DNA of 64,000 nucleotides from Octopus bimaculoides (GCF_001194135.2 NC_068983.1:29358263-29422262), one strand, 5' to 3'. Positions 1 through 64,000 are shown, counted from the stretch's first letter. A program made the numbers and translations. The notes: a model not told the origin generated them from the sequence alone.

Positions 1-313
1 GGACTGGGCGTTGTGAGTGTTTATTGAGTGAAAACACCTAAAGCTCCACGAGGCCGCAGCAGGGGATGGTGGCGAACCCTGCTGTACTCTTCCACCACAA
101 CTTTCTCTCACTCTTTCTTCCTGTTTCTGTTGTGCTTGTAATTCAAAGGGTCAGCCTTGTCACACTGTGTCACGCTGAATATCCCCGAGAACTACGTTAA
201 AGGTATACGTGTCTGTGGAGTTCTCAGTCACTTGCACGTTAATTTCACAAGCAGGCTGTTCCGTTCATCGGATCAACTGGAACCCTCGACGTCGCAAGCG
301 ACGGAGTGCCATC
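1..313 (+). mobile_element. tRNA-derived SINE (family A), 5'-truncated by the window edge
   Basis: Nearly identical to the body of the full copy at 34904-35296. Confidence 0.85.
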
Positions 314-1625
314 ATATATATATATATAGTTGAAAATATATAATAAATGCACAAACAAACGAGAAACAGGCATAGATGGACACCAGCTCCTCATCAGTTA
401 CTAGGCTATCACAATTTTTTGCTTACCTGTGGCACATGTTGCCAGGAACTGGGGAGCCAACAAGGAAAACAAGACAGAAAATGTACAAACAAGAATGCGA
501 TACAATCAACATACAAATGTGGAATAAATGTACTCCAAAACAAGACAGTTAGTAGCTGTATGACAGACAGAAGTAAACAAACAAAATAAGGCCTTAGGGC
601 CAGACAGGAGACGAAAATAGTCAACGCTGAGGGAATATCCTGAAGGAATTTCGCAGAGAGACAGTGAAGGGGTAATAGATTGGGAGACAAGAAAATGCTG
701 ATATATATATATATATACACACATATATATATACATATATATATATACATATAACATCTGTGATTAAGTATTGTTTCTAACTAGTTTTCTTTTGTTCATG
801 TATTTAAAACTCAAGTATAAATTAATGTCTGAAGAGGAACAAAGTACAATATTGCTTCTGTAAAGTAATTTGATTCCAAGATCCTTTCTAATCAAGAAAA
901 CATTTTACCTAAGTTAGCATTGTGGAGGTAAGCCTGCCTTGAGTCTCCAGTCTTACAAGACAGGAGCTTATCCTAGCCTCTGACAACATTTTGGCAACTC
1001 AAACTACTAGACTCTCTGCTAAATGGGATGCCAGTCCATTGTAAAGTTAACTCCCAACTGCTACTGGTAAATTATTTTCAGCTGAATTGTCTGGACTATG
1101 TGATATGAAATGCTTTACTCAAAGATACACTATGCCACCCGGTTTGAGAATTGAACTCAGGAAATGCCAACTTTGAGCTCAATGCCCTAACCACCAGGCT
1201 AAATGTCTTCACTATGGAAGTAATGTTTAGAGATTATTAGTATACATTATTTTCTCTGTTACATATTTCAGTTGTGTCACACATAGAATGCAATCATGTT
1301 AGTGCCGTATAAAATGTACTCAAGCTGGTGCTACAAAAATGCACTTGTGCCAGTGCTGTGTAAATGCATCTGTGACAGTGATGCATAAAAAGCACCCGGC
1401 ACACTCTGTAAAGTGGTTGGCATTAGGAAGGGCATCTAGCTGTAGAAACCATGCCAAAACAGACGACTGGAGTCAAGACAGCTCCATGGCTGACCGACTC
1501 CTGTCAAACCGTCCAATGCATGCCAGCATGGAAAAAAAATGATGATGATGGTGATAATAATATCACATTCAACAGATAATTTTCATTATTTTAAAGATGT
1601 GCACAATGATGACAGGTATACTTAC

Positions 1626-1679
1626 AATCTATCAATGCAAAGGTCTTGTTTTTCAAAAAGTGGAACATTTTTATCGGCT
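1626..1679 (-). CDS. InR: Insulin receptor FnIII-1 short exon containing the dimer-Cys (INSR Cys524-equivalent) motif
   Basis: ttttatcaatttcag|A ... AGA TT|gtaagt; 54 nt, phase 2-2. ADKNVPLFEKQDLCIDR aligns to INSR YQNVTEFDGQDACGSNS. Confidence 0.88.
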
Positions 1680-1787
1680 CTGAAATTGATAAAAGCAACA
1701 TAATTAAAATTAATTTAAGATCATTTAGCAAATTAACATCAAAACTGGAATAAAAACAAAAAAGAAATTTTTCATGGAAAATGGCTA

Positions 1788-1962
1788 GGCGCAGGAGTGG
1801 CTGTGTGGTAAGTAGCTTGCCTACCAACCACATAGTTCCGGGTTCAGTCCCAGTGCGTGGCATCTTGGGCAAGTGTTTTCTACTATAGCCTCAGGCCGAC
1901 CAAAGCCTTGTGAGTGGATTTGGTAGACGGAAACTGAAAGAAGCCTGTCGTATATATGTATG

Positions 1963-1997
<35 letters not shown>

Positions 1998-2203
1998 TTG
2001 TGTGTCTGTGTTTGTCCCCCTAGCATTGCTTGACAAACCGATGCTGGTGTGTTTATGTCTCCGTCACTTAGCGGTTTGGCAAAAGCGACCGATAGAATAA
2101 GTACTAGGTTTACAAAGAATAAGTCCCGGGGTCGATTTGCTCAACTAAAGGCGGTGCTCCAGCATGGTCACAGTCAAGTGACTGAAACAAGTAAAAGAGT
2201 AAA
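1788..2203 (+). mobile_element. SINE family B (tRNA-like head, internal (TA)n(TG)n, GTAAAAGA tail)
   Basis: ggcgcaggagtggctgtgtggtaag...ggttcagtcc head; many near-identical copies in the window. Confidence 0.88.
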
Positions 2204-2877
2204 GAGAGTGTGGTAAGAAGTCTGCTTCCCAACCACACAGTTCTGGGTTCAGTCCCACTGTGTGGCACCTCGGGCAAGTATCTTCTACTATAGCCCTGGG
2301 CCAGCCAAAGCCTTGTTACTGGATTTAGTAGATAGAAGCTGGAAGAAGCACCTTTTACAGGTGTGTGGTGGTGTCTCCTTGTTATGATATCACATGACAG
2401 TTATAAATGAGTATCACTGTTACACAAGGAGTGTCATTCATTTCCAATATTCTGCAAGGATAAAATCTGGCCAAGGGGAAATGTTGCATTGCTTGGAAAC
2501 AGGTGAGGGTTGGCAGTAGGAAGGGTATCTAGCTATAGAAAATCTGTCTCAAATAAATTCAGCCTGACCCATGCAAGCATGGAAAAGTGGACGTTGAAAT
2601 GATGATGATGGTGATGACGATGCATATAGTATAAGTGAGGTTACTAAGTTCACTTTGAAATCAAGTGGTTTTAAGTTCAGTTTCACTGTGTGGCACCTTG
2701 AGCAAGTGTGTCGTACTATAGCCATGGGTCAACCAATGCCTTTTGAGTGGAATTCATAGACAGAAATTGGGAAGAACCAGTGGTTGTTCTTAATGTTTAT
2801 GAAAAGAGGTTGGATTATTATGAGAATAATGTAAACTTAGTGAAAGAGTTATAAGCAAAGCAGAAGGAAACCAGGAA

Positions 2878-2996
2878 ATATATATATATAGATGTTTTCG
2901 ATCTAGTTTGGATTCTTTGCCATCAAATTTGAATTCTTTGCAATCAAATTTGATGGCAAAGAATCCAAACTAGATCGAAAATATCTATATATATAT
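2878..2996. repeat. Near-perfect inverted repeat (about 53-bp arms, 11-nt loop)
   Basis: atatagat(g/a)ttttcgatctagtttggattctttgccatcaaatttga, loop attctttgcaa, then the reverse complement; 1 mismatch. Confidence 0.9.
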
Positions 2997-3012
2997 AAAA
3001 CTATATCATATA

Positions 3013-3139
3013 CAGGGTGTCCACAAAGTCTGGGTACATGGGGATTAACACATACTTTAAGAAATTATTATTTTTTATATTTAATTGTTTATGTTATGAT
3101 TTTGTTTACTCCATGTACCCAGACTTTGTGGATACCCTG
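3013..3139. mobile_element. Tc1/mariner-type MITE
   Basis: 29-bp TIRs CAGGGT(G/A)TCCACAAAGTCTGGGTACATGG with 1 mismatch; TA at 3011-3012 and 3140-3141. Confidence 0.88.
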
Positions 3140-3257
3140 TATAAGGTTAGGGAAGCTTCACTTAGACACAAGCTAATATAGGGACTCCTGTACTATAGCT
3201 CCAACTGCTAGGAAGGTACATCTTCACACTACACCGTACCATCATTTAAATAATGTA

Positions 3258-3301
<44 letters not shown>

Positions 3302-3340
3302 CTAAAAGAAAAAATAAATGATAACTAAATTTGAACTTAC

Positions 3341-3467
3341 ACTTCACGATAATATATAACATAACCAAGCATTTCTCGAGAATCATCCATTTCAAACCTG
3401 TTCCATTTCAAAATCGCAAATGCTGAAGCAGTTGATATAATAGTGAGGTTCAAATTTTTGGTCTGAC
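3341..3467 (-). CDS. InR: Insulin receptor FnIII-1 domain, first exon
   Basis: ttttaaattctag|GT ... GAA GT|gtaagt; 127 nt, phase 1-2. QTKNLNLTIISTASAFAILKWNRFEMDDSREMLGYVIYYRE(V) matches the W...D.R.LLG....Y.E pattern. Confidence 0.94.
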
Positions 3468-3839
3468 CTAGAATTTAAAACAAAGAAGAAAAATCAATTT
3501 TATTTTCAAGATGTAAAGTAATATTTTACAGGCATATCTAGAATTATGTAAAATATAGTCTATAAATAAGGTGGATTATTTTATTTTAGGACCAGGAGAA
3601 GTAATATTCTATAAAAGAGTTGGGTGGAAGGGACTCTTTAGTCTGGTTTTGCTGAGAACAGAACAACCTCTCTATTGCAGGTGCCAAAAATTAAACCTAA
3701 TTATCAGTCTATCAACACAGTGGTTCCCAGTAAGAACTGACTAAATTGTGATGAATTTGTTCAACCCATTCCAGCATGGAAAACAAATGTAAAAATTGAT
3801 AATAAAAAAAAATAATTTTCTTCTTAAATCAAACACCAT

Positions 3840-6050
3840 TACCACTGTCATTTTACAACTGTTTTCCCATGCTTGCATGGGTCAGAAGAGTTTTCTGCAG
3901 CAAAGCATCCCAACTATTTTTGCTGTCCTCCTTTATGACATTCAACCTTCAGAGATTAGCTTCAGATATCTCTCGTGTCTTCTTCTCTTGCATTTAAGTT
4001 CCTTTCATCTGGATTACCTAGCACACTTTTATCTGACTAGCCATACACATCACATGATCTTACCATTGCATTCTGTTATCTTGTACATTACATTTGATTC
4101 CTTTTATACCCAGTTTTTTCCAACACACAGTTCATCTGTTCTCTATTGTTCCTAAACACCTGAAACACATATCTCACAGTGCATGCTTGCCCCATTTCTC
4201 TCCAGTTTTTGCACATCCTTCATTTTCAATACATATGGTTCACTACCATGTAACACTGCACTTTGTACACAAGCTCTATATAATCTGCCCTTCACTTAGA
4301 GAGAGAATCCCTTTGCTGCTGGCATACCAAGCCATTATCACTGTTCTTACTCCATTTTTTTAACCTCCTCCTCCACTGCTAATTAGGTCAGCTATGAGTG
4401 TTGTTACTGTTAGTCCAACTCTATTAGCTTGCTTGTGATTCCACTGCATTTCTTGTGTACTACACAACAAGCAATTCTTACCAATTCTTTTCCTGCAGAT
4501 TGAGCATGGCCATCTCCCAGATGGCAGGAGAGTACTGTCTTTTTCCTGCTAACTAAACATTTTGTTTTTATAAAGTTTTACTTGATTCTAAACTTTAATT
4601 CATATTTTGGAATTTCTTCTCCAACACCTTAACAAATTAGCCATGGATATTAAGTCATCAACATAGAGAATTTACACCTCTATCATAATGTAGAGAACAA
4701 CCAACAATAAATAGAAGGAGCTGAGAAGTGCGCCTTGATAGACACCTATCTATATCATAAAGATTCCAATCTACAGAAAACCTTGTTAAAATGTTTCTCC
4801 AGTTAAAACAAATATTAGTGTATTGTTCTTAGAAATGAACTTCTGTACTTGTCTCTGTAAGAAGAGGGCATCAATGGTATTTTGCCTAGTGCAAATTTAA
4901 ACTGCATCTCATCTAAGTTAATTCACATCCTAATCAGTTGTGCTATAACTATTTCTGTTACTACCATAACTTCATCCATTAGTTTGCTACCAGAGTAGTT
5001 GCTTCTCTCCAAAGTAATTTTACTTTTGTAGCAATTGATGATGATGATACTGTTACGCTAGTCATTGAATATGGCACCTTCCTGAACTAACTGGTTGTGG
5101 TTGATTAGTCAAGTGGTTTCAGCTCTGTTTCACCAGTTATTTTCAGCAACTCACCACTTTCATATCCTAAAAAGCTATTTCAACCATATAACTGTCAGTT
5201 TCACTAGCTGGTCCCTCAACTGAGTCTTCTTTAGCTCATTTTTATTCATCTCACACATTCTTTGCAACCAATTATTTCTTCTTGTATCACTTCTGAGCCT
5301 CTTTCATCTCATTGTTGTAAGAGTGATGCTGTCATTCCAAAGACACTTTATCCTAACCATAACTTTATTCATACTGATACACTACTTTGCAACATTAAAC
5401 ATCCCATGCTTCTGATTTTTATATTGTGAAACATTGGCAAACCTCTTGCTTTGTAAATGTGATGTCTAGCTTCTCTTCTAGCTACTTGATACTCTTTTTT
5501 ACTGCTCCATTTCTTCAAGTCTTTCCAAACCAGTCTTTTAACTTTCATGACTATCTACAGTAATAATCTGCTGGTATATCACCTTTTATCTGGATGATAC
5601 TTTGTTTCAACCACAAATTTTAAATGGGACTCACAGCAGGGGTTGTCTCACAGAAATACCTAGTTGTTCTTTATGTTTCAACCCTTTGGTATTCAGATTA
5701 CTTTGACAAAAGCAATGCTTATTTATTCACATTGCTTTGAATTAATCATGCATTATCTTGTGGCTTCGAAATTTCAATCTGATTGTTTATTTTTAGACTG
5801 ACATAGTAGGGTAGGTGTGACAAACTGGATCTGGCTGGTTTGAACATACAATAAATAGAATATTTGGCCCTGATACAGCAGGTTCAAATGCTTAAGTGTT
5901 AAGCCTCTATATCCACCTCTTTTTTTGCCATACGCATCACCCAGAATCTCTCTGAACTTATGTTTAGCAGCAGCAGTTTTTAAACCTTCTCTAGATCCTC
6001 TTGCACATCTAAGTCCACATAGCACCTACACTGAGGTCACTAACAATTAG
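3840..6050 (-). mobile_element. Decayed RTE-clade LINE fragments, interrupted by a MITE
   Basis: Broken frames resemble the RTE C-terminal region and pre-RT segments (VEGPA..., LRCARGSREGLKTA..KFRE). Many stops and frameshifts. Confidence 0.6.
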
Positions 6051-7377
6051 TCCATGTTTAATAGTACATTCTTCTCTAAGGGAAGTTTTAACATTCACAT
6101 CTATCAGTGTATACTTTCTCCTAGTAAGTATGAATAGCTTAAATATATTTGCGGGGAAAAAAAAAAGGTATCTAGCATTTCCTTCTGCTTATTTTATAAT
6201 TTTAAGTTGTTTTAGTTGTAGAAAATGAATCCTTTGAACTGTTTAATCTCAGGAAATAAATATGTATTAGTTTGAAACCATCCAATTGAAGAACAGATCT
6301 GTGTCAGTTTCATTCACAAACTTTCTAAGTTGTTCAATCAATGGAACTGCCTTCTCAATGTCAACCCACTGAGTATTCTCCCTACATTTGTATTTTTAAT
6401 ACAGACCTTAAGGCCTAATCAACATGACACAGCATGTGACCAGGTTAGCCCTTTAAATTATGGATAAGCCTACACACAATTTGTGTGAACATGCATGTGT
6501 CTGTGTATATCTATGTATATGTGTGTGAGTGTGTAGATAAATAGAAGGATCATGCACACACACACACACACATACACACACAAACTACCTACTTGTATTA
6601 CAGTGTACATGGCTGAGTATTCCAAGCACCTGTCCACTTCACATGATCAATATGTGACAAGGCTGGCCCTTTGGATTATTAGGCTTTCTCTCAGTCTGCA
6701 GCCAACTCATTTTCACAGGTAAGGTTTAGAGTTGCCTGAGGCTATTGGAAGAAAATATTTGCCCAAAAGGTCATGCAGTGAGATTGAACCCAGGAGTGAG
6801 CAATCAGAATACTCTCTAGTGGCACTCAAGCAACCAATTATTCTTATCCATCTGGCTCAAAGTCTTTTTCTATGTCAAAGTGCATGTGAACCCACTCCAC
6901 CTCTTGTGTATCTATAGCATTACAATTAAATACTGAAACATCTCCTATTATATTTACACATTTAAAGTGAATGCTTTTTGACTCCCTTAAGTGTAGCCTT
7001 TTTGGAAGAAAGCTAGAATATGTTCTTAAAATTCTTTAAAAAAAAAAGTAATTAAAAAGTTAGTATAAATTTGTATTTCTAACTTAAATATTTATAATTA
7101 CATTTTTACAATAAATAAAATTACATTATCTCACATATACTTAATAACGTTTTCTTTATTGTGTCCTTATTAAATTATTCTGAATTTAATACGGCTTTTA
7201 AATGAGAAAAGTAGCCCCATTGAGTCTAGAGAATTGAAATAACAAAGCAATTTTAATCAAATGCCTAATTAATGAACCGACTAGCAGGACCTATTTACAA
7301 GCTATACATTTTAAATTCTTGATTTGCCAATGTAACTTCCTCATAAAACAGTTACTTAATTTGCTTTTGTGTGTGTA

Positions 7378-7426
<49 letters not shown>

Positions 7427-7559
7427 GGCAATACCCCTATATACGAGTTAATTTGTTCCTGGAGAGTACTGGCAAAGCGGAGCAAAAATTTCCCATAGTA
7501 GCAATGTTACCAATTTGTTCCCAGAAAAAGGGCCATTTACTTGACAGGAAGAGAGTCTT

Positions 7560-8430
7560 ATCTGCTTTCTTGTTTACTACAACTTTGGGTTTTTCTCGGT
7601 TAACTTTACTGCCCTTTGATTCTAAGTTTTGCTTCCATATCTGGAATTTCATTTCCAATTCTGTTACATATTCCACTATGAAAGTGAGCTCATCAACATA
7701 TAATAGTTCCCATGGGATAAATAGGAGGGAACTGAGAACCAAGCTCTGGTGAACTCCTACTTATACACTAAATTCAACATTGTATTCATGGTTGATTCTC
7801 ACTTTACTGACAGTACCCTTATACATGGATTGCACAGCTCTAACAAGCCATTCGTCTACTCCTAACTTCCTTAGAAACCACCAGAAAACAAAGCAAAAGA
7901 CTCCGTCAAAAGCTTTTCCAAATCAACAAGTGCCAACTACAATGGTTTACTTTTAGCAAGATACTTCTGCAACTGCCTCACAAGGAAGAGTGCATCTATA
8001 ATACTGCCCCTCTGCACAAAACCAAAGTTCTCATCTAGTCTAATTTTTTTCCCTAATCAATCAGCTTATAACTCTCTCTCTGTTACTCTCATTGCCTGGT
8101 CCAGCAGTTTAATACTTCTGTAATTGTTTCTATCTGAGGTATCTCCTTTATCCTTGAAGCAGCTGACTATAAAGCTGCTACACCAGTCATTGGATGTAAC
8201 ACCTTGATTATATGGGTGGAGAAGCTCTGCAGTTGTATGCATAGACCCGGGTAAGGATTTTTTGAAGACTTGCAGCTGCTCATGCATGCAAGCCTCTCCT
8301 CTACATGCTACTGATAATGTTCTCAGGAAAGGCTGCCATTTCAGGGTTGATATAGCTAGGCAATGGGTTGGAATATATACCACAATGGATCTCACATAAT
8401 GCTATAACAGTTCTGCCAATCTACTACCCT
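7560..8430 (-). mobile_element. Decayed RTE-clade reverse transcriptase fragment
   Basis: KDKGDTSDRNNYRSIKLLDQAMRVTER; VGVHQSLVLSSLLFIPWELLYVDEL, a degenerate QG..LSP and YADD region. Confidence 0.8.
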
Positions 8431-8922
8431 GGACTGTTACCTTTTTATTGGTTTCAAAAGACAGAAAGGCAAAGTTAACCACGGCATGGTTTGAACATAG
8501 AATGCTGAGTATTGAAACAAATACTGTGAGACATTCTATTGAAAGCTCTAATGACCCCCACCAATTCACTGCTTTAAAATTTACATGTAAAATTATTTAC
8601 TATTTAAATACATTAATTGTTCTACAGAAAAGCATTAGTTATATCTCAATATCAGATTATACCATTGCTCCGCAACCTTTTTTCACTTGCGGTACACTTA
8701 TATTCTGATCAAAATTCGGAAGCACATCTGAACTAAAAATATAACTAATAGTATAGGGGAAAAAAATTTATATTCAAGTTATACTGTGGCACACCAGTGT
8801 GCCATGGCATACCGTTTGTGGAGCACTGGATTATACAGATACATGCAAATAGAAGGGGTGAAAAAAAAATGAACAAATACTTTGTATTATTTCATGTAAA
8901 ATATGAAAATATTTGTGCTTAC

Positions 8923-9137
8923 AAGGAATAAGATCACCATTGGAGGTAGATATGTCATGCTCTGTATGGTTGGAAGCATTCAATTTGGTATAATTCATTA
9001 GTTCTCGAATTTTGTGTTGGCACAAACGTCTGTTATCATGGAAAAACACCTTGCCTCGCTTTATAACCAGATTCTTTTCTACATCTTTAGAAAATAGCTC
9101 TTCAATGTTTTCATTATCTCTGAGGTAGAGAGCATAT
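8923..9137 (-). CDS. InR: Insulin receptor L2 domain, C-terminal exon
   Basis: ctcattttcag|A ... CCT T|gtaagc; 215 nt, phase 2-1. YALYLRDNENIEELFSKDVEKNLVIKRGKVFFHDNRRLCQHKIRELMNYTKLNASNHTEHDISTSNGDLIP(C). Confidence 0.95.
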
Positions 9138-10032
9138 CTGAAAATGAGAACAGATCATATAATCCTCTCAGTAGGGACCAGCAAAACATCAAACACAATG
9201 GTAAAACTTCATCTTGATTTTGTTGGTTAGTATCACCAATTAGAAGAACAATTAAACAACCTCTGAGACCAGAAATCAATCACTGCTGACAAAATGAGGG
9301 ATTATGCTAACACATAAATATCAAAATAGTGATGACTGAAACCTACAGAAAAATATCAGGCCAGAAATAAACTATAGACAATTTGAATTGACTGGAACAA
9401 TATATAGAAAGAAATCCCACGAGATCCTTGACAAATGGTGAAAAACTATTGTCCAAACTATATCATCAGGAGAAAAAGGAGAAAAAAAAAACATAAAATT
9501 GTAGTTGTCCTTGCCATCATCATCCACTTTTTCATGCTGGTACGAGTTAGATGAGACTTCTTAAAGTATTATTCTACAGCTGGATACCTTTCCAGTCACC
9601 AACCCATACCTGTTTATTAAGGTATTTTTTTATTGCACTGGAGAGGACTTATTGTTCACAGGAGACATAAACCCAGTATCAATGTCACCTACGTAGTGTT
9701 GATGCAAGAATATGTGGGAGGGAAAAAGAAAAAACATTCACACACATGTACATACACATATATATACAACAGGCTTCTGTGCAATATCTGTCTAAGTATT
9801 TCACTGACATGGCATTGGTCAGTTTGAGGCTACAATGAAAGAAGTAAGCCCAAGGTGTTATACAATAGGATGGAACCAGAAATCACATGGTTATGGAGCA
9901 ATGTTCATTTCCACATGGCCAAAGCTGCATCTAATGATGATAGTGAAATATCCTGTCTTCTGAATAAAAAATAATTATAAAATTTATTCTTACAAGTTTA
10001 AAAAGGAAAATCAAAGCAGAAACATTATCTAC

Positions 10033-10180
10033 CTATCATCTTCCAGTTTCTTGCCGTGTATAACCTTCAGGCTTTTGAAAGATGACAAAGATACTAAACC
10101 ATCTGACCTGGTAATTTTTATGAAATTGTGAACTTCTTCAATTTGCCCAAGATTTGCTTCCAGTTCTTGAGCAAGAACAC
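10033..10180 (-). CDS. InR: Insulin receptor L2 domain exon
   Basis: ttattttcag|GT ... GAT AG|gtagat; 148 nt, phase 1-2. [48 protein letters not shown](R) carries the ELEANLG..IEE motif of INSR. Confidence 0.96.
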
Positions 10181-10648
10181 CTGAAAATAATAAAGGAAAA
10201 AAAAAAAAATAATAAGAGTTAAAAAAACAAAGAGGTTTATGGTTATACTGCATATGTTTCACTATTGCAGTTATTTGGAACTCAGCATTGGATGTTCAAA
10301 GTGCATTTGGATGCCTAGCATTAATGGATCATCAAGGGGAGGGAGAGGTTTAGCCCAGCATGTATAGAGAAAATGAAGGAGAAATAGGTCACATTTTTTA
10401 GCATATGGATTCATAATCTTCTTTTCTATTGGCTGAGATAAGTAAAGACTGCCAAAAGTGCAATAATTTGATTAACAGGAACCAGTGTTAATTACAATTC
10501 TAGTTGAGCTCCAGCTCTGTACACATACATTTTCTATATTTATTTTATAAAATTGAGCCAGGGCTGGGCTAAATAAACATTGCCACTGGCCATATCCAGC
10601 CTCAGGGCTGTATATTTGATACCACTGATATGAAAGAAAAAAAATTAC

Positions 10649-10744
10649 CATTAAGATGTTGTAAAATCAATTCTCCTGTTATTTCAGTACAATCTTTTAG
10701 ACTTTGGATAGATGAGATACTCTTCACTTCTTTGGCAGGACATT
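10649..10744 (-). CDS. InR: Insulin receptor L2 domain, first exon
   Basis: tttttctcaatag|AA ... AAT G|gtaatt; 96 nt, phase 1-1. (K)CPAKEVKSISSIQSLKDCTEITGELILQHLN(G). Confidence 0.92.
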
Positions 10745-12087
10745 CTATTGAGAAAAATAGTAAAATTCATGAAATTTCATCAGTAACAATCTTGTAGTTT
10801 AATATGAAGTACTTTTTATAGTATGTTACAGTTTGAAGAAGAAGGTAATATTTCCTTTAATCCTCTGAACATACACAGCTCAATAGCCAGATCTGTTTTT
10901 CATGGATGATTACAAACAAATGTCATTGCTTTTGTATGAACAGTAAAGTTGCAATAAGCAAGCAAATATCAAGACAAGGAGACACAAACATATATATACA
11001 AACACACACACACACACATGTACAACAGGCTTTTGGCATTTTCCATCTTCTGAATTTACTCACAGAGTTTTGACCCAAAGATTTGTTTAAGACACCTCAC
11101 TCAAAGTACTTTGCATTGGGACTGAACCCCAAACCAAGCGACTGAGAAACAAAATTCTTAACAATCCAGCCTATCTTTTCCTTGTATATTAAAAACTGAG
11201 AAAGATCTAGAAGTTAATTGCTTATCATACAGTTCAGCAAAGTAAGACAAGAGTTATTATTTTACTCAAATTATAAATGTTGTAGACTTTTATAAACTGA
11301 AATATGCTCAAATCCAGGCCTTTTTAAGGATTGAATTTCTCATATGAAGAATAAATTACAGAGGAGTTAGCAGAAACAAACACTTTGTAAAAGAAGTAAT
11401 TCTTAATACTGTTTGCCATCACCATTACCTCTTCAATACAGGTAAGTGCATTGATAAAATACTAAATGCAATATCAGGAAACTTAAAAATGTTTCTACAT
11501 TTACAAGAATCTGAAACAGTTGCTTTGAGAATCGGGAATAGAGGAACAGAGTGAAAAAGACAGAAATGATACTATGAAAATGAATAATGTGCAAACAAGG
11601 GATTTTTGTTAGTCAGGTTATATAGACCAAATAATCTTTTCTACTAAATGTACAAGGCCTGAAATTTTTTGGGAGGGGAACTAGATGACTACATCAACCC
11701 CAGTGTTTCACTGGTACTTAATTTATCGACCCTGAAAGGATGGAGGGCAAAGTTGACCATGGCAGATTTTGAACTCAGAACACAAAGACGGACAAAATGC
11801 TTAGCAGCATTTTGCCCGGAGTGCTAACAATTCTGCCAGCTCGCCACCTTATATAGACCAAATAATAAACAAGAGTTTGTGAAGTGTGGTGCTGCATGAC
11901 TCAGACGGTAACGACCTCCACAAACTAAGCTAGCATGGAAAAGTGGGTGTGAAATGATGATGATGATGAAGAGGATGATAGTGATGAAAGTTGCTACAAT
12001 TCATTCTACATGAAATAAATCATTTTCAAAGATTTTAAGATAAGAAAAAAGAAATCAACTTAAAAAGATAATAATGCAATTACTAAC

Positions 12088-12271
12088 TTTTTGGACATCT
12101 GGCTTTGCACTTCAGGCACCTATTTGGATCATCTGGGTTTTCAATATATCCGACAGGGCAATGTTCGGTACAAAGGGCTGTCCTGTTAGTAGTCATGTTA
12201 GCTTCCAATAACTTGAAATTATATGCAACCGATCTACATTCTCTTTCAGTGAGGCAGCGGCGGTTTTTGAA
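12088..12271 (-). CDS. InR: Insulin receptor furin-like Cys-rich exon 2
   Basis: ttttgttttag|TTC ... AAA A|gttagt; 184 nt, phase 0-1. FKNRRCLTERECRSVAYNFKLLEANMTTNRTALCTEHCPVGYIENPDDPNRCLKCKARCPK. Confidence 0.95.
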
Positions 12272-14432
12272 CTAAAACAAAACAGTTTAGAAAATTAGTG
12301 ACAAAAATATTTACACAAAGCAAAATTACATTATTTATGGATAAGTAACTGATATAGTAAAGAAATCTTAAATTTTATCAGGGATTTTGTACCAAGTAGA
12401 AAAAAGTGTATGTTTACAAAATTGAAAACAAGATGATAAAGAAGAGAATATTTGAAATAGTTTGGAAAGGAACCAAGAGTGTTGTCCCAGAGACCCACTA
12501 AGACAGTACTGTTATTTGGATCTAAAATATTTGCATCAGTAATTGGTTTTTTTTTTACATCTTTTATTCAGAAGGAAAGGCAGTACTTATAACCTTTTAC
12601 AGGACTCTCATGACTAGTGGAAGTTAGAGAGGATGGCATCCTTAGATATAGAACTTGGTCATAATGTTTGCAACAGAGCAAATTTCTCTAAAACACTCAA
12701 TGCACCAGGTGGTGGCAGTAGTGGTGTTACAACCAGGTGATTAAGTTTATTGCCCAAGTAGACCATGGTGGGATTTGAACCCAGAGCACATACCACAAAG
12801 TACACAGTCCAACATTTTCACACATCTGTCAATCTCCTATTATAACTGGTATATTATTTTTATTAGCCCCCAAAGAATGAAAAGTAAAGCTGACTTTGGC
12901 AGAATTTAATTTCAGAGAAATGGCTCCAACTAGTGAATCTAGTGCATCAGAAAGAGAAGCTGACTGTGCTCAGCAATCAGCTCCTCACATTATAAAAATT
13001 CTAAGAATATCCTTAATTAACGTGGTAGCAGAAATACCCAATTGCTATTTGCAATACTAATTCAGTTAAAGAGATTCATTTAAAATAAAACACACACAGT
13101 TTGTTTAATAGTTTAGTCAGAGTCTCCAAAGCTGGTAGGCAAAAGGAAAGCAACCAAATCTGGCCCCAAAACTTGAAAGAGTGAACTCCACTGAAGACAC
13201 ACATAGGGCTCAATGCAGAGGTTAAACCAGGTGACAAGATCAATTACAAACCGTCTAACAGGATTTTGCACTGTTTCTATCAACTCAATTTCACTCATAA
13301 GGCCTATATTTCACTATCTGCCCCTACACACACACACACACACGCAGATTTCTAGTTAGCTTTTTAATGCTTCTTGTATAATATTTTATCACAAGCTTAA
13401 ACTACTGTTTTCCTCTTATCATATGAAAAGCATCTATGAGTACCTATTCTCTAAAATATATTATAAGAGATGAGAATTAAACTTTTGTTCCCTTTCCAGC
13501 TGAATGTCTATGCTGGTACTTCAATAACATATATTAACTTGTTTTAACCCTCATTCGGATGTATGTGCAAACATCTACACTAACCGGTTAAGACTCCACC
13601 ACTTAGTTTCTCAGTACCTTTACTAAATTTCAATACGCCACATACATTTGGTTCCAGGTCTCAAGTTCTTTTCCCAACTCTATTTTCACTGCAGATGGTT
13701 TAGTTCAGGGATCAGCCAGTTGCAACAATTGGAACAAGCTAAGAGGTCTTACAAAGGTAACGAGCACTGCTCTTAGACATAAATGCATGGTTAAGTGGTT
13801 CACTTGCCTACAGTGTGACACCTTGGGCAAGTGCTTATTACTATAGCCCCAGGAGGACTAATGCTTTTTGAGTGAATTTAGTAGATAAAAACTGGGAAGT
13901 CTGTTGCGTGTGTGCACACACATACACGTGTGCAGGTGCACATAGACATGTTGATATTCCATAGTACCACTAAATGCTCTTGTTAACTTTATGATTGGTT
14001 GCTCTGCATTTCTTAAGATTGTGAAATTTAAAAAAAGATCAAACCTTTACTTGAAAAACTACTGGAAGGTTGGCAATAGTAAGAGCTTCCAGCCATAAGA
14101 ATCCTGCCTCAAATCAATGCCTGAGCAAGCCGTGCTAACAGGGCAAAACAAATAAAAAAGCTAAAAAAACTTTCATTCTAAACATTGTCTGAAATTCATG
14201 CAATTACATCAATCATACCAGGTTAGTCGCACCTACAAAGGTCACGAGCATTGTCCTTCACCCAACAATTACTTATAATTCCAACCCCCACCCCACTAAT
14301 CAGTTTGATGAATGAGTCAAGATTTTTTATTGACATAAGAAAATATTTTGTTACAGCTGTTTTTTTTTTTAAATAAAAAAAATTCACACACACATATGCA
14401 ATTGATACAGATGTGTGTGTGTGTGTGTGCAA

Positions 14433-14472
<40 letters not shown>

Positions 14473-14598
14473 CTACAGAGTTTTACATTTTTAATGAAAG
14501 AAAATAAAAATGCAAGAATGAACTATTCAGTTACAAAGTATTCAAACAGAGCTGCTGAAATTTGAGCAGAATTAGCAAAACAAAATAGTATTATAAAC

Positions 14599-14765
14599 CT
14601 TGTAGGTGTTTGGTGGGCAAGTTCTCTTACACTCCTTGTCATGATAAACATGTCTGCAAGCAAGGCAGTCTCTAGCTGTTGGTCCTCTACAGCCACCAAG
14701 GCAATTTTCATGACAGCAAGAACCATTCTGCTGGCAATAGCCTTTTCGATTTTCACAAAGGCAAT
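14599..14765 (-). CDS. InR: Insulin receptor furin-like Cys-rich exon
   Basis: tttcatttcag|AT ... TAC AAG|gtttat; 167 nt, phase 1-0. (D)CLCENRKGYCQQNGSCCHENCLGGCRGPTARDCLACRHVYHDKECKRTCPPNTYK. This is a different frame from the listed ORF. Confidence 0.95.
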
Positions 14766-15575
14766 CTGAAATGAAAGAAATTTGATGGTAACTGTTAAGA
14801 AGCTATTTAAATTTAAGTTCATACAAAGAGTAAATGTGGATGTAATAATGTTTTAAAACAAATATCAGCAACAAAGTCATTGCCCCCAATTTTTTTGTAG
14901 AAGTTGGTTATTTCTTGATTTATTTCAAAAGCTAGCCCCAGGTTCTGTCTCAGAAATATTTCTTTAACTGTATAGTTAATAAAGGCTTGTTTTTGTTAAC
15001 ATTTAAAAGAACCTTGACATTACACACACACACACACACACATACAAAGTTTTTAGACCAAAGCACTGGAAATAGTAAAACCAGAATTGTCAAATGTGAG
15101 AAAAAAAAAAAAATATATATTATTCAGATTTAAAGTAGCGTGTTTTTAAATAGTTCTTTTTCTTTTTATATATACAAAAAAAAAAAAAAAANNNNNNNNN
15201 NNNNNNNNNNNNNNNNNNNNNNNNNNNNNNNNNNNNNNNNNNNNNNNNNNNNNNNNNNNNNNNNNNNNNNNNNNNNNNNNNNNNNNNNNNNNNNNNNNNN
15301 NNNNNNNNNNNNNNNNNNNNNNNNNNNNNNNNNNNNNNNNNNNNNNNNNNNNNNNNNNNNNNNNNNNNNNNNNNNNNNNNNNNNNNNNNNNNNNNNNNNN
15401 NNNNNNNNNNNNNNNNNNNNNNNNNNNNNNNNNNNNNNNNNNNNNNNNNNNNNNNNNNNNNNNNNNNNNNNNNNNNNNNNNNNNNNNNNNNNNNNNNNNN
15501 NNNNNNNNNNNNNNNNNNNNNNNNNNNNNNNNNNNNNNNNNNNNNNNNNNNNNNNNNNNNNNNNNNNNNNNNNNN

Positions 15576-15576
<1 letters not shown>

Positions 15577-15628
<52 letters not shown>

Positions 15629-16225
15629 GGAGAAGAATAAGATTCACTGGAGTTAAGAAGTAACTAGTTGGATAGAGAAGTATAAGCTGTTACTAGAGAA
15701 AAGTTTAAGTGCTATGAACATTTGACAAGAATAGATGATTAAGTTTTCCTATAAAAATAGCAATAACAACTTTTAGTTAGATATTTGGAGTCTATGTAGG
15801 AGATAGATAGAGAGAGAGTGAGGTGGGGGAGAATGATAAATAAATGGATTTATAGTTGGTTGAATGGTCTTTTTAGAAAAAGAAAAGAAAAAACTAGATC
15901 ATCATAAAATTTACATAAAAAAAAGAGTGTTTAGCAGACAATTCCTATAGAACTGAAAAAGTGCAAAAAGGAAAGAAAAACAAAACAATTAAGACATAAT
16001 GGTTGAACGTATAGTAGAAATACACAAAAATCTAGGCAAGTAGAATGGTTGACTACTGAGTAAAGTGTTAAAATATGAAAGGTATTGCTGCCAGAAAGTA
16101 ACTTGCATGCAGTGGAATGCAGAAGCTGGTAGACACTGCAAATTGTTGAAGTAGATCATGTAACTTAACATCCTATAACAGCAACATCACAAAATCTTCT
16201 GCTACATCTATTTAATACATACGCT

Positions 16226-16276
<51 letters not shown>

Positions 16277-16319
16277 NNNNNNNNNNGAGAGAGAGAGAGA
16301 GAGACAGACAGAGAGAGAT

Positions 16320-16373
<54 letters not shown>

Positions 16374-16378
16374 GGAGA
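15577..16378. repeat. (AG)n microsatellite tracts adjoining assembly gaps
   Basis: Long AG runs at 15577-15626 and 16227-16378. (TA)n, (CA)n and (GAT)n tracts occur throughout the window. Confidence 0.9.
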
Positions 16379-18749
16379 GGAAAATTTGCAACTGAAAAAA
16401 AAAAACATGCAGTAAAAAAACATCTATGTAATGATAATTAAAAACAAAAATAAAACTGATTATTATGAATATTTTGTGTTTACAAATGAGGTAAGGAGGA
16501 AAGAGGAGGAGACAAAGCATTGTAAAAGTAAATTTTAAGTATTTCTAGTTTTAATGATATGAAGCATTTAGCCATTTCATGACCAATATATATTTTGAAA
16601 AAAACTGCCTATGGTGTTGCAACTAGTGTCAAAAATAATCGAAAACTTGGAAGGAATTTGGTAAAATAACTAACTTGTCTTAAAAAAAAAAAAACACCCT
16701 CTTACTGGTCCGAAGAAAAAAAAAACAAATTAAAATTAAGTTGGGGTATTGAACATAACAAAATAAAAGAAACCTAAATGAAATAATGATGTGAGGTTTT
16801 GATTTAAATTATGGAACAAAGTTTGACATTGTAGAACCAGATCTAATTCTTCGGCTAGTTCAATCAAAAGGATTCAACAGTGAAATCTACAAAGGAAAAT
16901 TAATATTTATAACCAATTAAAAATAATTTACTCAGAAATGTAGGGCTTTTGACTACCACCAGATCCCATCAATTTATGATTTCCTTAATTTGCAACTTTT
17001 ATTTGCAAACATTTTCAATAAAATTTGCTGCTATAGTTATTGAGTTTTGAATGATTTATCTTTTTTGTCAGAAGAACCCCAGAACTTGTAGTGGGGAGGA
17101 TAGAAGGTATCCTTGAACTGGGGACTTGATCTCAATGCTTATTACATAATGGATTCCACTAAAGAAGCTCAAACTGCCAGGTGGTGATGAAAGAGATTAG
17201 ATTCACCACCCAAGTAGGCCACAGTGGAATTTCAAATCAGAACACAGGGCCAGAAATATTGCAAAGCATCAAGGTCCCAATCCAATGTTCTTACAGTTCT
17301 GTCAGTACGGTCTGAATTGGTAGATTTTTTATTAGTCCCATAGGAATGAAAGGCAAAGTTGACATTCGCAAAATTTGAACTCAAGCAGTGAATCCATAGC
17401 ATCACAAAAGGAAGCTGATCAAGCTCTATAATTAGCTTCTCAAATTATAATAATTTGATGGTATCCTCAAACTGGAGAGCTAGCCTGGATGCTTGCAATA
17501 GAATAGACTCTACTAAAAGCACCCAGGTGGGTACTTTTAGTAGGTGGTGGTGACAGATTAAATTTACCACCCAAGTAGACCAGAGCTGGATCTGAAATCA
17601 GAATGAAAAGAGCTGGGGGAAAATGCAGTAGGGCATGAAGTCCAATGTTCTTCTGTCAGTCCACTGCCCTGGATCGGTATTTTTGTTATTAATCTCAAAA
17701 GAATGAAAGGCAAAATTGACCATAGCAGGATCTAAGCTCAGAACACAGAAAATTGGAACAAGTAAAAGACAAGAAACTCAAAGTAACATCTTAAAAGTGC
17801 TACAAATCTGTCAAATATATTTACAGGCAATTTGAGTGAACAAGAATCTTCTCATACCATCTGGTTCATTAGTCTAAAAATACATTGCATGAACTTACTG
17901 GGAGTCACATTCAGTCAGTGAACTTTCCAACATCAATTATAGTAGTTTGAAATACTTAATGAATTTAAAGATTTTATCTCTAATTTATTTATAGTTGGTA
18001 GTAATGATGAAATGTATTTGAGTTGAATTTAATATGAGCAATTTACACCAAGAAAGACCCAGTTAACACACTACTTAGTCCTTGGATGCTGTTACTCTTT
18101 AGCCTTTAAACTGGCCATATCTGGCCCAAACATTCTACTTTGTTTTACGTTCAAACTGACCAAATCTGGTTTCTCACCCCTACCCTACAATGTCATTCTA
18201 AAAATAAGCAATTACATCATTGAAATCTTGAAGCAATAAGACAATGATTGTTAATTCAAAACACTGTATAAATAAGTATTATATTTGACAGAATAATCTG
18301 AATGCTAAAAGGTTAATGGAGTCCATTCTGTGGCAAGTACTCAAGCCAGGTTTCTAGTACAGGATACCGTCCTTTCAGGTGAAGGACACTGAAAAGGATC
18401 ATATGTACTGCCTTACTCCCTGATTATGTAAGAAAAACAAAAAGCCACTAATAATTATAATAATTATATCAATTATATATTTAGATATTTTTTAGAGATA
18501 AGTTATGTAAGTAAAGTACATTAAAACTCAAGGTTATTAACCTAATTTTTTTTTACGTTTCATTTCATTTGTTGTAGGTCTTGATTGATTCATTCTTCTA
18601 ACATCTAGTGTCTGAAGATAATGTGCCAGAACATTAAGTGGGTAACCTAAACCATCTTCCTAGGCATGCGTAAATACATTCCTTACATCACATGGCCAAA
18701 ACCCATAATCCCTCCAAATCTTAAGTAATGTAGTATTAGTACAGGCAAA

Positions 18750-20050
18750 GAACATTGCTGACAACATCTGGAAGGAGTAACTTCACTTCCATGAACTGAC
18801 AACTGTTTTATCCACTGCTGCAACACCAGCAGGATGGCCATAAGGAAAACAAAAACATATCTTCATACACTACAGAGCCGTTATGTGTTCTTGCTCCACA
18901 AAATGACGTCTCCACTATTTTCAGACTTCCACTACTACTACTTTTCAATGAAGAAGAGGAAGACCATTGCTTATAAAATCCACTTCATCTGCTGCCTATT
19001 TTACTTCCAACTCAACATTGTGCATGCGCACATACACACACACACACACAAACTCCTCTCAACATCTCACCCATTCCATATACATCATCACCAAATGTGA
19101 AATCTCAAATCACTTCAGTGTAACAAAAAGCTCCCATTCAGAGTTAGATCCTGTTCATACCACTCTCTTCAGTCTTTCGTAAGCTCTAGTCCTGCTAACT
19201 ACCACCTTCAGTTACATCGCAAAAGTGATGGAAACAGTCATAATCAACTACATGCTTCATCACTAAATTCTTGCTCATCAGTCCTTCTTAAGTGACCAAC
19301 ACTATAGATACCTGAGAATCAGATCAGCAAGGACCTTGCTTTTCCTATGCGACACATCAGTAATCTTTTGACTATGAGAATTCTAGTGAAAGCAATGTTG
19401 TTGTTCTTGATATTATTAAAGCCTTTAACAATATCGGGTACAATAACCTCCTAGGCTTTGCCTATTTCTCATCTTTCAGACTGAAAATATGCTGCCAAAC
19501 CATCCCATCACCATGCACATTAACAGGCTCTCTTCAACCTACATTCCCTTAATTTTGGTGTATCTCAAGATGTGATTACCTTCAATATTCTTCCTTCAAT
19601 ACAGCAATGACCTATATGCTGTTACATCTAAACAATCAATTTAGATAGGATTGCATGGCTTCCATGAGCAAAGTCATCAAAAGTACCCTTCGCTAGAGAC
19701 ATTACAACCTAATTTACTTGAACAAAGATACAATCATTACAGTCTTGCAGTACAGCCTTCCTTGAGCACTATAACATAGAGACACTGAAAGAAAGCCCTC
19801 AAAGATGTTAAGAAAGCTTACACCTCTCAATCTTTGATAATTTTACATAGAGACTTACATATATGACATTACCAAAAATGCATCCTAAAGCCTAGGTTTT
19901 CTCATTAAGGTTAGAGAATACTTCAGTTTAATCAGCTACATACAGCCTATGCTATACAAAGCTAAAGTGGAACTTACATTAGAGTACTGATGCTACACAC
20001 AAGGACATTCTAGATATCTGTTCAGCTGATTGTAAAAAAAACAAAACTAT
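18750..20050 (+). mobile_element. Decayed CR1/L2-type LINE reverse transcriptase fragment
   Basis: Degenerate RT motifs in broken frames: PANY..., KVMETVI, SNVVVLDIIKAFN (xxALDxxKAFD) and GVSQ. Confidence 0.7.
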
Positions 20051-21157
20051 TCATCAAAATACATCAATCATAAGTTCTTGTATGCATGAATTTCTACTGT
20101 TTGCTTCATATATGACTACTATACAAGTTCTGCTGCATATCCTCTTCATAAAAAATATCTGATGTACCCATCCTTTACTCTTCTTGTTATCCCAATTATA
20201 TCTTATTTCATACCCCTGCACTACATAGTTTAACAAGTCATTTCCTTTGAATTTGCTATCCTCTAGTATTTCCTTCCCAGGCCACATTTTTAAAATTAGA
20301 AATTCAAATTGAACATCAATAATTAGCACCTCACCATCAGACCTAAAAAGGCCATGTGCACTACAATTCCTTTTTTGACTAATCACGCAAAGGAAAAAAA
20401 CCCCAAAAAAAAACCGGTTTTGCTTGATATACTGATTATTCTNNNNNNNNNNAAAACCGGTTTTGCTTGATATACTGATTATTCTACTTCACACACACAA
20501 GGCTTCTGCACAGTTTCTGTTTACAAACTTTCACTCACAGTGCTTTTGTCAATCCAAGGCTATGTTAGAAAACACTTTCACAAGGAGTTGAACAGTTGGT
20601 GATTGAATCTGAGAGTGGGAAACCATTTTATATTTGAAGGCACACTGAATTACAATATTTAAATGGCTTATAGTATCAAAACATAAATTTATCATAAATA
20701 AACACCATTATAAGAAAAATTCGAAAAAAAAAGAGACCGAGTAAATCCCAGAAAATCAACCTGTGTCTTAGAACTTAATGTCAGAGCTTGGGTTACTGAC
20801 AAGTGGTAATTGAATAAACAGTCTGCCAAAATTGACATGCCTCTTGTAAGCTTGTGTACCTTATCTGTCAAACACAGCAACTACAATCTAATAAACCTAC
20901 ACTACAAACATTTCTTTAAATCAATACAAAAAAATGGAATTATAAGCAAAGATTGCCAATGAGCATTGTTATGATGTTGTTCATTTCCAATCTTCAATGA
21001 GGAAATATTACCTTGCTTGGAAACAGATGAAGGTTGATGACAGAAAGGGCATCTGGCCATAGAAAATTTGCCTCAATATATTCTGTCTAATCCATGCAAG
21101 CACAGAAAATTGGACATTAAATAATGGTGATGACGACAATGATGTAATTATGAATAT

Positions 21158-21540
21158 GGCGCAGGAGTGGCTGTGTGGTAAATAGCTTGCTTACCAACCA
21201 CATGGTTCTGGGTTCAGTTCCACTGCGTGACACCTTGGGTAAGTGTCTTCTACTATGGTCTCGGGCCAACCAAAGCCTTGTGAGTGGATTTGGTAGACGG
21301 AAACTGAAAGAAGCCCATCGTATATATGTATATATATATGTATGTGTGTGTATATGTTTGTATGTCTGTGCTTGTCCCCCCCAACATTGCTTTACAACCG
21401 ATGTTGATGTGTTTACGTCCCCATAACTTAGCGGTTCGGCAAAAGAGACCGATAGAATAAGTACTAGGCTTCCAAAGAATAAGTTCTGGGGTCGATTTGC
21501 TCGAGTCGGATGACTGAAACAAGTAAAAGAGTAAAAGAGT
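21158..21540 (+). mobile_element. SINE family B copy
   Basis: Collinear with 1788-2203 apart from a short internal deletion near the 3' end. Confidence 0.88.
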
Positions 21541-24231
21541 ATGTAAGAAATAAAATCCTAAACTGTCCCTTTATAAATATTGCAATGAGTATATTATGTT
21601 ATCAACAGAATTATATTCTTTTTTATGCAAAACCAAAAACCTTTTTCAGAATTCTGTAGCACCCTACCACCAGCACTGTTTTAGGCGCTAAAAAAATCTC
21701 ACTAATTCCACCACCTTTGTTAATTGTTATCTAGATACTGGAATGTATCTACTGAGGCATCTGAGCTGTGCATCTTCATTTAAAGACAGCATTATGCTCG
21801 TAGCAAATCTAGAAGACATGATGCATGTAGCATTTATGTTGCCCACCAGTCAAACAGGGATGTCACTATACTTTCTGTGAATACAGCATTTATACTGATT
21901 TGGTATACCAACTGCATTCCAGACAAGACCAGTTGCAAACTGTTTTTGTTGGATTTTTTCTTCTTTTTTTAAAGACCATTGCTAATAATCAGTACCTTGT
22001 TACAAATTAACTTAATATACATATTAGTATATATTCAGATCTTTTAAATCAAAAACACAATTATTAGAAATTCTGAATTTCAACAATCTTTCAGACAAAA
22101 AAGAAAAAAAATCAAGGAATAAAAAAATGTTAAGACATTTGTTACAAGCAGTTTCATTAGACTTGGGTACATTCAAGATGTCTATCTAAAAATCTAAGAT
22201 GTAACACATTTATTGACACATAAGACACACTCTCACATAAAACACACCACTATTTTACAACTATATTTTGTGGAAAAAACAAATTTAGTTTCATTGTACA
22301 CCAACTGAAAGAGGTTTTAACCCTTTAGTATTTAAATTACTCTGCCAAATGCAATGCATATTTATTCATGTTGCTTTGAACTAATCATGCAATTATCTTG
22401 TAGCTTCGAGATTTTGACGATGTAACTGTTTGGTTTTAAAAGGATATTATAGAGTAGGTGCAAGAGGCTGGATCTGCCCAGTCTTAACATAAAACAGGCA
22501 GAATATTTGAGTCAAATATCACCAGTTTAAATGTTAAAAAGTTTAAGTGGTTTTGTAGAGGAAAAAAAAAATCTGAATTAGTGCATGTAAATACAATGTT
22601 GTGGCAGATACTAAAATAAAATGTGAAACCATAAATTCATCACAAATAAACTCCATTATATAGGAGTACCTTATTTCAGTTTTATCTTTTGTCAGATCAA
22701 TTGTAGAGCTGATCAAGTGAATTGCCCTATGTAAAAGACATTTCTAAATATGACGTTTTATGTAGTCACAATCAGCCACCAGAGTGGCACATCACTGCTA
22801 TGATTTTGTTGTCATCCACTTGTTACTATCAGGCTGTGATAATTTGGCTTCCTTTTATTATTTAATAATTATTGTAGCTAATGGACTTATGCTCATCTGG
22901 CTCCCTAGTCTAAGGCATTCGGTCTCTCATCTGCAATAATAACATTAACACAGGCTAATTTCTGGATACATTTAAAAATAAAAACAGCATGTCTTACACA
23001 CTAGTAAATATGGTATTTTGTTGTAGTTTTTTTCACTATAAAATAGTCTATATTTTTAAAATGTCATGTTTTTGCAAAAGGTCTGTCATTATTGTCAGCA
23101 GCACGGCCACTGTTGTGTCATCCTCCTCCTTTATGCGATATTTGAAACCAATTTCATATATGCTTGAAAACTGAAAAGCATACTCTGACTCTAGTCGGTA
23201 AAAATGGGACATTTGTTTGTATCTAGATTTTCATTATATATACACTGTCTCCCTTAGTATTGTAAGAGTCAAGTAAAAGGTTTGGTGACAGGAGGGTTCA
23301 TTTGGCCATATAACACTTTCTCAAAAAGTCCCGTCAAACTCATGATAGCATGGAGGAGTAGATGTAGAATGATGATTATGATGAAGATGATGATATTTGT
23401 GGTTGTTCTGAATTTGCACAAAATTCATAGAATTATTTGGTCATTGATTCAATGATAAAAACAAAATCTTTCTACAATCTTGTTAATCGAAATTAAATGT
23501 CTACTAACACATTACTGATTTCCCACAAAAAATACCAGAAAACTTCTTAACAATATCAAAACAGAAAAATAAAATAAAACACTGTCATAGTTGGAGATTT
23601 CCTAGCAGAAAAACACCTACAAGACAAAACAAGGGAGCCCCTACTTGGCCATTGAACTTGCTAAATCTAGCAGCCAATTCTCTTTCAAACCATACCCTAC
23701 CAGTTTTTAAAAAAATAGAGTCACACTGAATGGCATATTAACAGAAAAAAAAATGGTCACTAATGAAATGCCTTTGGTCAATAGGTTTACTCAATCAGGG
23801 TCAACCTTGGGTTAAACAACAATGACGGTGATCACAAAAACAACCATTCTTGCAAGAATTCAAGGAATAACTAAACATACACAGACCTGTCAGCTAAAAC
23901 ATAAAAATATTTTAAACCAGCAAATGGAGACAAGTAGTTCTATCATATTTAGTCTTTTAAGAGGGTATTTAGCTCTCAATAGCTTCCTTAAGCTAACAAG
24001 AAGCATGCTCTGCATAGAGCTTGTTATTAAAATAACATTTTAAAAGTTTCATGTGCTAAATAGATGGAATTTGACCTTAAATTAAATGGTCTTACTGCTG
24101 TTAAGTTTGAGCTGTTATTTAAACTGCTATAGGTCACAAATCTTTTAATTATCACTGCTGTGGAGTTTTTTTTTTCCTTTTCACAAAGTTAGAACTGAAC
24201 ATAATTAATAAAACTATACAGATATAGATTA

Positions 24232-24450
24232 ACCCTTCTGTTAACATATTTCTGTTGAAATACACAATCTTTGTTTAAATTAATTTTGAAAAATAATAAC
24301 AAATTTAGTAAAATAACTTTGTCAGCATTAAGCTGTTGTTTGGCACATAAACTAACATGAAATTTTGATGGATGGTTTTAGCTTTTTTTAACAGGGAAAT
24401 CACATCATCGAACCAAGGGTAGTTTCAGATGGGTTGGTAACAAAAAGGGC
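24232..24450. mobile_element. Second TTAA-type MITE family
   Basis: ttaacccttctgttaac...gtaacaaaagggctaa termini; related copy at about 37900-38085. Confidence 0.65.
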
Positions 24451-24743
24451 TAAAGAAATAGCTACCGCAAAAACTTTTTTGCATGAAGTCTACACCAAAT
24501 CATTCATTTTATCAAGAAAGATCAAAATCATGTGATCTGGGGATCCCAGCACTGAAGTTGATGGGTATTTATCTTCCCACTGTCAACATAAACAAACAAA
24601 GCGTGCATTCTGCATCAACAGTCTATATGAGAGTTTCTCTCATGGTATCTACTGCATTAAAGTTTGTTCTAACAGAATATCTATGTTTAAGTGGGAATAT
24701 ATACATATAATATAATATAATATATATAAATATATATATATAT

Positions 24744-25132
24744 CTTTCTTTTTACTCTCTTTTACTTGTTTCAGTCATTTAACTGTGACCATGCTGGAGC
24801 ACCGCCTTTAGTCGAGCAAATCAACCCCAGGACTTATTCTTTGTAAGCCTAGTACTTATTCTATTGGTCTCTTTTGCCGAACTGCTAAGTTACGGGGACG
24901 TAAACACACCAGCATCAGTTGTCAACCAATGTTGGGGGGTCAAACACAGACACACAAACATATATACATATATACGATGGGCTTCTTTCAATTTCCGTCT
25001 ACCAAATCCACTCACAAGGCTTTGGTCAGCCCGAGGCTATAGTAGAAGACACTTGCCCAAGGTGCCACATAGTGGGACTGAACCCGGAACCATGTGATTC
25101 GTAAGCAAGCTACTTACCACACAGCCACTCCT
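24744..25132 (-). mobile_element. SINE family B copy
   Basis: Reverse complement of the 1788-2203 consensus. Confidence 0.88.
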
Positions 25133-26470
25133 ATGTATATAATGAGCTTCTTTCAGCTTCTGTCTACCAAATCTACTCACAAAGGCTTTCATTGGCCTGG
25201 GGCTAGAGTAGAAGGCACTTGCCTCAAGGTGCCATACAATGTGACTGAACTCAAGACTATATGACTAGAAAGTAAATTTCTTAACTTAATGTTAATATAT
25301 ATATATAATAACCAAATATAACAGTGGAACTTCATATAAACTATGAAAGACACAAGCTGTTCTAGGTAGATTATCAATATTAGAAACGTAAGATATACAA
25401 ATTCACTGATATCTGAGGAAATGATAGAAAATGTAATTGACAGAATTTGAGACAGATTTATAATGTATAGGTTGTTGGTAAGTAGCTTCCTGTATGTTTA
25501 TTAACCACTGTTGAACCTGCACCATGGTTTGATGCTAGTGTACTCTATGTGAGTGGTGTGTATGCTACCATTTTCATACACAGAACTACCTATTCGTACT
25601 AATGCATGACTAAATATTCCAGTATTCATACCTTTATTGAGGCAGAATCAGTAACCGCATGATGCTTTGTAAAACGAAGTTAGCCCTTGGGCATGCATGC
25701 ACACACACACAGATTGCATTTATAATTTTAAGAGCCAACTGTGTCACATGCCGTGTTGTGTTGATTTGTCCTTAAGGTCTAAATTAAAAGTACAGATATA
25801 GGAGGAATACTCAGTAGGCTGACATTAGAAGTTCAGTTCCATTGATTGAACAATTAGAATGTTCATGAATGAAACTGACACAGATCCTTTCTTCAATTGG
25901 ATGGTTTCTAGCTACAACACATTTATTTTTGAGATTAAACACATCAAAGAATTCAATCACTAAAACAAGCTAAAACTATGAAATAAGTTGAAAGAAATAC
26001 TAGATCCTTTTTTTTTTTTTTTACATATATATTTAAGCTATATAGACTTCATACTTTCCAGGAAAGAGTATAGCTAGATAGTTGTGAATATTAAGACTTT
26101 TTACTAGAGAAGAATGAACTACTAAACATGGACTAATGATTAGTGGCCTCAGTATAAGAACTAGGTGGATTTAGATACGAAGTGGTTGGTGTTAGGAAGG
26201 GCATCCAGTCGTAAAATCCATGCCAAAACAGACACAGAAGCATGGTGCAGGCTCCTGCCTGGCCAGCTACTGTCAAACCATCTAACCCATGCGAGCATGG
26301 ATGGAGGACATATGATGATGAAGGGAATCTGGAGAAGGAAGGTTTGAAAACTGAAAGACAGAAAACTTGGGAGTTTGTACAAAGATAACATTCTGCAGGT
26401 CTTAGATGAGATTTGTGGCTGGGGCAAAGAATCAACCAGACGAGGGATGACATTGTAGTAGAAGAGAGCT

Positions 26471-26860
26471 GTTGTATTGTTGCTGGCACTCTGTCGCTTA
26501 TGACGTCGAGGGTTCCAGTTGATCCGATCAACGGAACAGCCTGCTCGTGAAATTAACGTGCAAGTGGCTGAGCACTCCACAGACACGTGTACCCTTAACG
26601 TAGTTCTCGGGGATATTCAGCGTGACACAGTGTGACAAGGCTGACCCTTTGAAATACAGGTACAACAGAAACAGGAAGTAAGAGTAAGAGAAAGTTGTGG
26701 TGAAAGAGTACAGCAGGGTTCGCCACCATCCCCTGCCGGAGCCTTGTGGAGCTTTAGGTGTTTTCGCTCAATAAACACCCACAACGCCCGGTCTGAGAAT
26801 CGAAACCGCGATCCTATGACCGTGAGTCCGCTGCCCTAACCACTGGGCCATTGCGCCTCC
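26471..26860 (-). mobile_element. tRNA-derived SINE (family A), full length
   Basis: Minus-strand head GGAGGCGCAATGGCCCAGTGG (A box) and GTTTCGATTC (B box), with a (CAA)-like tail. Probable target-site duplication tagaagaga(g/t)ct at 26459-26470 and 26863-26874. Confidence 0.9.
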
Positions 26861-26879
26861 TCTAGAAGAGATCTGTAGA

Positions 26880-27520
26880 TAGAGCCATAAAAGCTAAAAG
26901 ACAGGGCAGGAAAACCAGAAGAAAAGGGGCAGCAAAGAACAATATCAAATAGCTAAAAGGGAGGCTACAGAGATATTATTAGCAAGATAAGAGTTGGAAA
27001 TGAGTTCAGTGAAGAATTTAGTGGGCAAGTAAATGTCCATCAGGGCTCAGTATGCAGGATGTTTATGAAAGCTCACCAAGAAATATAAAAAGAATTTAAA
27101 ACTGGCTGTCTTTAAGAACTCCTATATATTAAATGTTCTAATACCTATAGCTGGATTTGTGGAAGAGTTAGCAAAGATACTTCATGTGTGAAAACAAAAT
27201 CAAGGAAACAAAGGACTCAAAGTAAACTTAGAGAAGGACTAAAATTTTAATACATAAGAAAGAAAACAGAACCCTATTGCCATGAAGTAAATGGCTGTGC
27301 TTGATATACAGAAAAGGAATAGATAAAAATTCCATGCAGTGCACCAAACATAAACCATAGGTACACAAGAAGCGCAGTGGAATCACTGTCAAGTTGACTG
27401 AGAGAAAAGACTTTGTATGTGATAGACACAAAGAAGTAGTTAGCAGTAAGAGCATCAGTGAAACAAATTCTTTCCAATACTTGGAATGCTCCACAGTAGT
27501 TGACTGTTTCTAAGAACAGG
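26880..27520 (+). mobile_element. Decayed RTE LINE fragment with remnant of a Cys/His finger region
   Basis: HKKRSGITVKLTERKDFVCDRH at about 27360-27430; inverse-similar to sequence near 4430. Confidence 0.55.
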
Positions 27521-30259
27521 ATGGAAAAAATTCAAGATTGCAACAAAGATTCTCTTTAAGTGAAGAGTAGATTGTATGATGGTGTACAAAGCGTAATGTT
27601 GCAATGTGGGGGTGGGTTAATGTCGAAAACTTTCAGTTTTAAAATTTGAGGGTAACCCTTTTTACATTAAAGATTCTGAAACTCAACCAATTACCATGTG
27701 AATAAAAACCAGACAGAATGAAGATAGTCGTGGTCTGCCTTGACAGAATTTATTTAGTAATATCAAATTGAGATAAGGCAGCAAACTGGCAGAATTTTTA
27801 CCACACCAGGCAAAATGCTTAGTGGTATATTTTCTGACTTCAAATGCTGCTGGATTTGAATTTGCCTTTTGTCCTTTTGGGTTTGATAAAATAAGTACCA
27901 GTTGAATACTGAGGTTGATGTAATGGACTCAATCCTCTCCAGAAATCGCTGGCCTTATGCTAAAATTTGAAACTAATATCAAATCAATGTTATTTTAAAG
28001 CAAGTTGAAGGATAACAACAGAACAGCTACTGCTGGTGGAACTCAATACTAAGAATATAGTCAAATTTGTTATAAAATTCATGTTGGTGAGACTTTTAAG
28101 TTCCCATGGTCAACAACAATTTTAGTAAAGTTCATAAATTTGCAGTAAGTTTGTATGTCATGCAGACTGAGAATTTTGATATTTCAAGCAAAGCTCATCT
28201 TCAGAGATAGAAAATATTTTCTCTCTGATAATGTGCTTTGCTCGAAGTGCCACAATTATCATCCTCCACTATAGCACAAATATATATATATATTTATTAA
28301 CTTTACCAAATAACTGACATATATTTTTGCCTTTATCATGTATTGGTACAAAAACAAAGCCAAAAACTTCTATTTCATCCTCACTTGCAAGATTTACTTT
28401 CTGAACTTAATTCCTTAGACTTAATTTTTATTTCATAAAGCAATTTCATAAAGAAATTCTCTTATTGCACCCTCTTATCACAGTTCTCTTATTTCTGGAA
28501 CCATTCTTCTTTCAAATTTGTACTAAACTGAATTTTGTATATCCAAGCTCCTACAATAAAATATGTACAACTAATGCATTTGCTCATGTATAATGCAAGA
28601 AATTGAATACAAAACATTAAGGTCAAGATTAGGAGGTGCCATTATACTAGACAGAAAAGAGGGGGAGGGGAAAGAGAGAGAGAGAGAGAGGAACGGGAGG
28701 GGAGAGAGAGAGAGGAAGGGGAGGGGAGAGAGAGAGAGGATAAACTACATTACTGAGTTTTTTGCTATAAAAAGTTGGAGTTGCATTATATTCAAGTTCA
28801 CATTGTACTTGAGCAAATGAAGTAGGTAGGACTTTTCAAGCTAAAATTTTATCACTTCCTTTATGTGCAAAGGAAAAAAAAAAAAGTTATGCAGATATGT
28901 ATAACAAGAGAGAGCGAGTGGGGGAATGGGTGGGAGATAAGATAGCTGAGGTGTTTATGAAGATTGTGATAAGGCTGAATATCTAGTAAAAATCTAACAT
29001 ATACAACAAACAACCTTGTTAGCACAAAAGAAAATTGTGTTTAATAAATGGGAATAAAATCCTTCACTATATATAGGATCATAAATAGAATCACAACTGT
29101 GTTTTAGACAAACTTCTCTTCAGTAATTAATGTTTGTTTAAGAGATAGATAGTTTCTTTAATTGCATTAAAAAAAAACAAACAAACAAACAAACTAATTT
29201 GATTATTTTTATAGCAACTTGAGGGCAAGTAGACGGCTATGCAAAGCAATTCCTCATAAAACTGCAAGCACACAAAATATCATCATCACCATCATTGCGG
29301 TAGAGTCACTTTTCCATGCCAACATGCCGACTGGATGGGTTTTCTGCAAGGACGATCTATGACCAGATGCCCTTCCTGCACCCTTTTTTTTTAGCTGCTT
29401 CTTCTGTCCTGCATATTCTAAAACCACTTTTGCTTTTCTTTTCTTTCCTTTTTTTTTTTAAATCTTTTAGTCAGGACAGAAGGCAGTGTCCATGATACTG
29501 ACACTTGACAGGGAGAGAGGAAGACAGACCTGGTAAGAAATGACAACCAAACTTTTTTGATGCCACACTAGATTAGATCATAGCTGACACTACACTGGAT
29601 AATTTATTTTAAGTACATAATGACACATAAAATACACCATTTTGAGTGCGGCCGTTGCCATTACCGCCTGACTGGCCTTCATGTTGGTGGCACATAAAAG
29701 TACCCACTACACTCTCTGAGTGGTTGGCGTTAGGAAGGACATCCAGCTGTAGAAACTCTGCCAAATCAAATTGGAGCCTGGTGCAGCCACCTGGTCCACC
29801 AGTCCTCAGTCAAATTGTCCAACCCATGCTAGCATGGAAAGTGGACGTTAAACGACGACGATGATGATGAATGACTGAAAGACAAAACAAAGATGGTCAT
29901 GGAAGGGATATTTTTGATCATAGAACAACTCAACTTGGACTGCCCTGAAACTGAACAACAATTCCTTCTCTGCTTGTTGACGACAATGTATTGGCTCCCC
30001 AAATCCTTTCCTTTTCTCCTCCTCCCTACCAGGTGGAATTTACTTGGATTTGCACCACCCTGATCTTCCATGTCACAAGCCAGTTCTTATCAGTGGCATC
30101 CAATGTCATCTGTTAATTGATCAACATGTTTCTCCAGGGTAACCAATGCAATTTCGACCATGGTGAGGTATCCAAACCAGTGCATCCCTACTTAAGCAAT
30201 TTCCAACAAAGTGAACTCTTTTTTTTCTCTGTTTTCTTTGATACTTTAGGAAGTTTATT

Positions 30260-30500
30260 CTTTTTACTCTTTTACTTGTTTCAGTCATTTGACTGCAGCC
30301 ATGGTGGAGCACCGCCTTTAGTCGAGTAAATCGACCCCGGGACTTATTCTTTGGAAGCCTAGTACTTATTCTATCGGTCTTTTTTGCCGAACCGCTAAGT
30401 TACGGGGACGTAAACACACCAGCATCAGTTGTCATGCGATGTTGGGGGAACAAACACAGATACACAAACATACATATACATATATATGACAGGCTTCTTT
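30260..30500 (-). mobile_element. SINE family B, 3' half
   Basis: cttttacttgtttcagtcatt...gacaggcttcttt is the reverse complement of the family B 3' half. Confidence 0.82.
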
Positions 30501-31184
30501 AATAATAATAATGATCTTTTCTGTTATAGGCACAAGACCTGAAATTTAGGTGGTTGGGTTGGTTGATTACATTGACCCCCTAGTATTCAGTTGGTACTCA
30601 TTTTATTGACCCTGAAAGGATGAAAGGCAACAATGACAATCACGGAATTTGAGCTCAGGATGTCGAGTGGGATGAAATGCTGTAATACATTTTGTTTGAT
30701 GTGCTAACAATTCTGCCAGTTCACCACATTAATAATAATGATAATAATAATAATGATAATAATAATAATAATAATAATATGGGTGGCAAATTAGTAGAAA
30801 TTATTAAATTATTAGGCAGAAAATCATGCAGTATTTGATCTAACTCTCTCCACTCAGATTTCACTCAGATCAACTTTTGCATTTCATTTTTGTAAGGTTT
30901 GATAAAATAAAGTGGCAATCTAGGGGCTGCAGATTGGCAGAGTTGATAGAGCATCAGACAAGACGACTTGCAGCATTAGCACAGCCCTTAATGTTCAACC
31001 TTGAAATTCCATCCAGGTGCTGATGGCCTGGTCATTCACCTGACCATGGGTGCACTTCAGCCCACATACAGCACAGATAAGTGGACAATAGTATGCAGAG
31101 GTTCTTATTCAGCAATGGATTGACAGACCCATCTGATTCTTAGCCCTGGTGACCATAAATCTTAGCTTCAGTCTCTTCTTCTAT

Positions 31185-31625
31185 TTTCGAGCAAGATCGT
31201 TGCCAGAGCCGATGGGCTGGCCCCTATGCAGATGACACGTAAAATACACCATTTCGAGCATGGCCGTTGATCGTTACCAACATCACCTCCCTGGCACGTG
31301 AAAAGACATTCGAGCGAGATCGTTGCCAGTGCCGATGGACTGGCTCCTGTGCAGGTGGCACATAAAACACACCATTTCGAGCGTGGCCGTCGCCAGTTCC
31401 GCCCTACTGGCCCTCGTGCCGGTGGCACGTAAAACACCACTACACTCTTGGAGTGGTTGGCGTTAGGAAGGGCATCCAGCAGTAGAAACTCTGCCAAATC
31501 AGATTGGAGCCTGGTGCAGCCATCTGGTTCACCAGTCCTCAGTCAAATTGTCCAACCCATGCTAGCATGGAAAGCGGACATTAAACGATGATGATGAAGA
31601 TGATGATGATGAAGATGATGATGAT
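31185..31625 (+). mobile_element. RTE-type 3' end with (GAT)n tail and 5' tandem array
   Basis: ggttggcgttaggaagggcatccagc...ccaacccatgctagcatggaaag...(GAT)n. Related copies at about 1380-1550, 29640-29870, 42050-42250 (+) and 44190-44540, 51215-51400 (-). Confidence 0.75.
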
Positions 31626-32013
31626 CTATATATCAATATTTCTGTAGACAACCTCATAATGCATATATACAGTTCAGGTTTCAAGTACCAAATGGATAAA
31701 ATTTTCAATTGCCTTTTTTCAATACTCCTGGGGGTTGTATTTACATTTAAAAAAAAAATTCAGCCTTTTAACTGTCTTCTTAACCAGTTGTTTGACTCAA
31801 TTTCAAACCACCTAAATATTTGCCCATGTTTTTAAGCTGTTCAAGATTTCCTTCAGTAATGCAACAGCATATGTGAAGCTTTATCAAACTGTTGTGCTTG
31901 AAACAAATGTAACCATATTATTTTAGCGTTATAATTTGTAGCTGAAACTGGTTTTTAGCACATTAAGCCAACCTAATAAATCAATGAAAGAGAAAACACG
32001 AAAAATTACGAAC

Positions 32014-32526
32014 CTATATTCTTTTGGCACTCCCTGGAATTCCAGCAATGATCACAAGTATGAGGACATTGGTCAACACATTCTCGTGGGTCCTTATTAT
32101 CAGCAATGGAATGGGCCTCATTTGAACCTTCAGAAGTGATTTTAGTCCAGTCTATGGTTTCTAAGTAACAAAGGTTGGGACTTTTATTGAAACGAACAGC
32201 TCCTCGTTGAATAACAGTTAAGCTGCTCAAACCAATTTCCTCTAGATCAGGCATTTCAAATGCAACCAGAGCATAATTGTAGAAAAGCTCCTGACCCCGA
32301 ATAACACTCAAGTTTGGGAAAAGGTCACGTAGAGTTTTAAGTCCATAGGCACGATACATTATTAAGTAGTCTGTGATTTCAACTAATTTGGGGAAGCGCA
32401 TGTTTTGATAATCCTCAGGTTTCATGTAATCCAAAAGAATAATGCGCAAATACCCTTCTATCACAGAACAATGCTCTAATTGTTTGAAGTTCTCAATTTT
32501 GTTTTTTATCTCGATACTTGAACACA
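32014..32526 (-). CDS. InR: Insulin/IGF receptor family, L1 domain and start of Cys-rich region
   Basis: Acceptor tttcttgcttgcag|TG and donor ATA G|gttcgt; 513 nt, phase 1-1. Contains CSVIEGYL, FPKLVEITDYL, DLFPNLSVIRG, NYALVAFEM, RGAVR and LCYLETIDW, which are collinear with INSR/IGF1R L1. Confidence 0.97.
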
Positions 32527-33148
32527 CTGCAAGCAAGAAAAGAAGAAAAAAAAGAGTTAAATATCATTAAAAGTTTAAATGACAATTGTTTAAGGTTTTA
32601 ATGAAAAATAATATCTGAATTGATAAATAAAGGCCAACCAAGCAACTCCATTGTTTTATCAATAAAAAAAATGTATTGTAAGAATTTACAAAGAGACCCT
32701 CTCCCCAGCTGCAATAATGGAACAATGAATGTGTGCAATGATAAACAGATAAAGACATTTATCTTTTTTAGTGTGGGCATATCATTTAGTGATAATAATG
32801 ATCGGAATGAAAGCTAAAATATAGAAGGAAATATGAATTAAAAACTGTTTCTATTCAAATTATTTTATTCTACAGACACTTTAGACTTTGTTAGTTTAAT
32901 TAAGAGAATTTAGTCGAATGAATGTGACATTTTTCATTACAATTCTGTTGTGTTTATCTGAATACTAAGATTCCACAGTAGTAAAGTAAAATGACAATGA
33001 AAAATTGTTGTCAAGCTGTTACAACTTGCAGTACAGATGATGTGAAAGTTAATCTAACTTCTATAATAAATTATTTTAACATAAATCAAATAAAGACATT
33101 TTAACAGCAATAGTATTATTGTAAAACCTGACTGACAAGGCAACTTAC

Positions 33149-33261
33149 ATTCACAAAAATCCATATGAGTTTTGTTTATTGCAGTTTGCAGTTCACACGA
33201 TTCTTTTCTTAATAAGCAATCATTTGCATATATTTTATGGTCTGTGCCGCAAATTTGTGAC
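33149..33261 (-). CDS. Exon encoding the Kazal half of follistatin domain FS2
   Basis: Acceptor ttcttttatttaacag|G and donor GAA T|gtaagt; 113 nt, phase 2-1. Translation (T)SQICGTDHKIYANDCLLRKESCELQTAINKTHMDFCE(L) has the Kazal ICGTDxxxYxNxC motif. With 46008-46119 it completes a 10-Cys domain. Confidence 0.93.
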
Positions 33262-33524
33262 CTGTTAAATAAAAGAAACAAGAGTTAATGAAAACTAAAA
33301 ATATACAGTGAAATAATTACCTTTCTCCTTTCTTTATAATTTTGCCGTGAATGTCTTGTTATATTATCTTAATTAGTTAATGTTTTAATATGGCTGTCTC
33401 TCTGCTGTCCAATTAATTAGAAAGCAGATTTTCATCCCCATCAACAAAACACCAGACCTGGTGCGAAAGAGGAACTTTATGAAGTTGCTTGGCTTGCAAG
33501 AGACAGCAGCCAAATCTCTCTAAA

Positions 33525-33880
33525 GTTCTGGTGTGTAGTAAGAAGTTTGCCTCTCAACCACATGGGTCTGGGTTCAGTCCCACTTGAGTAATTGTCTTCT
33601 ACTGCTGATCAAAGCATTGTGAATTGATTTGGTAGACAGAAACTGTAAGAAGCATGTTGTGTGTGTGTGTGTGTTTTCGTGTTTGTGTCTGCCCCTCCAC
33701 AGCTTGACAACCAGTGTTGGTTTGTTTACATCTCCATAACTTAGCAGTGTGGCAAAAGAGTCCGACAGAGTAAGTATCAGACATTAAAAAATATTACTAG
33801 AGTTGATCCATTCAACTAAAACCCTTCAAAACAGTGTCCCAGTGCTGCCAAAGTCTAATGACTGAAACAAGTATAAGATA
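33525..33880 (+). mobile_element. SINE family B, diverged copy
   Basis: Same head, (TG)n and 3' ccataacttagc...gactgaaacaag segments, more diverged. Confidence 0.75.
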
Positions 33881-34812
33881 AAAATTTAATCCCCCGATAC
33901 ACAGAAAAAATAGAATGATTCATGAATTGAACAGCTTTGATCATACAATTCCTCAATAAGGGCTGATCTAGGGTCTTAACAACAGCAACAACAACACAGA
34001 AGCTTTCAGTAAGGAATAGAAATTCAAGTCAGATTTGAAGAACATCAAAAAAATTTAACCTAAGAAAAACAAAACCCCTTTCTTATTTCCATGAAACAAA
34101 ACTCTGACTTTCAGAATGAATTACATGATACATCAACAGGCATGATGGCTGTATGATAAAAAATTTACTTCCCAACTACATGGTTCTGAGTTCAGTGCTA
34201 CTGAGTGGCACTGCGCAAGCATCTTCCACTATAGCCTTGGGCCAACCAAAGCCTTGTGAATGGGTTTGATAGATAGAAATTGAAAGAAGCCTCTGTGTGT
34301 GTGTGTGTGTGCGCGCGCGTGCATGTGTGTGTGTATAGACATATTTATATATTGAGGGTAATAAAGGGAATATTAATTCAATTAACATCAATTTAAAACC
34401 AAGTAGCCTAGCATATAAAAAAATCTGAAAATTCAAAAAAATTGTATTACATGTGTATATATTCTTATATGCATATCTTTTTTATTTCTGTATGTGCATG
34501 TCTTAGTATCTGTGTTACCCATCCTGCTGCTTGACAACTGATGTTGGTATGTTTACATCCCCATAACTTAGAAGTTCAGCAAAAGAAACCAATACAATAA
34601 GTACCAGGCTATAAAAAACATATAAGTACTAGCATCGATTCATTCAACTAAAAAATCCTTCAAAGCAGTGCCCCAGCATGGCCACAGTCTAATGACTGAG
34701 ATAAGTGAAAGATAAATGATAAAAGTTCTTCAGTGATCTCAATAAGAGATATATATATAAACATAAGTAATAACTGCTTCTACTTTGAAAATAATTAAAA
34801 GATGTTCTAGTT

Positions 34813-35744
34813 CAGGGATGGGGAAATTTCTGCCCACATGTGCAATTGCGCCTGCGAGCCCATTTTATTAAACCCGCAGGATAGTATACTTATATGTACT
34901 AAACATGTTGTTGTGGAGACGCAATGGCCCAGTGGTTAGGGCAGCAGACTTGCAGTCATAAGATCATGGTTTCGATTCCCAGACCGGGCGTTGTGAGTGT
35001 TTATTGAGCAAAAACACCTAAAGCTCCACAAGGCTCTGGCAGGGGATGGTGGCGAACCCTGCTGTACTCTTTCACCACGACTTTCTTTCATTCTTTCTTC
35101 CTGTTTTTGTTGTGCCTGTAATTCAAAGGGTCAGCCTTGTCACACTGTGTCACGCTGAATATCCCCGAGAACTACGTTAAGGGTACACATGTCTGTGGAG
35201 TTCTCAGCCACTTGCACGTTAATTTCACAAGCAGGCTGTTCCGTTGATCGGATCAACTGGAACCCTTGACGTCGTAAGCGGCGGAGTGCCAACAACATGT
35301 ACTAAATATAGTAAATTTTTCAATTATAAAATTTATACAATATTTGTATGCCTATTTGTGACATAGGTCGCATTTCCACTACAACTTAAAACAGTTAGAC
35401 TCGAAGAGAAAATCGTCTGGTAATTGCCATTTGATTGGAAATTTTGTTTTCACTATAAAACACATATTGCTAGGTTTGTACCACTCCCTTGAGATCCAAC
35501 TACACTCTAGCTGAAAAATATAGAATACTTCATAAGTGATATAAACATCCTAAATTCAGTAGTGGTGTTAATGAAGATGTTACATGTTAATTTAATGTCT
35601 TAAGCTTATTATTAATATATATCAAATTATACATAGATATATACAAGATTTACACAGATATAAGAGTTAGAACTTGTGATCTGCCCGTGAACCCTTTTCT
35701 TTGGAAATTTTTGCTCATTGCACTAAAAAGTTTCCCCACCCCTG
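34813..35744. mobile_element. Non-autonomous hAT-like DNA transposon with nested SINE
   Basis: TIRs CAGGGATGGGGAAATTT / CAGGGGTGGGGAAACTT; 8-bp TSD ttctagtt (34805-34812) and ctctagtt (35745-35752). Confidence 0.75.
34904..35296 (+). mobile_element. tRNA-derived SINE (family A), full length, inserted in a hAT-like element
   Basis: A box TGGCCCAGTGG and B box GTTTCGATTCC; TSD ATGTACTAAA at 34894-34903 and 35297-35306. Confidence 0.9.
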
Positions 35745-37149
35745 CTCTAGTTAAACTCTGGAAATATAGGGGTAGATAAAACACCTTGGGGTATTTAGTT
35801 ACAGCTTTTCGCATTCTTATTTCAAATCCCACCAAGACCAATTATGTATTTCTTTTGTTTCAGAGTCAACAAAATAAGAAAGAACCAGTTATGAATAACT
35901 GAATCAATTTTAATTATACTCCTTGCCCCTAGTTACCCGTAATTATTTAATTATTACTAAATTAATTACAGCACAAATTTTAAACTCCATCAGCAGAACA
36001 TCACAAGTCAATGAGAGAGAGGGAGAAAGAGGGAGGTGGGTGAAGATAAGAGAGTAAGCTTCTACAAGGTTGCTGAGCCCACTAGAAATAGCAGCCAAAT
36101 CTCCCTAAAATCCTATCTTATTTATCTTTTACTTGTTTCAGTCACAGGACAGCAGCCACGCTGGGGCACTGCACTGAAGGGTTCTAAGTAAACAGTACTT
36201 TTTCTTTTTTTTAAAGTGAGGTACTTATTCTATCAGTCCCTTTTCCTGAACTGCTAAGTTACGGGGACATATACACACACACACGCACACAACAGGCTTC
36301 TTTCAGTTTCCCTTTGACAGATTCATTAACAACACATTAGTCAGCACAAAGCTGTAGCAGAAGATACCTGCCGAAGGTGCTGTGTAGTGGGATTGAACCC
36401 CAAACCATATGGTTGCAAAGCAAGCTTCTTAACCACACAATCATGCCTGTGCTTGTGTCTTTTTTTATTTTTTTATTTTTTATATAAACAAGGTTACACA
36501 GGACTTGTACATGTGTTAGAATTCAATATATAAGCTCCAAATACTACTTTAGAAAGCGTCTCAAAGAATAAAACCCTTCTTTCGATTATTTGTCTCCTGA
36601 CTATATTTCAAACATAAAAAAGGGGGTGGAGGCCGGTCTTTTTATAGTTGCATAATGTGGCAGACAAGCATGTGTTATTTATAATCTCTTTTATGGCGTT
36701 GTGTGACCTTGAGAGTGAGTCAGAGTAAACAGGCTGAGAAAAAGATTAATTAAGAAATGCATTCATTAATATATGTGATAAGAATGGAAGATGCAGACTA
36801 AATTCAATATGTGTCTTGACTGATGACAAACAATTTATAAAGTCTGGCCTAAGGTTTAGGTTCTAGAACAAGAGATAAAAATTAATCGAAATCATGATAG
36901 CATACATTTCCCAAAGTGGCCAATTGCTAGAGAGGTAAAAACCTGAAAAACTGTTATTAATGCATTAAGAGGTTGCCCCACAAGTTATCCAATAATCCTG
37001 AATTTTCTTCTCTCCCAGATCATAAATAATGGTCTCATATGTTTACACAAGACCAGCAATTCTAGGGGAGGAGGTAAGTCGATTACATCAACCCCAGTGC
37101 TCAACTGGTACTTTGCTAATGATTCTGCCAGCTTGTCGCCTTCCACAGA

Positions 37150-38830
37150 TCATAAATAATGTTTCGTGTCCAGAGCTACACTCTATATAGTATTTCTAAC
37201 AACAGCTGTCTCTGACTACCATATAAACACTTCAAAGGTTCTTGAGTTTCTTTTGAAACTTTCAAACACAATCTTTACCAATACATCTACATACCTGCCT
37301 TTATCAGATCACTTGATTCCCTTTCTAACCAAAGCATCTATCTTATACCTTCATCTCCTGAATGTCTCTGTACATCAATCAGCCCTTGTGGTCAGATCTA
37401 GCCAGTTCTATACAACAACTACTTCTAGCCACATATGTACCCCACCTCTGACTCATCCAAAATAGCAGGTGACCAATTCCACTCTCATTGGTATTTATTT
37501 TCGGCATCATTTCTCACATAACCACAGACTATAAAGTGGTGCATCTGCAGCTGTTCTGAAGCAGGTGAAGAACATTGTTCCACCACCTATAAGAAATCAC
37601 CTGCCATCACCATTGAATGTTGTTTACCCATTACCAACCACAATGTCAGACAAACATTCAATTTAGCAAAAGATGTATTCAATCACAGCATGGCCTGCAA
37701 ATTCTTGTCTCCCAAATTGCAGCTAGGCATTCTGGTCTCTTACTAATCATTTGTACAAACCTTTTCAAAATCTTCCCAACTGCCTTTCCACAACTAAGAT
37801 GACACTGTAAGTGGCAATCCTGCAAATTAATGTGACCACATTTACTGCCCAATTTGTCTTAAGCTCCACACTGTACAACATGCACAACAAAATTCATTTA
37901 ACCCTTTCGTTACTAACCCGGCTGAAACCGGCTCTGGCTCTGTAGTACAAATGTCTTGTTTTCTTAAGTTTTGAATTAAAATCTTCCACCAAACCTTAGT
38001 CACAATTTATGTTCCTAACACTAGCTTAATGATAACTAAGTTATTTTACTAAATTCTTTCTTATATTCAAAATTAATTGAAAGAACCACAGACCATCTCA
38101 AAATAAATACAGTAACAAAAGGGTCAACATTCAATTTCCCCCATTTACACACAGCCAGCATGAAAGAGAATCTCTATGCAGTTACTCATTCAACCTTGAA
38201 CAAAAGAAAAAACTAAGTGAAGTCTCCTGTCAAATCACACATTATTGCCTTAAATAAGAAAACACACCTATTGTAATCCTAAATACATCTGCTAAAAAGA
38301 TGAGGTAGTTACAGCTTGAATGACTTTGATCATAAGCTAGCTTGATTAAGGTTGACCTAAGACGAAAAGATAAGAATACCAAGATATCCAATGTCTTTGC
38401 TCTGCTAACCATAAGCTTATTCCTCTTACTTCCAATATCTCAAGGCTAATGGAGACAACCTCAAACAAATCTCTTCACATGCTGAAGACCTAGTCTCTCC
38501 TATGTTACATAACATTGGTCTCTTATCCATGGGAACATGGTGGAAAGCAATGTTGTCTCAGCATTAACAAAGCCTTTGTCTACCATGAACCTTCAAGTTC
38601 TTTATCTGTCTGTCATCTCTTCATTTTCAAATGTTTCTGGCCAGCTGTACTGTTCCAGTATGTGCAGATAGGGCACTCACAAACCAACACACTATCAACT
38701 CTGGAATACTCCATGGTTTGGTAATATCCCCCAAAGCATCTCTTTATATACCACGTCACTGTGAATTTCCCTCTTTCTTAACCTTCCAACACGCAAGCAC
38801 GTACTGCCTTTAATGAACCAAGAACACAAA
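37150..38830 (+). mobile_element. Decayed CR1/L2-type LINE fragments interrupted by a MITE (about 37900-38085)
   Basis: Endonuclease-end SDH motif near 37310 and a degenerate YADD (HAED) near 38478; frames are broken. Confidence 0.5.
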
Positions 38831-38874
38831 ATCATTCTCCACTGAAAACATGACAATTTAATTTCTTTTAACAA

Positions 38875-39285
38875 GTGGCTGTGTGGTAAGTAGCTTGCTT
38901 ACCAATCACATGGTTCCGGGTTCAGTCCCACTGCGTGGCACCTTGGGCAAGTGTCTTCTACTATAGCCTCAGGCCGATCAAAGCCTTGTGAGTGGATTTG
39001 GTAGACAGAAACTGAAAGAAGCCCATCGTACATATATATATATATATATATATGTCTGTATGTATGTGTGTGTACGTGTTCGTGTGTCTGTGTTTGTCCC
39101 CCCAACATCACTTGACAACCGATGCTGGTGTGTTTACGTCCCTGTAACTTAGCAGTTCGGCATAAGGGACCAATAGAATAAGTACTAGGCTCACAAAGAA
39201 CAAGCTCTTGGGGTCGATTTGCTCGACTAAAGGCGGTGCTCCAGCATGGCCACAGTCAAAATGACTGAAACGAGTAAAAGAGTAA
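38875..39285 (+). mobile_element. SINE family B copy
   Basis: Collinear with 1788-2203. Further diverged copies lie near 36120-36445, 46940-47640 and 49555-49965 on the minus strand. Confidence 0.88.
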
Positions 39286-42200
39286 ACCATTCCGACCTAT
39301 CAATTCATACAATTAAATTTTGAGACTTGCAACAATTACAAGGCCATACAATCCTTAGTTCTTTTAAGTGTCCCAACTCTTTTTAATGTGTTTTGCTGGG
39401 ACCATACTCTTCACTTAACAATTTATCTAATTCTATTTTCCCCAGAACCACATCTTTCTGAAGTTTTCTCATTGCCCAGTTTTGTGGGTAGTTTCATTGA
39501 TGTAGTATTGTTCAGTATTAACTGCTTAATTTGAACTTCTGTGGGTTAGCACCTACAGAGTGAGTATCAAACCAGAAAAGTTCAAGCTGAAGAGTTTATC
39601 ACAGTACCAATCTCACCTGTCCCAGACACTGTATCTTTCATTTCGACATGTGAACTAGTGAAAAACTTGTGCTAAATAATAAATAAGAAGTCAACAAGAC
39701 AACCTGAAATTGTTTCATATTTTGTAAGTTGGCATAACAAAATATCAACACATTTTGGATAAATTAAATTCAAAATAAGACTCTGAACAAGAGACATACC
39801 AACATTATCTATTTCAAAAGGAATGCTAATGGTTCTAAAGTAGAAACAGGAGGAAAAAAGGAAGCCAGTTAGAGTGGTTATAAACTCGTAAGGTAACCTT
39901 GAAAACAATTGATAATTTATTACAACAATAGGAAGTAATACAGTAAATTCACAACCCTTGAAAGAAGGAAATGGTTCTCAAGCATATGAATGAGATCAAG
40001 CTGCACCTATACATAATTATATTAACAGGAAATAATGGATTCATATTCAAAATTAATAGTGTTAAAAGTGAAAGGAAATTTAGTCAGAATAGTAAATTCT
40101 TTGTATGTGAAGCTGTCCTACATAGTATTACTAACATACATTTTGCCTCATTATTTTTTAAAAGCTACATATGGAAGAACACAAAACAATTATTTCAGAT
40201 GTATTTTATATTCTAATTCTAATTGTATCAGAAAGAGATTTTTTATGAGATTCTAAACTAAGAGATAATACTTTGTGTTAACAACAGTATGAATAAGGTG
40301 CAGCAAAAGAATGAGATACAAAGAATTTATTACAAACTGAATGTTAATTTGACAGTGAGAAGAATTAGAGGCATGCGAAGCAGGTAATTAAATACAAAAT
40401 ATCCCAATGACATGTAATCATGTGGGATTGATTTCAGTCCAAATTCATGATGAAAATAAGCTGGATACAACAAATGGCTAGTGGTGACCCACCTGTGTTT
40501 CAAATTTCACCCTGGATCCAAACAATCTTGACAGTTCTCACCAACTATTCCTCTACACTTAATGTTCTCCATTTGGTCTTTGCTAAGAATTTTTTGTAGT
40601 TATTCTAATTATTATTATTAAGGCAGTGGTGAGCTGGCAAAATCATTAACATGCTGGATAAAATGCTTAGTGGCGTTTTGTTTGTCTTTACATTCTGAGT
40701 TCAAATTCTGCCAAGATTGACTTTACCTTTCGTCCTTATGGGATCAATAAAATAAGTACCAGTTGAGTACAAGAGGGGGGGGGGGTTGATGTACTTGACT
40801 TATCTCCTCCCCAAAAATGATTGGCTTTGTACCAAAATTTGAAACCATTATTATTATTATTATTTTAAAAGGATTGGTGTAACTCTTCATAAAGATAAAT
40901 AGACAATATGAAGGGCATCAGACAGATTTAGTCTGACCATGCAATCATAGAAAATCATCATTGTCATCAAAATTTAATGTCTATTTCCATGTTGGCATGG
41001 GTTAGATGGCTTGATAGTAACTGGCAAGGCCATAGGCCACACCAGGTACCCATAGTTTGTTTTGGCTTGGTTTCAACAGCTGGATGCCCTTCCTAATGCC
41101 ACCCACTTTACAAAGTGTACTGGGTGCTTTTTACATGGCACCAACACCAATGCTTTTTATGTGGCACCCACACTAATGCATTTCACATGGCACCTTGGTT
41201 TTAGGACCTCGGTTCTGTTGTGGTAGGCAGGTCTTCTCAAGTGCAACAAAGCGCTGATGAAGATATATATGGTGGCTGTTCCTCAGTAATGTTGAAGGAG
41301 ATAAGACTATCTTGGGAGATTTTACTTTTGCCTGTAGTATGTCTAGAATGAGGTTTCTAAGTTGCATTTAGATGATGTCTGTGGGAATTCTTATCAAGGT
41401 TTAAAGGAGACCATCTTCAAGCAATAGCATGAGATGACTGGGTGCAACTGTTTGGACAGTGAAGCTGATTTGATGACAGTACTTTTTGGCACTGGAGGCA
41501 AACACACACATGCATGCAGAAATATACATATATGAGAGAGAGAGAGAAGATTAAAACATATGATGTCAAATCAGTCAGTGTTGAAACAGCAGTGACAGAT
41601 AGATGGTGTCAAAACAGCTGTGCCAAAATGTCTCATACCTTTCCAATAGACCATATAACTCTTTCTCTCTATCAGGATTCATTGTCCATTATTTTCACAA
41701 CCACATAGTATTCACATCTCTAACATTACTATACAGCATTATATTTCATGAGATGTTTCATTATAAGATAGTTTCTCTCCTTCTCCTACACCATATTATT
41801 AAGCTAAATTCCCAAAATATAAATTCCATAGCATTTAATAATGATAAACGATGCCAAAGCCGATAGCAGAGTTTGGCAGTCTTCTGGCTCACCAGCTCCT
41901 GTCAAACCATCCAACCCATGCCAGTATAAGAAGCAGATATTAAATGATGATGATGATTGCTTATTGACTGAAGATACAACATTGCTAATTGAAATTGTCT
42001 ACATTTTAAAGTTTATGTGCAGCGCCACGTAAAAGTGCCAGTGTGGTGTCATGTAAAAGCACCTGTGTGACACTATGTAAAAGCACCATGCACACTCTGT
42101 AAAGTGGTCGGCGTAAGAAAAGGCATCCAGTTGTAGAAGCCATGCCAGATCAGGCAGGAGTCTGGTGCAGCCCCAACCCTAGCTTGCCAGCTCTGGTCAC

Positions 42201-43023
42201 ACCATATAACCTATGACAACATGGATAACGGACGTTAAATAATGATGATGAAATTTATTTCCAGTATAGCATGGGTTTTCATATATTATGCAAAAGAAAA
42301 GTAATTAGAAACTAATTGAAAATATTGTGGGCATGTTACTTGTACATGTGATGGGTGGAAAGCATTTCTACAAGGGGTGGAGAGAAAATGAATGAGGTAA
42401 ATGTGAAGAAGTCAAAAAAAATGTTTGTGAAGAATAGACTTCACAGTGATTTACAAAGGGCTTGTAAGGAGGATAAACAGCATACAACATGGCTGCTCTG
42501 CAGTTTTGCCCTCTGCAAGTCAGTCAGTATGACAAAATAGTTGATGTGACAATAGTTCCTTGGTTAACATGATAAAGGTTAGTGAAATAATGGTAACAGA
42601 GAGGGAGAAGTAGGGGGGGGGCATTGAATAACACTTTAGGAGTTGTTAGAAACAGCCATAGGCAGATGATATTGTAACTTGACTGTTCTTTTAGTCTTAT
42701 TGGTTTCAGGCACTGGGGTGTGGCCATGCTAGAGTAATGCTTTCTCGGATAGAGTTGATTATGCCAAGACCAGTACTTATTTCCTTGACAATAGAAGGGT
42801 GTAAGACAAAGTCTACCAGGGTGGGGGTTGATACAATCAAAGGACATAAGAAAGAAAAAAAAACATACAGAAGGTGTACTGTTGGATTCTCAATGGATTC
42901 TACCATATACTTGTTAATAAGGAATTTATAAATTAAATAAAGAAAAATTTCTATCTTCAGTTAAAATATATGGTAAAAGTTTACTCAATATAAGATATCA
43001 GCGTCAGTAAAATAGCCAACGCC

Positions 43024-43035
43024 CCAATGACGTCA
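43024..43035. promoter_or_regulatory. Overlapping CCAAT box and palindromic CRE (TGACGTCA)
   Basis: Sequence ccaatgacgtca. This is a motif match only, with no functional support. Confidence 0.2.
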
Positions 43036-44558
43036 CTCAGTAGTTTATACATCACACAAGCTAGTCATGGTTGGTGCATATTGTGAATGGTGATCACCGA
43101 TACTTTGCTGTTAAAATAATTGCCTTTATTTCAGATAAGCAACCTACTAAACACAGCCTTGATTATCAACAGCTCACCATTGTATAGTAGAATGGTTGGT
43201 GAAGGAATGGAGGCAATAAAGCTGTTGTTGATAAACATGTAATTCATCACAAAGTTAGAAAATGTACTAAAATGTTAAATAGAAATTCTGAGGTCGACTG
43301 AGGCAAAGAGTCTTATATGTCAGAGATGTTGGTTAGCCCCGCCCTGGTCGGCCCTGATGGGAGAGACTTGTGATCAAAGACATTTGAGGCATGATTATTC
43401 AATCGTATTTTAAGGAATCGTGTAACACACTGAACCACATTATCCAATGTGCCCTTTAAAGGTGGTGTGGTGTGATTTGAGGGAGAATAGACTGCTATTT
43501 CTAGCAGGTCACGCAACCACACAACGGCTCTCTTGTAGGCACATGATAAGTGTTAGAGTGTGGATGGGAAAGGGTGCATAATGTTTGGTATTAAGAATAA
43601 ATTGTCCGCCAATTGCATGAGAGATTTTAATAAGAATAGAATGATGGATAGATCACCAAAATGTGATGTCTGACAGAGAACTTAAGTCCAGCGATGCAGA
43701 AATTTATAATTTTGACAGTCAACACTCTTCAAGGTAATAACTTAATGATTTTACATTTGTGAAGCAAATATGCTGTCTGCCACAAAAAATAGTTGTGTAT
43801 GAGTGAATAAAATATTTTAAAATCGTAACTTATATGGAAAGAATTATATTTTGTATTGCTATGTTTATGGTGATGGCAGAGTAGAACTTGAGCCTCTAAT
43901 CACCTTGGCCAGTTTTGATAAACTTTTTAGCATTCAAATTATTCTGTTTAAATGTAATACTTATTTATTCACATTGTTTTAAATTAATTATACATTATCT
44001 TATATCATCAAGATTTTGATGATGAGATTGCTTATTTTTAGAATGATGTTGTAGGGTACATGCAAGAGACCAGACATAAAACAGAGAGAAATATTTGGCT
44101 CAGATATGGGAGTTCAAGTGCTAAAGGGTTAAGCTGGCTAGTTCACGATAGACAGCCAATCTCATGTACATTTAGCCTCTTAAATATCATTATCATCATC
44201 GTTTAACGTTCGCTTTCCATGCTAGCATGGGTTGGATGATTTGACTGAGGACTGGCGAACCAGATGGCTGCATCAGGCTCCAATCTGATCTGGCAGAGTT
44301 TCTACAGCTGGATGCCCTTCCTAACGCCAACCACTCCGAGAGTGTAGTGGGTGCTTTTACGTGCCACCGGCACGAGGGCCAGTCTGATGGTACTGGCAAC
44401 GGCCACGCTCAAATGGTGTTTCTTACGTGCCACCTGCACAGGGGTCAGTCCAGCGGCACTGGCAATGACCTCGCTCAAATGTTTTGTTCACGTGCCAGTA
44501 AGCCGACACTGGTAACGATCACACTCAAATGGTGCTTTTTCATACCATCGGCATGGAA

Positions 44559-44595
<37 letters not shown>

Positions 44596-46007
44596 AATTA
44601 TTTACTCAGAAGGAAAGGCACTACCTATGGCCCTTTTCAGATCCTCTAACAATAATGAGAGGAAGTTATCTTCAAACTAGAGCCCTAGCCAATGTGCTTG
44701 AAACTGAAAGTATTCCATTAAAAGTATTAATAGTCTAAATAATGGTTTCCATACAGGTAACAGATTTAATCTGTCAAACTTAATGTTTATTTATTTATAT
44801 TGTTTTGAATTAATTACGCATTATCTTGTCGCTTAGAGATTTTGATGATGTGATTGTTTAGTTTCACAATGACGTTGTACGATGGAGGCGAGAGGTCTGT
44901 TTCAAAATCAAACATGTTAAATATTTTGGCCATATATGTCTGGTTTGAATGCTAAAGGGTTAAAGAGGCCACTCAAAAACAAAAAAAAAAGGAACAGACC
45001 CTTTAGACAGGTTTCCACACAATACTTGCCTACTAATTTCCACACTTAAGGCTTTGGACAACGAAAGGTTAAGGGAAAAAATATTTTCCCAAGGTGGAAT
45101 GCAGTGATATCAAACCCAAAACTGTATAAATGCAAAGTAAACTTCTCAACTCAGAAATTCAACAATGGCTGTTATAGGTGGTGACTTAATCTATTGATCA
45201 GTTGAACACCTCCACTTCGTCTTTAGGTAATGTTAGGTGAGTCCAGTCTGTTGCAAGCATTTGGGCCAAGTCACCAGTTTAAAGATACCACCTGCCTTCT
45301 GGTTTCAGGGTCTTGGTAAAGGGACATGGGCATTGCTTTGCTGCCTGAAAAATCGTTCATCATCACCATTTTAACATCCACTTTCCCATGGTAGCATGGG
45401 TTGGACAAAGTTCATGGAAGCAGATTTTATACGACCAGATGCCCTTCCTGTCACCAAACCCTCACTTGCTTCTAGGCACAGAAATATTTCCCCAGGGTTG
45501 GATATGTTTTTGCAGACCAGTGGGAATGAAGATGCTGTTTCTATAACAAGGACATACACATATGATAGGTTTCTGTTAGTTTTCACCACCCAAATCTACT
45601 CACAAAGCTTTAGTTGGCCCAGGCCTATGCAGAGGGACTGAACCCCAAACCATAAGATCAAGAAGTAAACTTCTCAACCACACAGTGTCACTTGTGCATA
45701 TTAGTGTGTGTGTGCACACACGTATTAGGTAAAAATGACAATTAAGAATGCTTTTGAATGTTCAAAGCTAGAAGAAAGCTTGAGTGTTGCTTTAAATACA
45801 AATAATGAGTGAGTGAGAGAGTAGATAACTGTGAGAAAGATTTACAAAAAATATCAATTTCAAACGCAGTAATATACTAAATGAAATAAAGGAAAAATAT
45901 AGTCGTAATTGTTATCAAGAAATTCACTCAAAAAGAGCATAATTTAAATTTACTTGCTATCATACATTGTCAAGGAGTTAGTTAAACTATAACATTATTC
46001 TACGTAC

Positions 46008-46119
46008 GTAGGTTCATTACTGCAGTCATGTGAACATGTACATCGCTTATCTCCATTTTCAAATTCTTTGCAGACACCATCAAAGAGGCAAGATGTTGCA
46101 GTGCATAAAATATCTGGAC
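46008..46119 (-). CDS. Exon encoding the FOLN (EGF-like N-terminal) half of follistatin domain FS2
   Basis: Acceptor tttttcttatcatttctccag|GT and donor CCT AC|gtacgt; 112 nt, phase 1-2. Translation (G)PDILCTATSCLFDGVCKEFENGDKRCTCSHDCSNEP(T), 6 Cys. Confidence 0.9.
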
Positions 46120-49100
46120 CTGGAGAAATGATAAGAAAAATACAGATATAAGAATGAACATTAAAGAAAGAAGGAAAAAAAAAAAACACCCTGATTTTTT
46201 AAAAATTAAAACAAAATTTGAATAAGAATCAATAATATCTGGAAGACAACTGGTAAAAATTAGCTGGAAAAAAGATATTTAAATCAGATTAAGACCGGTA
46301 TTTTTCTTTTCTATTTCTTTTAAAGATAAAATTTTTAAACATCGTAAAGGAAATGAAAAGAAAGACTGTAAAAAAAAAAAAAAAAAAAANNNNNNNNNNN
46401 NNNNNNNNNNNNNNNNNNNNNNNNNNNNNNNNNNNNNNNNNNNNNNNNNNNNNNNNNNNNNNNNNNNNNNNNNNAAAAGGATCAAAATATCCCTGATAGA
46501 ACTTACAAAGCATTGTAGAACTTTGGATAATATTCTGGAGTGGGGGAGTGTGATTTCACAACAAAATTATGTGAAATACATCATGTATAATTGGGTTTTT
46601 TTTTGTTTATAAGTAAAAAAAAAAAAAAAAAAAAAGTTGCAGGGAAATTACTCAGCGCACCTACCCCTCATGTAAGCAAATAAGCAAGAGCAAAGATTTG
46701 AGCTTAAAACTGTGAAATACTGAACCAGACAAACTAAATAATCTTAGTAAGGGGCAGCCTATCATCTAAATATGAACTACAAAAAATGTAGTTTATATTA
46801 AGGGGAAAAAAAATTATGGTTGTTGTGAAGGGAAGTCCAGGAAGTTTTTTTTTCAGAAACAGAAGAGAAAGAAATCTTGTTCTTTGAATGAATATAAGTC
46901 AAAATAATTTCAATGAGATCAAAAGAAAATTAAGTTTTTATCTTATATTTTTTACTTGTTTCAGTCATTGGACTGTAGCCATGCTAGGGCACACCACCTT
47001 AAAAGGTTTTAGTTGAATAAATTGACCTCAGCATGTTTTTTTTAATTTTTAAGTCTAGTATTTATTCTATGGAGGTGCATGGCTCTGTGGTTAGAGCATC
47101 GAGGTTGTGAGTTCGATTCTCAAACCGGACTGTGTGTTGTGTTCTTGAGCAAGACACTTTATTTCAAGTTGCTCCAGTTCACTCAGCTGTAGAAATGAGT
47201 TGCGGCATCACCGGTGCCAAGGTGTATCAGCATTTGCCTTTCCCTTGTATAACATCAGTTGCATGGAGAAGGGAGACCAGTATGCATGGGTGACTGCTGG
47301 TCTCCCATAAACAACCTCACCTCAACTTTTGCCTCAGAGGGGAACTTTCTAGGTGCAATCTCATGGTCATTCATGACTGAAGGGGGTCTTTACTCCTTTA
47401 CTTTACTCTTTTATGGGGACATACACAAATTAACACCAGTTGTCAAAGTGGTGAGGAACAAACACAACAAAACACAAGACACATACATATGATGGGATTT
47501 CTCACAATTTCTGTCTGTCAAATTCACTCACATTAGTTAGCCTGGGGATGTAGCAGAAGACACTTGCCTAAGGTGCCGTGTAGTGGGACTGAACCTGAAA
47601 CAATGCTGTTTGTGAAGCAAGCTTCTTAACCATACAACAGACATCTCAGCCTATAGGTGAAATTATAGAAACATCAATGACAAATCAAGGTGTTTCAAAT
47701 GCTTCGATGTCCGACTTTGTAACAGGAGAAATCATACAATAAAGAGAATTAAAAAAATGAATAAATAAAATATAATAAATGAATTCTTTGTTACTATCAA
47801 CAAAGAAAACTTTCCATCATTTGAATCAGTGTTAGTTTACATCATTGAAAATAAATAAACTGGTACAGATGAAAGTTCAAATAGAAACTGTACTATATAC
47901 AGTACTTCAATGAATATTCAGTTATGATTATCAAGAAAATTCCCAATGTGGCATGGAAATGGTAGCTACATGCTAATTAGAACAGTGGTTCCCAACCATT
48001 TTTTGCACCACTGACTGGCTTCATGCAAAACAATTCTTCCATGGATTGGGGTGGGGGAATCACACACACTATCTGTAGCCTAGTGGTTAGTGTTGCACTC
48101 ACAGTCATAAGAGTGTGTGGGTTCAATTCCTGGACCAGGCAGCGTGTTGTGTTCTTGAGTAAGACACTTTAGTTTATGTTGTTCTGTGATCATTTTGAAA
48201 TTTGATGTGTGACACACTTACGAACCTGTATAGAAAATGTCAATGTGGTGGAATGGGTGAGCTAAGGTACAGTACATACACTTGACCACTATAAACAAAT
48301 CATTTGTGCAGATCAATCAGCAAAAATGTTAAGCTATATTTTTATAGCAAAAGTGATATTGTATGCTGTTAATGTACAGAATTGGAACTGCTATTCCAAT
48401 GAACATGCACAAATATAAAGACTTTTCCTTGTTTCTTTATACTTTATACACCCTGCATATGCAAATGTGTACACACATACACACACACCATTCTCAACAC
48501 CTGTAAGTAAAAAATAGCAAAGCTTTTAAATTTTAATATTCCTAGGGTACAAAAAAGAAAGAAGAAAGGTCCAAAGAACTAGAAGCTAACAATGCTTCTC
48601 AAAATCCTTATTGAAAATAAAGAGACTACAGTTTCTAACAGAAAATGGGGAAAAAAATGGCTATGAAACAGCTTCAGAATGAAGCAGCATGATGGTGAAA
48701 GAGCTTTCAACTCTGTTGATAATACTAAGTCTACTACATCTGAACATAGATATAGGCAGCAAACCTTTTACTATTTTAAAAGCTCTGTCCTTAGCACACT
48801 CTTCAACTCATGCAACTAAATAGTTTTCAAACCAACACAATTACTCAATCTAAAAACAGCAGCCAAATCTCCTACAATCCATAACTTTTTGAATAATGTG
48901 TTCCTCATACCCCAAAAAGGCAGAATTATTCATAAGTGGAAATCCATCACATATAGGCCTGCCTCATCAAGGCTGGGACTAAGCAACAACAAATAATTAT
49001 TTAGAACAGAAGTTCAGATGACAAGCTCAATATACTGAAAATGTTTTGCTCTTAGTATTGTATTGAGTTTTCTTTGAAATTACCTGTAAACAAATACTGA

Positions 49101-51697
49101 CAGCAGTTTGGGTATATAAATCCAAATAATAACTAGCAAGAATAAATTATATTGATCCATTGGTTTCAAATTTTGGCACAAGATCAGTAATTCAATGGGA
49201 GGGCCTAAGTCAATTACATCAATTTCAGTGTTCAACTGGTACTTATTTTATCGACCACGAAAGGATGACAGGTAAAGTCAAGACAGCTATATTGAATAGA
49301 ATTCTACATAGCTTGTCTACATAGTACCCACAATATAGGGTGAAGAGAACAGGTATTGACAAGGCTTCTTATAAACAAGAACTAAGGAAAACTGAAAATA
49401 TATACATTTACCTTTATGAAATAATATAATGACAAAAAATATTTAAAATACAATGTTTATAAAACAGTATTCTGATACTAATAAACAGTAAATCAGTTAC
49501 CACTAACTGATGTATCTTGAAGCAAATTCAGGCATAAATAATAATAGCTTATATTTTTTATCTTTTACTCTTCTCATTCAGTGGACTGTGGCCATACTGG
49601 AACATCATCTTGAAGGGTTTTAGTTGAAAAAATTGACCCAGTCTGTTTGTTTTTTTTTTGTTTTAGTCTGGTGCTTATTCTATTGGTTTCTTAAACTGAA
49701 CCACCAAGTTATGAGGATGTAAATAAACCAACACTGGTTGTCAAGCAGTAGGGAGGGGGGAACACAGACAAAGAGACATACACACACACACATACATGTA
49801 CATAATGAACTTCCACACAGTTTCTGTCTATTCAATTCATTCACAAAGCACTGGTCAGCCCAGGTCTGAGCTTTAGTAAAAGACACTTACCCAATGTACC
49901 GCACAGTGGGACTGAACCTGAAACCACATGGCTGCAAAGCAAGCTTCTTAATCACACAGTCATACCTGTCCCTACAATACATTCAGTTAATAAGACCATG
50001 GATGATGGTCTGTGTCTTATAGGTAGCTTTTCACCTTCATCCTGTTTAGGTCTCATTTTTAATTCACTGTATTGTAATCTATTCTAGTTTAATAGGTGAA
50101 TTCACTCCAAGGCGCATCATTAATAAAGACTTATTTATCTATATTTTTCTCATGCCTCTATATTTGTGCTCAAACTGTAAACTAATAAATAGCGAATTCT
50201 ACTGTGTACATTAGGAAATATACTGATGATGTGTACTAAAAATTCTTCAATAACATTTCATAAAATTGAGATAAAAAAAAAAAAATACAAACATGGAACA
50301 AATAACATATATTTCAATTTAAAAAAAAAAAATTAATTAAAATTGCTTGTGAAAGATATCTTGCACAACAAATTTTGGTCTTACCCTGAAAATAAAAATG
50401 TTTTTTATCTTTAAATATGAATGAAAACCTTGTGGCAAACAACAGTGAAAATGAAAAAAATATGTGTGTATATACATATATACATATATGTATATATATA
50501 AGCATTTGCAACTGAAGCGATGAGAAGCTTGGTGCAATATTGCAACTTTTCTTAGGAAAACAACAAGAACAAACACACACAGATATACACCTTATGAGGT
50601 CAGAAGTGTAACACACAAAATTGATATGACTTAAGAGTTTATGTTATGGTTATAGAACTGTGATAGTTTCACAGTATTATCAACAGATGTATCAGGAACA
50701 AAAAAAGAAAATTTAAGATAGAACTGCAATGAAATGATTGCAGATTTAATTTACCTGTATATGATAATCTTATTTAGAATTTAGAAGTGGAATGCAAATT
50801 TGCTGGAGAGCATAGGTTCTGGTATAATAGTAAAATTGTCAGCCCCTATGAAACTAAAAGCTTATGCAGCAGTTAGGGACCGATCTTGGTATCAAGCTTC
50901 TCAAAAGCTGGGTTATTAGTAGCAGAAATAATCAAATAGTTGGTGCAGTTTCCTAACTTGATACCATTTGAAATCTGCTTGTTAAAATAGCTAATTAGTA
51001 AATAATATATGAAACAAAAACCTTAAAACAATAAGCTGAACAACAATATTAAAAACTTACTGAAAGAAAACACTTTCAGATTTTCAGGTGTGTATTAAAT
51101 GCTAAATGTTTTATCATTATTACAGCTGTTAAAAATTAATTGAATGACTTAAAAACCCAGAGGAAAAACCCAAAATGATGATTTCCAACTTAGTTTCTAA
51201 TTATATCACCCTCGTCACTTAATGTCTGTTTTTCCATTCTGACATTTGTTTGGGTGGTTTGACAGGAGCTGCTGACTAGCCAGAGAACTGTGCCAAGTGC
51301 CAATATCTGCTTGGGCATGGTCTCTGCAATTGGATGCCTTTCCTAACAACAAAAACTTCACAGAGTGTATTGAGTGCATTTTACATGGCACTGGCATTAG
51401 TGAGGTCACCAAGTAACCCACAAAATAAGACCCCTTAACTGCGGGAGGTGAGTTTATGCCAAAACGTAAGAGTTTAAAAGTATGGTAGAAGGACAGAAAA
51501 ATAAATATCTTGCAGTAAAGGAGACACATAGCCCCCACGGTTGAAAAAGGAGAGAAGGTGATGGTGAAGAAGTGTTGCTAAATGTATATTACTCAGATTT
51601 CAGTTTTTAAGAATGAAAATCCAAAATCAGATTTAACTTTTTTTAAAAGACTGTCACTACAAATAGTTACCCTAAATAATACTTTGTTTTTATTTAA

Positions 51698-51902
51698 CCT
51701 TTTAGCATTTAAACTGGCCATATCAAGCCAAAATATTCTACCTGTTTTAAGTTCAAACTAGTCAGATCCAACCTCTCACACCTGTTCAACAATGCCATAG
51801 CACTGAAATCTCTCAAAGCTACAAGATAAGGCATGGATTAATTCAAAACAATGAGAAATAAATAAGCATTACATTTGACAGAGTAATCTGAATGCTAAAG
51901 GG
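51698..51902. mobile_element. TTAA-flanked MITE (piggyBac-like termini)
   Basis: TIR CC(C/T)TTTAGCATT, with TTAA at 51694-51697 and 51903-51906. Copies at about 5682-5898, 18096-18312, 22321-22542, 43922-44128 and 44765-44959. Confidence 0.82.
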
Positions 51903-52214
51903 TTAAAAGCTTATCTATATCGACAAAGTTTGGGTAACCAAGTTCATTGAAAGCACTGGCTAGTTCTCTATCTCTATCCAATACAGTCTTGTTTACTGTA
52001 ATGGTACGATTTTCACACTGAACTTTATCAGATGAAAGTTCATTTGTTAATGATTGCTGAATCTAAAAAAATAAAACAGTTCCGACTCTGCTCAGTAGGG
52101 ACTATGTTGACTAAATGGCTATGGTGTCAGTCCACTAGCAAACATTCTCTTCACACTTGTCACCACTAACATTAGAAGAAGCAAAGTACTTGAGAAGATA
52201 CTGTGTTGCATTAT

Positions 52215-52360
52215 CAATTCATTGTGGGTTCAATTCTATAGTAGATGTTTTGCTGTGTGGATTTGGGCATCACAATTCTATATAGGTGTTTTGTTGTGTA
52301 TTTGGATAACCCGGTTCTACAATAGATATTTTGTTATATATTTGGACAGCACAATTCTAT
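52215..52360. repeat. Degenerate minisatellite, about 40-bp unit, about 3.5 copies
   Basis: Recurring caattcta...ttttg(c/t)tgtg...atttgg units. Confidence 0.65.
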
Positions 52361-55233
52361 GTATTCAGGTCACCCAGCTATGGCTGAGGCAGACCAATAT
52401 CCTCTCCAAAGAAAGCTTTATCCTTCATTCATTTGATTTAACACCACTATCTGGCCCTTAAGTGTCTTTAGCAAAGTCCACTCTGTTATAAATATTCAGA
52501 TCGTGTCTTCAGTGTGAAGAGTAACCTGATAAGTTGATGAAGCATTGCTCCCCGCTGTATCAATGCATCACACTGGAGGCACTAGAAAAGGTTAGTAGCA
52601 CAGCTCTTCATCTTCTAAACCATGAAAAAAATTAGAAAAGCTCATAACTAAGCACTAGTTCTTAAAAACCCATCAAGGTTCGGAAGACATTTACATACTT
52701 TTTCTTGCACAAGATAGCAAATAATGTAACTAGAGAGAATTAAGGAAATAATGAGGCACCAATCTATTGGAAACTGTCAATATTTTACACTACTGACAGG
52801 GTGTTTTCTGCCATACCCTTACAAACTATTTCCTCAGAGTTTGACTTTAGTATATATTCAAAAATTTCTGATAACTTGTCTACTTAATTTTATGCTTGCA
52901 ATAAATCTGAATTTAAAATATTAGACTATAGATAAATTTTCCCTGAAAGCTTTGAAGAATTTAATAAATTGGACCTAACATTAATAATCTAAAGACTTAA
53001 CAAAGTTCAAAATACAATGGGCAAATATTGTCAGCTGAAATTTATCATTTATTGAATTAAAAACAAAAAAAATCTCATCATCAGATTGTATCTATGTCCA
53101 ATCATGTCACCATTTATAATTGGTAAAGTCATGCAAAGAAAAGCTTGAGGGTAGGATAAAGTGAGAATAATTTGGAAAATAATGCAAAATATTTGCTAAA
53201 AGAAAAAGAAAAAAATAGATTGATCATATTTTGAAAACACAAAAAAAAATGAAGCTAAATGAATATATTGGTGGGCAAAATATTGGCTTGGCAGTGTCAA
53301 CCTTTGATGAATGTACAAAAGCAAATAAAAAATATTGGGAAATGAAAGAAACACTGACACACAGACTTTGGGGAGTGGGGTTACTCTATCATGTTTTTCT
53401 CTCTCTTTGTAAAGATTTCTTTCAGTCCCCTACATGCATACTATCTACTTGGCTGACTCACATACATAAGTGACCAGTCTGGTTGGCCAGATAATTCAGT
53501 TTGAATTAATAATATTGATGTTTAGACATTCCATGCTAAATTGCATTAAAGTTGGCTAAAACAATACAGAATGAAGACAACTAAACGGAAAAGCATCTTT
53601 AGCAATTTAAAATTGGAAAACCCTGCATCTTAGGTTTTTCTGAAAAGCGAACAAAAGCTGTGAAATAGGAACCTGTGGTGGAGACAGGGCATACTGGCAA
53701 AGGTGGGGGGAGGCTTTTTTTATAAAAGCCTAAATTTTAAATATGGAAGTAATTGAAGTGATAAAAAGAAAAAAAGAAAAAAGGGAAAAATATATTTAGC
53801 AAGCAAGAAATAAATAGCTAGAACTATGCTAAAACTGGCAAAAATTATTTTCTTTAAGCGTCAAGTTTAATTTTAAAATACATTTTGCTTCAGTGCATTA
53901 AATCAAAAAGATTAATTTTCCCCAATAAATATTTCTTCGGGCTGTTCCTTGTGATTTCTTTGTTGAACTGACTTTGAAGAATAGCCTTGAGTGCCAGTTC
54001 AAATTTCTATATTGATTATTTACCAAATTGAAAAAAAGAAAAAAAACAAAACGTGAAAATTCCTCCGTAACAAGAACCTAAGAAAGACAAGATTATCCTC
54101 AGCAAGTATTGTCAAGAAACTCAACCTGCAACTGAAATCAATTGATTAGTAAAATAGAAAATAACAGCTTAACTGAAAATAATAGGATTTTTATTTGCTG
54201 TTCAATTTAACGACAATAGAGATGCACTGATACTCCATCTAGCGAACATCTTTTCTCTAATCAGATATTCTCCAAAAGAAAACTACCAAATTTGACAGTT
54301 CCTGTCCATTATAACCAATCTGTTTTCTCTAAATAAATCAAACAGTTCAGTAATGTAGCAAAGAAAAATACCAATTTTATTAACAGCAATACAAACCAAT
54401 CAGTTTGGTGAAGAGGAAGACCAATAGGTATTGAACTTTCTAAAATCAATAAGCATTTCTTGATGGATTAATACGCAAACAATCAACAGAGAATGCCACA
54501 CTATACTTAATATTACTTCCTACATTCAGTTTCAAAACAAAATGGAAATTAAAAATAAGCTACCATATGATTATCAATATATAACCTTTTTTTACAGAAG
54601 TACTAACTGTTGTTGCTGTTAATCAACATGAAAGTTAAAATAAGAGATAGTTATAAGTGATATGTAAGCAGATGAACACAGCACGATGAACAAGTGAACA
54701 GTGACATCTAAGAAAGGTTTCAGACCAGGAACTTCAACATGAACAAAACCATGTAATCAAAGACAACTAAGAGTGGAAAGAATATATGCTATAAGATGAA
54801 AATATTCAGTTACTTGTTTTAATTAGTATATTTACTAGCTCAGCAGTTGTTTTCAAAGAACAACAAATCTGAAAAATTACTTCTCAATGTGGTGCATACC
54901 CATTTCTAATTTTTCCCATGAAACTTAGCTTGCTCATGTTAATACCACCAATTTTCAATTACCGCTGAAGACAGATTATAACTCCTGACTGAGAGAACAG
55001 ATCCTAGATTAACCAACAAAAGCTTAAGAGAGGCAGAGGTAAGAACCAACAAGTAATTACTGCAATGACCAAAAACACTAAGCTCATAGACCTTAAAATA
55101 ATTTAATGTAACTACAGATATTTAGAATTTGAACATAAAGAAAACTTGAATCATGGCTCTATGATGGAAGCTTACTTTGAATATGGCTATGATAGGAACT
55201 GGACACTGAAATCACAGCTGTATAGCAGAAGCT

Positions 55234-55309
55234 GGCACTGTCATGGTATTAGCTGTCAGAAGTGAAAGTAGAAAAATCTGACAAGGAACGTTACTGCTGG
55301 TTTGAGTTA

Positions 55310-55394
<85 letters not shown>

Positions 55395-55694
55395 CACTCG
55401 AAAGTTATTGGAACAAATTTGACACCTATATCCATGCGTTTGAAAACACACAGAGTATAAGGGTACTACTAAAGCAGAGTGGTCCCGAACGCGCAGTCGC
55501 GCTAGCTAGTCGTGAGTGGTCGATCCTATTATTTTTAAACTTCAAACTTCATTTGTTTTCTATTTTGATAAACTCTCTCTGTTGAAAATTATATTTTTAT
55601 ATTTCAAATAATTTGCAATTTCAGAAAATATATTTTTATATTAAATTTGCGTTTTCTAATTTGATAAATTCTACGGACACAGAGGTGAACGAGT

Positions 55695-55730
<36 letters not shown>

Positions 55731-55751
55731 TAGAGAGAGAGATAGATAGTG

Positions 55752-55782
<31 letters not shown>

Positions 55783-55883
55783 TAGCTCCGGCTAGTCAGT
55801 AGCCAAAGAATCAACTCAAACCAGCAGTAATGTTCCTTGTCAGTTCTACTTTCACTTCTGACAGCTAATACCATGACAGTGCC
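55234..55883. mobile_element. Foldback-type non-autonomous DNA transposon with long TIRs containing compound microsatellites
   Basis: Termini GGCACTGTCATGG...CCATGACAGTGCC; exact 8-bp TSD CAGAAGCT at 55226-55233 and 55884-55891; arms of about 170-190 bp. Confidence 0.85.
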
Positions 55884-56891
55884 CAGAAGCTTACCTTGAA
55901 CTCTGGCTCAAAAATGGTAGCTTACATCAAAATTACAGTTTTATGCAGAGAACTAACATTAACCCACAATTGTATGATGGTGCTTACATTTAGTCCACTT
56001 ACACAAATAAATAGATTCCTACAGGTTAGCCAACAATATTTACCTGTCTCAAAATCATGCACTATGTTTATTTGTCTCACGCTAATATCAGACATTACAA
56101 TAGACAGGTTCATAAACAATGAAACAGACATGACAGTATGCTAGTAAGTTACATGATATTTCCTTTTCCTATATACATTACAGAATGCATATAGTTGGTA
56201 CACTTACAAAGAGAAAAACATTCAAATACAATCGACACATTCATCAAAGCCAACACCTGGAAAATCTGATCCAAGAATTAGTGTTTCTTGGCTTTGTTTC
56301 TAGTCATTTTTACACTTTCTTAGTAGAATACATCTCACACGTCTATATCAGACTAAGACCAATTCCATCACACGCTGATAAAAACCTGCTACTAATAACC
56401 ACATAATGCAGTTTTACCTGCTCATGGATGAGTTAACAGTGACTAAACTAGCCCCTACAGAGCTTGTTCAACAAGGAAAGGGTGTGGGCATCAAATAGAA
56501 TGAAAAACTAAATCAGTTAAAAGCGAATGAGCTCCTTGAGAGTCAATTGTACCCATATCCTGGTGCCAATGGGATAACCAATCCCAATACAAATATATTA
56601 TATTGATACCAATGTAATTATAGTTTTATACCAGACAGGTCAGATGCATTAAGAAAGCCTAAGATTGAAAGAAGACGAGAAAATTGGTAAAACTAAAAAT
56701 CTAATGGTAGAAGAAAAGTTATGGGAAAATGGAAATATAAAAAGTGACTTTCTGCTACTTGGTTGTATGAACTAGTTGAGAGCATCAGCCAAAATTGCTT
56801 AACAATTTCTCTGTCATCTTCTGAAGTAGGAACTACAAGTTATGTCCTAAATCTCAAGCCAATCTAAATAACACTCCAATATATATATATA

Positions 56892-57410
56892 NNNNNNNNN
56901 NNNNNNNNNNNNNNNNNNNNNNNNNNNNNNNNNNNNNNNNNNNNNNNNNNNNNNNNNNNNNNNNNNNNNNNNNNNNNNNNNNNNNNNNNNNNNNNNNNNN
57001 NNNNNNNNNNNNNNNNNNNNNNNNNNNNNNNNNNNNNNNNNNNNNNNNNNNNNNNNNNNNNNNNNNNNNNNNNNNNNNNNNNNNNNNNNNNNNNNNNNNN
57101 NNNNNNNNNNNNNNNNNNNNNNNNNNNNNNNNNNNNNNNNNNNNNNNNNNNNNNNNNNNNNNNNNNNNNNNNNNNNNNNNNNNNNNNNNNNNNNNNNNNN
57201 NNNNNNNNNNNNNNNNNNNNNNNNNNNNNNNNNNNNNNNNNNNNNNNNNNNNNNNNNNNNNNNNNNNNNNNNNNNNNNNNNNNNNNNNNNNNNNNNNNNN
57301 NNNNNNNNNNNNNNNNNNNNNNNNNNNNNNNNNNNNNNNNNNNNNNNNNNNNNNNNNNNNNNNNNNNNNNNNNNNNNNNNNNNNNNNNNNNNNNNNNNNN
57401 NNNNNNNNNN
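56892..57410. other. Assembly gap; other gaps at 15192-15576, 16277-16286, 20443-20452, 46390-46474, 59358-59490 and 62652-63039
   Basis: N runs; these could hide small exons. Confidence 0.99.
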
Positions 57411-57646
57411 AAAATAAATCTTTAATTTTACACATTCAATAGTTAATGTTGCTTATATCAAATTACTGTTATGCTGTTAAGGCTTAAACTAATATTTTTG
57501 AATAGGTTTTTAAGAGAACTCTAACAACAGGGAGGGGAGGGTGTTCTCAAATTTCAATGTGAGTGAAATTTTAACTGTGGGCAAAGGGTTCCTCACCCAT
57601 GCTTTGAATGCTTAACCTGCTAGAAACAGCAGATGACACCCAACCA

Positions 57647-57682
<36 letters not shown>

Positions 57683-58664
57683 TTCTAAAAGCAGGATGGT
57701 CAAGACTGAATCATTCAATCATATGTTTGCTTGAGTTACCAGACTTAACTTTGGGCTGAAAACAAAACCCCTAGAGAGGTTATTGTAATAACCCAGGGTT
57801 AAAAAAACACACACAAAAACACCTCCACCACCCCATTTCATTGTTCCAAAAATTATAACAGGATAGACTATTTTTAAAGACAAATCAAATTCAACACTTT
57901 TATGTCTGCTTTCTTCACACTGCCATAGACATAACATTTAAAGTTGGACACATTCTATGGCTGGATGCCCTTCTTGACATCAACCCTTACAGCTGGATCT
58001 TTTGTTTTGGAAACAAATAATATCACTGACAAAGCAGTGCCTTTGAGAAGATATGCAGATACTAATACACACACACACAGTACACAGAAATATGTGTATT
58101 GGCTTCCATCAACAAAATTTCACTCACAAGGCATTGGTCAGCTTGAGGCTATAATAGCAGACACTTCACCGGTACAAGGTACCAAGCTGTGGTATTGAAA
58201 AGATTAAGTAGACTTTCTAAATCTATGATAATATAACTCTCACATATTTGTTTAAAAGTAAAAAGTAAAGGAGTTCTTTTAAATTTACATAGATTCCACA
58301 TTCTACTGAACTAGCAAATCTACAGATCTACGATGGAGACATAAAATGAGGGTGGGAAGTTATAACAGCAGTATGTATTGAGAAATGTGTAAATGGACTT
58401 GATAGATCACTGGGTGATGTCTTAGACAAATCACATTATTGTTGGTGATACAGCATTGTATTGTAGCTATATGATGTCTTTGCGACTAAGTGACATGTGA
58501 TGATGATTCACTCCCAAACTGAAATAGGCTCCCAGCTTCTGTATCATGAATGATTATGTGGACCACTCCTAATGAAAGCCAGACACTATATACTGACACA
58601 CACTTTTTCCAGTTTATTTTTGCTATTAACCGTCCTCGTGACCCCCTTCGTATCTATGATGGGC

Positions 58665-59226
58665 CACGAACTATACAATGAAAATCCAGAGTTACTCATG
58701 GTCGGTGTATTTTTAATAAAAATGTGAAAGTCGTTTATCAATTCAAAAATCGATATCCACAAAATAATCATACTTTCTGATTTTTTAATGCTGAAAACCT
58801 TCCTGACGACCATGTTTGTAATCCCCCAAAAATATCTTAACTATTGGTCCTGTCACGAAGAGGGAACAAAGAGATGAACAGATGGACATAATACCCATTA
58901 TAGTAAGATAGTAAACCTGCTCATCTACGATGGGAAATAAAGGGATAGTATCGCAAACCTAAACCCTTCTAAATTCACGAACTATATGGTGGGGAGGGGA
59001 ATCCAGAGTTAATCCTAGTTGCCAATTTTAGCAAAAAGAATCAAAGTTGATTTATTAATACAAAACTCAATATCCACTAAATAATCAAATTTTATTACAT
59101 TTTTTTCACTAAAAACCTTCCTGATTACCTCTTTCGTAACCCTCCAAAACATTATGACCATTGGACAAGCCATTTGACTGTGAAAAGGGAACAGACAGAT
59201 AGCCATAATGCTCATTATAGTAAGAT
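58665..59226 (+). repeat. Two diverged tandem copies (about 245-250 bp) ending in CATTATAGTAAGAT
   Basis: Copies at 58665-58909 and 58976-59226 share cacgaactata, aatccagagtta, atatccac, aaaaccttcctga and cattatagtaagat. Confidence 0.7.
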
Positions 59227-60309
59227 GACCAACAGTTTAAAGTTTTTGATAGAATTTTTTTATGGTTTAGTTCGAGGAAGAAGGGCAACTGTAGAGCAAA
59301 AGGAAGTTCTCACTATCCTTAGATTAGTCCTAACTACTTGCAATACAAAGACACCATNNNNNNNNNNNNNNNNNNNNNNNNNNNNNNNNNNNNNNNNNNN
59401 NNNNNNNNNNNNNNNNNNNNNNNNNNNNNNNNNNNNNNNNNNNNNNNNNNNNNNNNNNNNNNNNNNNNNNNNNNNNNNNNNNNNNNNNNNGAGTACACAA
59501 GTGAGATATTTTTGTTAAAGAAATACTAATTACTTCATTGATTAATCCTTTTTTGTGACTACATTTCTAATAAAACTTACAATCTATATTCGTTTATATC
59601 CATTTACACATTTCAGTCATGTGATTGTGGTCATGCTGGAGCACCACCATGAATATTTAAATTAGTTTTATAAAATAATAATATCTTGGACAGCTTTAGT
59701 AAAATCAGGGTCTCTTCTCATTATTAATCTGGAACTTATAACTTTAAAATTTTCAATAAAATTACGACAGGTTTCCCCAAATTTAAAAGTATTAAACATT
59801 TTAAAATAGTATGCTTTATATCATAGAACTAATGAAAGTCTAAGGCAGGTTGGTATTAAATGAGTTAATTATAATAAGCTTTCAGGTATTTAAAATGTAT
59901 TTTGTAATCTAGTGTATAGCACCCGGGTATCTAAACCCAACAAATATTTAACTGTCTTTTACCCTCTATGACATAAACTATAAATTTTAAATCAGCCCAG
60001 TTAGATATAACAAACTTCACGAATTGAAGGAACACCAGCAAAACAACATGGAGTGAAAAAAAAAAAAAAAAAAAAAAAAGAAAATGAACATAGCAATAGG
60101 AAATATTCAAAAAGAAAAATCTGCAGCTCATTTCATGTCTACTCAGTGAAACCTAGATTGTGCATATGGAGAAAAGCCAGCAATCAAATAAAGGCAAGTT
60201 GAAGCATAATGACCAACACGAGACTGGAATGAAGTTCAAGTGATGCAAGGTTTTACAAAGGGTGGGCGTTTTTTTTTTTTTTCTTTCTTGAGAATAGTTT
60301 GGAAGTTAC

Positions 60310-60525
60310 CTCGTGTAGGGTTAGGACAATAGTCATGAAGAATGAGATCAATATTCTTTTCACAGCCCTCTCTCCTCATCTCACACTCACTATTGTAAAC
60401 TCGGCCATCCGAAGCACAGACTTCGCCATCCGAAGACGGGCTCTCATGACATTCGATGTCACACTCACAGACATTATTTTTACAAGTTGCACCATATGAA
60501 CAGTTACTATTGCTCGTACACTGAT
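60310..60525 (-). CDS. Exon encoding a complete follistatin domain (FOLN + Kazal, 10 Cys), FS1; proposed most 5' visible exon of the insulin-receptor-like gene
   Basis: Not in the ORF track. Acceptor ctatttcag|AT and donor CGA G|gtaact; 216 nt, phase 1-1. Translation xQCTSNSNCSYGATCKNNVCECDIECHESPSSDGEVCASDGRVYNSECEMRREGCEKNIDLILHDYCPNPTR(G) has the Kazal VCASDGxxYxSEC motif and 10 Cys. Confidence 0.93.
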
Positions 60526-61880
60526 CTGAAATAGAAATAGATCAATCACAAGTTAAGGTTAGACATCAGAGACTGAGTTACATATACTGTGTGGTTTGTG
60601 AGAGACTTTGTTAATGATATAAAAAGAGAGTACATAGAGAGCGGAATTAAGAAACCTGAGAGATAGAAGGAGAAAAAAAATAATAAAATTAAACCTAAGT
60701 ACAGAAGATGATTTGATCCCATAAAAAAACTGGGAGCAAAAGCAGGTATAATGACTAATAACGAAAAAGAATGTTAACAAAAGAGAAAATGAAATATAGG
60801 TTGAAGATGAATGAAAATAGATTACACAAATGAGGGATACTATTTTAATAAAGGCTGCGCATTGTCTAGATATTAAAAAATTATATAGGGTCAGAAAAGG
60901 GAAATAACTGGAAAAAACTGGGTAAAAATTATTGATTTGTAATAAAGTCTGTTATGAAATGTCTTCCCTTAAAAAAATAAATAAAAAATATCTTCTTATA
61001 CTCAATAAAAAAAAGTTTACAAAACTCTGCAACCATCACATAATAAAAAAAAAACAACCTGAAATTGAGCAATGCATATTAACTTCAACATCTGAAAACA
61101 AAACACATAAGCATATTTTTTTTTTAACTGAAAGTAGAAAAAAATACAAAAGAACAAAAATAAAATAAACATAAATTTGGTTGTTTACACTAAAAATTAT
61201 TCAGACGTTTTAAAAAATATAATGCAAAAATTAAAAAACAAAAATCAATACTTTGTTGTTATGTTTTTTTTTTATAAAAAAAAAACCTGTTTTACTAAAG
61301 ATGATAGAAAATAAAAGAAAAATAATAAAATAGGATATAAGATATAGTTAGAATTATTGGATTTACATTTACAGAACTTCTGTAAGAGAAATGACTAAAA
61401 AATTTAATTAGGCAACGAATACATCTTAGTTTGCAGATCAAGATCATTTATTTCTCCTGGCAATCCTCTAAGATGGATTTTTATAGAGTGACTATATACT
61501 TGTTTGTGCCTGAAAAGACACGACGTAAAAATTTGGAGAGTAAAGGACAACTGATTTCATTAACCGCAATATGTTACTGGAAACGTGTCTTAAAATATGT
61601 TTTCATGCCTGGTAACCTTAAATATTGTATACATGTGTTTAATGATTCTCTCATCACTACTTCAACAGGTACAGTAGATTCTTTCTGTTTTACTGAAGAA
61701 GCCGAATAATACTTAAACATGACCAGAATTTTCTCCCCTATTTGTGAGTCATTAAGCCAATGCCTTTCCTTAACCTTTTGATGATTCTTCTTATTAAATA
61801 AGTTGTCAAGAGCTTCAATGTGATGAAATATAACGTCTAATGTGGCACTATTTTGAAATTTACAGAATTATATATATACC

Positions 61881-62190
61881 TGACACTCCGTCAGTTACAA
61901 CGACGAGGGTTCCAGTTGATCCAATCAACAGAACAGCCTGCTTGTGAGATTAACATACAAGGGATTGAGCACTCCACAGACATGTGTATCTTTAACATAG
62001 ATCTCAGAGAGAGTCAGCATGACACAGAGTGTGGATAAGGCTGAAACACAAGTACTACCTCATTTTTGTCAGCTGAGTGGACTGGAGCAACACGAAATTA
62101 AAGCATCTTGCTCAAGGACACAATGCATCGTCAGGAATTGAACTCACAACCTTATGATCATGAGCTGAATACCCTAACCACTAAACCAAG
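61881..62190 (-). mobile_element. tRNA-derived SINE sharing its 3' body with family A but with a different 5' region
   Basis: Shares gagggttccagttgatcc...gagcactccacagacac with family A and has a tRNA-like head near 62140-62190. Confidence 0.7.
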
Positions 62191-62216
62191 CACTTATATA
62201 TATATATATATATATA

Positions 62217-62345
62217 CAGTAATGCCTCAGCATACCAGTTAATTTGTTCCTGGAAACCGATCATAAAATGAAAACTCGTAAAGCAGAGCAATAATTTCCC
62301 ATAGTAGCAATGTTATAAATCGTAATTCGTTCCCAGAAAAATATT
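62217..62345 (+). mobile_element. pogo/Tigger-like element fragment
   Basis: TA-CAGT start followed by gttaatttgttcctgga...tttcccatagtagcaatgtt, shared with a second copy at about 7430-7535. Confidence 0.5.
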
Positions 62346-63091
62346 TTTATCAATAAAATTTATAATACTCATAAATAAATGGCAATAAACCAACTGTAGA
62401 ATGTAAAGAATATTTTATGCAAAGCAAAAAGAATGTCAAGATCATTTATAATAAAAGATATTATTATTACCATTTTCTGAAACACTTTCACTTGCACTAG
62501 ACTCACACACACCATCACTTGCAGACATGATACACAAGCACTTGTAGATGGAGATGGACTAATAGATTTCTTCTTAAACAACAAGCCTAGAGGTATTTGC
62601 TGAGAAGAAGCTTTGTTTCTCAGTAACATGCAGAATGATTTGTTATGGTAGNNNNNNNNNNNNNNNNNNNNNNNNNNNNNNNNNNNNNNNNNNNNNNNNN
62701 NNNNNNNNNNNNNNNNNNNNNNNNNNNNNNNNNNNNNNNNNNNNNNNNNNNNNNNNNNNNNNNNNNNNNNNNNNNNNNNNNNNNNNNNNNNNNNNNNNNN
62801 NNNNNNNNNNNNNNNNNNNNNNNNNNNNNNNNNNNNNNNNNNNNNNNNNNNNNNNNNNNNNNNNNNNNNNNNNNNNNNNNNNNNNNNNNNNNNNNNNNNN
62901 NNNNNNNNNNNNNNNNNNNNNNNNNNNNNNNNNNNNNNNNNNNNNNNNNNNNNNNNNNNNNNNNNNNNNNNNNNNNNNNNNNNNNNNNNNNNNNNNNNNN
63001 NNNNNNNNNNNNNNNNNNNNNNNNNNNNNNNNNNNNNNNCGTACTTCGTATTTTTTGTTGTACACATTTCGTGATGTCCTGTGCCCACATA

Positions 63092-63144
<53 letters not shown>

Positions 63145-64000
63145 GTATAGATGTAAGTATGTACATATATGTATGTATATATATATATGCATATTTATAT
63201 TATTATATGGCTGAATGCCACGCATCCTCTTCCAAGTAAGTTTTATATATATATCCTGTAAAGTCAGTGAGAGCACACCATACTTTAGGGAAGCATTTTG
63301 TCCAGTGCAGTAATGATTCAGTCAGCTTGCTGTCTTCCTTGTTATGAATAAAAGAAAATGTAACTTAATTTTTACACACATTTTTACCCCCAGGAAACTA
63401 ACAATTAATTCCATAGACAGGAACTTTTTCCAAACATTACCCAAACAAGTGAATCAATAGTTAATAAAATGCCTGGCATATTATTAACAAAAAGAAAAAT
63501 ATAAGTAGGTATCTGTAAAACATCAATTCTAAGTACAGACAAATCAATTACTTAAAATACAGGTCAGCCATGATCAAAAAGATCTAAGATCAAAAGGATT
63601 TCAATCAGGATCATCCTATCTCTTGTCTATTTAGGAGTCTAGGAATACGTTTCAATGTGTCCTTCCCTTTTTTCAAGGTAGGATGTGATTTGAAGGAGAT
63701 TTGGTTACTATTTCTAGCAAGCCATATGACCACTTAAAAGTTCTCCCAGTGATTTTGACAAATATCTGTCATCTCATCTGATAAATAAAAGTGAAATGAA
63801 GTAACTACTTTTCTGTGAGGCTTTTAGTCATTGTAATTTCTTTTTTTTTTTGATTACTCATCAGTTTGTGCTTCAGGTTGTATCATTTCTTACTTTTTTA
63901 TGCGTTAAGCCATTTCCAAAATCTTGGCATAACAAATGAGACTGGGTAATAATTTGTAAGAGAATTACTGAAACTGTTTGAAAGAAAGTACAATGAAACT

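What the first reader, a model, noticed from the sequence alone, without database searches (positions are those of the whole stretch)
32014..60525. Insulin-receptor-family gene with tandem N-terminal follistatin (FOLN-Kazal) domains spliced in frame onto L1
Seen in the sequence: three Cys-rich exons upstream of L1 on the same strand, with canonical splice sites and phases that chain exactly (1-1, 1-2, 2-1, then the L1 acceptor in phase 1). Predicted protein: ...VCASDGRVYNSEC...HDYCPNPTRG-PDILCTATSC...HDCSNEPT-SQICGTDHKIYANDC...MDFCE-LCSSIEIKNKIENF... These are two complete 10-Cys follistatin domains followed by L1-CR-L2-FnIII. The Kazal exon ends only 622 bp upstream of the L1 acceptor and has a perfect GTAAGT donor. 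That leaves little room for a separate gene end plus a receptor promoter and signal exon. Established knowledge: INSR, IGF1R, INSRR and Drosophila InR have no follistatin domain before L1. Follistatin domains occur in follistatin and FSTL3 (activin/myostatin binders), agrin, SPARC and TMEFF, and a Kazal module occurs in the insulin-binding protein IGFBP7. Inference: this may be a chimeric receptor tyrosine kinase with a built-in binding-protein module. It could couple TGF-beta-family or matrix/heparan-sulfate binding to insulin-type signalling, or gate ligand access. I know of no description of this architecture but could not search.
Basis: partly seen in the sequence, partly recalled or inferred. 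Interest (0 to 1): 0.95.

Follow-up and report, generated by a model that had tools for sequence, protein, structure and literature searches.

The report
Cephalopod insulin receptor with follistatin domains
This is the 5' half of an octopod insulin-like peptide receptor gene in which one or two follistatin-type (FOLN+Kazal) domains are spliced directly onto the hormone-binding L1 domain; a cuttlefish cDNA and an argonaut gene model show the same design, but I found no paper that describes it.

Summary
On the minus strand, three Cys-rich exons (60525-60310, 46119-46008, 33261-33149) encode two complete 10-Cys follistatin (FS) domains. They chain in frame, with GT-AG sites, onto the L1 exon (32526-32014), then CR, L2 and the start of FnIII-1. 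All assembly gaps are intronic, and none lies between 46119 and 32014.

Two independent lines support the key FS2-to-L1 junction. The best relative of the L1 exon among 1.84 billion representative proteins is GAB1600284.1, "insulin-like peptide receptor isoform X2" of Argonauta hians. It reads signal peptide, one FS domain (the window's FS2, about 91% identical), ELCSSIEIKNK L1, then on to the tyrosine kinase. The published Sepiella japonica ILPR cDNA has L1 at residue 220. That equals my model plus a constant 55 residues, which leaves room for exactly two FS domains. Both of its 5'-RACE primers match the window's FS1 exon.

The module looks cephalopod-specific: no other top L1 relative has it. 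I found no paper describing it.

Its function is untested. FS2 ends three residues before the first L1 cysteine, next to the hormone-binding face, so I favour modulation of ligand binding. Both FS domains are acidic, which argues against heparan-sulfate binding.

The parts
60310..60525 (-). FS1 exon: one complete follistatin domain (FOLN hairpin plus Kazal, 10 Cys), a symmetric phase 1-1 exon
   Evidence: Kazal_2 scores 35.3 bits. It matches agrin and follistatin FS domains. The reverse complements of both S. japonica ILPR 5'-RACE primers match at 60404-60422 (16/19 nt, none expected by chance) and 60478-60495 (13/18).
46008..46119 (-). FS2a exon: FOLN hairpin and first Kazal Cys of the second FS domain, phase 1-2
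   Evidence: 86.8% identical (33/38) to Argonauta ILPR residues 46-83, with the same boundaries.
33149..33261 (-). FS2b exon: rest of the Kazal part of the second FS domain, phase 2-1, donor GTAAGT
   Evidence: 94.6% identical (35/37) to Argonauta ILPR residues 84-120. Kazal_1 and Kazal_2 hit.
32014..32526 (-). L1 exon (Recep_L_domain), phase-1 acceptor two nt before the first L1 Cys codon
   Evidence: 93% identical to Argonauta ILPR residues 121-291. Aligns with human INSR residues 5-164 at E 2e-59, with most site-1 residues conserved or conservatively replaced. The acceptor position and phase are the same in three other invertebrate loci.
14599..14765 (-). Cys-rich (furin-like) region, exon a
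12088..12271 (-). Cys-rich (furin-like) region, exon b
   Evidence: 96.7% identical to Argonauta
10649..10744 (-). L2 exon a
10033..10180 (-). L2 exon b
8923..9137 (-). L2 exon c
3341..3467 (-). FnIII-1, first exon
1626..1679 (-). FnIII-1, second (short) exon
32690..32780 (-). Candidate alternative first exon, unverified: it encodes MPTLKKINVFICLSLHTFIVPLLQLGRGSL, ends with a phase-1 GTAAAT donor, and would give an FS-less signal-to-L1 isoform
   Evidence: It is one of only two such candidates in 128 kb scanned on both strands. The criteria were chosen after seeing it, and an out-of-frame ATG lies 4 nt upstream.

Best explanation
The window holds the 5' half of the single-copy-type insulin-like peptide receptor (ILPR) gene of an octopod.

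Shown:
- The receptor's alpha-chain does not start with L1. It starts with follistatin-type modules: FS2 always, and FS1 in at least some transcripts or lineages.
- These modules are joined to L1 by only two residues (..DFC-EL-CSSIEIKNK..).

Inferred origin: the modules are phase 1-1 units. FS1 is one exon; FS2 is an exon pair with phases 1-2 and 2-1. They sit in the old phase-1 intron that separates the signal-peptide exon from the L1 exon in other animals. This is classic exon shuffling into a receptor tyrosine kinase, and it happened before octopods and cuttlefish diverged.

Inferred mechanism (about 0.4 for this reading): the equivalents of human INSR Asp12, Arg14 and Asn15, on the first rung of the hormone-binding sheet of L1, lie 4-7 residues after the first L1 Cys. 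FS2 must therefore sit at the edge of ligand-binding site 1. There it most likely modulates binding of insulin-like peptides, by adding contacts, changing selectivity or gating access. It is unlikely to act as a heparin anchor or a protease inhibitor.

The stated confidence refers to the architecture and origin, not to the mechanism.
For: - Exons, phases and open frame.
- Domains: Kazal_2 twice, Recep_L twice and Furin-like. The FS region matches agrin and follistatin.
- Argonauta hians GAB1600284.1 reads signal peptide, FS2, L1, CR, L2, FnIII, TM, tyrosine kinase. Pfam confirms Kazal_2 at 26.5 bits and PK_Tyr. Every exon of my model from FS2a onwards matches it at 83-97% with identical boundaries (FS1 has no counterpart in it). 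FS2 is about 91% identical, as conserved as L1 at 93%.
- Sepiella japonica ILPR cDNA, obtained by RACE (PMC9654127): an N-terminal hydrophobic segment at 27-49, L1 at 220-332, FU at 385-427, L2 at 507, FN3 at 644. These equal my model's coordinates plus a constant 55. Its 5'-RACE primers translate, as reverse complements, to VCASNG and GAVCK and match FS1. Its qPCR primers match L1.
- The L1 acceptor position and phase are conserved in three other invertebrate loci, and are implied in many ORF hits.
- Most site-1 residues are conserved or conservatively replaced, and FS2's last Cys aligns with human Gly5.
- Only the cephalopod protein among 195 L1 relatives has an FS module. Canonical signal-to-L1 receptors are seen in a Logan transcript-type ORF (P0014) and are reported for the clam Mulinia lateralis.
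Against: - There are no transcript data from the window's own species.
- The Argonauta protein is a gene model whose evidence base I could not inspect, and it lacks FS1.
- I did not see the Sepiella protein sequence itself. I had only domain coordinates and primers.
- The signal-peptide exon and the kinase lie outside the window.
- FS1 is separated from the rest of the gene by three scaffold gaps.
- The functional mechanism is pure inference. The only structure prediction I could run failed (mean pLDDT 32).
- The Pfam FOLN model did not hit.
Confidence: 0.88

Rival explanations
1. The FS exons belong to a separate upstream secreted gene (agrin- or follistatin-like). Their apparent fusion to the receptor is a gene-model or reading artefact, or a misassembly.
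For: The signal exon was not found in the window. Read-through of the FS2b donor reaches a stop after 32 codons. AATAAA-like strings occur in the AT-rich 622-bp intron. FS1 is linked only through scaffold gaps.
Against: The same FS2-to-L1 junction is present in the Argonauta hians receptor protein. A RACE-derived cuttlefish cDNA has the right length and FS1-matching primers. There is no gap between FS2a and L1. Phases chain exactly. FS2 is as conserved as L1 between the two octopods.
Confidence: 0.04
2. In octopods only FS2 is part of the receptor. On this reading FS1 is either a cassette exon that is mostly skipped, giving one-FS and two-FS isoforms, or it is used only by another transcript.
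For: The Argonauta protein goes from its signal exon (..NRR) straight to FS2 and lacks FS1. It was named "isoform X2", which hints at more than one isoform in the reference it was named after. FS1 is a symmetric 1-1 exon, so skipping it keeps the frame.
Against: The window's FS1 exon is intact: 10 Cys, good splice sites and an open frame. It matches cuttlefish cDNA primers at 16/19 nt across a deep split, which implies purifying selection. The cuttlefish cDNA has room for exactly two FS domains.
Confidence: 0.3
3. An internal promoter and first exon inside the 622-bp intron (ATG at 32780, donor after 32690) also produces a canonical FS-less receptor. The FS module would then be isoform-specific rather than constitutive.
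For: The peptide MPTLKKINVFICLSLHTFIVPLLQLGRGSL is signal-peptide-like and has a phase-1 GTAAAT donor 163 nt upstream of the L1 acceptor. Only 2 such candidates were found in 128 kb scanned.
Against: The scan criteria were set after the candidate was seen. An out-of-frame ATG lies 4 nt upstream. AT-rich introns readily encode hydrophobic ORFs. There is no support from the Argonauta or Sepiella sequences.
Confidence: 0.1
4. Functional rival: the FS module binds TGF-beta-family ligands (activin, myostatin or BMP-like), as follistatin, FSTL3 and agrin do. This would couple or sequester those ligands at the insulin receptor.
For: The closest solved relatives are agrin, follistatin and FSTL3 FS domains. 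From my own knowledge, agrin's FS region is reported to bind BMP2, BMP4 and TGF-beta1.
Against: Follistatin and FSTL3 also need their N-terminal domain, which is absent between the signal peptide and FS2 in the Argonauta protein. Sequence identity to follistatin is low. There is no binding test.
Confidence: 0.15
5. Functional rival: the FS domains act as Kazal-type serine-protease inhibitors or as heparan-sulfate or matrix anchors.
For: Both domains score above threshold on the Kazal Pfam models. From my own knowledge, follistatin FSD1 binds heparin.
Against: The residues at the canonical P1 position (second after the second Kazal Cys) are Glu in FS1 and Asn in FS2, read from the sequence. These are atypical for inhibitors. 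Both domains are acidic (pI 4.5 and 4.8; 13 acidic against 6-7 basic residues) and lack a basic cluster.
Confidence: 0.07

Closest known systems
Insulin receptor family (human INSR, IGF1R and INSRR; Drosophila InR; molluscan insulin-related peptide receptors)
   Same: The order L1-CR-L2-FnIII is the same. L1 is about 50% identical to human INSR, with most site-1 residues conserved or conservatively replaced. The phase-1 intron just before the first L1 Cys is conserved. The ortholog has a TM segment, a class II tyrosine kinase with the DIYETDYYR motif, and a C-terminal tail.
   Different: One or two follistatin domains lie between the signal peptide and L1. The canonical receptors seen here go from the signal peptide straight to L1 (P0014; Mulinia lateralis as reported). 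From my own knowledge, the long N-terminal extension of Drosophila InR is low-complexity, not a folded Cys-rich module.
Follistatin-domain proteins: agrin, follistatin, FSTL3
   Same: They share the 10-Cys FOLN+Kazal module. The best PDB sequence matches are agrin 8s9p (E 3.7e-23), follistatin 2b0u (E 1.8e-11) and FSTL3. From my own knowledge, their FS modules are also built from phase 1-1 exons.
   Different: Those are secreted or matrix proteins without a kinase. The follistatin N-terminal domain is absent here, and there is no basic heparin-binding patch.
TMEFF1/TMEFF2 (tomoregulins)
   Same: From my own knowledge, these are membrane proteins whose ectodomain begins with two tandem FS domains.
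   Different: They have an EGF domain and a short cytoplasmic tail. They lack L domains and a kinase. I did not test this comparison here.
IGFBP7 / IGFBP-related proteins
   Different: In those proteins hormone binding resides mainly in the N-terminal IB domain. They are soluble. There is no evidence that the receptor's FS domains derive from them; the nearest matches are agrin and follistatin.
Other insulin-receptor-type kinases with foreign N-terminal modules: Venus kinase receptors, and the SRCR-bearing receptor of the clam Mactra antiquata
   Same: An insulin-receptor-type kinase is combined with an added extracellular module. In Mactra, three SRCR domains sit at the same place, immediately before L1.
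   Different: From my own knowledge, Venus kinase receptors replace the whole L1-CR-L2 ectodomain with a Venus-flytrap domain. Mactra uses SRCR domains, not FS domains. These appear to be independent acquisitions.

Membership tests
Insulin receptor family (class II receptor tyrosine kinase) | L1 - Cys-rich (furin-like) - L2 ligand-binding unit | tested here: met
   Recep_L_domain twice (E 4e-49) and Furin-like (E 4e-28) on the spliced model. E 2e-59 to human INSR L1.
Insulin receptor family (class II receptor tyrosine kinase) | Three FnIII domains with an insert and a basic cleavage site | tested here: inconclusive
   Only the first two exons of FnIII-1 lie in the window. The Argonauta ortholog has fn3 hits. 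The Sepiella paper reports three FN3 domains and a KR site.
Insulin receptor family (class II receptor tyrosine kinase) | Single TM segment plus a tyrosine kinase with the YxxxYY activation loop | not testable with these tools
   There is no kinase motif in the window; the 3' half of the gene is beyond its left end. The ortholog P0052, 83-97% identical per shared exon, has PK_Tyr_Ser-Thr at E 1e-94 and the DIYETDYYR motif.
Insulin receptor family (class II receptor tyrosine kinase) | Conserved site-1 hormone-contact residues in L1 | tested here: met
   In the alignment to 4zxb: D12>E, I13=I, R14>K, N15=N, L37=L, Y67=Y, F88=F, F89>Y, N90=N, Y91=Y, E97=E. F39>D, as in the other invertebrate sequences fetched.
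Follistatin (FS) domain = FOLN hairpin + Kazal | Ten cysteines with spacing C-x(4-5)-C-x5-C-x(4-9)-C-x-C-x3-C-x(8-10)-C-x10-C-x6-C-x(11-13)-C | tested here: met
   Both units have 10 Cys, with spacings 5,5,4,1,3,10,10,6,11 and 4,5,9,1,3,8,10,6,13.
Follistatin (FS) domain = FOLN hairpin + Kazal | Kazal profile match above the curated threshold | tested here: met
   Kazal_2 scores 35.3 and 31.3 bits (cut-off 22.8). Kazal_1 scores 25.7 bits (cut-off 21).
Follistatin (FS) domain = FOLN hairpin + Kazal | FOLN (Pfam PF09289) profile match | tested here: not met
   There was no FOLN hit at E<=1. The hairpin is supported only by the Cys pattern and by PDB alignments to agrin and follistatin that begin at query residues 2-7.
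Follistatin / FSTL3 proper (activin and myostatin antagonists) | N-terminal domain (ND) preceding the FS domains | tested here: not met
   In the Argonauta protein only about 11 residues separate the signal peptide from FS2. In Sepiella about 6 residues separate the hydrophobic segment from the predicted FS1 start.
Canonical Kazal serine-protease inhibitors | Inhibitor-type P1 residue (Lys, Arg, Leu, Met and similar) two residues after the second Kazal Cys | tested here: inconclusive
   P1 would be Glu in FS1 (C-H-E) and Asn in FS2 (C-S-N), read. This is atypical, but activity was not assayed.

The most novel reading that the evidence does not exclude
The FS module is a functional second ligand-binding site built into the insulin receptor. 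On this reading cephalopod ILPR would either integrate a TGF-beta-family or other FS-binding signal with insulin-like signalling in one molecule, or use alternative inclusion of zero, one or two FS domains to tune hormone selectivity between tissues. All such isoforms would be in frame.
Probability: 0.15. Interest if true: 0.9.

Novelty: new variant of a known kind. Interest (0 to 1): 0.62.

Why it matters
The insulin receptor ectodomain is among the most conserved and best-studied receptor architectures. A folded ligand-binding-type module fused two residues from L1, right beside hormone-binding site 1, would be a natural experiment in how that site can be extended or gated.

It is also a clean example of exon shuffling of phase 1-1 modules into an ancient phase-1 intron of a receptor tyrosine kinase. 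It appears to be shared by octopods and cuttlefish and absent from the other molluscs sampled here, so it is a candidate cephalopod innovation in growth and reproductive endocrinology.

A clam receptor carries three SRCR domains at the same position. That suggests this intron is a recurrent entry point for new modules in molluscs.

On the practical side, the published cuttlefish ILPR paper reports about 170 residues between the N-terminal hydrophobic segment and L1 without assigning them any domain. Those residues now have an identity.

Tried and rejected
- The search for homologous proteins with the spliced FS-FS-L1 protein returned only single-exon L1 ORFs at 57% identity or less, and no FS hits. 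The FS-only query returned nothing. That index evidently lacks the cephalopod proteins, because the exhaustive search later found Argonauta ILPR.
- An exact look-up of the window's L1 ORF found no record.
- Three unidentified invertebrate loci with 10 kb upstream of L1 show no FS or Kazal exon. A 13-aa similarity in L003 proved to be microsatellite noise.
- AlphaFold2 on Argonauta FS2+L1 without an alignment gave mean pLDDT 32, which is unusable.
- I searched 60526-64000 and the whole window for the signal exon, including with the Argonauta exon-1 peptide. I found nothing. It lies outside the window or in a gap.
- A kinase-motif search of the window found nothing.
- Five literature searches combining insulin receptor or ILPR with Kazal, follistatin, FOLN, cephalopod or octopus found no description of the architecture.
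- I considered and rejected the idea that either RACE primer fits FS2 better than FS1 (13/18 against about 9/18 ungapped by my own hand count).

Full report
**Observation**

The gene lies on the minus strand.
- FS1 exon, 60525-60310: 216 nt, acceptor tttcag, donor GTAACT.
- FS2a exon, 46119-46008: 112 nt.
- FS2b exon, 33261-33149: 113 nt, donor GTAAGT.
- L1 exon, 32526-32014: 513 nt.

The phases chain as 1-1, 1-2, 2-1, and then a phase-1 acceptor. The joined frame is open. Each FS unit has ten cysteines with follistatin spacing. Each scores above the curated Kazal_2 threshold. The pair matches agrin (E 3.7e-23), follistatin (E 1.8e-11) and FSTL3 among solved structures, with alignments that include the N-terminal hairpin. 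The Pfam FOLN model itself did not hit.

No other FOLN or Kazal motif exists in any frame of the window.

**Gaps**

The window has seven N runs. The three flagged ones all lie in the FS1-to-FS2a intron. The nearest is 270 nt from an exon; the 46390-46474 run abuts a homopolymer and the 56892-57410 run a TA repeat, while the 59358-59490 run has ordinary flanks. No reading frame crosses a gap. The stretch from FS2a through FS2b to L1 (46119-32014) is uninterrupted, so the critical 622-bp interval is not an assembly join. Only FS1's linkage depends on scaffolding.

**Rest of the gene**

tblastn with fetched homologues, followed by inspection of splice sites, gives these further exons:
- CR: 14765-14599 and 12271-12088.
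- L2: 10744-10649, 10180-10033 and 9137-8923.
- FnIII-1: 3467-3341 and 1679-1626.

All are GT-AG and in phase. Pfam on the 629-aa model finds Kazal_2 twice, Recep_L_domain twice and Furin-like. There is no kinase motif in the window and no signal exon in 60526-64000. Both ends of the gene lie outside the window.

**Is the FS-to-L1 splice real?**

Two independent external lines say yes.

(a) An exhaustive HMMER search of 1.84 billion representative proteins with the contiguous L1 ORF gave P0052 as top hit (E 2e-109). This is GAB1600284.1, "insulin-like peptide receptor isoform X2 [Argonauta hians]". It has 1492 aa, and its gene spans 152 kb. Its sequence reads:
- signal peptide;
- RLTHGSGLNRR;
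- GPSILCTATSC...MDFCE, which is the window's FS2;
- LCSSIEIKNK..., which is L1;
- then CR, L2, FnIII, TM and a class II tyrosine kinase.

Pfam confirms Kazal_2 (26.5 bits) and PK_Tyr. tblastn of P0052 against the window reproduces every exon from FS2a onwards, with the same boundaries and 83-97% identity; FS1 has no counterpart in P0052. FS2 is about 91% identical, as conserved as L1 at 93%, which indicates purifying selection. The window is therefore from an octopod.

(b) PMC9654127 describes the RACE-derived ILPR cDNA of the cuttlefish Sepiella japonica (MK611806, 1587 aa). It reports an N-terminal hydrophobic segment at 27-49, L1 at 220-332, FU at 385-427, L2 at 507-622 and FN3 from 644. 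My model's L1, CR, L2 and FnIII landmarks equal these after adding a constant 55. The cuttlefish protein thus has about 201 residues before the L1 exon, made up of 55 plus the 146 residues of two FS domains.

The paper's Table S1 lists the two antisense 5'-RACE primers. Their reverse complements translate to VCASNG and GAVCK. They match the window's FS1 exon at 60404-60422 (16/19 nt; 0 of 100 shuffles gave any match) and at 60478-60495 (13/18). The qPCR primers match the L1 exon (VEITDY and TVIQRG). The authors never mention follistatin or Kazal domains in the receptor.

**FS1**

The Argonauta model lacks FS1. Its signal exon ends in phase 1 and joins FS2a directly. FS1 is a symmetric 1-1 exon, so inclusion and skipping are both in frame. 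The FS1 exon in the window is intact and resembles the cuttlefish cDNA across a deep divergence. I conclude that FS1 is used in at least some transcripts. Whether it is constitutive in octopods is open (rival 2).

**Origin**

The L1 acceptor (cAG | NN TGY, phase 1, two nt before the first L1 Cys codon) is at the same position in three unrelated invertebrate loci. It is also implied by the xV-C or xA-C starts of many single-exon ORF hits. From my own knowledge, human INSR intron 1 falls at the same place.

Canonical receptors put the signal exon upstream of this intron. P0014 shows a signal peptide followed directly by L1, and the Mulinia lateralis paper reports the same domain order.

The FS units are phase 1-1 modules lying in that intron. 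This is the textbook signature of exon shuffling.

**Distribution**

Among 195 fetched L1 relatives, only the cephalopod protein has an FS domain before L1. The bivalve Mactra antiquata receptor has three SRCR domains at the same position.

**Function (inference)**

Alignment to human INSR (4zxb numbering) puts FS2's last Cys at Gly5 and the first L1 Cys at Cys8. The site-1 residues Asp12, Arg14 and Asn15 appear as Glu, Lys and Asn four to seven residues later, and most other site-1 residues are conserved or conservatively replaced. The linker between FS2 and L1 is two residues.

FS2 must therefore sit against the N-terminal rung of the L1 beta-helix, at the edge of the hormone/alphaCT binding surface. 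I favour modulation of insulin-like-peptide binding, through extra contacts, altered selectivity or gating, with a probability of about 0.4.

The alternatives fare as follows:
- Heparan-sulfate binding is disfavoured, because both domains are acidic and lack a basic cluster.
- Protease inhibition is disfavoured, because the P1-equivalent residues are Glu and Asn.
- Follistatin-like ligand trapping lacks the follistatin N-terminal domain, though agrin-type binding of TGF-beta-family ligands cannot be excluded.
- A structural test failed: single-sequence AlphaFold gave mean pLDDT 32.

**Comparison with known systems and novelty**

The gene is a member of the insulin receptor family. The L1-CR-L2 unit and the site-1 residues were tested and met. 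The kinase is seen only in the ortholog. What distinguishes it is an N-terminal module of the agrin/follistatin FS type.

The sequences are public and one cDNA has been published. However, five full-text searches found no description of FS or Kazal domains in any insulin receptor. I therefore rate it a new variant of a known kind: real, conserved within cephalopods and unremarked, with unknown function.

**Caveats**

- There are no transcript data from this species.
- The Argonauta entry is a gene model.
- The Sepiella evidence is indirect (coordinates and primers).
- A candidate signal-peptide exon inside the 622-bp intron (32780-32690) could give an FS-less isoform.

Noticed in passing
window 32690-32780 (minus strand): An ATG-initiated ORF, MPTLKKINVFICLSLHTFIVPLLQLGRGSL, has signal-peptide character and ends at a phase-1 GTAAAT donor 163 nt upstream of the L1 acceptor. 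It would give a canonical FS-less receptor. It could be an alternative or relic first exon, or chance. An out-of-frame ATG lies 4 nt upstream.
   Followed up: partly
P0117 (KAL4222001.1, Mactra antiquata), residues about 40-360: A bivalve insulin-receptor-type protein of 1805 aa carries three SRCR domains immediately before L1 (Pfam SRCR E 8e-43). The Mulinia lateralis receptor, from the same clam family by my own knowledge, is reported as 1802 aa with no mention of SRCR (PMC13198591). This suggests a second, independent addition of an N-terminal module at the same site.
   Followed up: partly
window 60310-60525, 46008-46119 and 33149-33261: FS1 alone is a phase 1-1 unit, and so is FS2a plus FS2b together. 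The Argonauta signal exon also ends in phase 1. Receptor isoforms with zero, one or two FS domains would therefore all be in frame. The Argonauta protein is named "isoform X2" and has only FS2.
   Followed up: partly
window introns, e.g. 2-330 / 26481-26793 / 34982-35312, and 1788-2207 / 21158-21504 / 24747-25132 / 30259-30487 / 38874-39286: The introns hold dispersed short repeats of 120-470 bp. They are 75-94% identical, occur in both orientations and fall into several families. They look like SINE-type elements, often next to TA or GA microsatellites.
   Followed up: partly
window 7440-8056 (minus strand): Frame-shifted ORFs resemble a reverse transcriptase (RVT_1, E 0.014, below the cut-off). 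This is probably a decayed retroelement in the L2-to-FnIII-1 intron.
   Followed up: partly
window 32014-32100 (end of the L1 exon): The loop between the Cys of CVDQCP and the CW motif is very short (CPHTCDHCWNSRECQ) in both the window and Argonauta. Other invertebrate and human receptors have 20-35 residues there. This is a second lineage-specific change close to the L1/CR boundary.
   Followed up: no
tool behaviour: The word-indexed protein search did not return the Argonauta receptor, although it is 93% identical over L1. Only the exhaustive representative search found it. Negative results from the indexed search should not be read as absence.
   Followed up: yes
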